Shown here piece by piece: positions 1 to 64,000 of a stretch of 64,000 bases of DNA. Position 1 is the first letter of the stretch, and each line of letters starts with the position of its first letter. The position numbers and the translations under genes were made by a program. This DNA comes from Thermoanaerobaculia bacterium. GTDB lineage: Bacteria; Acidobacteriota; Thermoanaerobaculia; Multivoradales; Multivoraceae. The stretch is from assembly GCA_963664405.1 (NCBI GenBank), contig OY761158.1, positions 1,856,001-1,920,000 on the forward strand, in the 5' to 3' direction. The notes under the pieces were generated by a model. The model worked only from the letters and a program-made list of their open reading frames with translations. It did no database searches and was not told the DNA's origin.

Positions 1-1
1 G

Positions 2-1681
2 ATGAGCACAACGGCTGAAATCGAAGTGTCCCAGGCGGACGGTCTCGAAGATACAGGAGCGGACTATGACGTCATGGTCGTAGGGTCGAGGCGGCGCACA
101 CAGCTTCAGCCGGAATACCTCGAGCAGCTGTGGAGTAGGAGCCATACCCCCATTGTCGTGATGGCGAAAGACAGCGTTGAAGGGAGGGAACTGCAGGCAC
201 GGTGCGAGGGCGTACAAGCCTTTATCGAGACCAAGAAGTGGAGTCCGCCTCTCCTCGTGCTCACCATCCTCAACGCACTCTCCGAGCACCGTCTTCTCAA
301 ACAGCTCGACGCAGCCCAAAAAGAAGCCATCTTCCTGGCGACCCACGATGCTCTCACCGGTCTTCACAATAGGAATGCCTTCCGAAAGGAGCTACGGAAG
401 GGCATAAACCGCGCGACGCGCAATCGCGAGCACCTGGCGGTCGTTGTTGTCAACCTCGACGACTTCCGAGGAGCGAACAAAGTGCTCGACCGGACCAGCC
501 AGGACAAGTTACTCAAGATGGTGGCGGAACGCCTCTCGAAGGCTACTCGCAAGAGCGACAGCGTTGCCTGCGTAGGAGCTGAGCAATTCGCTGTCATGCT
601 CGAGGAGCTGAGCAAAGACGACGGCGGTCCCAGGGTTGTCCAGAAGCTTCGCGAAACCATGGCCCAGCCCTTCGACGCCGGGGAGAGGCAGATCAAACTG
701 GCCACGCGAATCGGGATGGCCGTCTTCCCGGGTGATGGCAGAGACGCTGACAGTCTAATGACGCACGCAGAGGAAGCGGCGTGCCTCAGTCAGTACAACA
801 AGGTTCGTTACTTCTCCGGGGCGCCGGACCCCGCGGCCGAGCTTAGTCTTCGCTTCGAGGAAAGGTTTCGGGAGGCTGTGGAGAACAAGGCATTCTCCAT
901 CCACTATCAGCCGATCCGAGGCACCATCGGCAACAATCTGGCCGGAGCGGAGGCCCTCATAAGGTGGACAGATCCGAACGGCGACTTCATTCCACCCGAG
1001 AAGTTCATCCCCCTTGCAGAACAGAGTGGACTGATCGTCCCGCTCGGAGCTTGGGTCCTGGAAACTGCTTGTAAGCAGTGGCAGGAGTGGCGCAAGGCCG
1101 GTCTCGTTTCGGTTCCGCTATCGGTGAATATTTCCGGTGAGCAGATCAGGAGTCCCGAGCAGGTGGGAAGACTCGCCACTCTGATCAGAGGCCTGGAACT
1201 GCCAACCTCCATGCTTCGACTCGAGATCACCGAACGCACCATCCTGGAAGACGATGAGGCCACAATTGCCGCGCTTACGATTCTCAAGTCCATGGGCATA
1301 GGCCTCAACCTCGACGACTTCGGCACCGGGTATTCATCTCTTCAGCTACTGCGAAGACTTCCCGTCGACAGGATCAAGATCGACCGGAGTTACGTCCAGG
1401 ATGCGGGGTCCGGGTCCGACACAGCGACCCTGACGGCGGCGATCATCTCGATGGCCCACCGTCTCAAGTTGAAGGTGGTCGCCGAAGGAGTGGAGACCCG
1501 ACGACAGTGGGACTTCCTGCGCGAGAATGACTGCGATGAGTTCCAGGGGCACCTCTTCAGCAAAGCCTTGTCTCCGGAGAAGCTGCTTCGGCTGCTGGAA
1601 GCAGAGAGGCGCGTGGCCGACCGGGACGACGACTCGAAGGCAAGAGGAATCGTGAGAGTTGGCCGTTTGAGCGAGGCCTGA
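2..1681 (+). CDS. GGDEF-EAL protein, probable c-di-GMP phosphodiesterase (start may lie upstream of window)
   Basis: ATHDALTGLHNR GGDEF entry motif; degenerate A-site (VGAEQF); intact EAL motifs GAEALIRW, LEITE, DDFGTGYSSL, IKIDRS, AEGVE. Confidence 0.9.
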   Translation: MSTTAEIEVSQADGLEDTGADYDVMVVGSRRRTQLQPEYLEQLWSRSHTPIVVMAKDSVEGRELQARCEGVQAFIETKKWSPPLLVLTILNALSEHRLLKQLDAAQKEAIFLATHDALTGLHNRNAFRKELRKGINRATRNREHLAVVVVNLDDFRGANKVLDRTSQDKLLKMVAERLSKATRKSDSVACVGAEQFAVMLEELSKDDGGPRVVQKLRETMAQPFDAGERQIKLATRIGMAVFPGDGRDADSLMTHAEEAACLSQYNKVRYFSGAPDPAAELSLRFEERFREAVENKAFSIHYQPIRGTIGNNLAGAEALIRWTDPNGDFIPPEKFIPLAEQSGLIVPLGAWVLETACKQWQEWRKAGLVSVPLSVNISGEQIRSPEQVGRLATLIRGLELPTSMLRLEITERTILEDDEATIAALTILKSMGIGLNLDDFGTGYSSLQLLRRLPVDRIKIDRSYVQDAGSGSDTATLTAAIISMAHRLKLKVVAEGVETRRQWDFLRENDCDEFQGHLFSKALSPEKLLRLLEAERRVADRDDDSKARGIVRVGRLSEA

Positions 1682-1713
1682 AAACCGGCCGCGCTCTGGA
1701 GCGCGGACGAAGT

Positions 1714-1878
1714 CTAGACCAGCGTTTCCAAGGTTCGTGCACATAGCTCGAGGTCATTCTGTTCGCTGGCCAGGCGCGGCGACGCAGGCATATTGGGCAA
1801 TATGTCGAGGAGGCGCAACGCCGCCAGCGGGCAGAAGGGGCCGAGATGTGTACGCGAACTTTGGAGACGCTGGTCTAG
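1714..1878 (+). repeat. CTAG-bounded palindromic element (MITE/RPE-like), subfamily A, copy 1 (165 bp)
   Basis: CTAGACCAGCGTTTCCAAGGTTCG...CGAACTTTGGAGACGCTGGTCTAG; near-identical to 5951-6116 and 8616-8781; right CTAG supplies the TAG stop of 1875..2855. Confidence 0.92.
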
Positions 1879-2855
1879 AGATCGAAATGGCAGGCCACGG
1901 TGTGGGCTTGCTCGCCGGGGGCCGCGACTTCGCGTAGCGTCGGCACCTCGGTACGACAGCGGTCCTCGGCATGGGGGCAGCGGGGGTGGAAGTGGCAGCC
2001 GGTCGGCGGATCGATCGGCGACGGGACGTCACCCTCGAGGACCTGGAAGCCGGAGCGCTTGGTAGGGTCCGGAGCCGGGATCGCCGCAATCAGGGCCTGG
2101 GTGTAAGGGTGTTTGGGGCGTTCGTAGACGTCGTCCGCGCCCGCCGTCTCGACGATCTTACCGAGATACATGATGGCGATGCGATCGGAGACGTGCTTTA
2201 CCACTGCCAGATCGTGAGAGATGAAAAGGTAGGAGAGCCCGAGATCCTTCTGCAACTCGAGCATCAAGTTGAGGATTTGACTCTGAATCGAAACGTCGAG
2301 GGCGGAAACCGGCTCGTCACAGACAACTAGCTTGGGATCGAGCGCGATCGCGCGGGCAATGCCAATGCGCTGGCGCTGCCCGCCCGAGAACTCGAAGGGG
2401 AAGCGATCCAACGAGGTCTCCGGCAGTCCGACCTTCGCAAGGAGTGCGTGGACAAGCTCTTTTCGGTCCTTTTCGGTACCGACCTTGTGGACGACGTAGG
2501 GCTCCTCGAGGATCTTGGCCACGCTATGCCGAGAGTTGAGCGAGTCGGCGGGGTCCTGAAAAATCATCTGCAGCTCACGCCGGACGCCTTTCAGCTCGCG
2601 ACGGCCCAGTTTCACCAAGTCGGTTCCATCGAAGACGACACTCCCGGCCTGGGGACGGAGCAGACGGACGATCGAGCGGCCCAAGGTGGACTTGCCGCAT
2701 CCGGACTCCCCGACCAAGCCGAGGGTCTCCCCCGCACCCACTTCCAAAGCAACATCATCGACGGCCTTACAGACCGCGGTCGCGGTCATGAACACACCAC
2801 CGCGCACCGGGAAGTAGGTCTTGAGGCCGTTGACCTCGAGCAGTGGGGAGCTCAT
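1875..2855 (-). CDS. Oligopeptide ABC transporter ATP-binding subunit (OppF/DppF-like)
   Basis: GESGCGKST Walker A, FSGGQRQR, CDEPVSALD, C-terminal GCHFHPRC and VACH motifs. Confidence 0.95.
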   Translation of the reverse strand: MSSPLLEVNGLKTYFPVRGGVFMTATAVCKAVDDVALEVGAGETLGLVGESGCGKSTLGRSIVRLLRPQAGSVVFDGTDLVKLGRRELKGVRRELQMIFQDPADSLNSRHSVAKILEEPYVVHKVGTEKDRKELVHALLAKVGLPETSLDRFPFEFSGGQRQRIGIARAIALDPKLVVCDEPVSALDVSIQSQILNLMLELQKDLGLSYLFISHDLAVVKHVSDRIAIMYLGKIVETAGADDVYERPKHPYTQALIAAIPAPDPTKRSGFQVLEGDVPSPIDPPTGCHFHPRCPHAEDRCRTEVPTLREVAAPGEQAHTVACHFDL

Positions 2856-3907
2856 GCGTCGCCGTCTCTCCGCGTGCCGGCGATCTCCCGCCAGCGAAAG
2901 CAGCTGACCTGGTGATCTCCCTCCACCACCTGGAGCTCGGGCAGCTCCGCGGCGCAGCGCTCTTCGCGGTGCGGACAGCGATTCTCGAAACGACAGCCCG
3001 AGGGCAGGTCCAGCAGGCCCGGCACCATACCCTCGATCGTGTGAAGAGGCTGTTTGCGCGGATTTTCCAATCGGGGAATGGCCTCGAGTAGGCCGCGCGT
3101 GTAGGGATGACGCGGCTCGGCAAAGATCTCTTCTACCGACCCGGTCTCGGCGATGCGCCCCGCATACATGACCACCACGTCATCGCAGGTCTGAGCGATC
3201 ACTCCCAGATCGTGAGTAATGAGGAGGATCGACAGCCCCATCTCTTCTTGCAAGTCGCTCATCAGCTTCAAGACCTGAGCCTGGATGGTCACATCCAACG
3301 CGGTGGTCGGCTCGTCGGCGATGATGAGAGCTGGGCTATTGGCCAGCGCGATGGCGATCACTACGCGCTGGCGCATGCCGCCGGACAGCTGATGAGGGTA
3401 CTCGGCGTAACGGATCTCCGGCGACGGGATGCCGACCTGCCCCAGTAGCTCGATCGACCTGCGCATTGCATCCTGCGCTGTCAGGTCCTGATGCAACAGC
3501 AGCGCCTCGGAAAGCTGTCGACCTACCGGGTGCACCGGATTGAGCGCCGTCATCGGCTCCTGGAAGATCATGCCGATGCGAGCGCCGCGGATCTTTCCCA
3601 TCTCCTCCAGAGACAGATCGAGCAGATTCTCGCCGTCGAGGAGCACTTCGCCACCCAGAATCTGCCCCATGGGCTGGGGCAGAAGACGTGTGATCGAAAG
3701 TGCGGTGACCGTCTTGCCACAGCCCGACTCCCCCACCAAGCCAACCGTCTTGCCGCGAGCGACTTTGAAACTGACGCCGTCGACAGCGTTCACCCGCCCC
3801 ACATCGGTGTCGAAGGCGGTGACCAGGTTGCGCACCTCGAGAAGATCGTCCGAGGTGGCGCTCCGATCTGCGGTTGCGTCACTCACTCCCGGGCCGGTAC
3901 TTGTCAT
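2852..3907 (-). CDS. Oligopeptide ABC transporter ATP-binding subunit (OppD/DppD-like)
   Basis: [33 protein letters not shown]. Confidence 0.95.
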
Positions 3908-6143
3908 AGGTGAAGACGCCGGGCGGGAATGTCTTCCCTGACCGCTTCGCCGCCCGGGTCTCTTCCTTCAAATCCTCGTCGATCCAGTGCACCCAGTGAT
4001 CCTCGTAGTGGCCGGCCAGCTTCACACTGAAATCGTCGGGCCAACCCACCCAGCGCCACGACCCCATGCGCAGAAAGGGCTGCACGAAGCCGGGAATGAA
4101 GATCGCCGCTTCGTCGACGATCTCCTCCATCTGACGCGACAGCTCGAGCATCTCCCCTGCATCGTCCGAGCCACGATAACGCTCGATCAGCGGATCGAGC
4201 TCACGGCTGGCGAAGGAGTGAAGGTTGTTGGTCTGGGTCTTGACCTTGCGTTCCGGGTTCACAGACCCGTCGGCAAGAAACGCTTTATCGTAGGCGTTCA
4301 CCGAATGGTAGGTCTCCCAGTAACGCGGGTACATCTCCGGACTGACCGCGAAAGCGGTGAAGACGAGATCGTGCTTCTTCTCTTGCGCCTTCTTGAACGC
4401 AGCGGTGGCGTCGAGGACCTCGAGCCGGTACTCCAGACCCGCCTGCGCTGCTTCTTCTCTCAGGATGGTGAGGATGTCCTTGAAGCTCTGGTAACCGGTG
4501 GTCAAGGTAAAAGAGAGGCGCTGCCCTTGGGCGTTGACCAGGATGCCGTCAGACCCACGCTCGTGGAACCCGGCCTTGGCAAAGCTCTCGAGGGCTTTCT
4601 CGACCGAGTAGGAGCGAGCCTCGAGCGTAGGATGAGTGAACTCTCCGTACCCATCCGAGGAGGTCCGCATGCGGGTGTAGGCACCGCGGAAGTACTTTTC
4701 GATCACCAAGTCCCAGTTGGTGGCGAAGTGGAGACCCTGGCGAATGTCGCGGTCCTCCAGCAGCGGCTGCGCCGTGTTGATCCAGAGTCCCCAAGTCGGC
4801 CGCGGGACGTCGTTATAGAACTCGTGCTTGTGAACATAGCCGTCCCGAACCAGAGGATGGTCGTCGGCGAGCTTGTCGTACCAATACTCGGGCTCTCGCA
4901 TCCGCGAACTATCCAGCTCCCCACGCTTGAACACCTCGAAGGCCTTCGCTTTGTCGCGAATGATCACGAAGTGAATGCGCTCGGGGTTGAACCTGTAGCG
5001 CCAGAACTTGTTCTCCCTCGCCCACCAGTTGTCGACGTGGGTGAAGGTGAGCGATCGTCCTTTGTGAATGTTCTCTGGACGGATCTCATAGGCACCCGTT
5101 GTCGGCATGAAACGCCACTGATAACGGTCGACGAAATCGTCGCCTAGACTCTTGAAGAAGTGCCGCGGAAGAGGCCGTAGCTCGAGGACGCGAGCGTTCA
5201 TGTCGGGCTTGGCCTCGGGCACCGAGACCGAGAAAGTGAGCTCGTCGTAGCGGGCTACCTCGGTGAAGTTGCGGTTGAAGAAATTGTTCGAATACGGCGC
5301 ACGGATGTATTTCGACTGGTAGAAGAAGAACGCGAAGAGAGCATCATCGGTGGTGACCGGATGCCCGTCCGACCAGCGAGCAGCGGGGTTGAGTCGGACA
5401 TACACCGTTCTCGTCTCGCGATCGATCGCCCACTCCTTCGCCAAGGCGGGGTAGTAGCGGTGCCCGTTGGGCCCGATATTGGTTACATTGGGATGGCGTT
5501 GGCCATAGGTGTAGAGCGTTTCGTCCTGTAGATAGCTGCGGAACGAGCCGTTGGCATCGGGGCCAACGGTACGTAGGGTGCGCGGAAAATCCGCCAGCGC
5601 CATAAATAGGGTGCCGCCCCTCTTGGCCTCCGAAGACCCGATATCGGGCAGGTCCATTCCGTCGTCCCATTCGAGGTCGGCGGGAATGTCCTCCGGTGTC
5701 CCGAAGCGAAAGAGCTTGGGAAACTCTCCTGCCGCCTGCCGCGAGTCGAGCTCCTCCTGGGTGATCTCTCCGCGCTCGAAGGCCTCGCGTACTCGAGGAG
5801 GCATCGAGACCTTGGTGCGGTAGAACTCCTCGATCTCCGCGGTGTTGTCTCTCCCTAGGTCGGGAAAGTCCATGTCTGCGCCCGCGTCGCCTGCTCCACA
5901 ACCGATCAGGAATGACCCCAGCGACACCGCCGAGATGAAGGTCCAGAGCGCTAGACCAGCGTTTCCAAAGTTCGCGCACATATCTCGGGCCCTTCTGCCC
6001 GCTGGCGTCGTTTCGCCTCCTCGACATATTGCCCAATATGCCTGCGTCAGCGCGCCTAGCCAGCGAACAGAATGCCCTCGAGCTATGCAGCACGAACTTC
6101 GGAAACGCTGGTCTAGATCTCGATTTGGCATTTGTGCCCTCAT
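3879..6143 (-). CDS. Peptide ABC transporter substrate-binding lipoprotein (YejA-like, family 5) carrying an in-frame palindromic insert in its signal peptide
   Basis: ATG 6143 just after the upstream permease stop; lipobox FLIGC; AKRGGTL, ARWSDGHPVTTDD and LEDRDIRQGL motifs. Confidence 0.88.
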   Translation of the reverse strand: MRAQMPNRDLDQRFRSSCCIARGHSVRWLGALTQAYWAICRGGETTPAGRRARDMCANFGNAGLALWTFISAVSLGSFLIGCGAGDAGADMDFPDLGRDNTAEIEEFYRTKVSMPPRVREAFERGEITQEELDSRQAAGEFPKLFRFGTPEDIPADLEWDDGMDLPDIGSSEAKRGGTLFMALADFPRTLRTVGPDANGSFRSYLQDETLYTYGQRHPNVTNIGPNGHRYYPALAKEWAIDRETRTVYVRLNPAARWSDGHPVTTDDALFAFFFYQSKYIRAPYSNNFFNRNFTEVARYDELTFSVSVPEAKPDMNARVLELRPLPRHFFKSLGDDFVDRYQWRFMPTTGAYEIRPENIHKGRSLTFTHVDNWWARENKFWRYRFNPERIHFVIIRDKAKAFEVFKRGELDSSRMREPEYWYDKLADDHPLVRDGYVHKHEFYNDVPRPTWGLWINTAQPLLEDRDIRQGLHFATNWDLVIEKYFRGAYTRMRTSSDGYGEFTHPTLEARSYSVEKALESFAKAGFHERGSDGILVNAQGQRLSFTLTTGYQSFKDILTILREEAAQAGLEYRLEVLDATAAFKKAQEKKHDLVFTAFAVSPEMYPRYWETYHSVNAYDKAFLADGSVNPERKVKTQTNNLHSFASRELDPLIERYRGSDDAGEMLELSRQMEEIVDEAAIFIPGFVQPFLRMGSWRWVGWPDDFSVKLAGHYEDHWVHWIDEDLKEETRAAKRSGKTFPPGVFTYDKYRPGSE
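5951..6116 (-). repeat. CTAG-bounded palindromic element, subfamily A, copy 2 (166 bp, in frame within CDS)
   Basis: Full element with terminal inverted repeats; reads LDQRFRSSCCIARG...NFGNAGL in the frame of the binding protein. Confidence 0.92.
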
Positions 6144-6153
6144 AGGTCGCCAG

Positions 6154-7245
6154 TCACATATAGACCGTGAACTTCTTCGGGTCGAAGGCCTCACGCACGG
6201 CCTCGCCGACGAAGTTCACCAGGGTCAAGATGAAGACCAGGGTGACGAAAGCGGAAGAGATGATCCAAGGGGAAGTGGTCAGGCTCGCCGTTCCCTGCTT
6301 GAGCAGCTCGCCGATCGAGGGAGTCGGCGGCGGAAGCCCCCAGCCGAGGAAGTCGAGGGCGGTCACGGCGACGATCGCGTTGATGACGGTCAGCGGCACG
6401 AAGGTCACGATCGTCGAAAGCACATTGGGAATGATGTGGCTGAAGATGATCCGCGAAGTTGAAGCACCGAGAACGATGGCAGCCGCCGTGTAATCCCTCT
6501 CCTTCTCGCGATAGGTGGCGGTGCGCATGTAGTAGGTCATCGATGTCCACGAGAAGAGCACCATGATGGCGAGCAGAATCGTGATTCGGGTCGGGATATC
6601 GAAGCTGGTCGGAATCACCGAGAAGACGATGATCACCATGTAGAGGAAAGGGATATTCGACCAGATCTCGATCAGACGCTGCACAAGAAGATCGAAGACG
6701 CCTCCGAAATAGCCCATCATGCACCCTAGAGAAATCCCGATCAGATAGGTCAGCGACATGAAGGCCAGCGCAAAAAGAATAGCGGTGCGAAAGCCGAAGG
6801 CGAGGCGCGCAAAGATGTCGCGGCCGGTCGAGTCGGTGCCCAGATAGTGCCTCGAGGCCAGCGAAGGCGGCGCAGGCTTGAACACTCCTTCGTAGGCATC
6901 GTTCTCATAGGCGTCGTAGGGAACGAGAGGCATGAGCACCAGGTTCTCGCCGCCTTCGCGCTCGAATCTCCGTTTGAGATCGCGATAGTCGACCGGAGTC
7001 AGCGCATCTACACCCACCGATCCGAACTCGTCACCCAGCCGCACCCGAGTGTAGGTGGGGAACGACCACTCACCCTCGTAGCGCACCGCCAGTGCACGAC
7101 TATTGATGAACACCTCACCCACCAAAGAGAGAGCGATAAAGACCACCAGGATCAGAAACGAAAAATAGCCACGTCGTATTTCTCTGAAGCGCTTCAACTT
7201 CTTTGCAGTAAGAGGGTTGAGCTTCATCGCCCAGGTCCGGCTCAA
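6154..7245 (-). CDS. Peptide ABC transporter permease (YejE/OppC-like)
   Basis: LNPLTAKKLKRFREIRRGYFSF, HYLGTDSTGRD, LDFLGWGLPPPTPSIGELL. Confidence 0.93.
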   Translation of the reverse strand: MSRTWAMKLNPLTAKKLKRFREIRRGYFSFLILVVFIALSLVGEVFINSRALAVRYEGEWSFPTYTRVRLGDEFGSVGVDALTPVDYRDLKRRFEREGGENLVLMPLVPYDAYENDAYEGVFKPAPPSLASRHYLGTDSTGRDIFARLAFGFRTAILFALAFMSLTYLIGISLGCMMGYFGGVFDLLVQRLIEIWSNIPFLYMVIIVFSVIPTSFDIPTRITILLAIMVLFSWTSMTYYMRTATYREKERDYTAAAIVLGASTSRIIFSHIIPNVLSTIVTFVPLTVINAIVAVTALDFLGWGLPPPTPSIGELLKQGTASLTTSPWIISSAFVTLVFILTLVNFVGEAVREAFDPKKFTVYM

Positions 7246-8267
7246 GAGAAGCGAATGCGCGGATCGATCGCGGCAACGAGCGCGTCGGAGATGATGTTGC
7301 CCACCAGCAGCGCCAAGCTCGACGCGAAGACAACCCCCATGACCACCGGGTAGTCTCGATCGAAGACGGCGGTCAGGCCGAGCAGACCGAAGCCGTTGAT
7401 GTCGAAGATGGTCTCGATCAGAAACGAACCGCTGACGATGAGCAAGACGTTCTGGCCGAAGGTGGTGGCGATCGGAATCAGCGAATTTCGTAACGCATGC
7501 CCGGTGACCGCCTTGCGAAACGAAACCCCCTTGGCGACGGCGGTGCGGACATAGTCGGCAGACAGGTTGTCCATGAGGTGGTTCTTCATCAACTGCGTGG
7601 TTACCGCAAAGCTACCGACGAGATAGCAGCACAACGGCAGGACCGCATGGTGCAACACATCCAAGACCTTGCCCCAGGGACTCAGAAGGTCGAAGTCGAA
7701 ACCGATGAACCCACCCATCGGGAACCACTCGAGGCGAGCGGCAAAAAAGAAAAGCAGAAGACTTCCCATCACGTAAGGAGGAACCGCATACCCCATGAAG
7801 ACGAAGATCGAGGTGACGTTGTCCATCGCACTGCGATGTTTGATTGCTTTCACCACCCCGAGCGGGATGCACACCGAGTAGGTGATGATTACCGTGGCCA
7901 AGCCGAAGAACAGAGAGATGGGCAACCGAGAGCGCATGATGTCGACTACCGGCTCGTTATACCGGTAGGACGAGCCAAGATCACCTCGGAGGACCTTGCC
8001 CAACCATTCGACATAGGAGACGAGCCACGGTTTGTCGAAGCCGTAGTACTCCTTCAGTTGCTGGATCTGCTCATCCGAGAGCGCCTGTCCCTGCCCGGAG
8101 AGCGAATTCGAGCTGCCGCCGCCAGTAGCATCGAGCTGTTGCGCTTCCATGATTGCCCGCTCGAGCGGACCTCCCGGCACCACCCGGGTGATCAGGAAAA
8201 CGACAATTGTGATGCCAAGTAGGGTCGGGGGAATTAGCAAGAAGCGGCGGATGAAGTAGTCCCGCAT
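7242..8267 (-). CDS. Peptide ABC transporter permease (YejB/OppB-like)
   Basis: YFIRRFLLIPPTLLGIT..VPGGP, DYVRTAVAKG, HALRN, IDPRI. Confidence 0.93.
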   Translation of the reverse strand: MRDYFIRRFLLIPPTLLGITIVVFLITRVVPGGPLERAIMEAQQLDATGGGSSNSLSGQGQALSDEQIQQLKEYYGFDKPWLVSYVEWLGKVLRGDLGSSYRYNEPVVDIMRSRLPISLFFGLATVIITYSVCIPLGVVKAIKHRSAMDNVTSIFVFMGYAVPPYVMGSLLLFFFAARLEWFPMGGFIGFDFDLLSPWGKVLDVLHHAVLPLCCYLVGSFAVTTQLMKNHLMDNLSADYVRTAVAKGVSFRKAVTGHALRNSLIPIATTFGQNVLLIVSGSFLIETIFDINGFGLLGLTAVFDRDYPVVMGVVFASSLALLVGNIISDALVAAIDPRIRFS

Positions 8268-8300
8268 GGACCACGGGAGGCTAGCACAGCAGGCCCCGAA

Positions 8301-8606
8301 TCAAGGGTGGCCCAGCCCGGGAGTCGGGCGCGCTCCTAGCCCTTCCTGTCGCTGTCGCCAGCGTTCTCGCGCTTTCTCCGCTTCTTCTTCACGGTTCTTG
8401 GGCGCAACGGTGGCCACCAGCCGAGACAGCAGCTGCGCGGTGACCTCGGCGATAGCGTCTACGGCTTCTTCGAAGGCGGCCTCATTGGCGCGCGACGGCT
8501 TGGTAGAGCCGCTCACCTTGCGAACATACTGGAGCGCTGCGGATCGGACTTCCTCATCCGTGGCGGCGGGCTCGTAATTGTGGAGAGTACGGATATTGCG
8601 GCACAT
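8301..8606 (-). CDS. DUF2277 family protein
   Basis: MCRNIRTLHNYEPAATDEEVRSAALQYVRKVSG family signature; GGAG RBS. Confidence 0.85.
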   Translation of the reverse strand: MCRNIRTLHNYEPAATDEEVRSAALQYVRKVSGSTKPSRANEAAFEEAVDAIAEVTAQLLSRLVATVAPKNREEEAEKARERWRQRQEGLGARPTPGLGHP

Positions 8607-8615
8607 TCTCCAATA

Positions 8616-8781
8616 CTAGACCAGCGTTTCCAAAGTTCGTGTGCAATAGCTCGAGGTCATTCTGTTCGCTGGCCAGGCGCGCCGACGCAGGCATATTGGG
8701 CAATATGTCGAGGAGGCGAAACGCCGCCAGCGGACAGAAGGGGCCGAGATATGTGCGCGAACTTTGGAAACGCTGGTCTAG
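8616..8781 (+). repeat. CTAG-bounded palindromic element, subfamily A, copy 3 (166 bp)
   Basis: Perfect 24-bp terminal IR CTAGACCAGCGTTTCCAAAGTTCG; lies between divergent genes. Confidence 0.92.
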
Positions 8782-8846
8782 GCCAAGTCGCCTGCGAGCC
8801 TGGTAGCCTGCGTGCACCAACCCAGACACCCAACAGGGGGCAAGCC

Positions 8847-10832
8847 ATGACCCAACTAGACCAGCGTTTCCAAAGTTCGTGCTGCATAGCTCGAGGTCAT
8901 TCTGTTCGCTGGCTAGGCGCGCTGACGCAGGCATATCGGGCAGCCGCCATCGACTCGTATTCGCGGCCAATTCTCACCTCTGTAGGCCCCCTGCTCGCCC
9001 TGGTGCTCGGTGTGACGGCGCTGGCGTGCAGCTCCGGCGAGCCCACCGCTCCACCGGCGGAGACCAGCTCGAGCTCGGAGAGGCCGGCTCCGAATCCACT
9101 GCGCAGCGCCTACTTCGGCGACCTTCACGTGCACACTCGCTATTCGATGGACGCCTACATCTTCGATGTCAGGGCCTCGCCCGACGACGCCTATCGATTC
9201 GCCAAGGGCGAGCCTCTCGATCATGTCAGCGGCCATCGCATGCAGCTCCAGACTCCCTTCGATTTTCAGGCGGTCACCGACCACGGCATCCTGCTCGGCG
9301 CTCTGCCGGCAATGGATGACCCGGAGGACCCGCTCTACAACGAGCCTATCGCCAAGGAGCTGCGTGAGCTGGGGCCGGCGGAAGGGTTTCAGCGCGGCCG
9401 GGAAGCCTTTGAAGGCGGAGAGTTCGAGCAGATGGATTACTCCCATGCCACGCGCTCGGCCTGGCAGCGGATCATCGAGGCGGCCGAGCGTCATAACGAT
9501 CCCGGCCACTTCACCACCTTCGTCGCCTATGAGTACACCTCGACCGCCCCTGATCAGGGCAACCTCCACCGCAACGTGATCTTTCGCGGCAGCGAGGCAC
9601 CCGAAATGCCGCTCAGCTCCGCGGACTACCCCGACCCGGAGGATCTGTGGCGCTGGCTCGACGACCTACGAGCCCAGGGCATCGAAGCGTTGGCGATTCC
9701 ACACAACTCGAACGGCAGCAACGGCCAGATGTTCCGCCTCGAGACCCTGTCCGGCGAGCCTCTCGACGCCGACTATGCCGATCTGCGCATGCGCAACGAG
9801 CCTTTAGTCGAGGTCACCCAGGTCAAGGGTACGTCCGAGGTACACCCGCTGCTGTCCCCAAACGACGAGTGGGCTGACTTCGAGATCTTCCCCTACCGCA
9901 TCTCCACCCGGCTGGACAGCCAGCCGGCCGGCAGCTACGTCCGCGATGCCTACGTCAGCGGGTTGATCCTGGAGGAGACCAAGGGTTTCAATCCCTTCCG
10001 CTTCGGTCTCATCGGGTCGACCGACACCCACAACGCGGCAGGGACCCCGGACGAGTGGCACTTCCACAGCAAAGTCGGCGCCCGCGACGGTACCCCTCAG
10101 CGCCGCGGATCGGTGCCCCTGGACGAGCCCGGAGAGGACGGCGAGCCGGCCTACGTCGATGGCTATTTCCACCTCTGGGGCGCCGCCGGTGTCGCCGGCG
10201 TCTGGGCGGAGGAGAACACCCGCGAGTCGATCTACGATGCTTTCCGGCGCAAGGAGACCTTCGCCACGACCGGGCCTCGCATCCAAGTCCGATTCTTCGC
10301 CGGTTACGACCTCGCGGAGGATCTCGCCTCGGCTCCCGACAAGGTAGCCAGGGCCTACGAAGGTGGAATACCGATGGGGGCCGATCTGAGCGCCGATGGC
10401 GAGCGAGCGCCGCGTTTTCTGCTGTGGGCGATTCAGGACCCCAACAGCGCTCCGCTCCAACGTCTGCAGATCGTCAAGGGCTGGGTAGACGACGAGGGGG
10501 GCCACGATCAGGTTTTCGACGTCGCCTGCTCCGACGGCGCGCAGCCCGACCCGGAAACCCATCGCTGCGCCGACAACGGCGCTAGCGTGGATCTTTCTGA
10601 TTGCAGCTTCTCGCGTGATTCCGGCGCGGCGGAGCTGAGCGCGGTATGGAGTGACCCCGGCTTCGAGCCCGCCCAGCACGCCGTCTACTACCTGCGAGTG
10701 ATCGAGAACCCCACTTGCCGTTGGTCGACATGGGACGCCTTGAGGGCGGGTGTGGAGCCGCGCGCCGACTTACCTACGACCATCCAAGAGCGAGCCTGGT
10801 CGTCGCCGATCTGGTTCGTTCCCGGAGGCTGA
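8847..10832 (+). CDS. DUF3604 family lipoprotein (PHP-like metal-binding motifs)
   Basis: AGGGGG then ATG 8847; lipobox ALAC; YFGDLHVHTRYSMD, AVTDH, NLHRNVIF, IPHNSNGSNG, QERAWSSPIW. Confidence 0.88.
   Translation: MTQLDQRFQSSCCIARGHSVRWLGALTQAYRAAAIDSYSRPILTSVGPLLALVLGVTALACSSGEPTAPPAETSSSSERPAPNPLRSAYFGDLHVHTRYSMDAYIFDVRASPDDAYRFAKGEPLDHVSGHRMQLQTPFDFQAVTDHGILLGALPAMDDPEDPLYNEPIAKELRELGPAEGFQRGREAFEGGEFEQMDYSHATRSAWQRIIEAAERHNDPGHFTTFVAYEYTSTAPDQGNLHRNVIFRGSEAPEMPLSSADYPDPEDLWRWLDDLRAQGIEALAIPHNSNGSNGQMFRLETLSGEPLDADYADLRMRNEPLVEVTQVKGTSEVHPLLSPNDEWADFEIFPYRISTRLDSQPAGSYVRDAYVSGLILEETKGFNPFRFGLIGSTDTHNAAGTPDEWHFHSKVGARDGTPQRRGSVPLDEPGEDGEPAYVDGYFHLWGAAGVAGVWAEENTRESIYDAFRRKETFATTGPRIQVRFFAGYDLAEDLASAPDKVARAYEGGIPMGADLSADGERAPRFLLWAIQDPNSAPLQRLQIVKGWVDDEGGHDQVFDVACSDGAQPDPETHRCADNGASVDLSDCSFSRDSGAAELSAVWSDPGFEPAQHAVYYLRVIENPTCRWSTWDALRAGVEPRADLPTTIQERAWSSPIWFVPGG
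8856..8942 (+). repeat. 5' half of CTAG-bounded palindromic element, subfamily A, copy 4 (in frame within CDS)
   Basis: CTAGACCAGCGTTTCCAAAGTTCG through GCAGGCATATCGGGCA, after which homology stops. Confidence 0.88.
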
Positions 10833-10866
10833 GTAATCAGACTGGCAGCGCACGATCCGGAGGTCC

Positions 10867-10934
10867 GGATGCGCCGTCCTCGGCGCCATGTTGTCTAGCC
10901 GGAGGAAATGATAGCGATCATTTCAGGAGGCTAG
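10867..10934. repeat. REP-like double-hairpin repeat (family 2), locus 1
   Basis: TGCGCCGTCCTCGGCGCCA plus CTAGCCGGAGGAAATGATAGCGATCATTTCAGGAGGCTAG; recurs at 54330-54396 and 56797-56927. Confidence 0.8.
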
Positions 10935-11592
10935 AGCCGTCGGGACGTACCGAGTAGTTCAGCGCACTCGCAGCAACATAGGCTTCGCGGCTGCGAATGC
11001 GTTCTAGATACGCGGTCAGTGGCGCCGACAGGCTGAGCTCGTAGGAGAGGGCCCAGTCGAGACAACTCACGAGCAGGATGTCAGCACCGGTGAGAGTCTC
11101 TCCCACGAGAAAGGGTCGACCGTCACTGAGCGCCGCACTCGCTACGGCGATCTGTCGCTCGAAGCCGGCGAAAGCCTCTTTCACCGCATTCGGCGCCTCG
11201 CCATAAAGAGATGCCAGGTCTCGGTGCTTGCGTACGGCGTAGAGAGTGTGGGCGTCGAGCTCCATCATGACGAAGAAGCACCACTCGTTGTAGTGCGCTC
11301 TCTCGAGGGTGTCGAAGTCGGGCGTTAGGCCGCTACCCTTGCCGTAGGTATCGGCCAAATAGGTCACGATCGCAGCGCTCTCGGTGAGAACCAAGGCGCT
11401 GTCAAGCAGCACCGGAACCTTCTGTTTCGGGTTGAGACGAACGAACTCGTCGGTCTGGGTGTCGCCGCTACGTGAAGTGACCAGAAGACGCTTCTCGTAA
11501 TCCAGGCCGAGCTCGTGGAGCATCCAATGAGGGCGAAGGGTGCGAGTCGTACCCGCGCCGAGCAGAGTCAGAGGCATCTCGTCACTATACAT
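10918..11592 (-). CDS. Glutathione S-transferase family protein
   Basis: LNPKQKVPVL, LTESAAIVTYLAD, FLVGETLTGADI. Confidence 0.92.
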   Translation of the reverse strand: MYSDEMPLTLLGAGTTRTLRPHWMLHELGLDYEKRLLVTSRSGDTQTDEFVRLNPKQKVPVLLDSALVLTESAAIVTYLADTYGKGSGLTPDFDTLERAHYNEWCFFVMMELDAHTLYAVRKHRDLASLYGEAPNAVKEAFAGFERQIAVASAALSDGRPFLVGETLTGADILLVSCLDWALSYELSLSAPLTAYLERIRSREAYVAASALNYSVRPDGSSLLK

Positions 11593-12327
11593 AGCTGGTA
11601 GCCTACGCCTCGCTCGAGGAGGCTACGGCTCTCTGCACCGCAGCCGTTGAACCATAGCCGATGGAAAAACGTGCACCCACTCCCCTTCTGACCGAAGACG
11701 AGCACGATCCTGTGCACCTCGAACGTGAGCACGGAACGTCGCCGATCTTTCTCACCTGTGACCACCCTGGGCACCGTCTCCCACGCGAGCTCGGCGATCT
11801 CGGTCTGAGTCCCCTGGAGCTTCGCAGGCACATCGGTTGGGATATCGGGGCACTTGGTATCGCCACCCGCCTGTCGAAGGAGCTCGACGCCACCCTGGTA
11901 GCGCAGCTTTACTCCCGACTGGTCATCGACTGCAACCGCAGAGTCGACGTTCCGAGCTCAATCCCCACTCGCAGCGAGAACACCGTCGTGCCGGGGAACC
12001 TCGATCTCGACCCCGGTGCCAGAAAAGCGCGCGAGCGGGCGATTCATGCTCCTTACCACGATACCGTCTCACGACTTCTCGACACGCGGCGAGACCAGCA
12101 GAGGCCCACAGTGCTCATCGCCGTCCACAGCTTCACACCCATCTACGACGGCGTATCGCGACCCTGGCACATCACTTTCTCGACCGACGAAGAGCGTTCG
12201 GTGGTGGATCCGATGCTCGACTGGCTCAGAGCCGAGTCCGACCTCGTGGTCGGCGACGGCGAGCCCTTCACGGTCGAGGACGTGGACTACACCCTTCCCG
12301 TTCACGGTATTCGCAGAGGCATACCGC

Positions 12328-12404
12328 TTGGGTTCAAGGGGTCGTCGCAACGTTGCCTTGGTGAGCAGAGTGTACAAACTCATCGAAGACTTCGGCAGGG
12401 GTTC
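12328..12404 (-). mobile_element. IS30-family terminal fragment
   Basis: 77-bp copy of 12820-12896 with 3 substitutions, including the IR GGTTCAAGGGGTCGTCGCAAC. Confidence 0.85.
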
Positions 12405-12819
12405 TGAGCGGTCACGGTTTCGTGGACACCAAGTTAAGCCCCATCGGGGCAGTTCCTATTCTGCATCAGTTCGGGTAGTCAGCTTCGGACGAGGCTGTGC
12501 GAGGTTCGGGGAGCGCAGCCTCCCTTCGGATCCGACCGCCGGTCGCGCGTGAGTTCACGCTGCCCCTTCGAAGGCCTCGGGGCTCAGGAATCCGAGCGTC
12601 GAATGCTGGCGTCTCAGGTTGTAGAACACTTCGAGGTAAGAAACCGCTTCGTCGTGAGCTCGCTGACGAGTCTCGAAGGGTCGGTCCCAGACCTCGGTCT
12701 TGAGACTGTCGAAGAAGCTCTCCAAGACCGCATTGTCATAACAATTTCCGACGCCGGACATGCTGCAGCGAAACCGCAGCTCAGCCAGCCGATCCTGGTA
12801 AGCCTTCGAGGCGTACTGC
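12405..12819 (-). mobile_element. IS3-family remnant (3' half of integrase core plus right IR)
   Basis: QYAS..SMSGVGNCYDNAVLESFFDSLKTE..FYNLRRQHSTLGFLSP; terminus GTGTCCACGAAACCGTGACCGCTCA on the minus strand. Confidence 0.85.
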
Positions 12820-14270
12820 TTGGGTTCAAGGAGTCGTCGCAGCGTTGCCTTGGTGAGCAGAGTGTACAAGCTCATCGAAGACTTCGGCAGGGGTTCTCCA
12901 GCCGAGGGTCTTGCGGGGTCGGCCGTTGAGTGCGAGCGCGACCGCGGCGAGGTCGTCGCAGGAGTATCTGACAAGGTCGGTGCCCTTCGGGAAGTACTGG
13001 CGTAGTAGTCCGTTGGTGTTCTCGTTGGTGCCCCGCTGCCAGGGGCTGTGCGGGTCGCAGAAGTAGATCGCGAGGCCGGTATCGACGCGGAGTTGAGCGT
13101 GTTGAGCCATCTCGGCGCCCTGGTCCCAGGTCAAGGACCGGCGGAGCTGCTCGGGCAGCGTGGTGATTGACACCGCGATCGCGTCACGGACGGCTTCGGC
13201 GCCGTGCCCGGCGAGGGCCGGCCCGTTCTTCACCCTCGATTCGGTCCCGTGCCCTTCCATGCGGGGCAGGTGCAGCAGCATCGTGAACCGCGTAGTGCGT
13301 TCGACGAGGGTCCCGATCGCTGAGCTCTCGAGCCCGACGATCAGGTCGCCTTCCCAGTGACCCGGCACGGCCCTGTCGCCGGCTTCGGCGGGGCGTTCGC
13401 TGATCATGATCTCCGGAGTTACAAATTTCTTGCCTCTCCCCCGGGTTCGCGCATGCGGCACTCGTAGCGCTCGCCCGGTTCGCAGGCACGCGACGAGCTC
13501 GCGTTTGAGGGCTCCTCGACCTTGGATGTAGAGCGCTTGGTAGATCGCCTCGTGAGAGATCCGCATCGACTCATTATGGGGGAAATCAATCCGAAGCCGG
13601 TTCGAGATCTGCTCCGGACTCCAGGATTTCGCCCAACGCCGATCCTGGCGACGGCCGTGCCGACGGCCGATCCAACGCACATCCGGACCCGGCACCAGCT
13701 CCCCGTCAGGCCTTGCGATCACGCCGGCGAGGCGGTTCTGCACGTACTCACGCAAGGCATCGTTCGCGGCAAGCTTGGAGACCTTCGGACGGCTGGCGCG
13801 CCGCTCCGCGTGCCACTGCGCAGTCGTGGCCCGATAAGTTACGGCACGGCTGCGAGTCGCCGCGTTGCGGCGCAGCTCCCGCGAAATCGTCGACGGTGAA
13901 CGACCCAGGCGGCGAGCGATCTCACGTACCCCAACATGCTGAGCGTGAAGGATGGCGATCTCTTCACGCTCGGCGAACGACAGATAACGCCCCGACACCG
14001 GAGCCAACGAGATAGGTCGCATTCCACCAGCTTGCCTGAACCATCTCGACCCGACAGCCGGCGACACCCCAGCCTCTGTTGCGGCGTCCTCGCTGGACGC
14101 CCCACGAGCGATCGTCTCCCAGAACCGGATCCGGTCCTCGCGCCGCGCTGTCGAGGGCCGGCCAGGTGACCGCATCTGGCCACGCATCGCTCGAATCGCA
14201 CCCTGACACTTGCCAACTCCCATCGAAACACCTCCATCACGAGATGTTGCGACGACCAGTTGAATCCGCC
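12820..14270 (-). mobile_element. IS30-family insertion sequence
   Basis: IRs GGTTCAAGGAGTCGTCGCA / TGCGACGACCAGTTGAATCC flanking a transposase. Confidence 0.92.
12826..14223 (-). CDS. IS30-family transposase
   Basis: WSPEQI, ISHEAIY, PGHWEGDL, LTWDQGAEM, PWQRGTNENTNGLLRQYFPKGTDL. Confidence 0.95.
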   Translation of the reverse strand: MGVGKCQGAIRAMRGQMRSPGRPSTARREDRIRFWETIARGASSEDAATEAGVSPAVGSRWFRQAGGMRPISLAPVSGRYLSFAEREEIAILHAQHVGVREIARRLGRSPSTISRELRRNAATRSRAVTYRATTAQWHAERRASRPKVSKLAANDALREYVQNRLAGVIARPDGELVPGPDVRWIGRRHGRRQDRRWAKSWSPEQISNRLRIDFPHNESMRISHEAIYQALYIQGRGALKRELVACLRTGRALRVPHARTRGRGKKFVTPEIMISERPAEAGDRAVPGHWEGDLIVGLESSAIGTLVERTTRFTMLLHLPRMEGHGTESRVKNGPALAGHGAEAVRDAIAVSITTLPEQLRRSLTWDQGAEMAQHAQLRVDTGLAIYFCDPHSPWQRGTNENTNGLLRQYFPKGTDLVRYSCDDLAAVALALNGRPRKTLGWRTPAEVFDELVHSAHQGNAATTP

Positions 14271-14389
14271 CCGCGAGCCTTGATCGAAGTGCGACAAGAC
14301 CTGGTTGCGACCGAGCAGGGACAAGAAGAGTGGGCCGATCGCCTAGCCACTCTGCTCCGGCATGCCCTCGATCGGATTGGATCCGGCTG

Positions 14390-15604
14390 ATGAAAAGCGC
14401 CAGCTCACCGGTTCTCGCCGTCGCCGTTAGCGGTCTCCTTCAACTCGCCTTCGTCTCCTGCACCCCGCGCACCGCGTCCGGCCCGGCAACGACAGATGAG
14501 CTGGAAGCGAATGAGGCGGACTTGCAAAGACTACGGGCGCTCCCCTACGTCGCCTGGGACGAAGGAGCCGACCCCGAGCTGCGCGGGGTGCTCTCTTGGG
14601 ACGAGAGCCGGGCCTGGTCCGGATACAACCTCTACACCAACGACGTCGACGAGGCGTACCTCATGGACATGAGTGGGCGACGGGTGCATCGCTGGAAGCT
14701 GCCGCGGACTCGAAATGGCCACTGCGAGCACGTCGAGCTGTTGGAGGACGGCGAGATCCTTGCTGTCTGCGTCAACGATGGGGCCTTTCACCTCGACTGG
14801 GCCTCTCGCGTGCTGGCAGAAACCACGATCGGGGTGCACCACGACGCCGCTGTCATGCCCGACGGCAGGCGTGTAATTCCATTTCACGACGGCAGATACA
14901 TCCATCGACGTCGCCTGGTCTGGTTCGACGGTCTCGCCTCGCTGAACAGCGACCTCGAGCTGGTCGACCGCTGGTCGAGCTTCGAGCGACTCGACGACCT
15001 CACTCCCCATCACCCACGATCTCCACTCGAGAAGCCGGGGTCCTGGAGCCGTCTGTTGTCGAACACCAGTGACTACTACCACCTCAACTCGGTCGAGTCG
15101 CTGCCGGCCACAGATCTCGGTGCACGAGACCCGCGCTTTCGCCCCGGACAGCTGATGCTCTGCTTTCGCAACACCGACCTCGTAGTAATCCTCGATCAGG
15201 ACAGTCACGACGTGGTGTGGAGCTGGGGTCCTGGCGAGCTTGATGGGCCGCATATGCCGACCCTACTCCCCAGCGGCAACATTCTCGTCTTCGACAACGG
15301 CACTCGGCGGCGCTACTCGAGAGTCGTCGAGATCGACCCCACAACCAAGGAGGTGCGCTGGGAATACGAGGGGGAGCCCCGCGATTCGTTCTTCTCTGCG
15401 TGGCGCGGGTCGGCTCAGCGTTTGGTCAACGGCAACACACTCATCTGCGAAGCCGATAGAGGGCACGCCTTCGAAGTCACGCCAGAGGGCGAGACCGTAT
15501 GGGAGTTCTGGAATCCGGAGCTCGGCAAGAAGGGCCGTAAGCGCATCTACCGCATGACTCGTGTCGCGCCATACCGCCTGGGATCACGACTGCCTGCTAT
15601 TTGA
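14390..15604 (+). CDS. Arylsulfotransferase (ASST)-like beta-propeller lipoprotein
   Basis: Signal ending FVSC; LRALPY, HHD, YHLNS, ILVFDNG, SAQRLVNGNTLI; TGATG overlap with the upstream remnant. Confidence 0.8.
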   Translation: MKSASSPVLAVAVSGLLQLAFVSCTPRTASGPATTDELEANEADLQRLRALPYVAWDEGADPELRGVLSWDESRAWSGYNLYTNDVDEAYLMDMSGRRVHRWKLPRTRNGHCEHVELLEDGEILAVCVNDGAFHLDWASRVLAETTIGVHHDAAVMPDGRRVIPFHDGRYIHRRRLVWFDGLASLNSDLELVDRWSSFERLDDLTPHHPRSPLEKPGSWSRLLSNTSDYYHLNSVESLPATDLGARDPRFRPGQLMLCFRNTDLVVILDQDSHDVVWSWGPGELDGPHMPTLLPSGNILVFDNGTRRRYSRVVEIDPTTKEVRWEYEGEPRDSFFSAWRGSAQRLVNGNTLICEADRGHAFEVTPEGETVWEFWNPELGKKGRKRIYRMTRVAPYRLGSRLPAI

Positions 15605-15788
15605 TCTTCCACTTTCGTCGGTTTCGTTGGACCTCGTCGATAAACACGAGGACGATACCGACCACGACCGCAACCCCGCCACCAATAAAAACGTCGAAAG
15701 GAAGCTCGGGCAGCAGGCCCGGGGCCGAGATCTCGAACACGATGTAAAGCATGCCGGCAACGATTAGGATGGCGCCAAGGCCTCTCAT
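15597..15788 (-). CDS. Small two-TM membrane protein
   Basis: Two hydrophobic segments, basic tail, AAGGAG upstream. Confidence 0.55.
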   Translation of the reverse strand: MRGLGAILIVAGMLYIVFEISAPGLLPELPFDVFIGGGVAVVVGIVLVFIDEVQRNRRKWKIK

Positions 15789-15964
15789 TGGATTTATCGC
15801 TCCTTGGGGGAATGGTATCGCAAGGTGGGAGTGGCTATCTCGCGGGACCCAGCAGAACGCACTCCCGCCGAGTCAGGCGGCGGAGGAAAGGGGGTAAACA
15901 AGGCACGCCTGCGTTAGGCTAGGGCCACTAAGCGCGTTCTCTCTCAGAAACTTGAACGGACCGG

Positions 15965-17772
15965 ATGCGTCGATACCAACCCCTCCTCAAGTACATCGCC
16001 AAGCAGCGACTCTGGTTTGGCGGCGTAGCGCTGTTCACCGTTGCTTCGGCTGCAACCGCCGCCCTACAGCCCTTGCCGATGAAGCTCCTGGTGGACTACG
16101 CTCTCGGCAGCGCCGTGCTGCCAGCAAAGCCCCATGACTTCTTCGGCAGCACGGGACTGGATCCGACGAGCCCGGCCTTCCTTATTTTCCTCGCAGCCGC
16201 CGCCAGCCTCTGCATCTTTATCATCAACATCGCCCTGAGCGCGGGTCTCACACTGTCGTGGACGATGGCGGGCCAGCGCGCGGTTTACGACCTCGCAGCT
16301 GATGTCTTTGCTCGACTCGAGCGCTTGTCGCTGAGGTTCCACAGCCGCCACCAGGTGGGTGACTCGCTGAGTCGGCTGAGCGGCGATACGTGGGCTATCT
16401 ACTCGGTGGCCCGCGCGCTCATGACGCCGTTGAAGAGCCTGGTCACGCTGGCCATCATGGGTGCAGTAGGCTTCGCTCTCGATCCAGTCCTGGCTGCTCT
16501 TTGCCTACTGGTAGCGCCTTTCCTGGCGGCGTCGGCGCGCTTTTTCGGCAAGCGGCTGAAGCGTCGAGCGCGACAAAGTCGGGAAGCTAGCTCACGCATC
16601 GCCAGCCTCGTGCAGCAAACCCTGAGCTCGATGCCAGTCGTGCAAACCTTCGGCACCGAGGAGCGCAACCGGCAGCACTTCGAGGATCTAGCGGACGACG
16701 CCGTGGAGATCGCGCAGCGAGGGAGGCTCGTCAACAGCGCCTTCGGACTCGTGAACGGCTCGATCCTGACCACCGGAACGGCGCGCTCGTTCTCTTCGTC
16801 GGAGGAATGCGCGTGCTCGCCGGCGTAATCCCCCTGGGCACGCTGCTCGTCTTCATGCGATACGTGCGTAAGATGCAGAACGCCTCGGGCAGTCTGTTTA
16901 CGGTCTTCGCGAGGCTCAAGGCGGCGGAGGCGAGTATCGATCGATTGATGGAGGTGCTCGAGTCAGACGAGGAGATCACCGAGGATGCCGATGCTCGACC
17001 GTTGCCCGCCATTAGGGCGTCGAGCGGCCACGTCGTTCTGGAGGCTGTGACCTGCGGCTATGACCATGAATCGCCGGTTCTGGAGAACATCGACCTCGAG
17101 GCGCGACCCGGCGACGTCGTGGCCCTCGTCGGGGTCACCGGCGCCGGCAAGAGCACCCTCGTCTCGCTGATTCCACGCTTTATCGACCCCTGGCAGGGAA
17201 GGGTGTTGCTCGACGGCGTTGATGTGCGGCAGGCCACTCTGAAGAGTTTGCGTTCTCGAGTGTCGATCGTGCTCCAGGAGTCACTGCTGCCCCCATTGAC
17301 GGTGGCCGAGACCATCGCCTACGGTCGGCCGGAAGCCAGTCACGAGGACATCGTCGCGGCAGCAATTGCCGCCCGAGCCGACGACTTCGTGCGCAAGCTC
17401 CCTGATGGCTACGACTCGAGCGTAGGAGAGCGAGGCTCGAAGCTCTCGGGAGGGGAGCGCCAGCGGCTTGCCATCGCTCGGGCGTTGTTGCGAGACACGC
17501 CGGTTCTCATCCTCGACGAGCCCACATCGGCGCTCGACGTTCAAACCGAGGCAGAGCTGTTGGCGGCACTCGAGCGGTTGATGGAAGGGCGCACCACCTT
17601 CGTCATCGCCCATCGCCTGTCAACGGTGCGCCACGCCGATCGGATTGCCGTTCTCGATCACGGCCGCATCGTCGAGCTGGGCACCCACTCCGCCCTGCTG
17701 CAGCAAGAGGGGATCTACCACCGCTTACACGCAGCCCAAACCGGTGACGCCGCCAAGGAGCACGTCGCGTGA
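15965..17772 (+). pseudogene. MsbA-like ABC exporter (TMD+NBD) split by a 2-nt frameshift near 16780
   Basis: ORF 15965..16828 (TMD) and ORF 16807..17772 (GVTGAGKST, LSGGERQR, LDEPTSALD) join as TGTALVLFVGGMRVLAG if one CG is removed from ACGGCGCGCTC. Confidence 0.85.
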
Positions 17773-19592
17773 AGCGCTGGTGGCTCGAGATCAGTCGCTA
17801 CGCACTCCCCCAGAGCCGCGAGCTCGGTGTGGTGGTGTTGTTGACGCTCACCAGCGTTGGGCTAGGTCTCCTCTCACCGTGGCCACTGAAACTGATCGTC
17901 GACCACGTCCTGCTGGATAAGCCTCTGCCCTCTGCTCTGCGAGCAGTCGAAGTACTTCCTGGAGCAGGTTCTCAGCAAGGATTGCTGGCGTGGCTCGTGG
18001 TCGCGACCGTGGTCATCTTCCTGGTCCGGCGCTCAACGAAGATTGTGACCCGGTACGTTAAGACCGGTGCTGCCACTCGCATGGTCTTCAACCTGGGCAC
18101 TGAGCTTTTCCACTCACTGCAGCGCCGTTCTCTGCTGTTTCACGGCGAGCGCCGAACGGGGGATCTGGTGAAGCGGGTGACTGGAGACACTCGCTGCGTG
18201 CGGGAGCTGGTCATGGACGTCTGCCTGCCGGTGCTGACCTCGCTGGTGACGCTCGTGGGCATGTTCATCATCATGTGGAAGCTGAATCCACGCTTGGCGG
18301 TCCTGGCGGTGCTCATGAGCCTTCCCCTGGCGTTCCTGAGCCGCATCTTCGCGGGCCGTATGAGCGAACGGGCCTACAAGGAGCGGGAGCTCCAGGGGGA
18401 CATGGCGGCGCTGGCGGAGCAGACCTTGACCACCCTGCCCGTTGTGAAAGCCTTCGCCCGAGAGGAGGTCGAAGCTGAGCGATTCCGAAAGCTGGCCGAC
18501 GAAGCCGTTCAGGCCAACCTCCGTTCGGTTACGACTCAGTTGCAGTTCCAGGCCTCGACGGGGGTCGTCTCGCGGGCAGCGACTGTGACCGTCATGACGG
18601 TCGGCGGCTTCTACATACTCGGAGGCGAGCTTACGGTCGGAAGTCTGCTGGTGTTGATGTCCTACTTCGTGCAGCTCTACTCGCCCATCGAAACGATCGC
18701 GTATCTCTCAGAAAGCTACGCCAGCGCGGCGGCAGGGGCCCGGCGCGTGCTCGAGGTCCTCCATGCCAAAGACTCGGGTGTGCGCGAGTCACCTCGTGCG
18801 AGGCCTCTGCCACAGGTCACCAGGGGAGCTCGTGGCCGTGTGCGGTTCGAAGGTGTGAGCTTCGGATACCGTCCTGGGCTGCCGGTGCTGCGCGACATCG
18901 ATCTCGATGTCTCGCCTGGGGAGACCGTTGCCCTGGTTGGCCGAACCGGTGCGGGTAAGAGCACGCTCGTCTCGCTGATCCCTCGGCTCTACGATCCATG
19001 GAACGGAGTCGTATCGATCGACGGCTCGAATCTTCGTTCCGTACGACTCGACAGCCTCCGACGCGACGTGGCTGTAGTGCTTCAAGACCCCTTCTTGCTG
19101 CCTCTCTCGATTGCCGAGAACATCACCTACGGGCGCCCAGGGGCCTCGGACGAGGAGATCGTGAAAGCGGCCCAAGCGGCTCGCGCCGAAGGGTTCATCG
19201 ACGCGCTGCCTGACGGCTACGATACTCTGGTGGGAGAACGAGGGTCGACTCTGTCGGGGGGGGAGAAGCAGCGTATCGCGATCGCTCGTGCCTTGCTCAA
19301 GGACGCCGCGGTCTTGATCATGGATGAGCCCACTTCAGCCCTGGATGCCCAAACGGAGGGCGAGCTGATGGAGGCCTTGGAGCGTCTCACGAAGAGCCGG
19401 ACGACATTCATCATCGCCCACAGAATCTCGACGATCCGCAAGGCCGACCGTATCCTGTTTCTAGAAGAGGGAAGAATCCGAGAACAAGGCACACATGCCG
19501 CGGCGCTTATGGAGCAAGGAGGCGCATACGCGCAGCTGATCGCAAGTCAGTTCGGTGCTGGAAAGGAGGGCAGGCGCCGTCAGTCTGCCTAG
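17769..19592 (+). CDS. MsbA-like ABC exporter (TMD+NBD)
   Basis: LSPWPLKLIVD TMD, GRTGAGKST, LSGGEKQR, DEPTSALD; paralog of the upstream gene. Confidence 0.93.
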   Translation: MKRWWLEISRYALPQSRELGVVVLLTLTSVGLGLLSPWPLKLIVDHVLLDKPLPSALRAVEVLPGAGSQQGLLAWLVVATVVIFLVRRSTKIVTRYVKTGAATRMVFNLGTELFHSLQRRSLLFHGERRTGDLVKRVTGDTRCVRELVMDVCLPVLTSLVTLVGMFIIMWKLNPRLAVLAVLMSLPLAFLSRIFAGRMSERAYKERELQGDMAALAEQTLTTLPVVKAFAREEVEAERFRKLADEAVQANLRSVTTQLQFQASTGVVSRAATVTVMTVGGFYILGGELTVGSLLVLMSYFVQLYSPIETIAYLSESYASAAAGARRVLEVLHAKDSGVRESPRARPLPQVTRGARGRVRFEGVSFGYRPGLPVLRDIDLDVSPGETVALVGRTGAGKSTLVSLIPRLYDPWNGVVSIDGSNLRSVRLDSLRRDVAVVLQDPFLLPLSIAENITYGRPGASDEEIVKAAQAARAEGFIDALPDGYDTLVGERGSTLSGGEKQRIAIARALLKDAAVLIMDEPTSALDAQTEGELMEALERLTKSRTTFIIAHRISTIRKADRILFLEEGRIREQGTHAAALMEQGGAYAQLIASQFGAGKEGRRRQSA

Positions 19593-20619
19593 GAGTACTC
19601 CCCCTGGAATCGAGATGCTGTCTTTCTGCACAACGGTGAAGAACCGCTCTAGGGTGTCCGCGGGTGACCTTCGACTCGAGCTCTTCCCGAGGTGCGTCGA
19701 GTCCATTGTCAGAGCCGTTAGTGATCGAGATGACTGTGAGCTAGTGGTCACGGACTGGGAGTCGGAAGATTGGCCGCTCGAGGAGTGGTTCTACGATCTG
19801 GCAACGGCCATTCCGGTCCGTGTTCGGTCGCTTCGCGGGAGCTTTTCCCGCGGCCTAGGCAGAAACAAGGCGGCGAAGGCAGCCGGGGGAGACACTCTGT
19901 TCTTTGTGGACGCCGATTGTCTCGTCGGAGGCGGCGTCATCGACCGCGGCTTGGCCGCCCTCGAGGAGGGACATGCCTACTTTCCGATCGTTTTCTCCTA
20001 CAACGACGCGCGACACGAGTGCGGCCGTTGGCGCTCGAGGGGCTATGGCAATTGTGTGATCCATCGAAGGACGTTCGAGTCAGCGGGCGGTTTCCCAGAA
20101 TACGGTTTCTGGGGGCGAGAGGACACGCACTTCTATGAAAACGTGTGCAAAATCGCGTCAGTCGTGCGAGAGAGAGCTCCTGACCTCTACCACCAATGGC
20201 ATCCGGACGACTTCGCTTGGAAGAATCGTTATGGAGGTCCGTCACCCTTTGAGGCTACTAAGAGAGAGGAGCGTGAGAAATACAGGAAAACCGCAGATGA
20301 GCTGATGAAACTCGGTGTCGAAGCTGCAGCTATAGTCCTTGTGGACGACTTGATGCTCGACAGCGCCTTGATCCCTTCGGGCAACTGCAGGCCGTTTCTG
20401 GAGATCGGGGGTGAGTACTGCGGGCGTCCGATGGACAGCGCTGCTGCTGTGATCGAGATCGAGCGCATGCGCCGAGAAGGGGCAAGGTTGATCGCATTCG
20501 TGTGGTCTTCCTTCTGGTGGCTCGAACACTATTCCGAGTTCGCGCGTCACCTGTCGGACAGGTACGAGTCCGTCTTGAAGAACGAGCGTCTGTTGGTTTT
20601 CGACCTTGGGAAGTCCTAG
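19555..20619 (+). CDS. GT-A fold glycosyltransferase (GT2/GT7-like) with shared C-terminal domain
   Basis: FSRGLGRN, FFVDAD, GGFPEYGFWGRED, HQWH; start codon uncertain. Confidence 0.8.
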   Translation: MLERRAGAVSLPRSTPPGIEMLSFCTTVKNRSRVSAGDLRLELFPRCVESIVRAVSDRDDCELVVTDWESEDWPLEEWFYDLATAIPVRVRSLRGSFSRGLGRNKAAKAAGGDTLFFVDADCLVGGGVIDRGLAALEEGHAYFPIVFSYNDARHECGRWRSRGYGNCVIHRRTFESAGGFPEYGFWGREDTHFYENVCKIASVVRERAPDLYHQWHPDDFAWKNRYGGPSPFEATKREEREKYRKTADELMKLGVEAAAIVLVDDLMLDSALIPSGNCRPFLEIGGEYCGRPMDSAAAVIEIERMRREGARLIAFVWSSFWWLEHYSEFARHLSDRYESVLKNERLLVFDLGKS

Positions 20620-20621
20620 CG

Positions 20622-22478
20622 GTGGCTCGTCCGCTCAAGGTCTTCTGGCTGCATTGCGGGCCGCGTGCCGGAAACTTCGGTGACAACCTTACCCCCCTGC
20701 TACTGGACTATCTGTGTGTTGACTACCGCTGGTCGCCGCCTGAAGCTGCAGACCTCATCGGAATCGGTAGCCTCTGCGAGAAGGTGCCCGAAGGCTACAG
20801 TGGTATGGTATGGACGAGTGGCTGCCTATATGGTTCGACGCGTGTTCACACAGAACACGCCGAAGTCCTCGCGCTGCGAGGCCGCCTCACCCTTGGGCGT
20901 GCCCCTCCCGACCTGGATTCCATACCATTGGGAGATGGCGGGCTTGTCGCGGGCCTGATGGCCGGACAGGAGCAGAAGCAATACGCTCTGGGCCTAATTC
21001 CTCATTACGCGCACGAGAGGAATCCGGCCTTCCGGGCCGTGGTGAAAGGACACTCTCGCCACGCTTGTCTAATCGATATCTGTTCGGATCCGCGCTCCGT
21101 GATTCAACAGGTCCAGCGTTGTGAGGCCGTTCTCGCAAGCTGCCTGCACGGACTTGTGCTTGCCGATAGTCTAGGAGTTCCGAGCCAATGGGTCATGACA
21201 AGCGATGCTCTTCTGGGGGCTGACTTCAAGTTCCGAGACTACTACTCGGTTTTCGGGAATAGGTCGATCACGCCTTTGACTCTTTCGGGTGAGGACTCGA
21301 TCGAAGATCTGGTGGGCAGTTGCTCGCTGCCAGACTCGGCCTCGACGGCTGAGATCACACGGCGACTGCTCGAGGCTCTCCGTGGAGGTCTGGGAGTGGG
21401 ACAGGACGTTTGGTCGTTCGTGTCCCAGCCAACTCTCGAGCGCGAGATCACTCTCCGCCAGCACATCAACGACGCCCTCGACCAAGATGAGTGCAATGAG
21501 GGCCCTATTCTGCGTGGTGATGCCCAGGGGAGCCGATCTCTCTCACAAGAGATCGAGGCGTCTAGCGAGGATGGGAGCCGACTTAGTCTTCTCTTTAGAA
21601 AATGCCTGACGCTTCTCGAAAGGCTGTGGCCGTTGGGCGTGAATCTGTGCCTCCTCGGGCCGGAAGACATCTGGCTCCGGGACGGCCGACCGCTTCTAGC
21701 GAATCTCGGATGGGCATGTCCAGGAGCGTACGCTCGGAAGCTCAACGAGGGTGTCTCACCGTCGGAGCTACGGCATCGTGACCTTCGACGGCTTGGACAG
21801 CTTTTCGCTGAGTTGGTTCCATCGTCCGGAGCCGCTTTCGGTTCGGTCCTCCGTCTGGTGGCGGGAGGTCAAGTTCAGACCGTCGAAGAGGCAATGCGGC
21901 TCACAGAGGCAGCGCAGGCCGCTGATCAAGCTGATCCCGCCGATCTCGCGTCAGGTCGAACGGCGAAGGAGACGGAGCCGGCGGGTACCACTGCTCCTGT
22001 CTGCGAAGACTCGCTCTTGATCACCTTGCTCGGGCTTGTGGCTGACAAGGAGCGGGAAGTTCTTCGACTGAGAGGAACTCGAAAAAGACTCGAAACCGAG
22101 CTTTCGGCCTTTCGCCAGAATCAGGCCAAGCAGCGCCTCGCGGAAGTGATACCGACGGGCGGGAGTTTCATCCTGGTCGACGAGGGTGAGTGGGGTGAGG
22201 AACCGCTCGTCGGTCGCAAGGCGATCCCCTTTCCAGAACGGAACGGCTGGTACGCGGGGCGGCCTTCCGACGGCCCGGAGGCCGCTGCCGAGCTGCAACG
22301 TCTCTTGGATAGAGACCCCAGCCACGTCGTATTCAGTGGAGCCTGCACCTGGTGGTTGGACTACTACGCCGAGCTCGAGGTCTGCCTCTCCCACAAGTAC
22401 GAGCGCGTGACGGATTGCGGGGATCTCATCGTCTTCGACCTGCGTTCGGGTTGGACCCCAACTGAGGGCGGAACGTGA
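20622..22478 (+). CDS. Polysaccharide pyruvyltransferase family protein with shared C-terminal domain
   Basis: GNFGDNL, GIGS, LRGRLT, GLIPHY, SCLHGLVLADSLGVP, FKFRDYY. Confidence 0.82.
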   Translation: MARPLKVFWLHCGPRAGNFGDNLTPLLLDYLCVDYRWSPPEAADLIGIGSLCEKVPEGYSGMVWTSGCLYGSTRVHTEHAEVLALRGRLTLGRAPPDLDSIPLGDGGLVAGLMAGQEQKQYALGLIPHYAHERNPAFRAVVKGHSRHACLIDICSDPRSVIQQVQRCEAVLASCLHGLVLADSLGVPSQWVMTSDALLGADFKFRDYYSVFGNRSITPLTLSGEDSIEDLVGSCSLPDSASTAEITRRLLEALRGGLGVGQDVWSFVSQPTLEREITLRQHINDALDQDECNEGPILRGDAQGSRSLSQEIEASSEDGSRLSLLFRKCLTLLERLWPLGVNLCLLGPEDIWLRDGRPLLANLGWACPGAYARKLNEGVSPSELRHRDLRRLGQLFAELVPSSGAAFGSVLRLVAGGQVQTVEEAMRLTEAAQAADQADPADLASGRTAKETEPAGTTAPVCEDSLLITLLGLVADKEREVLRLRGTRKRLETELSAFRQNQAKQRLAEVIPTGGSFILVDEGEWGEEPLVGRKAIPFPERNGWYAGRPSDGPEAAAELQRLLDRDPSHVVFSGACTWWLDYYAELEVCLSHKYERVTDCGDLIVFDLRSGWTPTEGGT

Positions 22479-23266
22479 GTCGTCGGCGTATCTTCGTCGT
22501 CGGGACAGGCCGTTCCGGTACCAATTGGATGGGAGAGATCTTGGCAACGCATCCCGACATCGTGAGTTTCCTCGAACCCCGTCCCGTCTTTGATCTCGTC
22601 ACATCCGTAGCGGTCGGTGAGCAGTCCCGGGCAACCGCGTTCCCTCGAATCTTCGCTGAGTACGATCGGCTCTTCACTGCATCCGAGCCGTTTCACTGTG
22701 CCGACAAGACGCATACTGCCCTCTGGATCGTAGACGCGCTGTCGGCGCACTATCCAGAAGCCCGGTTCGTTGCCATGAATCGCGAAGTAGAGGCCACGGT
22801 AGCTAGCATGATGAAGCACGCTGGGGTGCGCCGGTGGTGTGAGCAGTGGGAACGCTACCCAACTCCTAATCCCTTCTTGGGGATCGTGGAGAGCAGTCGA
22901 AGCTGGTATGAGCAGTCATCGACTCTGGAGCGTTGCGTCGCACGATGGTCCTCGCATCACGAAGAGATCTGTCGCCTCCAGGGCCGCCTTGGAGACCGGA
23001 TGCTTCAGGTTGAGTACGAATCGTTAGTGGTGCGTCCGGAAGAGCAGCTACCTCGGTTACAGCACTTCATCGGCCTGAAGAAGCAATTTCCACCGACTAG
23101 GCCGCGGCACCAATCGCTCCACAAGTGGAAGGCCCATTTCTCGCTTGAGGATTTGGAGAGGATTCGGGCCGCCGTTGAATATCTCGACTCTAAGCGCGCG
23201 CCCTCGGGACAGGGTTTTGGGCGCCGAAGATCCGGTCACGAATCCCACAAGGGATCGGGGTCTTGA
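22475..23266 (+). CDS. PAPS-dependent sulfotransferase
   Basis: IFVVGTGRSGTNW 5'-PSB loop, DKTH, YPEARFV..R, VEYESLV. Confidence 0.85.
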   Translation: MSRRRIFVVGTGRSGTNWMGEILATHPDIVSFLEPRPVFDLVTSVAVGEQSRATAFPRIFAEYDRLFTASEPFHCADKTHTALWIVDALSAHYPEARFVAMNREVEATVASMMKHAGVRRWCEQWERYPTPNPFLGIVESSRSWYEQSSTLERCVARWSSHHEEICRLQGRLGDRMLQVEYESLVVRPEEQLPRLQHFIGLKKQFPPTRPRHQSLHKWKAHFSLEDLERIRAAVEYLDSKRAPSGQGFGRRRSGHESHKGSGS

Positions 23267-23267
23267 C

Positions 23268-23999
23268 ATGAGTGGTGCGGAGAAAGGCTTGCCGCAAGGC
23301 GACGTGGTCGCCCTACACGCGTACAGAGCGATCTATTTTGCAATACCGAAGGTGGCCAACTCGAGTCTGAAAGCCGTCTGCGCTGATTGGATCAAGGATA
23401 GTCTCGACGCGAAGCAACTGGATCGGTATTGGAGCGAAAAGTGGAAGCCGAGGCTTTTTCGAGATCAGCGCGCGAGGGAGTACCTCCGCAACAAACGCAT
23501 TTTGATCTCGCGGAGCGACTTGGTGAGGTTGAACTCCTATTGGAGGTTCGGATTCGTCAGAAATCCGTGGGATCGCATGGTTTCCTGCTGGCGACAGAAG
23601 ATCGCGCCCGAGGAACTTACTGACGGGACCTACGTCCGAGGTGTTGCTCGGAGTCTGTCTGCCACGGGCGATTTCCGGGCCGGGATGAGCCTTCGGAGAT
23701 TCGTGGAGGTTGTGGCCGAGATACCCGACGAGGAAGCGAACTCACACTACCGTTCGCAGTGTTCGTTCGTTGAAGATACCGATGGACAGCTCCTAGTGGA
23801 CTATGTGGGGCGCTTCGAGAGCCTGAGATCTGATTTCGAGTATGCACGAGTGCAACTGGGAGCTCCTCCCACGGAGCTTCCTCACTTGTTGAAGTCCCGA
23901 GGGACGGCAGCATATAGGGACTACTACGACTTGGCGACGCGTCGGCTGGTTGAGCAGCGGTATGCGCGCGACGTCGATCTGTTCGAGTATGAGTACTGA
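23268..23999 (+). CDS. Sulfotransferase family 2 protein
   Basis: IPKVANSSLK, FVRNPWDRMVS, HYRSQ, VGRFESL, YARDVDLFEY. Confidence 0.88.
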   Translation: MSGAEKGLPQGDVVALHAYRAIYFAIPKVANSSLKAVCADWIKDSLDAKQLDRYWSEKWKPRLFRDQRAREYLRNKRILISRSDLVRLNSYWRFGFVRNPWDRMVSCWRQKIAPEELTDGTYVRGVARSLSATGDFRAGMSLRRFVEVVAEIPDEEANSHYRSQCSFVEDTDGQLLVDYVGRFESLRSDFEYARVQLGAPPTELPHLLKSRGTAAYRDYYDLATRRLVEQRYARDVDLFEYEY

Positions 24000-24316
24000 G
24001 CGGGGGCCTGATCCAGCGAAGGGTAGAGCTAGGGTCGAGAAGCGGCTGAAACACGGTCGCCCATCAGATCCTCGCCGGGAAGGGTCGCTGGTCACCATCA
24101 TCGTCAACGACTACAACTACGGCCAGTTCGTGGAACAGGCGATCGCCAGCGCGCTGGCGCAGGACTACTCACGTACCGAAGTGCTGGTTGTCGACGACGG
24201 CTCCACAGACAACTCGCGCCAGGTCATCTCCAAGTTTGGAGGAGCTATTGAGCGCATCTTCAAGCCCAACCAGGGCCAGGCTTCGACCTTCAACGCCGGC
24301 TTCCAGGCAAGCCGTG
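23989..24316 (+). pseudogene. GT2 glycosyltransferase truncated by IS21
   Basis: YNYGQF, VVDDGSTD, NQGQASTFNAGF, then IS terminus; remainder not found in window. Confidence 0.85.
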
Positions 24317-25297
24317 TGTTGGCAACGGTTGGAAAGTGAGCCACTCACCGTTTTAGAAGTGAGCCACCCCCGGCCCTAAAGCCGGTAGCTTGGTCTTGTC
24401 TACGGACTGAGCTACTGGAGGAAGGATGCTGAGGATGGATCAGGTTCATGTTATCCGTTACAAGGTGCTGGTCGAGGGTCGGAGCCGGCGTTCGGTGGCT
24501 CTAGAGCTGGGTGTGAGCCGGAATACGGTTCGTAAATACTTGGAGGTGAGTGAGCCTCGGCGCGTGGAGTCGGTGGCGCGCCGTCGTCGCGTGCTTGAGG
24601 GTGTAGCGCCGCGTCTGGGAGAGCTTTTCGAGGAATGGTCGAAGCGGACGACTCGAAAGCAGCGCCTGACCGGGACTCGTCTTCACCGCCAGCTGGTTGA
24701 GGAGGGTTTCGAGGTCGGAGTGACGACGGTCCGGAGCTACTTTCGGGAGTGGAGGCGGCAGCGCCAGGAGGCGTTTATTCCGTTGGTGCACCGCCCGGGC
24801 GAGGAAGCGCAGGTAGATTTCTTCGAGGTCACGGTCGAGGAAGAGGGCTCAGTTCACCGGGTATGGAAGTTCGTGTTGCATCTTCCCTACTCGGGTCGTT
24901 CGTTCGTGTGGCTGTACGACCATGCGGACCGGGTGTCGTTCTTGGATGGTCACGTTCGCGCTTTCCAGCTGCGTATTCCGATGAATCTGGACAGTCGTTC
25001 CGATTCAATCTGGACAGTGATCGGAGCGAAGCGACGCTAGGGTGATCCTCAGCTTTGAGTGTCCGGTTTGAGCTCGGTTTCCTCCCTTCTTCTAGTTGTG
25101 AATGGATAGGCCGTCGTCGTGGCCGGCAAGGCTGTGGGAAACGCGTAGCGTTTTCCAAGAGGGGTGGGAGGGTGCGGGTTCGGGCGCAGCCTTCCATGCC
25201 TCGTCAGACCGCCGGCCGGGGGTGATGGGGGTCCGGGGGAAGAGGGGGACAATTTCCACAAGTGCGGCATCGTCCATCGTTTTTTCGGAGCCAGCTC

Positions 25298-26068
25298 TCA
25301 TGAGGCAGCCTTCGTCCTCTTCGGGTCCCCGGCTGTGCGGCGGGCTCGTTTGCGCCGCATCGACTCGCCCTTCAGCTCGAGGACGTAGGCGCCGTGGATG
25401 AGGCGATCGAGGATGCCGTCGGCGAGTGTTGGGTCGCCGATGACGTCGTACCATTTCTCGACCGGGAGCTGACTGGCGAAGATCGTCGAGCGTCGCCCGT
25501 AGCGATCCTCGAGGATCTCGAGGAGATCTCGCCGGTCGAGGTCGCCCAAGGGAGCGAGCCCCAAGTCATCAAGCACCAAGAGATCGGTGCGAGAGAAGCG
25601 TCGGAGCAGGCGCTCGAAGCTGCCATCACCGCGGGCGATCTCGAGCTCTCGAAACAGCCGCGGCACTCGTAGGTAGAGAGCCGTGAAGCCCTCCTGGCAG
25701 GCTTTGTGGGCGAGAGCGCATGCCAGATAGGTCTTACCGATTCCGGTCGGACCTACGATCAAGGTATTCAGATGCTCGGCGATCCAACGGCAGCTCGCCA
25801 GCCGCAAGACCTGCGAGCGATCCAATCCACGCCGGGTGCGCAGATCCAGGTCCTCGATCGTCGCCTGCTCCCTGAGCTTGGCCCGTCGGAGTCGGCTCTC
25901 GAAGAGTCGACTCGCGCGCTCCGTCGCTTCCCGCTCAACGAGAAACCCCAGGCGCTCCTCGAAGCTCAGCTCCCCGATGTCCTTCATCTGAAGCTGCTCC
26001 TCGAAGGCGCGGACCATGCCGTGCAGCTTCAGCTCGGCCAGTTGATCCATCGTCGGATGCCTCAGCAT
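25298..26068 (-). CDS. istB: IS21 helper ATPase
   Basis: GPTGIGKTYLA, LLVLDDLG, DPTLADGILDRL, LKGESMR. Confidence 0.95.
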   Translation of the reverse strand: MLRHPTMDQLAELKLHGMVRAFEEQLQMKDIGELSFEERLGFLVEREATERASRLFESRLRRAKLREQATIEDLDLRTRRGLDRSQVLRLASCRWIAEHLNTLIVGPTGIGKTYLACALAHKACQEGFTALYLRVPRLFRELEIARGDGSFERLLRRFSRTDLLVLDDLGLAPLGDLDRRDLLEILEDRYGRRSTIFASQLPVEKWYDVIGDPTLADGILDRLIHGAYVLELKGESMRRKRARRTAGDPKRTKAAS

Positions 26069-27621
26069 CTCGGGACCTCCTCGCTACGGGGCGCGTAGTA
26101 GCCGGCACCACGGACATTGTCGTGGTCCACGACACGCTGGGGCTCAGGCTCAGGCGGAAGTGGTTGCTGATCGAGGCCCGTACGCAAAATCGACTTGACG
26201 CTCTGGTAGGAGATCGAGCCGATCCGCAAGGCCCGCTTCGAAGCCGCCTCGAGTCGCTCTTGGCCATAGCGCTCGCCGAGGCGCATCAGACCCAGACACG
26301 AGCGAAAGCCCTGCTGCGGATGGGTCCGAGTGCGCAGGATCGCCTCGACGAGCTCCGCGGTCGACTCGCCGCTCTCCTCGGCCCACTTCACCAAGCGCAC
26401 CGGCGTCCATTCCAGGTACGCCTGGTGCGAGCGAGGCATGTGCTCTTTGAGAGTCGTATGGTGACCGAGTCGAGAGTCGCGGCAATGGGCAGCGACCCGC
26501 CTCGTTTTGCGGAAGATCTCGACCGTCTTTGCCGTCGAGCGCAGGTCGAGCTCCTCGCGGATCAGCTGGTACGGGACGCTGTAGTAGTGGCTCTCAAACT
26601 CGACGTGGTAGTCGATGCCGACTCGGACCTTCTTCCAGTCGGCAAATTCGTAGGGCTGGGCCGGGAGAGGCCTCAGTGCCTCCTTCTCGACCTGCTCAAA
26701 GAGATCCCGTCGCGAGACTTTCAGGATCTTCAGCGGGCGGTTATTCAGATCCTCGAGCCGCTCGCGAATCGCCGCATTCAGCTCGCCCAAGCTGAAGAAG
26801 GTCTGTTTGCGCAGACGGGCCAGGATCCAGCGCTCGACCTGCTGCACCGCATTCTCGACCTTGTCTCGAGGCTTGCGCACCCGAGCCGGCAAGATCGCCA
26901 GCGAGTAGTGGTTGGCCATCTCCTCATAGCTGCGATTGAGCCCCGGCTCGTACCAGCACGGACGCGGCACGGCCGTCTTAGGGTTATCCGGGACCACCAG
27001 CTCCGCCACCCCACCAAAATATTCGAAGGCCCTCCGGTGGGAGCCGATCCAGTCGGGAAGGGTCTGGCTCCCCGTCGCTTCGGCGTAGATGAGCTGGCTC
27101 GCTCCCAGCGCCGCGACAAAGATCTGCGCCTCATCAATCTCGCCACTCTCGCGATCTCGAATGTCGACCGTCTGGCCGGCGTAGTCGACAAAGACTCGTT
27201 CTCCGGCCTTGTGATCCTGGCGCAGCGGCATGTCTAGGCGACCCTCGTAGAGCCGGTACAGCTGACAGAATCGGCTGTAGCCGTAGCCCTCCGGATGCGC
27301 CTCGCGGTACTCCTGCCACAGCAAGGCCAGGGTCATGCCTTTGCGCCGAAGCTCTCGATGCATCTCTGCCCAGTCCGGCAAGGGTCTGGCCGAAATCCCT
27401 GCGGCAAGCTCCGTTGGGAAGAGCTTCGATTCGAGCGCCTCCTCGTCCATCCCTTCGACTTCATCCCAGCCTACGCCTGTGGCCTCAGCTCGCATCACGT
27501 AGTCGCCCACCGTGCCGTGGCCCAGCTTCAAACTCCGACCGATCTGCCGGTACGACAGACCCAAAACCCATCGCAGTCTCAATACGTCTCGTATCTTTCG
27601 CATCGCTGTCCTCGCTCGCAC
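26062..27621 (-). CDS. istA: IS21 transposase
   Basis: MRKIRDVLRL, LLWQEY, YGYSRFC, FVDYAG, VPDN, YYSVPY. Confidence 0.93.
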   Translation of the reverse strand: MRARTAMRKIRDVLRLRWVLGLSYRQIGRSLKLGHGTVGDYVMRAEATGVGWDEVEGMDEEALESKLFPTELAAGISARPLPDWAEMHRELRRKGMTLALLWQEYREAHPEGYGYSRFCQLYRLYEGRLDMPLRQDHKAGERVFVDYAGQTVDIRDRESGEIDEAQIFVAALGASQLIYAEATGSQTLPDWIGSHRRAFEYFGGVAELVVPDNPKTAVPRPCWYEPGLNRSYEEMANHYSLAILPARVRKPRDKVENAVQQVERWILARLRKQTFFSLGELNAAIRERLEDLNNRPLKILKVSRRDLFEQVEKEALRPLPAQPYEFADWKKVRVGIDYHVEFESHYYSVPYQLIREELDLRSTAKTVEIFRKTRRVAAHCRDSRLGHHTTLKEHMPRSHQAYLEWTPVRLVKWAEESGESTAELVEAILRTRTHPQQGFRSCLGLMRLGERYGQERLEAASKRALRIGSISYQSVKSILRTGLDQQPLPPEPEPQRVVDHDNVRGAGYYAPRSEEVPRC

Positions 27622-29076
27622 CCTCTCGCCCTCCTTTGTGAAGGCAAGATCGACCCACGAGGACCACACCCGCGTCAACCCCGTCGAGGCGCCGGATTCC
27701 AATTCAATCCGGACACCCATTCCAATCCAATCTGGACACCGATTCCAATCGGCGGTCTCAACTGTCCGAATTCGATCGGAATCACTGTCCGATTCGAATC
27801 GGAATCGATGTCCGATTTCGATTGGATTCACTGTCCGGTTTCAACCGGTGCACGCACCAGCTGCTGGGTGGTGTTCCTCGCCGTTGCGTTTACGACAATT
27901 TGAGCGCCGCCGTTCGTCGCCGGGTGGGTTCTGAGCGCGTGCTGACGGATCGATTCAAAGCCCTTGTGAGCCACTACTTGTTCGAGGCTTGCTTCGCTCG
28001 TCCCGGTGAAGGTCACGACAAGGGGAGCGTGGAGTCTCGAGGCAAGGGCCTGCGCCTGGCTGAGATCTCGGCGTCGTTGCTCGGGTCGGTGGAGTCGAGC
28101 TGGCGCAGGAAGGGGCTCTCGAAATGGGAGGAGGAGCTTCAGGGCATGCTCGAGCTGCCGCAGTTCGCATTCGATCCCCGGCTGCCGGAAGTGGTGCGAG
28201 TCTCTCGCCAGGCGATGGTGCAAGTGGGCAAATCGACGTATTCGGTGCCGTCGAGGTGGAAGAATCTGCAGATCACGGCGCAGATCGGTGTCGAGGAGAT
28301 CACGTTTCAATGCCGCGATGAGGAGTTTCGCTGTGCTCGGATCCGCCGAGGGAAACGGGAGATCCGCTACTCCCACTACTTCGACGAGCTGTCCAGGAAG
28401 CCACAGGCCGTCCGCCAAGTGGCTCCTGAGCTCTTGGCAGAGCTCGGGGAGCCGTACCAAAAGCTCTGGAAGATGCTGGATTCTCGCTATGGAGCATTGG
28501 AGACAGCGAGGCTCTTTGCCAAGCTGTTGGGAGCCGTCATCGACCAGGGCCACGAGGACGTGGCGGCGGCACTCGAGGAGGCCTTCCTCGCCGGCCGCTT
28601 CAATCTGCTGGCTCTGCAGCTGCCTGTCGAGCCGGTCACCAATGAGATTCCCGAAGGCCTGAGAGAGCACGAGATCGAATCCGCTCGAGCTGCCGACTTC
28701 GACGCGCTCCTTGACGGGGCGGTGTCATGAGCCGTGCCCTCCGCCGAGCGGTGATGCAGGAGAATCTGCGGACCTTGAAGCTTCCCTCGGTGCTTCGGGA
28801 CTACGAGGATCGAGCCCGACAGGCCCAGGACGGCCAGTGGGACTACGAGGACTTCCTGCGTGATCTCTGGACCCTTCGAACTGCTGATGGTTTCCTGACG
28901 GAGGCCTTCTAAACTCTCCCTCCGAGCAGGGTCCGGGCTGTAGCCGCCTGTGGAAAACCGGTGGAAAAGAACCAAGAAAGGAGTTATGCTGATCGCTCGC
29001 CCATTGCGGTCTTCGGCTCTTGAGTTGCATAACGACGTTCTCTAGGTGCGCTGGTGAGGGGGGGGTAGTGTAGTCG

Positions 29077-31633
29077 ATGACGGAAGTACTCAGAAAGCGT
29101 GGCCCGCTGGTTACGAGCAGCCGGGAGACCCCAGCGCCAGACCTCCAGTGGGCGGAGCCCGGACGCGTTCGTGTCGCCGGCAAGTTTCTCCGGGACCAGT
29201 CCGACCAGAAGTTCTATATCAAGGGCGTGAGCTACGGTGCTTTTCGCCCCGATGCAGAAGGCAACGAGTATCACGATGAAGATCTCATCTACAGAGACTT
29301 CGAGCAGATGGCCGCGGCCGGGTTCAACACGGTCCGCATCCCGCACACGATTCCGCCTCGAGCACTTCTCGACATCGCCAGCGAGCACCGACTCAAAGTC
29401 ATGGTCGGAGTCTCGGCCGAACAGTATGTCGGGTATCTGATCGACAAAACCAAGAAGTTCTCTCTCCAGAACACGATCCTTCGTAGCGTCGAGCCGTGTG
29501 CTGGACACCCGGCCCTGCTCTGCTACGGCATCGGTAACGAGATCCAGGCACCCCTCGCGCGCTGGATCGGCCGCCGCAGGATCGAGCGCTACCTTCGGCG
29601 GGTCGCAAGAATCGTCCGGGATGTGGACCCAGATTCACTCCTCACCTACGTGAACTACCCGTCTACAGAGTACCTGGAGCTTCCCTTTCTCGATTTTCTC
29701 TCTTTCAACGTCTACCTGGAGGACCGGGAGCCGTTCGAAGACTACCTTGCGCGGCTTCAGATCCTGGCCGGCAATCAGCCGCTACTCGTCTCGGAGCTCG
29801 GTCTCGATAGCCTGCGCAACGGCGAGCTCGGTCAGGCCGGTTTCATCGACTGGCAGCTCCAGTCCGTGTTCGATGCCGGTTGTCTCGGAGCAGTGATCTT
29901 CTCGTGGACGGACGAATGGTATCGCGGGGGGGGGGGACGTTCATGATTGGAAGTTCGGCCTGACCACAGAGCAGCGGCGCCCGAAGTCCGCCCTGGCTGT
30001 CGCTTCACGCTCCCTTGCCAGGTTGCCTCCGGGGAACCCTTTCGACTGCCCTACAGTCTCGGTCGTAGTCTGCACCTATAACGGTGCTGTCTCGATACGA
30101 GAGTGCCTCGACGGGATCCTGCTGCTCGACTACCCGCACTTCGAGGTCATCGTTGTCGACGATGGATCAACGGACGAGACGCCTCATATCCTCGACGATT
30201 ACGACGTCCGAGTCATTCGCACCGAGAATCGCGGGCTTTCCCACGCTCGCAACACCGGCTTGGAAGCCGCTAGCGGCAGCATCGTTGCCTACATCGACGA
30301 CGATGCGTACCCGGATCGGGACTGGCTCACCTACCTGGTGCAGGCCTTCGAGAAGGGAGGCTTCGCAGCCATCGGCGGCCCCAACGTTTCGCCCGAAGGA
30401 GATGGCTTCACAGCCGACTGCGTCGCCCGAGCTCCGGGTGGTCCGTCCCACATTCTGTTGAATGATCGTACAGCGGAGCACATCCCGGGCTGCAACATGG
30501 CCTTCCGGCGCTCCTGTCTCGACACCATCGGCGGATTCGACCCGCAGTTCCGCAAGGCGGGGGACGACGTCGACGTCTGCTGGCGAATCTTGGAGCAGGG
30601 ATGGCAGATCGGGTTCAGTCCGGCTGCTCTGGTCTGGCATCACTCCCGGCGCTCGGTTCGAGCTTATTGGAAGCAGCAGTCGGGATACGGTGAAGCCGAG
30701 GCCCTTCTCGAGCCCAAGTGGCCGGACAAATACAACGAGCTGGGTCATGCGAAATGGCTCGGGAAAGTGTACAGCCTCGGACTCCCACGGCCGTTGTCCT
30801 TCAGGAAGACCCGCGTGTACCACGGGGTCTGGGGCACGGCGCCGTTTCAACACTTACATCGCCCTCAGCCGGGGCCACTTCTCTCGCTCCTGCTTGCGCC
30901 GGAGTTCCATCTCGCCACGCTCCTTCTCGCCAGCCTCAGCGTGCTCGGAATCTGGTGGCGGCCTTTGCTGCTCTGCGTACCCTTGCTTGCCATGGCGATC
31001 GGGCTCACGGCGCTCCAAGCCCTGCTCGGCGCGCGCCAGGCGGTCGAGGCGACATCTCGAGCGAAGGGGTGGAAGCGGGGTTGCGAGATGTTGGTGACCG
31101 CCGGGCTACACGCTCTCCATCCTCTCGCGCGCCTCACCGGTCGGCTGCGCTTCGGCCTGACCCCCTGGCGGTTGCGGGGAGGCCGCAGATCAGGATTCTC
31201 GCCCTTCCCCTTCTCTCTCGCTCGATGGACCGAGTCGTGGAAGGATCCTGCGCGGAGGCTCGAGGATGTCGAAGGTTACCTACGCGACCGCGGTGCGCTC
31301 GTTTGGAGAGGAGGTAGTTTCGATCGATTCGACATCCAGGTGAGCTGTGGGCTCGCGGGCAAAGCCCGTTGCCTGATGATCTGCGAGGACCAGGGATCCG
31401 GGACCCAACTACTGCGCTTCCGCGCCTGGCCACTTTCGTCTCTACCAACAATTGGCGCCATGTTGTCTCTGTTCGCGCTGGGCGGACTCGCGATCTTCGA
31501 CGGGGCGGTCGTCTCGGGAGCTGTACTCTGGGGGATGGGTGTTCTCCTCGGGGCGCTGCGCTACGTCTGCCTCGGGTCGGCGATGTCTCTGTTGCGAGAG
31601 GCGGGCAGGCACGAGGTCGAGACCGCGGACTGA
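29077..31633 (+). pseudogene. GH2/GH-A TIM-barrel plus GT2 membrane fusion protein, frameshifted at a G11 tract (29926-29936)
   Basis: KGVSYG, GFNTVRI, IGNEI, SELG, FSWTDEWYRGG; with G10 it continues DVHDWKFGL..VSVVVCTYNG, VDDGSTD, YIDDDA, AGDDVD and TM helices. Confidence 0.88.
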
Positions 31634-31636
31634 TTC

Positions 31637-32896
31637 TTGAGAATCATCGTCACCGGGCTGATCGCTCAGCACCCCACGCTCGGCGGGGTCGCTTGGGACT
31701 ACGTGCAATACCCGGTCGGGCTGTCGAGACTGGGGCACGATGTCTACTACTTTGAAGATTCGGGCGAGTGGCCGTACCGCGCCGACGGGGGGCCTTCCGG
31801 CACAGATTGGGTCGCTCGGGACTGTGCGGAGAATGTTGGCCATCTGGCTCGCGTCATGGGGCAGTTCGGGCTCGAAGGACGTTGGGCCTACCGATTTCCA
31901 ATCGATGGTGATTGGTTCGGTCTGTCGGACTCCAAGCGGCGTGAAGTCACCGAGACGGCAGACCTCGTGATCAACGTGTCCGGCACATTGGAGCATCCAG
32001 CGCGATATCGGCATCGAGGCCTGCTCGTATACGTCGATTCCGACCCTGTGTTCACGCAAGTCAAATACCAGGTGGACGAGTCCATGCGGAACCGCATCGA
32101 TGCTCACGACGTCTTCTTCAGCTTCGGCGAAGCCTTCTCTGAGGCCACTCCGGTGACGCCTCACCAGTGGCTGCCGACGCGCCAGCCCGTCCTCCTCGAT
32201 GAGTGGGACACCGACGACACGCCGCCTCGCGACTGCTTTACGACCGTGATGAGTTGGACGAGCTACAAGCCGCTGGAGTTGAGGGGCTGTCGTTATGCTC
32301 AAAAAGATGTGGAGTTCTCGAAGTTCCTTGATCTTCCTCGGCGAGTGCCGACTGCTACCCTGGAAGTTGCTCTTGGCGACACTCGGCACGTCGATTGGGA
32401 AGGCAAATCGCCGGAGAGCGGTGGCGGCGTTCGAGGCCGTCTCTCGCGCAGCGGCTGGAGGGTCGCGGACGCCATGGATACTTGCGGCACGCTGAACGAC
32501 TACAGGCGCTACATTGCTTCGTCGAAAGCGGAGTGGAGCGTCGCCAAGAACGGCTACGTCGTTGGCCGGCCTGGTTGGTTCAGCTGTCGTTCGGCCTGCT
32601 ACCTCGCCTCTGGCCGGCCGGTTGCTGTCCAGGAGACAGGGTTCTCGGAGGTGCTGCCCGTGGGCGATGGGATCTTGCCTTTCTCGAATCTCGATGAGGC
32701 AGTAACCGCGGTGGAGGAGATCGAGATTCGCTACGAACACCACCAGAAGGCGGCTCGAGAGCTCGCGGCCGGGTACTTCTCGGCCGAGGTCGTCCTCGAG
32801 CGGCTCGTGGGCGACGCCTTGAACGCTGCCACCCGCTCGACCATCGCTGAAGCGGGACGCGAGACTGACGAGGTCGGAGTCCGGCCCGATGAGTGA
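31637..32896 (+). CDS. Putative GT-B glycosyltransferase-like protein
   Basis: GGVAWDYVQY..LGHDVYYFED, YVDSDPVFTQ, EWSVAKNGY, WFSCRSACYLASGRP. Confidence 0.65.
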   Translation: MRIIVTGLIAQHPTLGGVAWDYVQYPVGLSRLGHDVYYFEDSGEWPYRADGGPSGTDWVARDCAENVGHLARVMGQFGLEGRWAYRFPIDGDWFGLSDSKRREVTETADLVINVSGTLEHPARYRHRGLLVYVDSDPVFTQVKYQVDESMRNRIDAHDVFFSFGEAFSEATPVTPHQWLPTRQPVLLDEWDTDDTPPRDCFTTVMSWTSYKPLELRGCRYAQKDVEFSKFLDLPRRVPTATLEVALGDTRHVDWEGKSPESGGGVRGRLSRSGWRVADAMDTCGTLNDYRRYIASSKAEWSVAKNGYVVGRPGWFSCRSACYLASGRPVAVQETGFSEVLPVGDGILPFSNLDEAVTAVEEIEIRYEHHQKAARELAAGYFSAEVVLERLVGDALNAATRSTIAEAGRETDEVGVRPDE

Positions 32897-32976
32897 CCTG
32901 AGCGGGTCCTCGAGGACATGACCAGGCACCGCGTCTGGTTTCGCCGGTCTCGCTGTGTGCACCAGGGTCTAGCGCG

Positions 32977-33696
32977 TTGACTCTCTGGACCGGGGGCGGC
33001 GCCCAGTGGTGGACGAAGAAGAGCCTCTATGCTTGTCTGAGGTGGTGGGCAAGAGACGCGGTGAACGTCCTGACTTTCGGGCCGGAGGCGCCGAGGTTCG
33101 CCGAGCTCATCTACGTGCCGACGGCCGCCTGTACCGCCGCTCTGAAGCCGTACGTCGGTCACCGTAAGAACTCCGGGAAGGTCATGGAGCCGTCCTGGAC
33201 TCCCGAGATGCAGCCGGTCGAGAGCGTCAGAAAAGTCGAGATATGCCTGCGCCATTGGCGGGAGGGCATGTCTTGGGAGGATGCAGGAGCGTATGAGAAC
33301 GCGGCCCGGAAGATCGCAGAGAAGGGCAATGCAGATTGGTGTACGACTCTCGAGGAGGTGGTCTCGAGATACGAGAACCTCGACAGGGTGTTCGAGGTCG
33401 TGCGAGCGGAGGGAAGGTTGCGCGCTACGGGGCGCGTGGGCGTCAGAGGCGGCCGGGTGCTCGATGGAACACTCGTGCACATAGACGAACGCGGCAACCC
33501 GATCGCTGGTGGCGGCGGATGGCATAGACTCGGCATGGCGCTGGCACTGGACTTACCGGAGTTCCCTGCTCAGATCGGTATGGTTCATCCACAGGCGATT
33601 CCAGAAGCTCAACGGGTATCGCCGAGTGAGTGGGCGACCCAGCGATTGAGATTCACTACGTGCACCTCCACGATCAATTTTGGGAATGACTCGTGA
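32977..33696 (+). CDS. Hypothetical protein (ParB/sulfiredoxin-like GWHRL motif), start uncertain
   Basis: VHIDERG..GGGWHRLGMALALDL; collinear with the cluster. Confidence 0.55.
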   Translation: MTLWTGGGAQWWTKKSLYACLRWWARDAVNVLTFGPEAPRFAELIYVPTAACTAALKPYVGHRKNSGKVMEPSWTPEMQPVESVRKVEICLRHWREGMSWEDAGAYENAARKIAEKGNADWCTTLEEVVSRYENLDRVFEVVRAEGRLRATGRVGVRGGRVLDGTLVHIDERGNPIAGGGGWHRLGMALALDLPEFPAQIGMVHPQAIPEAQRVSPSEWATQRLRFTTCTSTINFGNDS

Positions 33697-34122
33697 GTAT
33701 TTCCTAGGTGTCGCCGACCGAGCGGATCTCGTGCTCAGCGAGAAGCCATCGTGGCTTCTCCGAGATCCTGCCCGTAGGGGGTGGGTGAGCACTCCCCAGG
33801 CGAAGGAGAAGATGATGTTGGTTTCTTGCTGATCCCAGCGCCCGAGGAAGCTCTCTGCTACCTCCTGGCGATCGCGGATGAGATGCACATAGAACGCCTC
33901 AGACCCGTATCGCTCCTCTAGGTCGCCTAGGAACCAAGAGAGGCGATTGTCGACCTCGACGTGGTTGTCGGGGTACTCCAGAGCCCCGTACCGGCTCGAG
34001 CCGCGTGGTCCCGCTCCGCGCCGCTGGCTCTCGTGAGACGCCGTGTAGTTGCGAATGCCTTGGCATGCTCTTACAAAGGTCGTCGAGCCGCAGCGCCCGG
34101 TGGAGAGGACGAATACATTCAT
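33553..34122 (-). CDS. P-loop sulfotransferase-like protein, 3' end probably degenerate
   Basis: MNVFVLSTGRCGSTTF, HES, EVDNRLSWFLG, HLIRD..VAESF; C-terminus overlaps the opposite-strand gene. Confidence 0.6.
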   Translation of the reverse strand: MNVFVLSTGRCGSTTFVRACQGIRNYTASHESQRRGAGPRGSSRYGALEYPDNHVEVDNRLSWFLGDLEERYGSEAFYVHLIRDRQEVAESFLGRWDQQETNIIFSFAWGVLTHPLRAGSRRSHDGFSLSTRSARSATPRKYSRVIPKIDRGGARSESQSLGRPLTRRYPLSFWNRLWMNHTDLSRELR

Positions 34123-34245
34123 GGCGCTGTGTCTCGTTCCGTAGTCACCGAGTGGAAGCCGAGACCCTCCTGCGACGCAGCAGGGCTCCGCCAACCGTTA
34201 AGATGCATTCGCTCATGATAGGACAACAACGTGCACCCTGAGGCC

Positions 34246-35412
34246 ATGTCGAATCGTCTCGTCAGCATCATTGTCAACAACTTCAACTACGAGCGGTTCT
34301 TAGGAGAGGCGATCGCAAGCGCTCTCAGTCAGACCTACGAGCCAAAGGAAGTGCTCGTTGTCGACGACGGTTCAACAGATGGCTCGCTTGATGTCATCTC
34401 GAGCTTTGGGGCGAGCGTCAAGCCGATCTTCAAGACCAACGAGGGTCAGGCTTCTACCTTCAACGCCGGCTTCGAGGCCTCTAAGGGAGAAGTGATCATC
34501 TTTCTCGATGCTGACGACCTCTTACTTCCCGAGGCGGCCATGCACGCTGTTCGTGTGCTCGAAGAGCCTGACGTCGTCAAGGTCCATTGGCCGATGTGGG
34601 AGATCGACGAAAACGGCAACAACACCCGGAGGTTTCACAAGAAGTCTCTGATCGATGGGGACTACCGCGAGGAGTTCATCGCTCGCGGCCCCATCGCGTT
34701 GTCTCAGTCACCCACGAGCGGTAACGCCTGGCCGAGATGGTTCCTAGAGAAGGCCATGCCCTTGCCAGAGCACGAGGATCGTCACGGTGCGGATGGATTT
34801 CTCAAGAAGCTCTGCCCGATTTATGGGCCGATCCGGCGTCTCGAGATACCTCTTGGTTGCTATCGTCTACATGCCGGGAACTACGGTGGTGGTAGCGGCA
34901 CCTTCTTCAAGTTGCGGCGCTCACTTCGCCGCTACCCGGCTTACTGTCGCCTTCTCGAAGACCACTTGCGGCGAACGGGAGTTGACGCCGACTCGGCGGC
35001 TTGGATGGGCCCTGGTAGTTCCTTCGAATGGCTGGAGATGGCGGTTGAGCTTTTCGACGAGCTCGAGCGATTGGTCCCTCAGGACGCAGAAGTGGTACTG
35101 ATCGACAACGGCAAGTTCGGGTCCGAATTACTACCCGGACGAGAGCTAAGACCCTTAGTTCGGGGCAGCGATAGGATCTGGGGATCGTCTCCTGAAAGTG
35201 ACGAGCAAGCTGTAAGGGAGCTCGAGCGTGCGATCGATGCGGGGGCGCAATATCTGGCGTTTGCGTTTCCGGCGTTCTGGTGGCGCGAGTCGTTCCCGCA
35301 CCTTCTTCGCCAGGTCGAATCTCGCTTTGAACGCCTGTGTGCGAACGAGCGGCTCGTCCTCTTCGACCTCGAAGCCAACGCGACGGATGGTGTAGAAGGC
35401 GGCGGCCGATGA
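34246..35412 (+). CDS. GT2 glycosyltransferase with shared C-terminal domain
   Basis: NNFNYERFL, VVDDGSTD, FLDADD, YRLHAGN. Confidence 0.9.
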   Translation: MSNRLVSIIVNNFNYERFLGEAIASALSQTYEPKEVLVVDDGSTDGSLDVISSFGASVKPIFKTNEGQASTFNAGFEASKGEVIIFLDADDLLLPEAAMHAVRVLEEPDVVKVHWPMWEIDENGNNTRRFHKKSLIDGDYREEFIARGPIALSQSPTSGNAWPRWFLEKAMPLPEHEDRHGADGFLKKLCPIYGPIRRLEIPLGCYRLHAGNYGGGSGTFFKLRRSLRRYPAYCRLLEDHLRRTGVDADSAAWMGPGSSFEWLEMAVELFDELERLVPQDAEVVLIDNGKFGSELLPGRELRPLVRGSDRIWGSSPESDEQAVRELERAIDAGAQYLAFAFPAFWWRESFPHLLRQVESRFERLCANERLVLFDLEANATDGVEGGGR

Positions 35413-36401
35413 AGAAGGTGGAGATCCGATTCGCCAAGTCCTTTGACGATCCATCGTTGTCACCCGAGATATGGACTCGCCTGCTCAGTCAGGGCTCGAC
35501 GAATGTGTGTGCGATGACGCGGACGGCCCAACGCCTGTGGTGGGAAGCGAATGAAAGAAAGGGCGATCTAAAGCTGCTTGTAGCTCTTCGCGGCGGAGAG
35601 CCGGTGACGATCGCGCCAATGTTCGTGCAAGGAGGAATGGCATTCAATCTGTGCCCAGTTAGTCAACTCGACCTAGTGGGCGACGTCGAGGATCTGGAAG
35701 TTGCTAGGGCCATTCTCGAAGCTCTTCGAGACTCGACGCCGGAGTTCGCGGGGGTTCGCCTCTATTTCGTTCCCGACACATCCCCCACCGGGTGCGTCAT
35801 GGGACAAGCAGCAGCGGATCTCGCCCTCACCTGGCAACTCGAAGACGAGTTGCCGGCCCCCTACATCGACATGAAGGCCAACCCTGACATGGCGCTGGCG
35901 AGCTCGCGAAAGAAGACGGTCCTCCGTCGGGAGAACTACCTGCGACGGGAAGGCAGCCTCGAAGTGCACCACTACTCCGACGCTGACGAGATCCTTCCCC
36001 AACTCGATTCTTTCTACCAACAGCACGTTTCGAGATGGGCCGAAACTGAGACACCCAGTCGGTTCCGCGAAGAACGAGAACGACGGCGGTTTCGTGTGCG
36101 TATGCGAGAGCTGAGTAGGCTTGGTTACCAGCGTTTCTCACGACTTGATTGGAACGGCCGACCCATCGCCTACCACGAGGGTGTCGCGTATCAAGGGCGC
36201 TTCGAGTACGGAAAAACCTCGTACGAGATCGAGCTGGCGCACGCTTCACCCGGGGCAGTGCTGCTCCGCCATCTCATTCTTTCGGCCATCGCTGAGGGGG
36301 CTTCCGTTTTCGATCTCGGACCCGGAGCAGAGGACTACAAATTCAGGTACACGAAGGACTTCGTCACGCTGCAGACCTGGGCTGCCTACCCACGGGGCTA
36401 G
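35409..36401 (+). CDS. GNAT acetyltransferase (CelD/BcsL-like)
   Basis: SPGAVLLRHLI..AIAEG..VFDLGPGAEDYKFRY. Confidence 0.85.
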   Translation: MKKVEIRFAKSFDDPSLSPEIWTRLLSQGSTNVCAMTRTAQRLWWEANERKGDLKLLVALRGGEPVTIAPMFVQGGMAFNLCPVSQLDLVGDVEDLEVARAILEALRDSTPEFAGVRLYFVPDTSPTGCVMGQAAADLALTWQLEDELPAPYIDMKANPDMALASSRKKTVLRRENYLRREGSLEVHHYSDADEILPQLDSFYQQHVSRWAETETPSRFREERERRRFRVRMRELSRLGYQRFSRLDWNGRPIAYHEGVAYQGRFEYGKTSYEIELAHASPGAVLLRHLILSAIAEGASVFDLGPGAEDYKFRYTKDFVTLQTWAAYPRG

Positions 36402-36455
36402 CTGCAAGCTGAAGCGGGCGACATCCAGGCGGCGGCTCTAGACGATCCCCAGCTC

Positions 36456-37388
36456 ATGAAACGCAAACTCGACCTGTCTGGACTCTCCACGGCCTTGAGT
36501 CGTCTGTTCGGGCAGCCCGCGAGAGTGCTGAGCGCTACACCGTATGACGATGCGAGCACCTATTCCTGCGACGTCCTGAAATGCGACATCCAAGGGAAGC
36601 AGATCGAGATCTTCGCCAAGCATGGGGTCGGTCAGCCGGTGGATCGATTACTGGGTCACTCGTTCGGACTAGATTACGAGTTTCGCATCTATCAACGGAT
36701 TCTGCCGAACTTGGATGTCGGCACAGCTCGATTCTTTGGCACGGCCACAATCGATGACGAGACGTGGGGTTTCCTGGAACTGCTCGCAGGCGGGGAGTGG
36801 GTCTCCGCATCGCCGAACGGGAACGGGGTCGTTCGGGCGGCAGAATGGCTGGCGGAGTTCCACCACAAGGCGGATCGATGGCTCGCTGGTACGTCAGAGT
36901 CTGCGCTTCGCGGAGCCACGAGAGACACCTACACCGATCTCCTGGCCAAGGCCCGCGAACGAGCAGCTCGACTGACGAGCGACATCACGGCTGTTGGTAA
37001 GCTTTTCGAGCGTCTAGGCGACTTCCCTGACGCAATGGTGTCATCCGATCAAACAGTCGTGCACGGCGAGTTCTACCCCGGCAACATCGTTCTAAAGGGC
37101 GATCGTGTGTGCCCGATCGATTGGGAGTCGGCAGCCGTGGCGCCTGCCGAGATCGATTTGGCGAGTCTCATCGAAGCGTGGCCATCTCACGTGGCACTCC
37201 GTTGCATCGAAGCCTATCGCCGAGGCCGGGGCCTTGAACGGTCCGGTTCTGGTTTTCAGACCAGCCTGACCAGGTGTCGAATCTACTGGGCGCTTCGTTG
37301 GCTGATAAGCAAGCCACCTCGAGGTGCGCGTCGACGCTTGCGCGACCTGATGGCCCTGCAGCACTGCCGACTGGCGACCAAGGACTGA
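36456..37388 (+). CDS. Aminoglycoside-phosphotransferase/choline-kinase family protein
   Basis: WLAEFH, VHGEFYPGNI, PIDWE, EIDLA. Confidence 0.82.
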   Translation: MKRKLDLSGLSTALSRLFGQPARVLSATPYDDASTYSCDVLKCDIQGKQIEIFAKHGVGQPVDRLLGHSFGLDYEFRIYQRILPNLDVGTARFFGTATIDDETWGFLELLAGGEWVSASPNGNGVVRAAEWLAEFHHKADRWLAGTSESALRGATRDTYTDLLAKARERAARLTSDITAVGKLFERLGDFPDAMVSSDQTVVHGEFYPGNIVLKGDRVCPIDWESAAVAPAEIDLASLIEAWPSHVALRCIEAYRRGRGLERSGSGFQTSLTRCRIYWALRWLISKPPRGARRRLRDLMALQHCRLATKD

Positions 37389-37399
37389 GGTCCTAGCTC

Positions 37400-38284
37400 G
37401 TGGCACGATCCCGCGGCACGGAGATGGTAGACGGAGCGCCTAGCGCCCTTGGGGATCGGCTCGAAGGTATCTGCGTCACTCTGTTCGGAGAGGCGCCGAC
37501 ACGCGTGACTCCGCTGGGGGAGGGAAACAACGATTGCTGGTCTCTGCAGGTATGGGTCGGTGGTCGGCGCTTGAAGTGCTTTGAGTGCACCAGTCCCGGG
37601 CGAGCTCAGATGGTCAAAACTGCGTCGCACATCCTAGAGCGTTCTAACATCTCGATTCCTCGAGTCCGCGCAGTACTCGATCGAGTTGTTTTTGCCGACT
37701 GGATCGCCGGAAGGGCGATGCGACGGGTTGGCCAGACCGAGATCGACCTGATAGCGCGATATCACGCGCAACTGCACCAAGCACCCCTTACGCGCTCTGA
37801 GCGCGCCAAATCGGGGGGGTTCGTTCATCTGACGTGGCTATCCGATCGCTTCCGAAGCATCGCTACCCCAGTTCTTGGCCAGGCGGCTGTCGAAGAGACT
37901 CTGGGGGCTCTTGCTGCCATGGTGCCTTCTGAGCTCAAGATCGGAATTGTTCACCCCGACTTCATCGAGCCCAATATCGTGGTTGACCGCGATGGCGACT
38001 TCGTCGTCGTGGACAACGAGTTTCTGTCACTCGGTACCGGATTCGAGTTCGACATCCTGAATTCGAGCTGTTTCAGGAAAGCGGTGGATCCGAGCCGCCG
38101 CGAGAGCTATCTCGAGAGCTACTCGAAGTACGGCGATTGTGGAACCCTGTGGAGCCACCTCCGATATTGGGAGCTCTGCTTTCTGTTGAAGCGAACGAAC
38201 AAGCAGTTTTTACTTGGTGACATGGGGGCAGGCCGGACCAACTTTGAACGCCTCCGACAAGAGATCCACGATCGAGATGTCTAG
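37400..38284 (+). CDS. Phosphotransferase (APH-like) family protein
   Basis: HAQLH, VHPDFIEPNIV, VVDNE. Confidence 0.75.
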   Translation: MARSRGTEMVDGAPSALGDRLEGICVTLFGEAPTRVTPLGEGNNDCWSLQVWVGGRRLKCFECTSPGRAQMVKTASHILERSNISIPRVRAVLDRVVFADWIAGRAMRRVGQTEIDLIARYHAQLHQAPLTRSERAKSGGFVHLTWLSDRFRSIATPVLGQAAVEETLGALAAMVPSELKIGIVHPDFIEPNIVVDRDGDFVVVDNEFLSLGTGFEFDILNSSCFRKAVDPSRRESYLESYSKYGDCGTLWSHLRYWELCFLLKRTNKQFLLGDMGAGRTNFERLRQEIHDRDV

Positions 38285-39134
38285 CGACGTAAGACCTGCA
38301 CGAGCTGTAGCTATCAACGGTCTCCAACGAGGCGGGTCCAATGTGCTGTGGAATGTGCTGCAGTCTCACCCACTACTCTGTTCACCGATCCTAGAGACCG
38401 GCGCTCTCTTCACCGAGGAGATAGCACCTTTCTCGTGGCTACCACCGGCGCGCGCAAAGCAGCTCGCCTCGAGCGGGCTTGTTCAGAGTCTTGGAGCGAG
38501 ATACGTGGGCCGGAAGCTCGATAGCTGCAAACTGAGAAACTTCGAGTCGCCCGACAACGGCAGCAAGTGCGAAGGCGTGGCCTACACATCAAAAGAGGTG
38601 CGAGACAGCATTATCTGCCTCAAGGGTGTTGGAAGCGATATCGACCTCAACCCGCTCCTCCGCAAGGTCTACGGTAGGGTGGCATTCGTACCCCTCGTTC
38701 GCGATGGCTATGCCGTGTGTGACGGATGGATGCGCCGGGGTATGTCTGCTTCCGCCGCCGGGAAGCGGTACGCGTCCTGCGTGCGCAGAATCCTTCAGCT
38801 CCAAGACGCCCCCGATAGCTGTCCTCTGGTCAGGTTCGAGGAGTTGGTCGTCGATCCTTTCGGGATCGCAGAGCGGATCTTCGGGTGGCTTAACCTCGAG
38901 CCGACCCAGCTGCCAAAACTGCGACTGAAAGCAAAACGGGTCTTGGGCGGCTCCGGGAGCCACGAGCCCACCTTTGGTGTCGAGGGGCAGAAGGAGTGGT
39001 TCGACCCGATCGAGATAGGCACAGTTCTGCGGCCCGGCATCGATGCTGTCCAGCGGGACAAGCTCGAGAGAGAGGCGCTGGCAGACTTCGAAAGACATGC
39101 TGGCCCGGCCCTAGCAGAACTGGGTTATCTGTAG
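38277..39134 (+). CDS. Sulfotransferase-like P-loop protein
   Basis: INGLQRGGSNVLWNVLQSHP, LVRDG, VRFEELVVDP. Confidence 0.75.
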   Translation: MSSDVRPARAVAINGLQRGGSNVLWNVLQSHPLLCSPILETGALFTEEIAPFSWLPPARAKQLASSGLVQSLGARYVGRKLDSCKLRNFESPDNGSKCEGVAYTSKEVRDSIICLKGVGSDIDLNPLLRKVYGRVAFVPLVRDGYAVCDGWMRRGMSASAAGKRYASCVRRILQLQDAPDSCPLVRFEELVVDPFGIAERIFGWLNLEPTQLPKLRLKAKRVLGGSGSHEPTFGVEGQKEWFDPIEIGTVLRPGIDAVQRDKLEREALADFERHAGPALAELGYL

Positions 39135-40321
39135 TGTTCCGGAGGGGAGGAACCCCGTCCGTCAACACACATGCGCAGATCGCGCCCCCTGCCGAGTAGG
39201 CTGTCAATGTGGTGCACACCGCAGTTGTTCCAAGCCGCAGAACCCCTCGCGAGAATTGGCGCCACGGGCAAAGACCGCTCGACGAACTCCCCCCTGGTCA
39301 GCTCGACGATCTCGAAAGCATGGATGTCGAGGCCGTACTCCGGATCGCAGTTCTGAGCGAAGCGAATCAACTTCTCGCGCTCGACGGCCATCCTCCCGGC
39401 GGGGCGAGCGTGATGAGCATCACCGCGGATCACAGGGCTCCGGGGATGCTCCACCCAGTTCTGTTCGAGGCGATCGGAGAAGTAGAGATGTAACTCGTCG
39501 TTTCGCCCTTCCCCATCCGCTCCTGCGAACAGCCACCAACTCCCGTCGAATCGGAAGGGGGTCGCATCCACCAGCGCCACATCTTCAAGCAGCACCGACT
39601 CGAGCCGCCAGTCATTGGGGTATTCGTAGGCGCGGTACAAGCGTACCGTCGTGTCCTGTTTGCTTTCGGGAACCATGTAGTAGCTGCCGTCGACTTCGAA
39701 AGCGTGTGGATAGGACAGATGAAAGGGCTCGGCAAGCACAACGCCCTGGTAAGTCCATCGGTACCCGTTTCGACTCGTGGCGACGCCGATCTCGCCTCTG
39801 TTCTCCAGCCAGTTAAGGGTCTCGAAGAACATCTGCCAGCCTTCTGGAGAAGGCAGAATGAAGGGGTCGGCGACCATGGCGGACACGTGGTCGGTGACGT
39901 CGTAGCGCGTGAGCACGGGGTTGTCGGTCTCGGGCGCCGGCCGGAGGCGAGTCAGGCTCGGTCCCGAGTAGATTCCGATCGACCACTCGGGGTAGGCGGG
40001 TTGGGACGGGACGTAGAGAAGGCACTCGATTCGGTCTTCCGCGGGCCGGCTCACCATGAGTCCCCTGGCTTCGAGGGCTGAGGCTTCTTCTTCGAAGATC
40101 TGCCGCAGCGCCTCGTTCGACGCCGTTTCGTCTGGCGGAAGTCGAGGCTCCGTGCCGGTCGCGCGGCGGTTGTTGTCCTCATCGAGACAAAGGTAGCTGC
40201 CCGCGTCCCCAACGTCGAGCCACTCGGGACAGTTTGACGTGTCGATCGGTCGCGCCTCTCGGCGCAGAGCCTCAACGTCGTCGGGCCCCTCGGGGATCCG
40301 AAAGAAGGTCCCCTCACGCAC
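39125..40321 (-). CDS. Beta-propeller glycosyl-hydrolase-like protein (GINT1 N-terminal-like)
   Basis: WSIGIY, NPVLT, ADPF, MFFE, FHLSYP, YMVPE, EHPRSP, RPAG, HHID. Confidence 0.7.
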   Translation of the reverse strand: MREGTFFRIPEGPDDVEALRREARPIDTSNCPEWLDVGDAGSYLCLDEDNNRRATGTEPRLPPDETASNEALRQIFEEEASALEARGLMVSRPAEDRIECLLYVPSQPAYPEWSIGIYSGPSLTRLRPAPETDNPVLTRYDVTDHVSAMVADPFILPSPEGWQMFFETLNWLENRGEIGVATSRNGYRWTYQGVVLAEPFHLSYPHAFEVDGSYYMVPESKQDTTVRLYRAYEYPNDWRLESVLLEDVALVDATPFRFDGSWWLFAGADGEGRNDELHLYFSDRLEQNWVEHPRSPVIRGDAHHARPAGRMAVEREKLIRFAQNCDPEYGLDIHAFEIVELTRGEFVERSLPVAPILARGSAAWNNCGVHHIDSLLGRGRDLRMCVDGRGSSPPEHYR

Positions 40322-41555
40322 GGTGTCTCTCCTCGGAGAGCTTGTTCGCGAGAATTACGACTTCGGCGGTAACCCGCTCCCACGTGTAACGAGCAAGCAC
40401 CTCTTCGCGCGCGGCGGTACCGATTCTCCCGGCGAGGTCGCTGTCGTCCAACAATACCGAGATGCCTTCTGCCAATTTCTGGTTGTCGCCGGCTGGGTAG
40501 AGCCATCCGTTGCGCCCATGCTCGACGACCTGGGAGATCTGACCGAGATCGGCGGCGACGGTGGGCGTCCCGACCGCCATCGACTCGAAGAGCTTCATCG
40601 GCGAGAAGAAGAAGTCGTCGATGGGGCCATAGGGAACGACGGCCACGTTCATGGCAGCCAGGTAGCTGGGAATCTCCTCGTGGGGCACTTTGCCTGTGAA
40701 GTGCACGCTCTCGGTGAGGCCGAGTCGGGCGACCTGCTGCTCGAGCTTCTCGCGCGTGTGTCCGTCACCGACCAGAAGCAGGCGCCGGTCGCCGGTACCC
40801 TGCTCGAGAGTGGCAAACGCCTCGATCAGGCCGGCTACGTCGTGCCATTTGTGAAAGCTGCCTACGAAACCCACGATCTCGGCCTCGTTTTCTCCCAGTA
40901 CCTCGCGGACCTTGCCCCTGTCTATCTCGCCGCCGAAGAGCCGCTTCGAGACCCCGTCGGGCAGCACGCGGATCCGATCGCGCTCTGCTCCGAGACCGAC
41001 GGCCCAGTCCGCCAGCCAATCGGTGAGAGCGACGATGGCATCGGCCTCACGGAGGATTGCCCCCTCCAGCTTGCGAGCCGTCTCGATCAGCGGAAAGTAG
41101 GTGTACCCGTCCTGCTGATCGGTGAGCGGAGCGTTGAGCTCGAGGATCCAGGGAATGTCGAGTTGGCGACGAAGCTCGAGGCCCCCAAACCCGAAGAGCG
41201 CGATGCGCTCGTACACGAAGTCGGGCTTCTCCTCTCGAAAGATCCGCGCGCCCTCAGCTTGGAGCCAGTGGTTCCACAGAATCGATCTCAGGTCTCGCTC
41301 CAGATAATGGTCGTAGATCTGGGGTTCGTTCTCGAGTCCCTCCCACAGCTCTTTGTTGAGTCCAGTAGGCCCAAGATGGTGGATGCGAGCCCGTGTCGAG
41401 TTGCCAGTGCCCTCACCGCCAGGCCACGAGCACACAATGAACACGTCATGTCCCGCGTCGACCAGTGCGTTGGTGAACTCTCGAATGTGTACCGAGCAGC
41501 CTTGGGAGCCCAAAACCTCGACGTCGACGTCGGAAACTAGATAGCCGATCTTCAT
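40314..41555 (-). CDS. GT4 glycosyltransferase
   Basis: GFVGSFHKWH, VGDG, FTGKVPH, SPMKLFESMAVG. Confidence 0.92.
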   Translation of the reverse strand: MKIGYLVSDVDVEVLGSQGCSVHIREFTNALVDAGHDVFIVCSWPGGEGTGNSTRARIHHLGPTGLNKELWEGLENEPQIYDHYLERDLRSILWNHWLQAEGARIFREEKPDFVYERIALFGFGGLELRRQLDIPWILELNAPLTDQQDGYTYFPLIETARKLEGAILREADAIVALTDWLADWAVGLGAERDRIRVLPDGVSKRLFGGEIDRGKVREVLGENEAEIVGFVGSFHKWHDVAGLIEAFATLEQGTGDRRLLLVGDGHTREKLEQQVARLGLTESVHFTGKVPHEEIPSYLAAMNVAVVPYGPIDDFFFSPMKLFESMAVGTPTVAADLGQISQVVEHGRNGWLYPAGDNQKLAEGISVLLDDSDLAGRIGTAAREEVLARYTWERVTAEVVILANKLSEERHRA

Positions 41556-43840
41556 ACGGCTCCCTCGAGCTCTCTCACCCTCTCAGCGGAGGCTGCCATG
41601 GCCCTCTCATAAGCGGCCAGGACCCGCTCGATGTAGCGGTCCTGAGCGAAGTAGCTCTCGACCCTTTGTCGTGCGCCCTCTCCGAGGCGCTCGCGGAGCT
41701 CCTCATTGCTCAGAATCCGATCGATGGCTCTGGCGACCACGCCGACGTCTCGCGGCGGGACGAGAAAGCCAGTGTCGCCTTCGACAACCGCTTCCGCCGA
41801 GCCACCTGTGTCTGCTACGACGACCGGGCAGCCGCAGGACATCGCCTCCACGTAGACGTTGGCTACCCCATTCTCGTTGTCGCAGGGAGAAGCGAACACG
41901 TCCGCCCCCTGATAGAGGCTGACAATCTCCGAGCGCTCCTCGACGAAGGGTATGAGCTCCAGGTTGCGGGAAGCGCCTGCCGCTTCGGCCTTCGAGGCGA
42001 GGCGACGCGTCAAATCGTTCTGCCTGCCGACGACCTGCAGCAAGATCTCAGGATGGCGCTCACGTAGCCCCATCACGGCTTCGAAGACGGTCTTCACGCC
42101 TTTTGCCTTTGAGATGGTGCCGACGAAGAGCACTGTGTGCCGATGGCCGGGGAGGCGCTCACCGGCATCGGGTGAAAAGACCTCGGTGTCGATCCCGCAG
42201 TGGACGACATCGATTTTCTCGCGCGGCGTGCCATAGAAGCCGCTCACCCAGTCGGCGATATTCGCGCTCGAAGCCATCCAGCCGTCGGCCAACCGAATTG
42301 CTTCACCCTCGAGAACCGCCGCCGTGCGATAGAAGCTCGATTCCTTCTCGGGCCACCCCATGCGCTCGGCGAGCATGGCCAGGGGAGCGTGCAAGTGAAC
42401 GATGGCCGGGACCCAGTTCTCGACCGTGCGATTGAGCAGAAACGCCGCCCCCTCCGCTCCATACTCGGGAAAGTTCACCAGATCGAACGACTCCCGCGGC
42501 CGCAGTCGCGTCAGACACTCGAGCACGGCCCAGGAGTAGCCCAACAGGAACGCGGGTTGAGTGAGCAAGGGCACCCCCGGCGGCGCGTCCCCGGGCCGGC
42601 GCATTCTATGCACGCGGACCCCTGCCTGAGTCGTTGTGGCCATTGGCTCCTCGATGGCACCGGCGGCGCAGGACAAAACATCGACCGAGTGCCCGAGACG
42701 GGTGAGCCCCTGGGCCTTGTTCCAGGTTTGCGTGCCGATACCGCCATCGGCGGTTTCGGGAGGATACTCATAGGACACCAAGCAGTAACGCATGCCTTGT
42801 CTGTACAGTTGTCGAATCCCGGCGGATTCGATAGGCCACCGATGATATCCGGGTCGCGACTGCGACGCCTCGGAGGCCTCGGCGCCGGGCATCTGCCGGG
42901 CGACGAGGTCGCGCAGCCTTCGACACCACCAGTAGGATCGGTATCGATAGAGCTTACGTAAGAACACCTTCGCGGGCAATACCTCCAGGCCCAGCTGCCC
43001 GGCCTCCTCGCGATAGCTCTCGACGAAGCGTTCGAGATCCTTTGGCTTGTAGCCCTGGCTGAACTGAGAAAGATCGAAGAGGGTACTACCAAGGCCAAAC
43101 CCTTCCCAGTCAACGGGGCAAACACTATTGCTCGATGGCTGCCCATCCCCGGACCTAATGAGAATATTGTGGTGGCTGAAGTCACCGTGAACCCAGGTAT
43201 GGCCGTCGTCCATCAAGGTATCGGCCAGAGAGAGCACGCGGTCCCTCACTCCTAGCACACTCGGAGAAATTTCGGGATAGCGTTCGCGAACGAGGGCGTA
43301 CATCTCATTCGCAACGCGGGAGAAGTGACGGTGATCGAACCTGACCTCGCCGAATGTAAGAGCTCCGCTTTCAAGAGACCGGACCTGCTCGTGGAATTTC
43401 GCTAGCCACGAAGCGGCTGCGTACCAGTACTCCACACCGAAGTGGGCCACCGTGGTTCCGGAGATAGCCTCGATCAACAGCCACTCCTTGTTCTCATCAT
43501 CGACAAGGGACGCGGCAACGAATTCCGGTGTCCCGACCTTGATTTGCGGAAGGGCCGTTCGGTAGGCGAACACCTCACGCTGCCTCTTGCGCCGACGGCT
43601 TTGCTCTGGATTGACGCGCCGATCAATGCGTTGCCCATACTTCTTGAGAAACAGCCGCAGGGTTCCACCGGAAGAGAGATCGACCGATATGACGTCGCAC
43701 TCGGCAGTGCTTGTGTCTTGGAAAGGCATCCCCCTCAAACTGTCGACATGGGTATCGGCGCCGAACCGCTGACGGACGTATCGGTCAATGTGGGGGCCGA
43801 TTTCCTCGTCCCGGATGCCCTCTCCTGCTTGGCTACACAT
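41552..43840 (-). CDS. APH-like phosphotransferase fused in frame to a GT4 glycosyltransferase (internal ATG 42793)
   Basis: N-half VHGDFSHHNIL, PVDWE; C-half YEYPP..GGIGT, FVGTISKAKG, VEAMSCGCPVV. Confidence 0.8.
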   Translation of the reverse strand: MCSQAGEGIRDEEIGPHIDRYVRQRFGADTHVDSLRGMPFQDTSTAECDVISVDLSSGGTLRLFLKKYGQRIDRRVNPEQSRRRKRQREVFAYRTALPQIKVGTPEFVAASLVDDENKEWLLIEAISGTTVAHFGVEYWYAAASWLAKFHEQVRSLESGALTFGEVRFDHRHFSRVANEMYALVRERYPEISPSVLGVRDRVLSLADTLMDDGHTWVHGDFSHHNILIRSGDGQPSSNSVCPVDWEGFGLGSTLFDLSQFSQGYKPKDLERFVESYREEAGQLGLEVLPAKVFLRKLYRYRSYWWCRRLRDLVARQMPGAEASEASQSRPGYHRWPIESAGIRQLYRQGMRYCLVSYEYPPETADGGIGTQTWNKAQGLTRLGHSVDVLSCAAGAIEEPMATTTQAGVRVHRMRRPGDAPPGVPLLTQPAFLLGYSWAVLECLTRLRPRESFDLVNFPEYGAEGAAFLLNRTVENWVPAIVHLHAPLAMLAERMGWPEKESSFYRTAAVLEGEAIRLADGWMASSANIADWVSGFYGTPREKIDVVHCGIDTEVFSPDAGERLPGHRHTVLFVGTISKAKGVKTVFEAVMGLRERHPEILLQVVGRQNDLTRRLASKAEAAGASRNLELIPFVEERSEIVSLYQGADVFASPCDNENGVANVYVEAMSCGCPVVVADTGGSAEAVVEGDTGFLVPPRDVGVVARAIDRILSNEELRERLGEGARQRVESYFAQDRYIERVLAAYERAMAASAERVRELEGAV

Positions 43841-43975
43841 GTCGAGAGAATGTCATCTCGCTGTCATCACCATGGCCCATTTCTGGATTCTCAGCAAGGA
43901 GCCCACAGAGGCACACACCTCGGACGAAGTCGACCTGTTTGTCCGTGTAGCAAGTTCTTGTTGAAACTCGCGGAA

Positions 43976-44668
43976 CTAGAAACCCAGCTCCACCCGCATT
44001 TCGTCACTGGGGCCAACAATCTCGATCTCCCGCTCGCTCCGGTGCTCGGGCTCGAGATGCCACACCGAGAGCTTGTAGGAACCCGGTGGCACATCGGGCA
44101 GCGAGAAGGTTCCATTAGCATCGGCGACGACCGCGTAGGGAGTCGAGCTGACCACGATGAACGCCGCCATCGCCGGGTGTATGTCACACCCTACGTCGAA
44201 GACTCCGGGCGCTGGGAATGTGTGTTGGTAGGAGACGAAGGCGGGTGATGCGACGTTGAACTCGGTCTCACCCGACTCGCCGTCGACCACCCGCACATTG
44301 TGAAAGACGTCTTCGCTGTTGATGAACTCGACCGGCTCGCCCGCACCGACGAGGAGCACGGCGGGATGGAACACGCTCCCCAGCTGGTCCATGTACTTCG
44401 TACCCTCTTGTGTCGCGGGAACAACTCTGTCCAGGGCCTCGAGCATGACTACCGCAGGGTGACCCCCTACCGCAGGCGGAGCTTTCCCCGTCACCCGGAC
44501 ACCGAGACTGGGCTCCGCGGTTTCTATCGCAGCCGCCGGCAGGCCTTCGGTCGGGGCCTCCGCGCAGCCACCACTGGTCACTAAGAGCACAGGGACCGCG
44601 CCACGCAATAGACGAAGAGCACCTTGGGATACACCGCACACGGCGGAGCAAAGACTTCTGGGAATCAT
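43976..44668 (-). CDS. Cupredoxin-domain lipoprotein with carboxypeptidase-regulatory-like C-terminus, copy B
   Basis: SGGC lipobox-like; FHNV..GCDIHPAM type-1 Cu ligand pattern; DVPPGSYKLSVWH. Confidence 0.8.
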   Translation of the reverse strand: MIPRSLCSAVCGVSQGALRLLRGAVPVLLVTSGGCAEAPTEGLPAAAIETAEPSLGVRVTGKAPPAVGGHPAVVMLEALDRVVPATQEGTKYMDQLGSVFHPAVLLVGAGEPVEFINSEDVFHNVRVVDGESGETEFNVASPAFVSYQHTFPAPGVFDVGCDIHPAMAAFIVVSSTPYAVVADANGTFSLPDVPPGSYKLSVWHLEPEHRSEREIEIVGPSDEMRVELGF

Positions 44669-44756
44669 GGGGAGAGAGCGAGCCAAGGGGGAGCGCGGCG
44701 CTTCCAGACTCCGGCTAGTCTACACTCGCCTTCGACGTGAGAGTGCAGCGGGCGGC

Positions 44757-45470
44757 TCAGCTTTCGTCAACGATCCGCCCGTCAGACATCAGAACCCGTC
44801 GCTGTGCATGTTCCGCCACCTCGGTCTCATGGGTGACGACGACGACCGTGGCACCCGACGCCGACAGCTGATCGACGATCTCCATCACCTCTCTCGACGT
44901 CCGCGAGTCCAGATTGCCGGTCGGCTCGTCGGCAAGGAGAAGAGAGGGTCCTCCGACCAAGGCACGAGCGATCGCAACTCGCTGGCGCTCCCCTCCCGAG
45001 AGTTGATTCGGCCGATGCTCCACGCGATCGCCAAGGCCGACTCTCTGCAGAGCGTCCCGAGCCCGATCCGCTCTCTCCGGTGGCTTCACGCCGGCATAGA
45101 TCAACGGCAGCTCCACGTTCTTCAGTGCGCTGAGTCTGGGCAGTAAGTTGAAGCTCTGGAAGATGAAGCCGACCTCCCGGTTTCGAACCCTGGCTAGAGA
45201 ATCATCATCCAGTTGGGGAACGTCGTGACCGAGCAGATGGTATCGCCCCTCGGTCGGCGTATCGAGGCAACCCAGGATGTTCATGAGGGTCGACTTCCCG
45301 CTGCCCGACGACCCCATCACCGCGACATACTCCCCCGCCTCCAGTGATAGATCGATGCCGTCGAGAGCGCGTACCTCGCTCGACCCGACCGAGAAGACGC
45401 GGTGAATGTTCTCGAGCTCGATCATGGAGCTCACGCGCTTGCCGACGGGGGCCACCGAGCTACTACTCAT
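44757..45470 (-). CDS. MacB/LolD-type ABC ATP-binding protein
   Basis: GSSGSGKSTLMNILGCLD, FQSFNLL, LSGGERQR, ADEPTGNLD. Confidence 0.95.
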   Translation of the reverse strand: MSSSSVAPVGKRVSSMIELENIHRVFSVGSSEVRALDGIDLSLEAGEYVAVMGSSGSGKSTLMNILGCLDTPTEGRYHLLGHDVPQLDDDSLARVRNREVGFIFQSFNLLPRLSALKNVELPLIYAGVKPPERADRARDALQRVGLGDRVEHRPNQLSGGERQRVAIARALVGGPSLLLADEPTGNLDSRTSREVMEIVDQLSASGATVVVVTHETEVAEHAQRRVLMSDGRIVDES

Positions 45471-46710
45471 AGTGCAGAGCCTGGATCGGATCGAGATCCG
45501 CAGCGCGACGAGCCGGATAGAAGCCCGAAGAGACCCCGACTACGACCGCAACTCCAGTCGCAAGAAACACCGAAAGCGGTGTCACCACTGTCGGCCAATC
45601 CGCGACCGCGCCTACCGCACGAGAGATGCCGAGCCCCATGAGAACGCCGATCAACCCACCGAAGGCGCTGATGGCGAACGACTCGACGAGGAACTGCACC
45701 AAAATGTCACGCCTGCGCGCGCCTACTGCGCGCCGCAAGCCAATCTCGCGTGTTCGCTCGAGTACGCTCGCGAGCATGATGTTCATGATGCCGATACCAC
45801 CCACCAGAAGCGAGATCCCGGCGATGCAGCCCATGACGATGTTGAAGATGCGCTGGGTCCGTCGGCTCTGCTCCAGCAACCCCTCCGGAACCACCAGAAC
45901 GTAGTCTTCCATTCCGCCGTGCAGAACCGAGAGCAGTGCTTCAATAGAACGGGCGGCGGTGCGACTCGCCGTAGCGTCGTCTTCGCTGTCTTCGAGATGG
46001 ACGATGATCTCGCTCAAAGGAGAACCGAGCGGGCTGTGATCGAACCTTCTCAGCGCCGTCGTCACCGGCACATAGATGGCTCTCGAGGATGAACCGAGGG
46101 AGACTCCCTGGAAGGTGTCTCCCTCCCCTCCCCTCGCAGCGAGCACACCGATCACTGTGAGCCAGACGTCGTTCACTTTCAGGGCTGCACCCAAAGCAGG
46201 CTTGTACTGGAACAGCTCCCTGCGCAGGCCTGGCCCGATGACGCAGACCTGGGCGTGCTCCTTCTCGTCCAGCGCATCCACGAAGCGCCCCTCTTCGAGC
46301 TCGAGATCAGCGAGCTCCTGATGCTCCGGAACCACACCGTAAACGGTCCCTTCACCCCGCGCGCTACCGGCGAGGATGGCGTAGGGGGCAATCTCGACCT
46401 TGGGTGCGACCGACTCGACCCCGGGCACCGCCTCGCGAATCGCCTCGCAGTCACGCATCGATAGCCCGATGGAATGCTCTCGAATCTCGAGCAGCCGATC
46501 ATTATCGAAGCTCCGGGACCGAACGATTACGTTGCGCAGCCCCAGGCGCTCGATCGTACCCATGGCCTGAAGCTCTGCTCCCGCGCCGATAGAGAGCATC
46601 GAGATGACGGCGCCGACGCCGAATACCACTCCGAGCATGGCAAGCAGCGATCGCAGCTTGTGAGCGGCTAGGTTGCCAAGAGAGGCCATGAAGGCCTCCA
46701 GATAGCTCAT
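45463..46710 (-). CDS. MacB/FtsX-type ABC permease
   Basis: HKLRSLLAMLGVVFGVGAV, LLVGGIGIMNIMLASVLERTREIGLRRAVGA, PARRAADLDPIQALHYE; ATGA overlap with upstream MFP. Confidence 0.93.
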   Translation of the reverse strand: MSYLEAFMASLGNLAAHKLRSLLAMLGVVFGVGAVISMLSIGAGAELQAMGTIERLGLRNVIVRSRSFDNDRLLEIREHSIGLSMRDCEAIREAVPGVESVAPKVEIAPYAILAGSARGEGTVYGVVPEHQELADLELEEGRFVDALDEKEHAQVCVIGPGLRRELFQYKPALGAALKVNDVWLTVIGVLAARGGEGDTFQGVSLGSSSRAIYVPVTTALRRFDHSPLGSPLSEIIVHLEDSEDDATASRTAARSIEALLSVLHGGMEDYVLVVPEGLLEQSRRTQRIFNIVMGCIAGISLLVGGIGIMNIMLASVLERTREIGLRRAVGARRRDILVQFLVESFAISAFGGLIGVLMGLGISRAVGAVADWPTVVTPLSVFLATGVAVVVGVSSGFYPARRAADLDPIQALHYE

Positions 46711-47981
46711 CCACTCCCGCCAAGCAGCTTCACCAGGCCACTCCGCGCCTCCTGAGCCACCTCCGGTGCGGCACTGGGTGGCTCGAGAGCGACCCGCTCG
46801 CCCTCTCGGAGGCCCTCGTCGACCACCGACAGCCCCAGCGACTGAGCGCCGACCCTGATCCGACGCGCTTCGAGCCCAGACGCAGTCGCGACCCGCACGT
46901 GCGGTTCGCCCTGTTTGAGGAAGAGTGCCTGCCTCGGTATCACCAGAACGCCGGGGCGACGATCCAAGAAGAGTGTCGCCTGCACCCGCTGACCGGGGCT
47001 CATCGAAACATGTCCCGGGCTGTCGAGACGGACCGTCACTCCGAAATACTTGACGGGAGATCCCCTGAACCGGGGCTTCGAAGCCCAGTCCACACTCGAG
47101 ATGCTCCCGGAGAGAATCAATTCCGGGTGCGCCTCCACTTTCAGTTCTGCCGGGCGGCCCTCCGCCAGCCCGGCCGCGTCTGCCTCCAGTACGAATACCC
47201 TTGCCTGCATCGTCGACAGGTCCGGAATCTCGCCCAACTCCTGCCCCCGCCAGACCTCGTCGCCAATCCGGGGCGGATCGCCCCGGGAGTCGCGGACCCA
47301 GGTAAGCAATCCCGCCCGCGGCGCTCGCACAATCAATGAGTCCAGAACATCCTGGGCCCGACGCTCCCGAATCTCCGCCTTGCGGCGATCCACTTCTACA
47401 AGGCCCACTTCTGCTCGAGAAAGGGATGTGTTGACGCCCTCCATTCTCGTTGCCTGGTCCCAACGCTCACCCGCCAGTTCAGCGTCGATTCTCGATTCGG
47501 CGATCTCGAGTCGCGAGAACACGTCCTCATTGATCTTCTCGTAGTTCTGAGCGTGACGAAGCTCCAGATCCGCGACTTTCCGATCCTTGAGGGTGGTGGT
47601 GATGCGCGAGCTTCCTTCGCTCTCCGTCTTCTCCAGCCGGTAGGACTGGGAGTCGAGCTCTGAGATGGTGTCCTCGAGGCGGATCTCCAGGTCCGTTGGA
47701 TCGAAACTGGCAATAACATCTCCTTCCTCTACCAACTTCCCCTCGACTTCCAGCCACGCGATGCTCACCACCTCGCTGAGGCGCGAGGGAGCGGTCACCA
47801 TCGTCGACTCAACCGCTTCGAGAACTCCCTGCGCTGTAATGCGATTGACGAAGTCCCGTCGCCGAACCTCGATGGTGGGAACGGCGCTTTGAGGCCGGCA
47901 AGAAGCCAGGGCCACGATCAGTATCAAGGCTGCACTCAGCGTCGAGGAAAGGGTCGGCTTTCGCGTCGTGAGGCGCTTCAT
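46707..47981 (-). CDS. Periplasmic adaptor (MFP/HlyD) subunit 3
   Basis: Lipobox LASC; EGKLVEEGD, coiled coil, IVRAPRAG, IPDLSTM, GLREGERV. Confidence 0.85.
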   Translation of the reverse strand: MKRLTTRKPTLSSTLSAALILIVALASCRPQSAVPTIEVRRRDFVNRITAQGVLEAVESTMVTAPSRLSEVVSIAWLEVEGKLVEEGDVIASFDPTDLEIRLEDTISELDSQSYRLEKTESEGSSRITTTLKDRKVADLELRHAQNYEKINEDVFSRLEIAESRIDAELAGERWDQATRMEGVNTSLSRAEVGLVEVDRRKAEIRERRAQDVLDSLIVRAPRAGLLTWVRDSRGDPPRIGDEVWRGQELGEIPDLSTMQARVFVLEADAAGLAEGRPAELKVEAHPELILSGSISSVDWASKPRFRGSPVKYFGVTVRLDSPGHVSMSPGQRVQATLFLDRRPGVLVIPRQALFLKQGEPHVRVATASGLEARRIRVGAQSLGLSVVDEGLREGERVALEPPSAAPEVAQEARSGLVKLLGGSG

Positions 47982-49189
47982 CCGCCGGCTCCTACCTGAA
48001 CAAGTGTGCCTTCCTCCAGGCCGTCAAGCACTTCCACCCAGTCGGCATTGGATCGACCGAGCTCTGGGGCGACCCAACGGCGACGCCCGACAATCTCACG
48101 ACTGAGCACACGAGGCTCAGTGGAAGTCGCCCGAACCGCCACGACAGGCACCACGAGTGCGTCCTCCACTCGATCGACTTCGATCCTCCCCTCCACTCGC
48201 ATGCCCGGTCGCATCCTCGAGGGATCGTTCTCGTCGAACTCGAGCTCGAGCCAGACGACCCTCTGGGGATTCAGCCACGAGCGCGCTTGGACGGTGCGGC
48301 GAATCTGGCCTACGCGAACACGATAGGTCCGATCAGGGTACGCGTCCAAGCGCAAGGTGCCCACCTGCCCAACGGAGAGCCGACCCGACATGACCTCCTC
48401 GACCTGGACCTCCGCTTTCATAGATCGCAGGTCGGGGATCTCCAGCAGAGTTTCGCCACGCCACGCCCTCTCGCCCACCTTCTTCTTCTCTCCGCGCGAG
48501 TTTGTATGGTAGATGACCGTCCCCGGCTCTCTCGCTCGAACGGTCATCGCCTCGATCTCCCGCTCGAGGCTCGCAACTCTCGCCGTTTGGCGGTCGCGCT
48601 CCTGTCTCTGTCGCTCGACTTGCGAATAACCGCGGACGCCGAGATGCTCCAAGATCCCCTGCCGATACTCGATCTCCTCGGCAGCCAGCTGGCGATCGAT
48701 GATCGCCTGCTCCAGGGTAGCGCCGGCGACCAGCTCTGGCGGGATCCCTTCTTGAAGCTCGCCACGGCGCAGCTTCGCCTGCGCTGCCGCGAGAGCTAGC
48801 TCCGCCCTGCTTCGTTCCGCCTCGAGCTCCTGCTGCTGCTTCTCCAGACGCATCTGGGCAGCGTCGCGATTCGCTTCCGCCTGCAGCAGGAACTCCTCCA
48901 GCTCGGTCGTGTCGAAGCGAATTGTCTCCTCGCCTACCCCCAGCTCCCTCCCCTCGGGAGCCATGTAGGCGATCTTGAACTGCCTGGCTCGCCTCAACGC
49001 AGGCGGCCCGTAGGAACCGCTGCGCCCGGCGATGAGCTCGCCCGTCACACTGACTTCGAAGACCAGATCGCGGCGCGCGACTCGCACCCACTCCCCCTCG
49101 GAGGATTCGGCGCGCAGACGGAGACCGAACACCAACGACGCAGCCGCCAGCAGAGCGAGCAACCATTTGATCGTCGTCACACGCTTCAC
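47978..49189 (-). CDS. Periplasmic adaptor (MFP/HlyD) subunit 2
   Basis: N-terminal anchor, coiled coil, IPDLRSM, LDAYPD, MRPGM, GLEEG. Confidence 0.85.
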   Translation of the reverse strand: MKRVTTIKWLLALLAAASLVFGLRLRAESSEGEWVRVARRDLVFEVSVTGELIAGRSGSYGPPALRRARQFKIAYMAPEGRELGVGEETIRFDTTELEEFLLQAEANRDAAQMRLEKQQQELEAERSRAELALAAAQAKLRRGELQEGIPPELVAGATLEQAIIDRQLAAEEIEYRQGILEHLGVRGYSQVERQRQERDRQTARVASLEREIEAMTVRAREPGTVIYHTNSRGEKKKVGERAWRGETLLEIPDLRSMKAEVQVEEVMSGRLSVGQVGTLRLDAYPDRTYRVRVGQIRRTVQARSWLNPQRVVWLELEFDENDPSRMRPGMRVEGRIEVDRVEDALVVPVVAVRATSTEPRVLSREIVGRRRWVAPELGRSNADWVEVLDGLEEGTLVQVGAGG

Positions 49190-50439
49190 GAGCGTGCCTT
49201 CACGACTCGGGCCAGCTCGGTCCCTACGCTGAGCTCACCCTGGATCAGGCAATGGCGCGGGCTACAGCGCTCTATCTCCACTTCTCTCCAAGATCCGTCG
49301 CTGAGCAAGGCCCTCGCCAGACGACCGCTCTCGTCTATGACCAGGGCCTCGCGAGGGGCAAGCAATGAGGGGCTCTCCCCACGCGAGCCGATCGACTCTT
49401 CGATGATCACTCTTGCCGACATGCCAGGGCTGAGGCGGTCGAGATCGGGATCCGAGAGCTCCACCATGACCTCGAACGCGCTCCGCGAGCTTCTCCTCGG
49501 ACTTCGGGCAATCTTGGCGACCGACCGGATCCGACCTACGATCTCTTCGTCGGGGTGGGCGTCGAACAGCACTCGCGCAACCTGGCCGACCTCGACCCTG
49601 CCGTCGTCCACGTCGTCCAGCCTAGCTCGTACGACCAGGCTGTCGAGCTCTGGGAGGCGCACCAGCGGCCAGCCCCGCTGTACCGAGTCGCCGACCTGCC
49701 AGCGACGACCCTCGCCCTGGCCCACCGTCAGGAGCACGATACCCGCTTGCGCGGGAGCCCGTAGAGTCAACCGGTCTGCTCCCTCCTCAGCCCGTCGAAG
49801 CTCTCGCTCGGCCGTCTCGAGAGCGATTCGCTCTACTTCGACGCTCGCCCTCTGCCCGCTCTTCGTCGCCTCGATGTTGAGCTCCGCCTCCTCGGTCTCG
49901 AGTTGAGCAGACTGGAGCTCCAACTGCAGCGCATCCCAATCTCTGGCTGCCTTGAGAGACTCTGGGATCCTGGCCGCTAATTCCGCTTTATCCAAGATCG
50001 ACTGTTTCTCCAAGAGCTGAAACTCGGCCTCCGCCACTTTCGAGGCCGCCTCCGCTTCGGCGGCTTGAAGAGCCATCGCCGCCTCGACTGCCCTCATCTG
50101 GAGATCGTCGATCGAGCTCACGAGCTCTGTGCTGTCGAGCTCGACGACGATCGCACCGGCTGCCACTTCCGACCCGTGATCGGCGAGCCAACGGATCTGG
50201 AGGGACCGCGGACCCGCCCTGGGTACGACCAGGTCGACGGCTCGCTCGGCGACGACCTCGCCGGTCAAATGGTGACGCACCACGAGCGGCTCCTGAACCA
50301 CGAGGAGCGGGGGTTGGTCCATCTCTTCCGGCACCGAGCACGCCCACGACGCCACGAGCAGCAGCAAGGCTCCCTGCCAGGGGATAGGAGGCCCGTTCGG
50401 GCGTGCTCTACGAAGCTTTGTCGCGAATCGACGACTCAT
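49186..50439 (-). CDS. Periplasmic adaptor (MFP/HlyD) subunit 1
   Basis: SWAC lipobox-like; LTLRAP, LPELDSL, FDAHPD, LSPGMSARV. Confidence 0.82.
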   Translation of the reverse strand: MSRRFATKLRRARPNGPPIPWQGALLLLVASWACSVPEEMDQPPLLVVQEPLVVRHHLTGEVVAERAVDLVVPRAGPRSLQIRWLADHGSEVAAGAIVVELDSTELVSSIDDLQMRAVEAAMALQAAEAEAASKVAEAEFQLLEKQSILDKAELAARIPESLKAARDWDALQLELQSAQLETEEAELNIEATKSGQRASVEVERIALETAERELRRAEEGADRLTLRAPAQAGIVLLTVGQGEGRRWQVGDSVQRGWPLVRLPELDSLVVRARLDDVDDGRVEVGQVARVLFDAHPDEEIVGRIRSVAKIARSPRRSSRSAFEVMVELSDPDLDRLSPGMSARVIIEESIGSRGESPSLLAPREALVIDESGRLARALLSDGSWREVEIERCSPRHCLIQGELSVGTELARVVKARS

Positions 50440-50600
50440 GGGTGGCTCGAGCCGAGGCGCCAACTATCAACAAGACCTGGGCGCCAGCGGTAAACCCCAA
50501 TTCTACCGCAAAGACCTTCGGTCCACCCCCGAGTACACCCGCGGCCTCCCAGACGCGTAGGTTCCTCGAAAGCAAGCCCTTAACCTGCTCTCGAAGGAGC

Positions 50601-51023
50601 TCAGGGCTGCTCGAACACCTTTCGCTCGACCACGCAAACTGCCGCGCAGCGTCCGTCGCTCAGAGGCTGGAACAGGCTGCGCTCCAGGAAATTGAGATTG
50701 ACGACGACCTGGAAGGCCTCTACTGGGAGCTCTACCTCGGTCAGGTCACACTGCCGCGCCCGAATCTCGAGCCCTCGCCGGGCCGCCTCGCCGGCCACGG
50801 CCTCGACCGCGACATCCGAGATGTCCCAGACGTCGACGTCAAATCCGAGCTCCGCCAGATAGAAGGCGTTCCTCCCAGCACCTCCGACTACGTCCAGCGC
50901 GCGACCCTTGGGCTGCTCGAGGAGGAGAGAACGATGCGATACCAGCCACTCGGAGGGCTCGGCATGGAGCCGCGCGGCGAGCGAGTCGCGGTAGCGTCGG
51001 TTCAACTTCTCGCGATCGGACAT
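50601..51023 (-). pseudogene. TehB-like class I SAM methyltransferase, C-terminally truncated
   Basis: GRALDVVGGAGRNAFYLA, DISDVA, NFLERSLF; lacks the expected PGG-containing remainder. Confidence 0.7.
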
Positions 51024-51038
51024 CTCTGAACCGTCTGT

Positions 51039-51701
51039 CTAGGGACTCAGATCCAACCGCACCTCGCCCCCGTCCCCGCCGATCTGGACCTCCCGCTCAC
51101 TCCGCTGCTCGGCCTCGAGATGCCACACCGTGAGCTTGTAGGACCCCGGCGGCACATCGGCCAGCGCAAAGAAGCCATCTTCATCGGCGACGACCGCGAA
51201 GGGAGTCGAGCTGACCACGATGAAGGCCGCCATCGCCGGGTGGATGTCACACCCAAGGTCGAAGACACCGGGCTCTGCGAAGGTGTGCGGGTAAGAGACG
51301 AAAGGGGGCGATGCGACGTTGAACTCGGTCTCACCCGACTCGCCGTCGACGGCCCTCACATTGTGGAAGACATCTTCGCTGTTGATGAACTCGACAACCG
51401 CCCCCGCACCGACAACAAGCACCTTTGGATGGAATGTGCTCCCGAGCTGGTCCATGTACTTCGTGCCCTCCAGAGCCCCGGGAGCACTTCCGTCCAAGGG
51501 CTCGAGCATGACCACCGCAGAATGGCCCCCTAGCGCCGGCGGCGCCTTCCCGGTCACTCGGACACCGGCGCTGGGCTCCGCACTTTCCGGCGCGGAAGCC
51601 GGCGCGCTTTCTCTGGGTACGTCGGTGCAGCCACCGCTCAACAGTACGAGTGCCGGCACCCCCCCGCGCAGAAAACGAAGAACGCTTGGGAAACCGCGCA
51701 T
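51039..51701 (-). CDS. Cupredoxin-domain lipoprotein, copy A
   Basis: LSGGC; FHNV..GCDIHPAM; close paralog of 43976..44668. Confidence 0.8.
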   Translation of the reverse strand: MRGFPSVLRFLRGGVPALVLLSGGCTDVPRESAPASAPESAEPSAGVRVTGKAPPALGGHSAVVMLEPLDGSAPGALEGTKYMDQLGSTFHPKVLVVGAGAVVEFINSEDVFHNVRAVDGESGETEFNVASPPFVSYPHTFAEPGVFDLGCDIHPAMAAFIVVSSTPFAVVADEDGFFALADVPPGSYKLTVWHLEAEQRSEREVQIGGDGGEVRLDLSP

Positions 51702-51714
51702 AGCGCAAAGACAG

Positions 51715-52854
51715 CTAGGCGCGAAGGCCGCGGAAAGTCTCTCTCACCTCACTGACAAAGATCTCCGGCTGCTCGAAAGCGGCGAAGTGGCCGCCGCGCT
51801 CGGCACGGTTCCAGTGCACGATGTTGGTGTATCGCTTCTCCGCCCAACGCCTCGAGGAGCGGAAGATCTCCTTCGGGAAGATGGTGCAGCCGACCGGAAT
51901 GTTCACCTTGTCGCGACTGCCGCTGCGGAAGCTCTCCCAGTAGAGGCGAGCTGAAGAAGCGGCCGCCCCCGGCAGCCAGTACATCATCACGTTGTCGAGC
52001 ATCTCGTCGCGACTGAGCGCGTTCTCGGGATGGCCGTTGCAGTCGGTCCAGGCCCAGAACTTCTCGAGAATCCACGCCGCCTGCCCTGACGGAGAGTCCG
52101 CCAGGCCATAGCCGACCGTCTGCGGTCGAGTGCTCTGCTGCTTCGAATAGCCTGAGTCCCAGTCTTGGTAGTGCTTCAACCCCGCAAGCGCGTCGATCTC
52201 CAACTCGGTCAGATCCTCCGCCTTCGGATCGGCTCGAGCAGTGACCATATTGAGGTGGATTCCGTGACAGTGCTCGGGATCGCGAAAGCCGATAGCCGTG
52301 GTGACCGCAGCCCCCCAGTCGCCCCCCTGCGCGCCATACCACTCGTAACCGAGGCGCGCCGCCAACTGAGCCCAGGCGTCGGCGATCTTCTCGACCTTCC
52401 AGCCCGGCTCTGTCGGTTTTCCGGAGTAGCCGTAGCCAGGAAGGCTGGGTAGCACCAGGTGAAAGGCGTCGCTCGCGTCGCCTCCGTGGGCCACCGGGTC
52501 TGTCAGCGGGCCAATTACTTTGAGGAACTCGACGATCGATCCCGGCCAGCCGTGCGTCATGACCAGCGGCATCGCGGCTTCTACCGGAGAGCGAATGTGC
52601 AGAAAGTGGATGTCGAGACCGAAGATCTCGGTCAGGTACTGGTCGTAAGAGTTGAGTCGCGCTTCGGTCGCCCGCCAGTCGTACTCACTAGCCCAGTACT
52701 CGCAGACTTCCTGCACGTAGCTCAGCGGGATCCCCTGCGACCAGTCATCGACGGTCTCGGCGTCGGGCCAACGAGTGGCGAGGAGCCGCCTTTTCAGGTC
52801 CAGCAGCTCTTCTTCAGGGGTGTCGATTCGAAAAGACCGGATCTCGTCGCTCAT
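51715..52854 (-). CDS. Epoxide hydrolase (EHN plus alpha/beta hydrolase)
   Basis: HGWPGS, PSLPGYGYS, QGGDWG, GGHFAAFEQP. Confidence 0.93.
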   Translation of the reverse strand: MSDEIRSFRIDTPEEELLDLKRRLLATRWPDAETVDDWSQGIPLSYVQEVCEYWASEYDWRATEARLNSYDQYLTEIFGLDIHFLHIRSPVEAAMPLVMTHGWPGSIVEFLKVIGPLTDPVAHGGDASDAFHLVLPSLPGYGYSGKPTEPGWKVEKIADAWAQLAARLGYEWYGAQGGDWGAAVTTAIGFRDPEHCHGIHLNMVTARADPKAEDLTELEIDALAGLKHYQDWDSGYSKQQSTRPQTVGYGLADSPSGQAAWILEKFWAWTDCNGHPENALSRDEMLDNVMMYWLPGAAASSARLYWESFRSGSRDKVNIPVGCTIFPKEIFRSSRRWAEKRYTNIVHWNRAERGGHFAAFEQPEIFVSEVRETFRGLRA

Positions 52855-53046
52855 CGGAGGGCTCCTCTCGGGTGCAATCGTGTCACCGGCCATCGTAGCG
52901 CAGCCGCACATCTTCGGAGTCCTCGAGAAGGTCCCGCCACCTCAGGCACTGTTTGACTTCACCACCTTGCGGCTATAGTTTCTGAGAGCGCACGTTGATG
53001 TCGACAGCGGCCCCGGCGGCCTGGCCGGCGGTGTCTGGAGGATGCG

Positions 53047-54333
53047 GTGAGAGCAGCTCAGACAGCTATTCTTGGAGGCCTATTGGCTTTGGCTGCCGCG
53101 GCAAGTTGGGGCGCGGCCGACCAAACGACGAGTCCGACCTTCACCAAAGACGTGCTGCCGATCCTCCAGGAGCGGTGCCAGGACTGTCACCGCGAGGGAG
53201 GCGACGGGATCGCCGGGATGGTCGCGCCAATGGCGCTGACTTCTTATACGGAGGTCAGGCCGTGGGCAAAGGCGATCGCTCGCGCAGTCCAGTCTAAGGC
53301 GATGCCTCCATGGGACGCGACCGACGTCACCCTGGGCCAGTTCTCCAACGAAAGGGTCATGACCGACGAGGAAAGGGAGACCATCTTGCGTTGGGCTCAG
53401 AGCGGCGGTGCGCAAGGCAACCCGGAAGATGCTCCCGAGCCGAGGGTGTTCGCGGATAAGCAGGGCTGGCTGCTAGGCGTCCCCGATCTGGTGGTGACCA
53501 TGCCTGAGCCCTATTTCGTCGAGGACGATGTCCAGGACATCCAGCCGCGGATCACCTTCGAAGTCACCAAAGAGATGCTCCCCGAGCCCAGGTGGATCAG
53601 CGCTATCGAGATCCGCCCGGATAGTCGTGGCGTCCATCACGCCGTCGGCGGCGCAACGGCACCCGCCTTCGGCGAGCACGAAGAGGAGTCCTTCTCGGCC
53701 GGCTCGATCGCCGCCGGCGAGGACCCCATCATCTATCCGAAAGGCTTCGGCAACCTGCTGCGCGCCGGAACCGAGATCCGTCTCTCGATGCACTACTTCA
53801 AAGAAGTCGGCCCAGGCACGGGCTTTTTCGATCAATCGTCAATCGGCTTCCACTTCCACCCCAAAGACGAAGTGGTGAAGTACAAGGTCAGTCGCGGCGG
53901 CATCAGTCGCAGCGGATGGGAGATTCCCCCTCGGCAAAGCGATTGGCGCATCGGCGCGTCGCGAACCTTCGACGAGAACACCGTGCTCATCTCACTGCAC
54001 CCGCACATGCATTTTCGCGGCGACTCGATGAGATACGAAGCCTTCTATCCCGACGGCACCACCGAGGTGCTGCTCGACGTTCCCGAGTACGACTATGCGT
54101 GGCAGACGCAGTACACCTACGTCGCCCCCAAGTTCATTCCGAAAGGAACTCGGATCGAAGCCATCTCGAGCTTCGACAACTCCGAGCGCAAGAAGGCCCG
54201 CTATGGGGTTCTCGACATCGACCGCGCGGTCGACTTCGGTGGGCGCAGCAGAGACGAAATGTTCATTCCCTTCATCGAGTCGGCCGAGATCGACGAAGCC
54301 GACGTCGAGCGCTTTCGAGCTGCCAGCCCCTAG
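53047..54333 (+). CDS. Secreted cytochrome c / copper type II monooxygenase-like protein
   Basis: Signal peptide; PTFTKDVLPIL..CQDCH; MPPW; VHH; HPHMHFRG; YDYAWQ; DEM. Confidence 0.75.
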   Translation: MRAAQTAILGGLLALAAAASWGAADQTTSPTFTKDVLPILQERCQDCHREGGDGIAGMVAPMALTSYTEVRPWAKAIARAVQSKAMPPWDATDVTLGQFSNERVMTDEERETILRWAQSGGAQGNPEDAPEPRVFADKQGWLLGVPDLVVTMPEPYFVEDDVQDIQPRITFEVTKEMLPEPRWISAIEIRPDSRGVHHAVGGATAPAFGEHEEESFSAGSIAAGEDPIIYPKGFGNLLRAGTEIRLSMHYFKEVGPGTGFFDQSSIGFHFHPKDEVVKYKVSRGGISRSGWEIPPRQSDWRIGASRTFDENTVLISLHPHMHFRGDSMRYEAFYPDGTTEVLLDVPEYDYAWQTQYTYVAPKFIPKGTRIEAISSFDNSERKKARYGVLDIDRAVDFGGRSRDEMFIPFIESAEIDEADVERFRAASP

Positions 54334-54396
54334 GCTCCACAAATGATAAATATCATTTGCTCCGCCTAGTTGTTTTCTGGCGCCGAGGACGGCGCA
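54330..54396. repeat. REP-like double-hairpin repeat (family 2), locus 2
   Basis: CTAGGCTCCACAAATGATAAATATCATTTGCTCCGCCTAG plus TGGCGCCGAGGACGGCGCA; first CTAG contains the gene stop. Confidence 0.75.
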
Positions 54397-54527
54397 CTTG
54401 GGCGCTGCTTCCTATTCGCTCACGGAAACGGCTCAGGACGAATACTCGGACACACTCCTAGCTCCAGAAAACGCGCCTTCGGCCCGTTTTCCGGCCCATC
54501 CCCGCCTGAGAACTACCGAGAACGGTG

Positions 54528-56213
54528 CTACCGAGTGAGCTTGCGGTAGGAGATGCGGTGGGGGCGGTCCGCGGCGTCTCCCTTGCGGCGGCGTAGATCT
54601 CGCTCGTAGTCGCTGTAGGAGCCCTCGAACCAATAGGCCTCGCTATCGCCTTCGAAGGCGAGGATGTGAGTGGCGACCCGATCGAGGAACCAGCGATCGT
54701 GAGAGATGACGAGGGCACTGCCCGCCAGCTCTTCCAGCGCCGTTTCCAGGGCTCGTAGCGTGTTGACGTCGAGATCGTTGGTCGGTTCGTCGAGCAGAAG
54801 GACGTTGGCGCCCGACGTGAGCACCTTCGCCAAGTGGACGCGGTTTCGCTCGCCGCCGCTCAAGGCACCGACAGACTTCTGCTGATCCGCGCCACCGAAG
54901 CCGAAACGGGCCACGTAGGCTCTCGAGTTGACCTCGCGCGAGCCCAAGAGCATGGTCTCTCCACCTCCTGTGATCTCCTCCCATACCTTTGCACTTTCTT
55001 CGAGAGAGTCGCGGCTCTGGTCGACGTAGCCGAGGCGTACGGTCTCGCCCACGACCAAGCTGCCCTCGTCGGGCTCTTCCTGGCCCACGATCATGCGAAA
55101 GAGCGTCGTCTTTCCGGCTCCGTTGGGACCGATGATGCCGACGATGGCCCCCGCCGGGATATCCAGCGACAGGTCGTCGTAGAGCAGGCGATCGCCGTAC
55201 GCCTTGCGCACTCCCTCGGCCTTGATGACGACGCCCCCGAGTCGTGGGCCGGGCGGCACATAGATCTCCATGTCTTCCCGACGCTGCTCGGACTCTTGCT
55301 CGAGCAGTCGACCGTAAGCGCTGACCCGCGCCTTCGACTTGGTCTGCCGCGCCTTGGGCGTCATGTGGATCCACTCGAGCTCGCGTGCGAGAGTGCGCTG
55401 TCGCGCCGACTGGACCTTCTCTTCGCGCCGCAGCCGCTCCTGCTTCTGCTCCAGCCACGAGGAGTAGTTCCCCTTCCAGGGGATCCCTTCGCCGCGATCG
55501 AGCTCGAGAATCCAGCCCGCTACGTTGTCGAGGAAGTAGCGATCGTGAGTGACGGCGATTACGGTCCCGGAGTAGTCGTTGAGATGCTTCTCGAGCCAGC
55601 CCACGGTCTCGGCGTCGAGATGGTTGGTTGGCTCGTCGAGTAGGAGGATATCGGGCGCGCGCAGGAGCAGGCGACAAAGGGCTACCCGTCGCCGCTCGCC
55701 GCCCGAGATTACGTTGACCCGAGTATCGCCGGGGGGGCAGCGCAGCGCGTCCATCGCCAGCTCCAGGCGGCTGTCGAGATCCCAGGCGTTGGTGCGATCG
55801 AGAACCTCTTGCACTTCTCCCTGGCGCTCGATCAGCTTCTCCATCTCCGCGTCCGACATCTCTTCGCCGAACTTCTCATTGATCTCATCGAACTCGCCAA
55901 GAGCCGCGGCGATCTCCGCGACCCCCTCCTCCACTACCTCTTTGACCGTCTTCGTATCATCCAGCTGCGGCTCCTGCTCCAGGTAGCCGACGGTGAAGCC
56001 CGGCGAGAGGACCGTTTCACCGATGTGCTCACGATCCACCCCCGCCATGATCCGTAGCAGGCTGGTCTTCCCAGAGCCGTTGAGGCCGAGGACCCCGATC
56101 TTGGCGCCGTAGAAATACGACAACGAGATGTCGCGCAGGACGGTCTTGCCGCCGTCAAAAGCCTTTCCCACCTCGACCATCGAGTAGATGATCTTTTTGG
56201 AGTCCTCTGTCAC
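54528..56213 (-). CDS. ettA: Energy-dependent translational throttle ABC-F protein
   Basis: ISLSYFYGAKIGVLGLNGSGK, SGGERRRVALCRLLL, GIPWKGNYSSWLEQKQERL, PPGPRLG, PHRISYRKL; GTG start 56213. Confidence 0.93.
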   Translation of the reverse strand: MTEDSKKIIYSMVEVGKAFDGGKTVLRDISLSYFYGAKIGVLGLNGSGKTSLLRIMAGVDREHIGETVLSPGFTVGYLEQEPQLDDTKTVKEVVEEGVAEIAAALGEFDEINEKFGEEMSDAEMEKLIERQGEVQEVLDRTNAWDLDSRLELAMDALRCPPGDTRVNVISGGERRRVALCRLLLRAPDILLLDEPTNHLDAETVGWLEKHLNDYSGTVIAVTHDRYFLDNVAGWILELDRGEGIPWKGNYSSWLEQKQERLRREEKVQSARQRTLARELEWIHMTPKARQTKSKARVSAYGRLLEQESEQRREDMEIYVPPGPRLGGVVIKAEGVRKAYGDRLLYDDLSLDIPAGAIVGIIGPNGAGKTTLFRMIVGQEEPDEGSLVVGETVRLGYVDQSRDSLEESAKVWEEITGGGETMLLGSREVNSRAYVARFGFGGADQQKSVGALSGGERNRVHLAKVLTSGANVLLLDEPTNDLDVNTLRALETALEELAGSALVISHDRWFLDRVATHILAFEGDSEAYWFEGSYSDYERDLRRRKGDAADRPHRISYRKLTR

Positions 56214-56220
56214 GGGGAAT

Positions 56221-56386
56221 CTAGTGCCCTGTACCAGTAGTTCGTCACATAACTCGCTGGCCCTTTTGCGGCCTGCCGTCGTTGCGCCTCCTCGAAATAT
56301 TCCCAATATGACTTCGTCGGCGCGCCTTGACAGCCCACAAAATGACTGCGCGATTTATGCAACGAACCACTGGTACAGGACACTAG
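56221..56386 (-). repeat. CTAG-bounded palindromic element, subfamily B (166 bp)
   Basis: 32-bp imperfect IR CTAGTG(T/C)CCTGTACCAGT(G/A)GTTCG; core AGGCGCGCCGACG-AG-CATATT-GGG-AATAT-TCGAGGAGGCGCAACG shared with subfamily A. Confidence 0.88.
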
Positions 56387-56652
56387 CGATCGCCGCCGCG
56401 AGGGGCTTTGGCCCCGGATCGATAGCCCTGGGTCGAGGCCCGACCACCCTCAGTGACGGTCGTAGAGTCGACGTGCCTTTCGCTATCGGCCAGAATCTCG
56501 ATGTCGCCCGCCTCCACCAGCGCCTTCAGAGGGGGGTGATCCGCCGCGGGAGTCCCGATCTCGCTGATTTTGCCAGGCCCCAGATGCAGCTTCTTGCCGC
56601 GCGGCAGGGGTACCCGTATCGGCCGCTGCGTCGTATTGCGGATGGATTTCAT
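56383..56652 (-). CDS. Small hypothetical protein
   Basis: MKSIRNTTQRPIRVPLPRGKKLHLGPG..LVEAGDIEI; GGGGAG upstream; stop lies in the repeat's CTAG. Confidence 0.65.
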   Translation of the reverse strand: MKSIRNTTQRPIRVPLPRGKKLHLGPGKISEIGTPAADHPPLKALVEAGDIEILADSERHVDSTTVTEGGRASTQGYRSGAKAPRGGDR

Positions 56653-56796
56653 CGACAGCTCCCCCAGCCTCTCGGCAGACCTCTGCCTTGCAGCGACCTC
56701 GTGCCCCACCCTATAACGAGATCCCTCTATCGTGTCGATCGATTAGCATACCCGAGCGCAAACGAGGTTCCGTGACCGGCGAGAGCGGTCCTTTCC

Positions 56797-56927
56797 GGAG
56801 TGCGCCGTCCTCGGCGCCATGTTCCGCATCCGGAGGAAGTGATACCGATCACTTCCGTAGGATGCGCCGTCCTCGGCGCCATGTTCACTAGCCGCAGGAA
56901 ATGATAGCGATCATTTCCGGAGGCTAG
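56797..56927. repeat. REP-like double-hairpin repeat (family 2), locus 3, two tandem units
   Basis: TGCGCCGTCCTCGGCGCCATGTT at 56801 and 56863, each followed by a GGAARTGAT..ATCAYTTCC hairpin. Confidence 0.82.
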
Positions 56928-58669
56928 GAGGTGAGGCGCTTTGGAGGCCTGCCCTCGGCGACAAAGCGCACCGCCTCGAAAGAAAGGCGGCCGATCGATC
57001 GTTCCTGAACCGGTGAGGCGAGAAAACGCACCGCGGCAAGCACCGGGCGATCGCGCAGGGGGTCCTCAGCGAGAGCCGCACGCTCATCGAAGGCGGCGAT
57101 ATTGGTCTTGATCGCATGAGCGACGATGATCGGTCGAGTGAGCCCATCGCCCATCGAGACCTCCTCCAAGCGAGCTCGCAACTCCTCGCTCGAATCTTCC
57201 TGGCGTAAGACCGCTGCGGCGCTCGCAACCGCCTGCACTACTTCTTGCTGCGCGATCGCCGCTACCACATCGTCCACGCTGGCCGAGCCCGTCGTAGCGG
57301 TTGTTGGGTTGATGCGATCGGCAACCTGCAGGTCCAGGGGCCGTGTGCGGTTGACGAAGTGCGCAGCATAGAAGAGCAGCCGGACCAAGGCTGGATCATC
57401 ACTGCGCTCGAAGGCACGCCTGGTAGCGTTGGCAAAGGTCAGCGTATGGGTGACGTCGAGCCAACCCTCTTGCACCGTCGGGTCGGCGTCGATCGAAGCG
57501 TCGAAGCGAAACAACCTCTCGGCCGCGCTCAGGCTGAGTGCGTCGATCAGAGCATGGCTACCGACACCGTCGGCCAGGGCCGAGGCTACCCCTTCAGCAG
57601 CCTCCTGCTTGGTGCCATCCACCACTGCAGCGATGAAGCTCTCACGATCCCACCCGACGCCATCCGTCGCCGCTCGCCAGGCTGGGAAGCTCGGCTCCAG
57701 CTCTGCCAGTCGGCGCCGTAGGAAGGCCATCGGCGGCAGGCTGTCCTCTCGAGTACCGGTGGCGATCGAGAAGACCAAAGATGGCAGCAGTTCCCGCCCC
57801 CGCTGCCAGCCGACGCGATCAATCAAGTCGAAGGCCTTGATCACATATATCAGCCGGTGGCCGAAAGAGAGGAAATGCTCGGCGCAAAGCCGCAGGAGCC
57901 ACTTCTCGACCGTGTCGCGACCCCAGTCTCGACCGAGCGCACCGCGAAAAAGAGCCTCCGCCTCGTCACTCTCCTCGGCCTCTACCAGGGCGAGAAGCCT
58001 GTCGCCAAAGGCCTGGGGGTCATCGCCCGGGTCGGTAGACTGGGGGATCGGGCGAGCCGGCCGACGCACACTCGGCTCGGAAGCCAACTCCATCACCTGC
58101 ATGACCGGTCGAACGGCCTCGAGCCCCGAGTAGCGAGACAGAAGCCCGGTGATGTCACAGGCGACGGGCAGCGCATGGGTGGTGCCGTACTCGGCGTAGC
58201 GGGCGTCGAAGAGGGCGCCGTGAAGGGCGATGTCCACGGCCGGAACGTTTGCCTCGAGCAGACGCACGACGTCGCGTGCGACTCGACCCATCGAGTCTTC
58301 GAGAAGCCCCTGCGACAGGCTGCTCCAAAGCTTGCCGAGGTCGGCAGCGGCGCGCCGCTCGCGAAAGTCCACTTCGACCAGGCCATCGGTGACGCGCACC
58401 GGGAAGGTCGTAACATCTTCGTCCCCCTTGAGACACTCCCCGGTCGCAAGGTCGAACTTGAAGTTGTGCCAGGCGCACGTCAGCACGCAGTCCTTCACGT
58501 AGCCTTGGGCAAGCGGATACCCCTCGTGTGGGCAGAGATTGTCGACCGCCAGGAAACGGTCGTCGGCTAGGCGGAAGACCGCCGCTTGTCTGCTCTCGGA
58601 CTTGACGACCTCGCCGCGGCCGATCTCAAATCCATCGGCCCGACCCGCGCTGACCCAAGACTCCTTCAT
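56924..58669 (-). CDS. Rieske [2Fe-2S] domain protein with long helical C-terminus
   Basis: DNLCPHEGYPL..TCAWHNFKFDLATG. Confidence 0.82.
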   Translation of the reverse strand: MKESWVSAGRADGFEIGRGEVVKSESRQAAVFRLADDRFLAVDNLCPHEGYPLAQGYVKDCVLTCAWHNFKFDLATGECLKGDEDVTTFPVRVTDGLVEVDFRERRAAADLGKLWSSLSQGLLEDSMGRVARDVVRLLEANVPAVDIALHGALFDARYAEYGTTHALPVACDITGLLSRYSGLEAVRPVMQVMELASEPSVRRPARPIPQSTDPGDDPQAFGDRLLALVEAEESDEAEALFRGALGRDWGRDTVEKWLLRLCAEHFLSFGHRLIYVIKAFDLIDRVGWQRGRELLPSLVFSIATGTREDSLPPMAFLRRRLAELEPSFPAWRAATDGVGWDRESFIAAVVDGTKQEAAEGVASALADGVGSHALIDALSLSAAERLFRFDASIDADPTVQEGWLDVTHTLTFANATRRAFERSDDPALVRLLFYAAHFVNRTRPLDLQVADRINPTTATTGSASVDDVVAAIAQQEVVQAVASAAAVLRQEDSSEELRARLEEVSMGDGLTRPIIVAHAIKTNIAAFDERAALAEDPLRDRPVLAAVRFLASPVQERSIGRLSFEAVRFVAEGRPPKRLTS

Positions 58670-58754
58670 CGATACTCGAAGTCAGTATAGGCCACCCAGG
58701 ACTTCTCACTCTGTGCTTGCGGCTCGGGCTCGGGACGAGGAAACGGGTCGAGAC

Positions 58755-58783
58755 TTGATATTGACGCGTGTGCATAATACGAT
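58755..58783 (+). promoter_or_regulatory. Candidate sigma70 promoter for the SARP gene
   Basis: TTGATA-N17-TACGAT in an AT-rich patch of the divergent intergenic region. Confidence 0.35.
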
Positions 58784-58816
58784 CAATGGTCTTCTGGACA
58801 ACGACAGCTGTCGGCA

Positions 58817-59803
58817 ATGGACAACAACTTTCTCAGGAACTCGGCTCCTCGCGACGCGACCGTGGGGTCCATCGAGGTACAACTGCTTGGGCGCTTCGAT
58901 GCTCGCTCGTCAGGTCAGCCGCTGAAGGATCTGCACAGCGGGAAGGCACAAGAGCTTTTCAGCTACCTGATCCTGCACCGGGACCGACCCCATCTCAGAG
59001 AAAGCCTCGCCGGCATCCTGTGGGAAGACGACACCTCGGCATCCCCCCGCAAGACTCTCCGGCAGACACTCTGGCAACTGCAGTCGGCCCTGAGCTCGGC
59101 AGCGCCCCACTTAGAAAGACTGGTAGAGCAGCAGGGCCCGGACTGGATCGGACTGAGTCCGCAGGTCGAGATGCATGTCGACGTCGAGGCCCTGGAGAGC
59201 GCCTTCAGGAGAGTCGAGAAGGTTCCGGGCCACCGCATGCCAATGAAGGAGGCACGGGCGGCAAAAGAAGCGCTCGAGCTTTACCGGGGAGACCTCCTCG
59301 AAGGGGTGAGGCACCCGTGGTGTCGTCTCGAGCGCCAGCGATTCAGGGAGCTCTACTTTCGACTCCTCGAGAAGATGATGAATCACAGTCTCGCCACCGG
59401 CGACTACGACGCCGGAATCGAGTTCGGAGTTCGAGTGCTGCGTGGGGATCCCGCCCGAGAGCGCACCCACCGCCGCCTGATGCGCATTTACTACCTGCAG
59501 GGGAATCGTACTCTGGCTCTACGGCAATACCAGCAGTGCTTGGAGTCATTGCGCAATGAGCTCGACGTCAAACCGTCGCGTGCCACCCAGCGCCTCTACG
59601 AGCACATCCGCGAGGATCGCTCTCCTCTCGGATCCACCGAGGCGGGGCGAGTCCTCGCCGACCAGGACGGCGAAGTCCTCGATTTGCTTGTCGCCCTCCG
59701 AGGGCTGCTGAGCGAGGCTCGCAGCCAGGTCCACACCGAGATCCTCTCCCTCCGCAGCGAGCCGACCCTCTCGCCGCAAGGCGAGACAGAGACTCGCGAC
59801 TAA
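58817..59803 (+). CDS. SARP/AfsR-type transcriptional regulator (winged helix plus BTAD)
   Basis: VQLLGRF, RESLAGILW, LRQTLWQL, LYRGDLLEG, DPARERTHRRLMRIY, ELDVKPS. Confidence 0.9.
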   Translation: MDNNFLRNSAPRDATVGSIEVQLLGRFDARSSGQPLKDLHSGKAQELFSYLILHRDRPHLRESLAGILWEDDTSASPRKTLRQTLWQLQSALSSAAPHLERLVEQQGPDWIGLSPQVEMHVDVEALESAFRRVEKVPGHRMPMKEARAAKEALELYRGDLLEGVRHPWCRLERQRFRELYFRLLEKMMNHSLATGDYDAGIEFGVRVLRGDPARERTHRRLMRIYYLQGNRTLALRQYQQCLESLRNELDVKPSRATQRLYEHIREDRSPLGSTEAGRVLADQDGEVLDLLVALRGLLSEARSQVHTEILSLRSEPTLSPQGETETRD

Positions 59804-59909
59804 CGCTCTTCCCCCTCTCACTCCACGAAGGGCTCCTCGCTCAATTTGTCCGGGTTCATGTTTGTCCCGCTCAGATTGTTGCTGTAGCCTCGCCGAGGAG
59901 GACCCAATC

Positions 59910-61040
59910 ATGTTCGATCGACGCCGCTTCGCACTCTGTGCTGTTGTTACCGCTACGCTTGTCGCGCTTGGCCCTGGCTCAGCGGTGGCAGCCACTGCCG
60001 TCAACGACAAGGAGGCCGGCGCAGGCCTCTACTTCCCTCCTCGTTCGGGGGACTGGGAAACGATCTCTCCTGAGGCGGCGGGATGGAGCGAGAAGGCGAT
60101 TGAAGAGGTGCTGCGTTATGCCGGCGAGCAACGCTCAACCGGATTGGTCATCCTTCACCGCGGGCGCATAATGGCCGAGCGCTATTGGGAAGTGGAGCCT
60201 GATCCTAAAGACGAGCTCGATCGGTTCGGCAAGATGACGGCCGGGAAGACGGCTCGCGGGCATGCACTCGAGGATGTTGCCTCAGCCCAAAAGAGCGTCG
60301 TCTCGTTTCTCGTCGGGGTAGCGGAGGGTAAAGGCCTGGTCGACTTCGAAGCGCCGGCCTCCCGCTACTTGGGAAAGGGCTGGTCGAAAGCGACACCGGA
60401 GCAGGAAGGCGCGATCAAGGTCCACCACCTGGTGTCGATGTCGAGCGGACTGGCCGAAAACCACAGCTACAAAGGGACGGCCGGCTCGATCTGGATGTAC
60501 AACACCCCGGTCTACAGTCAGAGCGTGAAGGTCCTCGAAAAGGCCAGCGGCATGAAAGTCAACGAGTACACCGCCAAGTGGCTCACCGAGCCCATCGGCA
60601 TGAGCGAGAGCAAGTGGGCGCCTCGCCCCTGGGCCGGGGGTACATCGGGCAACTCGATCGGCTTCGTCACTTCGACACGCGATCTTGCCCGCTTCGGCCT
60701 GTTGGTGCTCGCCGACGGTCGCTGGGACGGGAAGGACCTCCTCGGCAACCGCGGCTATCTAGAGCGCGCCCTGGCGCCGTCGCAGAAGCTCAACCCCTCC
60801 TACGGCTATTTGTGGTGGCTCAACGGACAAGAAAGCGTCGTACGAGGGCCTAAGACGTTGAAGGGACCCCTCATCCCCAACGCCCCCGCGGATCTCGCCG
60901 CGGCCCAAGGGGCCCTGGGGCGCAAGTGCTACGTGGTCCCGAGTCTGGATCTAGTGGTCACACGACTGGGGGGGCAGCCTCCCGCTGGGAACGCGTTCAA
61001 CGACGAGATTTGGAAGCGGCTAAGCAAGGGCGCACCCTAA
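59910..61040 (+). CDS. Serine hydrolase, beta-lactamase-related family
   Basis: GAGGAGG RBS; signal peptide; SAQKS (SxxK), WMYN, RDLARFGLL, YGYLWW. Confidence 0.88.
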   Translation: MFDRRRFALCAVVTATLVALGPGSAVAATAVNDKEAGAGLYFPPRSGDWETISPEAAGWSEKAIEEVLRYAGEQRSTGLVILHRGRIMAERYWEVEPDPKDELDRFGKMTAGKTARGHALEDVASAQKSVVSFLVGVAEGKGLVDFEAPASRYLGKGWSKATPEQEGAIKVHHLVSMSSGLAENHSYKGTAGSIWMYNTPVYSQSVKVLEKASGMKVNEYTAKWLTEPIGMSESKWAPRPWAGGTSGNSIGFVTSTRDLARFGLLVLADGRWDGKDLLGNRGYLERALAPSQKLNPSYGYLWWLNGQESVVRGPKTLKGPLIPNAPADLAAAQGALGRKCYVVPSLDLVVTRLGGQPPAGNAFNDEIWKRLSKGAP

Positions 61041-61045
61041 CCCGT

Positions 61046-63067
61046 ATGCCACTTTCAATCGCCAGATCACCAGGAGGCCCCTCGCTCCTGGCGGGCTCTC
61101 TATTCCTCTGCCTCTTCGGAGCCGGCCTTCACGCCCAGAGCAGGGAGGGAGCGAGCTCGAATGAAAGCCTCATCGAATGGAAGCACTACGCTGCCGACAG
61201 AGCCAGTAGCAAGTACTCGCCTGCCGCTCAGATCGACGCCGACAATGTCGACCAACTGGAAGTCGTCTGGCGCTGGAGCACCCCGGACGGCAAGGTCGAG
61301 ACGCAGGCCCGCGCGGGCAACCTGAAGGGCACTCCATTGATGGTGAATGGAGTGCTTTACGCGGTCTCGGCGCTCAACCTGGTGAGCGCCCTCGACGCCA
61401 CCACCGGCAAGGAGCTGTGGACCTACGACCCGAAGGCGTACGAGCTGCACGAGCCCGCCCACGGAGGGCTGGCCCAGAGGGGCATCGAGTACTGGCGGGA
61501 TGGTGAGCGCGAGCGAATCCTGCTGGTGACCAGCGTGCACCAGCTGGTGTCGATCGATGCTGTGACCGGCCTCCCGGACCGCCACTTCGGCGAGGATGGC
61601 GTCGTCGACATGCGCAACGACGTTGCGCCGCCCGAGCAACTGCCGCTGACCGGCGTCAACTCACCCGCCATCGTCTGTGCCGACACGGTGATCATGGGCA
61701 TGACGGTCAAGGACTTCTCCATGCCCAAGGCGATGCCGGCCGGGCATATTCGCGGCTACGACGTGCGTAGTGGCAAAAAGAAGTGGGTCTTCCACACCGT
61801 GCCGCAGGCCGGCGAGCCGGGAGTCGAGACCTGGCTCGAAGAATCGTGGCGCTACTCGGGCAACACCAACGTCTGGTCGATGCTCAGCTGTGATGACGAG
61901 ACCGGCTGGGTCTACCTACCGACCGGCACCCCGACCAGCGACTATTACGGCGGACATCGCCCCGGCAACAATCTCTATGCGGAGAGTCTGATTGCCCTCG
62001 ATGCCGACACCGGTGAGCGCAAATGGCACTTTCAGGCGGTCCACCACGGTCAGTGGGATTACGACTTCCCCAGCGCGCCCAATCTGGTGGATGTCGAGAT
62101 CGGTGGCCGCATCGTCAAGGCGGTCGCACAGGTCAGCAAACAGGCCTTCACCTACGTCTTCGATCGTCGCACCGGTGAGCCGCTCTGGCCCATCGAGGAG
62201 CGCCCGGTCGAAGCAAGCACGGTACCTGGCGAGTGGTCGGCCGCGACCCAACCTTTCCCCACCAAACCACCTCCCTTCGACCGCCAGGGTGTGGCCCGAG
62301 ATGACCTCATCGATCTCACCCCCGAGCTCGAGGCGGAGGCGCTCGCGATCTTCGCCGACTTCGTGAGCGGGCCACTCTTCACTCCCACAATCGTGGCCGG
62401 GGAAGGCGGCAAGAAGGGCATGCTCCAGCTCCCCGGCCAAGCCGGCGGCGCGAACTGGAGTGGAGCCGCATTCGACCCCGAGAGCGGAGTCCTCTTCGTA
62501 CCCTCACAGACGCGCCTGGGCAGCATGAGCCTCAAGCCTCCAAGCGCGCGCCAGCCCTCGGATCGAGATTACCTGCCGGCCTTTGTGAGACCTGGGGGCC
62601 CCCAGGGACTGCCCCTGATCAAGCCACCCTGGTCCCGTGTCACGGCCATCGACCTGAGCCAGGGAGAGATCCTCTGGCAGGTACCCCTCGGAGACGGCCC
62701 ACGAGATCATCCCGCCCTGGAAGGGCTCGATCTTCCCCGGCTGGGCACGGTGCGCAACGCGAGTCTTGCCCCGGGGTGGCCAATGGTGACCAAGACACTG
62801 CTCTTCGTGCTTCAGGCCATCTCCAACGAAGCGGCAGACGGTCAGACCAGTCTGGGTGGCGTGGGCGGCGCAGCCTTCGGGATCCTGCGCGCCTACGACA
62901 AGGCGACCGGAGAGTTGGTGGCCGAGAGCGAGATCGACAGGGCGCCGGGCGGAGCACCGATGACCTACGTCGTCGACGGCAGGCAGTTCATCGTGGTCCC
63001 CGTCGGGTCGCGCGGAGAGGAGCAGGAGCTCGTCGCCCTCGCGGCCCGCCTCGAGACGGGCCCCTGA
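61046..63067 (+). CDS. PQQ-dependent dehydrogenase (glucose/quinate/shikimate dehydrogenase-like)
   Basis: Tryptophan-docking repeats ALDATTGKELW and DADTGERKWHFQ; HHGQWDYD; GGANW; PMTY..DGRQF. Confidence 0.9.
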   Translation: MPLSIARSPGGPSLLAGSLFLCLFGAGLHAQSREGASSNESLIEWKHYAADRASSKYSPAAQIDADNVDQLEVVWRWSTPDGKVETQARAGNLKGTPLMVNGVLYAVSALNLVSALDATTGKELWTYDPKAYELHEPAHGGLAQRGIEYWRDGERERILLVTSVHQLVSIDAVTGLPDRHFGEDGVVDMRNDVAPPEQLPLTGVNSPAIVCADTVIMGMTVKDFSMPKAMPAGHIRGYDVRSGKKKWVFHTVPQAGEPGVETWLEESWRYSGNTNVWSMLSCDDETGWVYLPTGTPTSDYYGGHRPGNNLYAESLIALDADTGERKWHFQAVHHGQWDYDFPSAPNLVDVEIGGRIVKAVAQVSKQAFTYVFDRRTGEPLWPIEERPVEASTVPGEWSAATQPFPTKPPPFDRQGVARDDLIDLTPELEAEALAIFADFVSGPLFTPTIVAGEGGKKGMLQLPGQAGGANWSGAAFDPESGVLFVPSQTRLGSMSLKPPSARQPSDRDYLPAFVRPGGPQGLPLIKPPWSRVTAIDLSQGEILWQVPLGDGPRDHPALEGLDLPRLGTVRNASLAPGWPMVTKTLLFVLQAISNEAADGQTSLGGVGGAAFGILRAYDKATGELVAESEIDRAPGGAPMTYVVDGRQFIVVPVGSRGEEQELVALAARLETGP

Positions 63068-63068
63068 A

Positions 63069-64000
63069 TCAGTAGCCGGCCGCGTTGCCGTCTTTCCGCG
63101 ACTCGGAGGCGCCGTAGTAAACGCCGTTCTCGGCGTCGTACAGAATGGCCTGATAACCGCCGTAGGGGCCCGACTCGAAGCCGACCCGGTGACCCCTGCT
63201 GGCGAGATCTCGAATCGACTCGTAGGGGAAACCGGTCTCGAGAGAGACCCGTCCACCGTCGACCATCCGCTCGCCGGTCGGCTGCGAGGAGCCGCTGTGG
63301 AGGATCCGTGGCGCGTCACCCGCCTCTTGGAGGTTCATCCCGAAGTCCACCATGTTGATGATGATCTGCGCGTGGGCCTGAGGCTGCGTCGCCCCGCCCA
63401 TGACCCCAAAGCTCATGAAGGGCTTTCCCTCACGAGTGACGAAGGCTGGGATGATGGTGTGGAAGGGGCGCTTGTGCGGCTCGTAGGTGTTGAAGCGACC
63501 TTCGGTGAGGTCGAAGAGCTCGCCCCGGTCCTGCAGCACGAAGCCCAGGCCATCCGGTGTCATTCCTGAGCCCATGCCGCGATAGTTGCTCTGAATCAGC
63601 GAGACCATCATGCCGTCGCTGTCGGCGGTGGTCAGGTAGATGGTGTCGCCCTGGTTCGGGATCGGATCACCAGATCCGACCTCCCGGGCTGCCCTGGCCG
63701 GATCGAGGGAAGCGCGACGCTCACCCGCGTACTCCTTGGAGATCAAGGTCTCGACCGGGATCTCGTTGAACTCCGGGTCAGCGTAAAAGCGCGCCCGATC
63801 TTCGAAGGCCAGCTTCTTGGCCTCGACGAAGTGGTGAATGTGATCGGCGCTGCCGAAGCCCATCGCCGCGAGATCGAAGGCCTCGAGGATATTGAGAATC
63901 TGCAGAGCCGCGATGCCCTGCCCGCTCGGCGGTAGCTCCCAGACCTCCCAGCCGCGGTAGCTGGAAGAGACCGGCTCGACCCAGTCAGAGCTGTGCGCGG
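63069..64000 (-). CDS. ggt: Gamma-glutamyltransferase (3' part; start outside window)
   Basis: DTIYLTTAD nucleophile Thr, SLIQSNY, KRPFHTIIP, GVMGG, SESRKDG. Confidence 0.92.
   Translation of the reverse strand, partial: AHSSDWVEPVSSSYRGWEVWELPPSGQGIAALQILNILEAFDLAAMGFGSADHIHHFVEAKKLAFEDRARFYADPEFNEIPVETLISKEYAGERRASLDPARAAREVGSGDPIPNQGDTIYLTTADSDGMMVSLIQSNYRGMGSGMTPDGLGFVLQDRGELFDLTEGRFNTYEPHKRPFHTIIPAFVTREGKPFMSFGVMGGATQPQAHAQIIINMVDFGMNLQEAGDAPRILHSGSSQPTGERMVDGGRVSLETGFPYESIRDLASRGHRVGFESGPYGGYQAILYDAENGVYYGASESRKDGNAAGY

Follow-up and report, generated by a model that had tools for sequence, protein, structure and literature searches.

The 64,000-nucleotide stretch of DNA analyzed here (the window) carries several copies of a repeat family that we read as a new MITE-like, palindromic, non-autonomous element targeting CTAG. 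The eight full copies in hand, from three genomes, are 166 bp long in seven cases and 165 bp in one, and each pairs along its whole length into a single hairpin whose mismatches favor one strand. We are confident that this is a mobile, non-autonomous hairpin element evolving under single-strand constraint. The full reading, in which a MITE-like mobile hairpin is moved by a DDE transposase and constrained in its RNA form, is put forward tentatively, as a quite possible account of the same data. The family adds to the repeats recorded from the Acidobacteriota and is a further instance of an established type of bacterial repeat, with some unusual features; it also offers an exceptionally clear view of a DNA repeat evolving under visible one-strand constraint.

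A preliminary description of this DNA had reported five loci, all of which were recovered at their coordinates with lengths of 165, 166, 166, 87 (a half copy) and 166 bp. The first copy, c1 (1714..1878, plus strand), is an A-type copy of 165 bp that has lost one base at alignment column 28; it starts 32 nt past the stop of a GGDEF-EAL gene, and the converging ABC ATPase gene (1875-2855, minus) takes its TAG stop from the right CTAG of the copy. The A-type copy c2 (5951..6116, minus, 166 bp) lies within the gene for a YejA-like solute-binding lipoprotein of the SBP_bac_5 type (3879..6131, minus), which belongs to a minus-strand ABC transporter operon spanning 1875-8267. Also of A-type, c3 (8616..8781, plus, 166 bp) sits between divergent genes, 9 nt from the start codon of a DUF2277 gene (minus) and 65 nt from a DUF3604 gene (plus). 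The half copy, c4h (8856..8942, plus), runs for 87 nt (29 codons) from the left arm to the apical loop, has c2 as its nearest relative (97% over 87 nt) and falls within the first 32 residues of the DUF3604 protein (8847..10832, plus). The fifth copy, c5 (56221..56386, minus, 166 bp), is of B-type, with the core of the other copies but other arms, and its end lies 7 nt upstream of the GTG (56213) at which an ABC-F ATPase gene probably starts. The first four loci are of mixed orientation within 7 kb (+, -, +, +). The A-type terminal 24-mer, allowing up to three mismatches, matched seven times in the window and never in 100 shuffles, and the core 23-mer matched five times against none in shuffles. 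A covariance-model search of both strands of the window with filters off returned no copy beyond the four full copies and the half copy, which was matched weakly (15 bits, E 0.055); c1 scored 165.5 bits on the plus strand and 56.9 on the minus.

Outside the window, a contig scan with a short pattern hit at least 62 loci; among the matches listed, 59 were chance and three were real. These three loci, all in Acidobacteriota metagenome-assembled genomes (MAGs), contribute four further full copies of 166 bp, two of which lie in opposite orientation within 360 bp at locus L011. Acidobacteriota MAGs provide both the best homologs of the neighboring genes in the window and the other carriers, and among the matches listed the element has so far been found only in a few genomes of this phylum. 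A literature search on MITEs in Acidobacteriota brought up no description of such an element. Most copies are intergenic, and six of nine lie at most 35 nt from a start codon or just inside it, beside genes that are mutually unrelated (transporter, DUF3604, ABC-F, sigma-70, IF-3/PMI and GST/luciferase-like).

Insertion is recorded at c2. The YejA-like protein in the window is 750 aa long and 97% identical (674/694 residues) to a homolog of 696 aa, the sole gap being one of 54 aa between NRDL and LWTF. The copy enters after codon 6 (CTA) and remains in frame, adding 54 codons to the n-region of the signal peptide. Mobility, as put forward in the preliminary description, is borne out by this presence/absence difference, and it is because of this empty site, seen at the protein level, that we call the element mobile. 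The half copy sits inside the DUF3604 frame after codon 3. A database protein of 661 aa is identical to this frame, with its start at the ATG at 8847, and the 29 codons of the half copy are missing from all 25 homolog N-termini examined, of at least 120 proteins listed. CTAG is present at both ends of seven of the eight full copies, the exception having one left end that reads CGAG, and at the one site compared with an empty homolog the insertion has added a net 162 bp (54 codons) to a CTAG. The flanks show no further duplication outside CTAG at the copy junctions, which take the form C-TA...TA-G and fit equally well a TA duplication, a 4-bp CTAG duplication and single-stranded DNA (ssDNA) insertion 3' of CTAG.

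Alignment of the eight full copies demonstrates that the whole element forms one imperfect hairpin of about 80 bp, with 68 pairs, 31 of them with changes on both sides. Pairing extends to 95.4% of 540 cells, compared with 80.4 ± 1.1 in 500 shuffles, none of which reached the observed value; this control takes the copies as independent and ignores their kinship, the eight being few and related by descent. Sliding the partners by one to three columns reduced pairing to 35-43%. At least five arm versions occur among the eight copies, with compensatory pair changes that leave the length unaltered, and even the +1/-1 indel pair that separates the A and A' types preserves 166 bp. The arms of the element pair over its entire length. 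In A copies the terminal 24 nt agree with no more than one mismatch, and the first 12 nt are common to the B, D and E types.

Within the hairpin lies a conserved, asymmetric and non-palindromic core (alignment columns 59-110; 8674..8725, plus, in c3). It comprises an apical hairpin, CATATT-GGGC-AATATG, at 8692-8707 of c3, purine-rich internal loops with invariant residues (G69 A70 / G98 A99 and G72, A74 / G95 A96) and, between these loops, a covarying pair, C71-G97, that is CG in five copies and GC in three. The core motifs and co-varying closing stem given in the preliminary description appear in the alignment as stated, and its picture of fixed length, CTAG ends, a conserved core and exchangeable arms is supported by the eight-copy alignment and the pairing. 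Across arm classes the core is better conserved than the termini, whereas within a class the termini are conserved: two copies of 89.8% identity, c3 and L011a, differ by alignment count at one of 48 terminal and about 16 of 119 interior positions.

The mismatches in the hairpin are strongly biased towards one strand. The 544 pair cells of the eight copies comprise 464 Watson-Crick pairs, 51 G·T, one A·C, 24 other and four gapped cells. By position, G·T occurs at 19 pairs and A·C at one; columns 5-32, which cover the variable arms, have 12 such G·T positions and no A·C. In the three young A copies, all six transitions at paired positions switch between Watson-Crick and G·T, and none yields A·C. 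Several G·T pairs are held across arm classes (50:119 in seven of eight copies, 51:118 in six, 76:93 in seven and 42:128 in five). Correspondingly, the RNA minimum free energy of the forward strand lies 18.7-27.9 kcal/mol below that of the reverse in all eight copies, and the consensus folds into 68 pairs at -110.3 kcal/mol on the forward strand and 55 pairs at -73.2 kcal/mol on the reverse. The asymmetry likewise appears under DNA energy parameters (-64 versus -52 kcal/mol for c3). Mismatches compatible with G·U on one strand had been noted before, including four of four in the first 32 nt of copy B, and these are indeed G·T. The proposal that the element is selected to fold as RNA held up in its one-strand bias, but the data do not single out RNA as the constrained strand, because DNA parameters give the fold asymmetry too.

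The favored strand had further been described as the sense strand at every locus. This is so for the three unambiguous loci (5951-6116, 8856-8942 and 56221-56386) but less clear for the rest, the remaining six of nine copies being placed at a contig edge or where the genes on either side diverge or converge. The copies at L011 (1784-1949), L028 and L042 have as nearest neighbor an opposite-strand gene at a distance of 8-32 nt, so that read-through into RNA of the favored orientation is not general. Within 1500-9200, no sigma-70-like promoter was detected inside the copies or close to them. Rfam returned no match in the whole window at gathering scores and, around the copies with E up to 10, just miRNA and viral chance matches (E 0.27-3.9).

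Comparison with known repeat systems places the element close to several of them. Bacterial MITEs are generally about 50-800 bp long, lack coding capacity of their own, and carry inverted repeats and a short target-site duplication. The element agrees in size (165-166 bp) and in having an encoded peptide that varies between A and A', in its terminal inverted repeats, which here pair along the whole length, in the CTAG found at both ends of all full copies but one, and in its presence/absence polymorphism. In the Correia/NEMIS elements of Neisseria and the pneumococcal RUP, which are TA-duplicating MITEs, the ends are conserved and the middle varies. They resemble the element in being small and non-autonomous, with inverted repeats and TA junctions and a frequent location upstream of genes, but differ in that its middle is the part most conserved across classes and in that no promoter was detected in its copies within 1500-9200. 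A likeness to enterobacterial ERIC elements had been suggested, which does not hold as a sequence relationship: a blastn search of 5,426 complete E. coli genomes with c3 as query (word 11, E up to 10) found no ERIC-like sequence, and its seven records each had one chance match of 26 nt inside yejM. ERIC elements, of about 127 bp, are hosted by Enterobacteriaceae and Vibrionaceae. They share with the element a whole-length imperfect palindrome, a conserved central part and a position beside genes, and differ in length (127 versus 166 bp), in host phylum and in that the element has several arm versions around one core. ERIC elements are transcribed hairpins with orientation-dependent effects as RNA, and the hairpins of Correia/NEMIS are cut by RNase III as RNA (PMC10969869). 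On this analysis, ERIC may be the best match for how the element works.

Two further systems share individual features. Rickettsia palindromic elements (RPEs) are palindromic repeats tolerated in frame within protein-coding genes (PMC10969869). The element likewise inserts in frame, with 54 codons at c2 and 29 at c4h, but its host is not Rickettsia, its copies are mostly intergenic and its peptide varies between subfamilies. REPINs (PMC3116915) are hairpin repeats in which a variable spacer separates two invariant ends. Both their length and their pairing are important, compensatory changes occur frequently, and a single-stranded intermediate has been proposed for them. The layout of the element is the reverse, with a conserved apex, variable arms and CTAG flanks. 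In REP-RAYT systems the repeats flank a RAYT (Y1) gene present in one copy, whereas no Y1 gene accompanies the element among the 159 frames of the window. To our knowledge, REPINs make no target duplication.

The absence from the window of any insertion sequence with matching ends, asserted previously, was confirmed. Pfam analysis of the 159 frames identified, as transposition genes, only IS30-like and IS21-like ones and no IS630, IS5, Y1_Tnp, DDE_3 or HTH_Tnp, and the A-type terminus was not found in the window away from the copies. The preferred reading would have a transposase from outside the window move the element in trans, duplicating either TA within CTAG, in the style of IS630/Tc1-mariner, or CTAG itself, in the style of IS5. 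IS630-family elements duplicate TA, and the target favored by IS630 itself is TA within CTAG (PMC2170065 and a title in its reference list). Termini conserved within a class and the sense orientation of all three unambiguous copies also speak for this reading. The constraint would act on an RNA hairpin produced by host read-through transcription, as for ERIC and Correia; transcribed MITE hairpins act at the RNA level through RNase III (Correia) and RNase E (ERIC), as documented in PMC10969869. Copies could persist inside the 5' ends of genes because their net length is divisible by three and their CTA-G frames are mostly open.

Several observations sit uneasily with the preferred reading. Recognition of inverted repeats by a DDE enzyme predicts termini better conserved than the core, the opposite of what is seen between arm classes, and cut-and-paste of double-stranded DNA supplies no cause for G·T over A·C in spreading lineages. 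The window has no matching transposase, three outside copies have an opposite-strand gene as nearest neighbor, the fold asymmetry recurs under DNA parameters, the promoter search within 1500-9200 and the Rfam search were negative, and the eight full copies are a small, related sample. We think it unlikely, though worth stating, that the family represents a class of mobile hairpins, maybe the first of its class, that are read by shape and not by terminal sequence. An enzyme would then read the apical core, with its tandem G·A loops and AT-rich tip, on one folded strand, either DNA or RNA, and cleave at the basal CTAG, leaving stem sequence free and total length fixed. If true, this would explain why five sets of arms are interchangeable, why the length stays at 166 bp and why G·T outnumbers A·C by 51 to 1.

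The constrained strand might instead be DNA, a possibility that we regard as real but doubtful. A folded ssDNA hairpin would be moved by an enzyme that recognizes structure, for instance a Y1/HUH transposase (as in IS200/IS605 or the REP-associated RAYTs) or a folded-ssDNA recombinase, and that reads the apical core and cuts at CTAG while the stem sequence is free. This accounts for an invariant core and CTAG with arms that need only pair, for one-strand G·T tolerance in spreading lineages whatever the orientation of host genes, and for a length held through the indels that separate A from A'. It is also consistent with the fold asymmetry under DNA parameters and with the end of c4h exactly in the apical loop, as breakage of a DNA hairpin would leave it; REPINs, moreover, are compensating hairpin repeats that can depend on an ssDNA enzyme (PMC3116915). 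CTAG at both ends with a 162-bp gain is, however, the classic staggered-cut footprint of a DDE transposase, and the frames of the window include no Y1 transposase. IS200/IS605 elements have two subterminal hairpins and no single whole-length hairpin, and in REPINs the layout is the opposite one. Orientations vary over 7 kb in the window and over 360 bp in L011, and so do not show the replication-strand bias that IS608-like elements typically have. It is quite improbable, by contrast, that the element is an ordinary selfish MITE free of single-strand constraint, with a G·T excess due to mutational bias, such as A-to-G and C-to-T on the non-template strand of transcribed DNA, and paired arm changes due to both ends tracking one transposase. 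One protein must indeed fit both inverted repeats, which would also yield paired changes; the window copies can all be read as sense-oriented, and their private changes are mostly A-to-G on that strand. Yet the bias extends to subfamily-defining positions of copies from other genomes near opposite-strand genes, and copies of opposite orientation within 7 kb share it, which excludes a replication-strand effect. In addition, G·T persists at four positions in different arm classes, and protein tracking predicts mismatches of any kind, not the 12 G·T and zero A·C positions of the arms.

Two explanations place function in the product of the element. That it is a duplicated stand-alone RNA gene or cis-regulatory RNA, with its own promoter and a protein-binding core, appears very unlikely. 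Its purine-rich loops and invariant apical hairpin with covarying pairs do resemble a binding site, and proximity to start codons in six of nine copies would suit such a role, but Rfam gave no match even with E up to 10, no promoter-like site was found within 1500-9200, copies lie in coding frames and on a stop codon, the adjoining genes have nothing in common, and the 54 codons are cleanly present or absent between proteins of 97% identity. A mobile coding module like the RPE inserts of Rickettsia, kept for the peptide it adds, is hardly credible. The host frame is left intact by both intragenic copies (c2 and c4h), and in five of the seven copies of 166 bp the CTA-G frames are open on both strands, for which shuffling gives a chance of 0.01-0.05 per copy. 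On the other hand, E-type copies contain stops in these frames, copies are chiefly intergenic, and the +1/-1 indel pair between A and A' places 55 nt in different frames, so that the peptide is not conserved; a phmmer search of 1.84 billion proteins with this peptide as query yielded six matches, one of them judged chance from its table row.

Gene callers take the element into proteins, as in the DUF3604 start, the long SBP frame and ORFs in other records, and annotation is distorted by its absorption. The 54-codon insert of c2 also offers a natural experiment on the tolerance of a lipoprotein signal peptide for additional sequence in its n-region.

The five element loci of the preliminary description were borne out in the window sequence, comprising three full copies of the A type at 1714-1878 (+, 165 bp), 5951-6116 (-, 166 bp) and 8616-8781 (+, 166 bp), a half copy at 8856-8942 (+, 87 bp) and the full copy B at 56221-56386 (-, 166 bp). 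The three A-type copies, detected by the repeat finder as repeats D3, I1 and I2, are 92-96% alike in pairwise comparison, the half copy corresponds to the left half of the element and ends in its apical loop, and copy B indeed combines the core common to the A copies with different arms. Matches to the 24-nt A-type terminus with up to 3 mismatches number seven in the window versus none in 100 shuffles, and those to a core 23-mer five versus none in shuffles. With filters switched off, a covariance model derived from every full copy identified no additional copy in the window; its scores were 158-170 bits for one strand versus 54-62 bits for the opposite strand. Its weak match at 27710-27814 was rejected as an element copy and corresponds to the repeat-rich end of an IS21-like element.

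Across 185,579 species genomes, a 22-base core pattern yielded zero matches, and a looser 17-base pattern yielded at least 62 loci; among the matches listed, 3 were real and 59 were due to chance. Locus L011, in an Acidobacteriota MAG, contains two copies in opposite orientation with ~193-194 nt between them, while L028 and L042, in another Acidobacteria MAG, are one real locus each, and all four copies in these loci are exactly 166 bp long. Blastn searches returned no match for the A and B copies among 72,556 plasmids or for the A copy among 50,697 phages, and Rfam yielded nothing relevant for the whole window at gathering scores or around the copies at E values up to 10, the element matching none of its families. 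Given that the real loci are few and all in Acidobacteriota, and that plasmids, phages and Rfam were empty, the family appears, as far as seen among the matches listed, to be rare and acidobacterial. The closest homologs of the flanking genes carry Acidobacteriota, Holophagales or Thermoanaerobaculia source names. A phmmer search of 1.84 billion proteins with the peptide from one element frame produced six matches, five of which were inspected; P0246 is encoded on the same 6.78-Mb contig as the DUF3604 protein of the window, and P0245 (1,630 aa; 18 short stretches), judged from its table row alone, was set aside as a likely chance match.

Alignment of the eight full copies in a single orientation spans 167 columns, and the sample comes from three genomes and is related by descent. 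Columns 33-135 are conserved across all eight copies, and columns 5-32 and their pairing partners occur in five versions (A, A', B, D and E). Arms of the A and A' classes begin CTAGACCAGCGT; those of B, D and E all begin CTAGTGTYSTGT and are unrelated beyond it. RNAalifold predicts a single hairpin of 68 pairs, 31 of which show changes on both sides. Pairing is maintained in 95.4% of 540 cells versus 80.4% in shuffles, with the observed value reached by none of 500, and sliding the partners by 1-3 columns leaves only 35-43% paired. The non-palindromic apex carries an invariant tip hairpin (CATATT-GGG(C)-AATATG), and the apical core presents purine-rich internal loops with invariant G and A, between which lies a covarying pair (CG in five copies, GC in three). 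The A and A' classes differ by one extra base in the loop at the tip, which is offset by a base missing from the right arm, and total length stays constant at 166. Two known RNA folds were considered and rejected for the core: a hammerhead-like motif, suggested by CGAAAC in two copies, is unconserved in the others, and the loop layout, judged by eye, misfits a kink-turn.

The strongest result of the analysis is a strand bias in the mismatches of this hairpin. As had been claimed on fewer pairs, mismatches are mostly compatible with G·U on one strand: among 544 pair cells, 51 are G·T and one is A·C, the remainder being 464 Watson-Crick pairs, 24 other mismatches and 4 gapped cells. The G·T cells occupy 19 pair positions and A·C a single one, and in the variable arms alone the counts are 12 versus none. 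Consistently, RNA folding favors the same strand by 18.7-27.9 kcal/mol in all eight copies, and the consensus forms 68 pairs (-110.3 kcal/mol) on the favored strand versus 55 pairs (-73.2 kcal/mol) on the other. Six transitions at paired sites were counted among the three young A copies, and every one of them switches between a Watson-Crick and a G·T pair. Replication-strand mutation pressure fails as a cause, because the bias is the same in oppositely oriented copies that lie within 7 kb. Since DNA parameters also give an asymmetry (-64 vs -52 kcal/mol for the same copy), the bias alone does not identify RNA or DNA as the molecule that would be constrained.

The clearest insertion site lies in a YejA-like solute-binding lipoprotein gene on the minus strand, whose product reads MPNRDL, then 54 residues from copy 5951-6116, and then ALWTFISAVSLGSFLIGC, where the closest homolog (97%; 674 of 694 residues identical) reads MTNRDLRLWTFISALSLGSFLIGC. 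The window protein has 750 aa versus 696 aa in the homolog and this 54-aa gap is the sole one, so the gene has gained 162 bp, or 166 bp minus one CTAG. Judged from this comparison, the copy is inserted into the predicted n-region of the lipoprotein signal peptide. Similarly, the half copy at 8856-8942 accounts for 29 codons of the DUF3604 frame. An identical protein in the database starts at ATG 8847, three codons ahead of the half copy, which is absent from the N-termini of the 25 DUF3604 homologs inspected among 120 listed. Copy 1714-1878 coincides with the TAG that ends an ABC ATPase gene and leaves the protein unaltered, and copy B ends 7 nt ahead of the GTG at which an ABC-F gene probably starts. 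The flanks of the copies show no duplication beyond CTAG. Outside CTAG, the plus-strand flanks at 1879-1892 and 6117-6130, following the first two A copies, are alike (AGATCGAAATGGCA vs ATCTCGATTTGGCA; repeat D9), possibly by chance. CTAG is under-represented in the window, with 84 sites where base composition predicts 222 and a Markov estimate 129; 11 of the 84 belong to element copies.

Both CTA-G frames are open in five of seven 166-bp copies, compared with 1-5% of shuffles. This is suggestive of frame tolerance and no more, because E-type copies contain stops in these frames. A conserved encoded peptide was rejected, as A and A' copies are read in different frames.

The proposal that the favored strand is the sense strand at every locus holds in the window for the three unambiguous copies, located within the lipoprotein gene, within the DUF3604 gene and between co-directional genes 5' of the ABC-F gene, and may not be general beyond it. 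Each of the other six copies is either flanked by divergent or convergent genes or located at the edge of a contig. An opposite-strand DUF2277 gene starts just 9 nt from copy 8616-8781, and the nearest gene is likewise on the opposite strand for the copies at L011 1784-1949 (luciferase-like gene, with the copy 32 nt upstream), L028 (sigma-70 gene, with the copy 8 nt past the stop) and L042 (phosphomannose isomerase gene, with the copy 15 nt upstream). Of the nine copies, six are either at most 35 nt away from a start codon or shortly past one within the gene, and two are at stop codons; target availability or selection could be the cause. At L011 1425-1949, the stretch between the two oppositely oriented copies, which differ in arm class, contains the beginning of a 96-aa frame (1603-1893) that matches no Pfam family. 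A promoter scan found no sigma-70-like promoter in or near the copies within 1500-9200.

The CTAG at both ends and the 162-bp gain match the footprint of TA duplication within CTAG, and an IS5-type enzyme making a 4-bp duplication leaves the same footprint. A protein reading the tips would fit two observations: the 48 terminal bases of the A class are better conserved than the interior, and the first 12 bases are common to B, D and E. According to passages of PMC2170065 and a title among its references, members of the IS630 family duplicate TA, and the preferred target of IS630 is TA within CTAG. The window encodes no candidate for the mobilizing enzyme: a Pfam search of 159 frames revealed only IS30-like and IS21-like genes, and no IS630, IS5 or Y1 transposase in the window. 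Pure cut-and-paste transposition is disfavored, because across classes conservation is higher in the core than at the ends and because a double-stranded DNA reaction offers no cause for a one-strand bias. Our favored but tentative reading is that of a MITE that would rely for its movement on a DDE enzyme supplied in trans from outside the window and whose hairpin would be constrained as RNA in host transcripts. Its main rival, a single-stranded DNA hairpin intermediate recognized by a structure-specific enzyme, accounts for the conservation pattern more simply, but neither an enzyme nor orientation evidence supports it, and we consider it rather unlikely.

We place the element among the palindromic MITEs as a new addition. 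It is unusual in three respects: its arms are exchangeable around a single core, its length is constant, and its one-strand wobble bias is very strong. In its working it would most resemble ERIC and Correia, transcribed palindromic MITEs that, in the accessible text of PMC10969869, provide precedents for hairpin effects in transcripts through RNase E and RNase III, respectively. The proposed likeness to ERIC does not extend to sequence, as a blastn search of E. coli genomes with the A copy gave chance matches only. In-frame insertion is common to RPEs and the element, whereas its layout differs from that of a REPIN as described in the excerpt of PMC3116915. The seen part of PMC8841776 names MITEs just in its reference list, and that of PMC11602168 contains nothing on the family.

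The window also harbors a second short repeat family, with 68-nt units at 10867-10934, 56798-56865 and 56860-56927 that are 78-94% alike, two of them in tandem (56798-56927). Each unit combines a GC hairpin with a GGAAATGAT-AGC-GATCATTTCC hairpin, the latter between two CTAGs in two of three units, and the units lie at gene ends: past the DUF3604 stop, over a GST stop and just before a Rieske stop. The 3' end of an IS30-like transposase gene (12826-14223, -; HTH_38 and rve) shares a 90-nt repeat (12316-12405 and 12808-12897; 492 nt away, 94% identity) that overlaps the end of an N-formylglutamate amidohydrolase frame, which suggests a remnant of a second IS30-like copy. The IS21-like element (25298-27831, -; IstB and an IstA-like gene), with its repeat-rich end at 27690-27850, adjoins a second IstA-like fragment in opposite orientation (27822-28730, +). 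Nearby, part of the gene at 34231-35412 recurs (repeats D4 and D10) as a truncated GT2 glycosyltransferase frame (23950-24339). A 300-nt direct repeat (43976-44275 and 51039-51338; 84% identity) lies within two paralogous CarboxypepD_reg-like-domain genes on either side of a MacB/HlyD-type efflux cluster.

Follow-up and report, generated by a model that had tools for sequence, protein, structure and literature searches.

Small palindromic repeats that enter protein genes are known from several bacterial groups. MITEs mobilised by IS630-family transposases, i.e., RUP, Correia/NEMIS and ERIC, are under 200 bp and have terminal inverted repeats, terminal TA and a long stem-loop (excerpts of PMC2229807), all of which are shared by the element described here. 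The ends of RUP of pneumococcus match an IS630 element, as does an end of the present element, but every one of the six frames of RUP is interrupted by stops. Open frames fused into genes are reported for the 107-bp Correia element of Neisseria and for ERIC (excerpts of PMC2229807). Rickettsia palindromic elements (RPEs) are 105–146 bp and Rickettsia-specific; like the present element they are hairpins inserted in frame in conserved protein genes, with function retained (gmk), and the excerpts of PMC2229807 that treat them name no transposase. YPAL (RU-2) of Yersinia is about 168 bp and palindromic, with a 56-codon open frame and ORF fusions that include the predicted signal peptide of YPO1552. 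YPAL differs in that it has no TA termini, shows 3–26 bp duplications and supplies the hydrophobic part of a new signal sequence (excerpts of PMC2759123).

The element analyzed here is in a 64,000 nt stretch of Thermoanaerobaculia DNA (the window), inside the leader region of an ABC transporter binding-protein gene. Table 1 lists the features.

Table 1. Positions of the element, its further copies, its host gene and the candidate start codons in the window
Feature	Positions	Strand	Basis or remark
MITE copy, 166 bp, full-length hairpin	5951–6116	.	Adds 54 codons to the minus-strand gene, in frame
Terminal inverted repeat	5951–5974	+	24/24 identity to the downstream end of the IS630 element in L003, L006 and L008
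Second terminal inverted repeat	6093–6116	-	23/24 complementary to the 5951–5974 repeat
Family-5 ABC substrate-binding lipoprotein gene, YejA-like, 750 codons with insert, frame intact	3879–6131	-	Pfam SBP_bac_5 137.5 bits, homologs, ortholog
Operon of five genes for a peptide ABC transporter, intact, encoding two permeases (YejB/YejE-like), the binding protein and two ATPases	1875–8267	-	
h-region and lipobox, untouched (Cys codon 5900–5898)	5898–5950	-	Sequence reading, hydropathy, homologs
Likeliest native start, ATG, GAGG 5–6 nt upstream	6129–6131	-	Coincides with the first residue of the ortholog
In-frame ATG further upstream, 10 nt beyond the stop of the permease; lacks a clear Shine-Dalgarno and may be a minor start	6141–6143	-	
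In-frame ATG within the element, in the 3' arm; pairing in the hairpin is predicted to occlude it	5979–5981	-	
165-bp copy; the last ABC ATPase gene terminates at a TAG contributed by the end of this copy	1714–1878	.	
Full 166-bp copy, intergenic, DUF2277 start 9 nt downstream	8616–8781	.	
Half copy of 87 bp that adds 29 codons in frame behind codon 4 of a DUF3604 protein with lipoprotein-type leader, ATG 8847	8856–8942	+	
166-bp copy, 67% identical, with the shared core but terminal repeats of another type; an ABC-F gene follows closely	56221–56386	.	

The 5951–6116 copy is bounded by CTAG at both ends and has 24-bp terminal inverted repeats. Its predicted fold is a single long hairpin with a delta G of -109.1 kcal/mol (z -13.2), and it matches the element model at 138.9 bits. 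A comparison of eight copies shows two-sided changes in 31 of 68 hairpin pairs. The element has the size of a bacterial MITE (<200 bp), no transposase, terminal inverted repeats, a long stem-loop, dispersed copies and an empty site. It is not A+T-rich, a property stated for most MITEs; the GC content is 58% in the element and 62% in the window. YPAL is likewise an exception to A+T-richness (an excerpt of PMC2229807).

All eight aligned copies have TA at both ends, and one end in locus L009 reads C-TA-C, which fits a TA duplication. Among IS630 members there is a preference for CTAG targets. It is more likely that the TA inside CTAG was duplicated than the whole CTAG; the net gain is 162 nt either way, and the empty site is known as protein only. 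Since IS630-family elements duplicate TA (an excerpt of PMC2170065), the element itself would probably measure 160 bp, the rest of the copy being the CTAG site with its duplicated TA.

An Rfam scan of the window gave no matches and no intron family, and a promoter and terminator scan of positions 5800–6300 found neither. Plasmid blastn with two copies found no record covering 80% of the query (best E 0.1–0.5). A phmmer search among 1.84 billion representatives with the insert peptide as query returned five matches, three of them already found and two chance ones in unrelated repeat proteins; the insert peptide is therefore not a protein domain. A Tat signal was considered for the RR pair of the insert and was rejected, the consensus context being absent.

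The host gene is the third of the operon. Many JGI-named homologs of its protein are annotated as microcin C transport substrate-binding proteins. The element adds a net 162 nt, or 54 codons, with no stop in the binding-protein frame; the initial sequence-only reading of this DNA had arrived at the same number by subtracting one CTAG from 166 bp, and the count is confirmed in the gene frame. The closest homolog, P0001, is 696 aa in length, is identical at 674 of 694 residues (97%) and is without the insert. Its first six residues are those encoded from ATG 6131. P0001 thus begins at the residue that matches this ATG, and the element is therefore intragenic, after codon 6. The possibility raised initially that orthologs start downstream of the CTAG site, which would leave the element simply intergenic, did not materialise, as P0001 starts upstream of it. 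The start had been placed at ATG 6143, and this has to be revised: both the ortholog and the GAGG point to ATG 6131 as the likeliest native start. ATG 6143 was set aside as main start on the ortholog length and the lack of a clear Shine-Dalgarno sequence, although the lowest opening cost (7.0 kcal/mol) is that of its region.

Removal of the element in silico restores the leader that had been noted, including the lipobox Cys, which is residue 24 in P0001 and residue 78 with the insert. A lipobox-like motif is present in 117 of 120 homologs, with a median Cys position of 24 and a range of 6–53, a few of the earliest positions being likely false matches; Cys 78 is outside this range. The leader retains an h-region with a 12-residue hydropathy of 2.12 followed by the lipobox Cys, as in Sec/SPII signals. 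Its n-region is 64 residues with a net charge of +5 overall, but the proximal 15 residues have a net charge of -1, versus +1 for the whole n-region of the ortholog. The mature parts differ at 16 of 673 positions. Six of the differences are window-derived, seven are ortholog-derived and three are unassigned (60 of the 120 homologs aligned). None of the six window-lineage substitutions falls in columns that are at least 90% conserved (41% of columns). This pattern is weak evidence because the changes may predate the insertion.

Five copies are present in the window, one of them a half copy and one diverged; the ABC-F gene downstream of the diverged copy is presumably EttA-like. A scan of genome contigs with the 24-bp end matched at least 10 loci. 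Among the 10 listed, six carry further MITE copies, seven in all; the titles of these records read Acidobacteriota, Vicinamibacteria or uncultured bacterium. Three others (L003, L006 and L008, from an Alphaproteobacteria MAG) have the identical 24-bp end directly downstream of an IS630 transposase, which scores 211–213 bits against an NCBIfam cut-off of 100 in the two that were scanned. The IS630 element in L006 measures 1284 bp and has CTAG at either end, and its other end matches the MITE terminal repeat in the first 8 bases only. L005 has one matching end and no recognizable MITE core or transposase. No transposase with matching ends is found in the 64-kb window. One core bears three end types (window 5951, window 56221 and position 2860 of L002), and every one is 166 bp. 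These ends suggest a non-autonomous MITE tied to the IS630 family and presumably mobilised in trans. The parallel with RPEs drawn at the outset is apt for the behavior of the element but not for its kinship, since the ends tie it to IS630.

One open frame is by itself unremarkable; a single 54-codon frame is open in 14.5% of 5000 dinucleotide shuffles. In the 5951–6116 copy all four non-TAG frames are open, as in only 3 of the 5000 shuffles, and this is partly peculiar to that copy. The family reveals a more general pattern. Eight 166-bp copies, which are 60–97% identical and have three end types, show no internal stop in the CTA frame of either strand. The stops in the other four frames number 5, 10, 12 and 4, and all 17 distinct internal stop sites are outside the CTA frames, (2/3)^17 = 0.001. 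These eight copies were picked for their 166-bp length, and three off-length copies and the half copy were excluded. Simulation of neutral substitution (tree length 0.96) predicts that 5.2–11.2 of the 14 non-root frames would be closed, and a run that left every frame open turned up in only 0–8 of 1500 for each of eight settings; the simulation has no indels or pairing constraints, the two strands are not fully independent due to hairpin symmetry, and the lineages are few.

Eight of the 11 complete or nearly complete copies are 166 bp. The off-length copies (165, 179 and about 167 bp) are all at the TAG stop of a gene, where frame is irrelevant; copy contexts were read by eye from six-frame translations. 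The 166-bp length and the open frame outlast a compensating indel pair. The CTA frame is found at 34 of the 46 unoccupied non-stop CTAG sites within 50 hand-listed window genes and is thus the commoner in-gene target.

The 12 copies sampled from DNA comprise six that are intergenic, three at stops and three in genes. All three in genes are in lipoprotein-type n-regions, i.e., the 5951–6116 copy, the half copy in the DUF3604 gene and a copy after codon 6 of a sulfatase gene in L009. As judged from the sequence, n-regions contain none of the 46 unoccupied in-gene sites, although site 14343 would count if the farthest start of its ORF is real. The Fisher p value is 0.021 for the window with the 5951–6116 insertion excluded, and 0.0009 with L009 added, which mixes genomes.

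Two profile searches with peptides of the element gave 17 distinct proteins. The insert is in a signal-peptide n-region in five: P0127, which is the window half copy, P0134 (DUF3604), P0136 (amidohydrolase), and P0135 and P0137 (TPR), which probably represent one locus. Three have the insert inside the protein body: P0123, P0124 (PIN domain) and P0126 (FAD monooxygenase, where the insert separates the two Pfam domains). The n-region is therefore not the sole refuge, and P0124 and P0126 resemble the RPE insertions into protein bodies. In P0122 the insert is 17 residues from the C-terminus, and the remaining eight matches look frameshifted, terminal or spurious. These protein-derived cases hinge on the start chosen by gene callers. 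P0122–P0124, P0134 and P0136 are probably from the genome of the window. The sister genome, that of the ortholog P0001, appears to have the element (P0126), though not at the binding-protein site.

There are thus six separate loci with the element between start codon and h-region: 5951–6116, window 8856, the L009 sulfatase, P0134, P0136 and P0135/P0137. The n-region had been proposed as a safe harbour from the sequence alone, and these loci support that proposal. The ortholog comparison concerns the binding protein, and the other leaders were read from sequence. The orientation of the element is always the same, and the peptides are basic (+5, +10) and hydrophilic, with a maximal 12-residue hydropathy of 1.0–1.1 in the leader orientation.

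The probable explanation is that a MITE inserted in an n-region is read through and is discarded with the leader, and that the family has been kept codon-neutral. An IS630-family transposase acting in trans would have inserted the MITE at the CTAG in codons 6–7 of the binding-protein gene. Ribosomes would start at ATG 6131 and traverse the hairpin to give a prolipoprotein with a 77-residue leader. In lipoproteins the lipobox Cys is lipidated by Lgt, and LspA cleaves before the Cys. The intact lipobox suggests that Lgt would lipidate Cys 78 and that signal peptidase II would then cut off the leader together with the insert; because of this removal, the mature protein would be unchanged, probably at a lower level. 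The fixed 162-nt net length and the stop-free CTA frame on both strands would make most in-gene CTAG insertions non-truncating, and insertion at a CTAG stop codon would restore the stop. N-region insertions would survive best among those in genes because the added peptide is discarded. The peptide itself would be functionless and serve as camouflage.

Some properties of the leader count against normal function. The hairpin of -109 kcal/mol is reached 16 nt after the start of the coding sequence, and it could impede ribosomes or be cleaved by RNase III. RNase III cleaves Correia elements (an excerpt of PMC10969869). The net charge of -1 is beside the h-region, and Cys 78 is beyond the homolog range.

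These properties are what would be expected if the insertion silences or cripples the gene through the hairpin, RNase III or poor export, and persists as the transporter is dispensable and the event recent; insertions would then gather in exported proteins because these are often dispensable. The very stable hairpin just after the start, the loss of the charge adjoining the h-region and a rise in the opening cost at -15 to +18 of ATG 6131 from 10.0 to 16.3 kcal/mol are in favor of silencing, and the 16 differences in the mature part are too few for dating decay. However, the predicted opening cost at -15 to +13 is 11.4 kcal/mol, inside the 7.6–15.9 span of 11 other window starts, and the gene and operon are intact. 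Silencing leaves the stop-free frames unexplained and does not explain insertion sites upstream of the h-region, given two unoccupied CTAG sites in the mature part of this gene, and it appears unlikely. A similarly low probability is given to an ordinary MITE whose frames are open as a result of ancestry, composition and hairpin symmetry rather than of selection for insertions that do no harm, with the n-region cases due to survivorship. The copies do share ancestry, the covariation shows a hairpin constraint, and nine of the 12 DNA-sampled copies are intergenic or at stops, where the frame is irrelevant. Against this, the four other frames have 31 stops at 17 sites and the CTA frames none, and the 166-bp length is maintained across three end types.

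The element might instead provide a new start. The sequence-only reading had pointed to an ATG preceded by AGAAGGG in one arm of the hairpin; both are real, the motif being 8 nt upstream of the in-frame ATG 5981, but its role as a replacement start is not upheld. Translation would restart there to give a 27-residue leader, possibly once RNase III or ribosome unwinding frees the 3' arm. Without the 5' arm the opening cost is 12.0 kcal/mol and the leader length would be normal, and an internal Met is also present in the other frame used in signal peptides (P0134–P0137). In the intact mRNA, however, the cost is 38.1 kcal/mol, and the leader would be without Lys or Arg. The ATG of the arm is not conserved, as it is in a different frame in L004 and L007 and is missing in L002a and L009. 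The window half copy and L009 are signal-peptide insertions in which the element offers no in-frame ATG and no usable start follows before the h-region. Restart is thus quite unlikely. Skipping of the insert, by ribosomes that leave the first CTA codon and land on its duplicate or by excision of the hairpin from the RNA, is highly improbable. The duplication does yield matched in-frame CTA codons around a strong stem-loop, which are two features of bypassing (an excerpt of PMC7026636). But there is no stop after the take-off codon, unlike gene 60, and the frame is open throughout, whereas a bypassed sequence need not stay stop-free; in addition, frame-2 insertions occur and the Rfam scan of the window gave no match.

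With read-through and loss of the leader as the preferred reading, the element can be set against the described systems. Compared with RUP, Correia and ERIC it is not AT-rich, has both CTA frames open across diverged subfamilies, joins three end types to one core and concentrates in signal-peptide n-regions. Its 166-bp length is outside the RPE range, it has an IS630-matching end and its relatives are in Acidobacteriota and Vicinamibacteria records rather than Rickettsia; within genes, its intact insertions are most often in a cleavable leader. In contrast to YPAL, it is hydrophilic and extends pre-existing n-regions. Within the parts of the literature on in-frame repeat insertion that were covered, neither this family nor an n-region preference was found; the corresponding parts of PMC6053426, PMC5009743 and bioRxiv 10.1101/2024.01.18.576219 have nothing specific to the element, and the supplementary MITE catalogue of the last could list the family. 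In-frame MITE fusion is already known, and a single insertion of this type is ordinary. What appears to stand out, in small numbers, is stop avoidance at the level of the family and the repeated use of signal peptides.

A further, more tentative possibility is that selection has shaped the element as a codon-neutral cassette, i.e., 54 codons that are stop-free in the CTA frame in both orientations, self-restoring at stops, capable of exchanging the ends of one IS630 transposase for those of another and mainly dwelling in n-regions. Inteins and self-splicing introns also reside as mobile DNA within coding sequence; what they encode is taken out, and the host protein is left normal. No self-splicing is proposed for the present element, and removal would be by host signal peptidases and in leaders only. 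If the cassette reading is true, it would represent an intein-like escape from selection through the export machinery of the host and not through splicing.

Such inserts mask lipoprotein signals and misdirect start-codon calls in annotation. They also represent natural alleles for testing the length and charge limits of the Sec/SPII n-region. Whether selection keeps MITE frames open, and which protein sites tolerate such fusions, has so far been argued from anecdotes. This family offers a countable test with an internal control, the other frames of the same DNA, and it suggests that the n-region of signal peptides serves as a refuge.

All three off-length copies of the MITE are located at a stop codon; the other complete copies (8 of 8) are exactly 166 bp. 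At window positions 8616–8942, a half copy lies 240 bp from a full copy, the pair being flanked by divergent genes; the half copy terminates at the hairpin apex. The MITE peptide in the signal-peptide n-region of protein P0137 is split by about 26 extra residues. These apparently represent a second insertion within the MITE, in which the frame is still kept.

Positions of MITE copies and of a second repeat family (L, loci from the contig scan with the 24-bp MITE end)
Feature	Window	Other loci
MITE copies on stop codon	1714–1878	L010 2501–2679; L001 1–163
166-bp MITE core with two other terminal-repeat types	56221–56386	L002 2860–3025
Second repeat family	10867–10934; 54330–54395; 56798–56927	L009 957–994; L010 2676–2712

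The second repeat family consists of a 37–40 bp hairpin bounded by CTAG, with a 17-bp GC-rich flank. It is found at or close to gene ends and overlaps stop codons at three window sites. It is possibly another IS630-derived or REP-like element.

Elsewhere in the window, an IS30 transposase (above cut-off) adjoins an integrase-core remnant (12316–14223). The same region has a 90-bp direct repeat, with copies at 12316 and 12808, by which an N-formylglutamate amidohydrolase gene is truncated. Further along the window, a cluster of glycosyltransferase and sulfotransferase genes is broken up by IS21-type istA/istB genes, and a glycosyltransferase fragment preceding these is similar to the gene at 34231 (positions 24088–27831 and 34258–34478). 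A 300-bp repeat (84%; window 43976–44275 and 51039–51338) stems from two paralogous carboxypeptidase-regulatory-like genes on either side of a MacB/HlyD efflux cluster, which has three membrane-fusion genes in tandem.

Locus L007 has an end (3830–3869) similar to the terminal-repeat type at window 56221. At about 4035–4159 it also has what looks like the left end and first codons of another element, which we take to be IS630-like, cut by the contig end. The presence of differing ends on one 166-bp core suggests end swapping between IS630 transposases.
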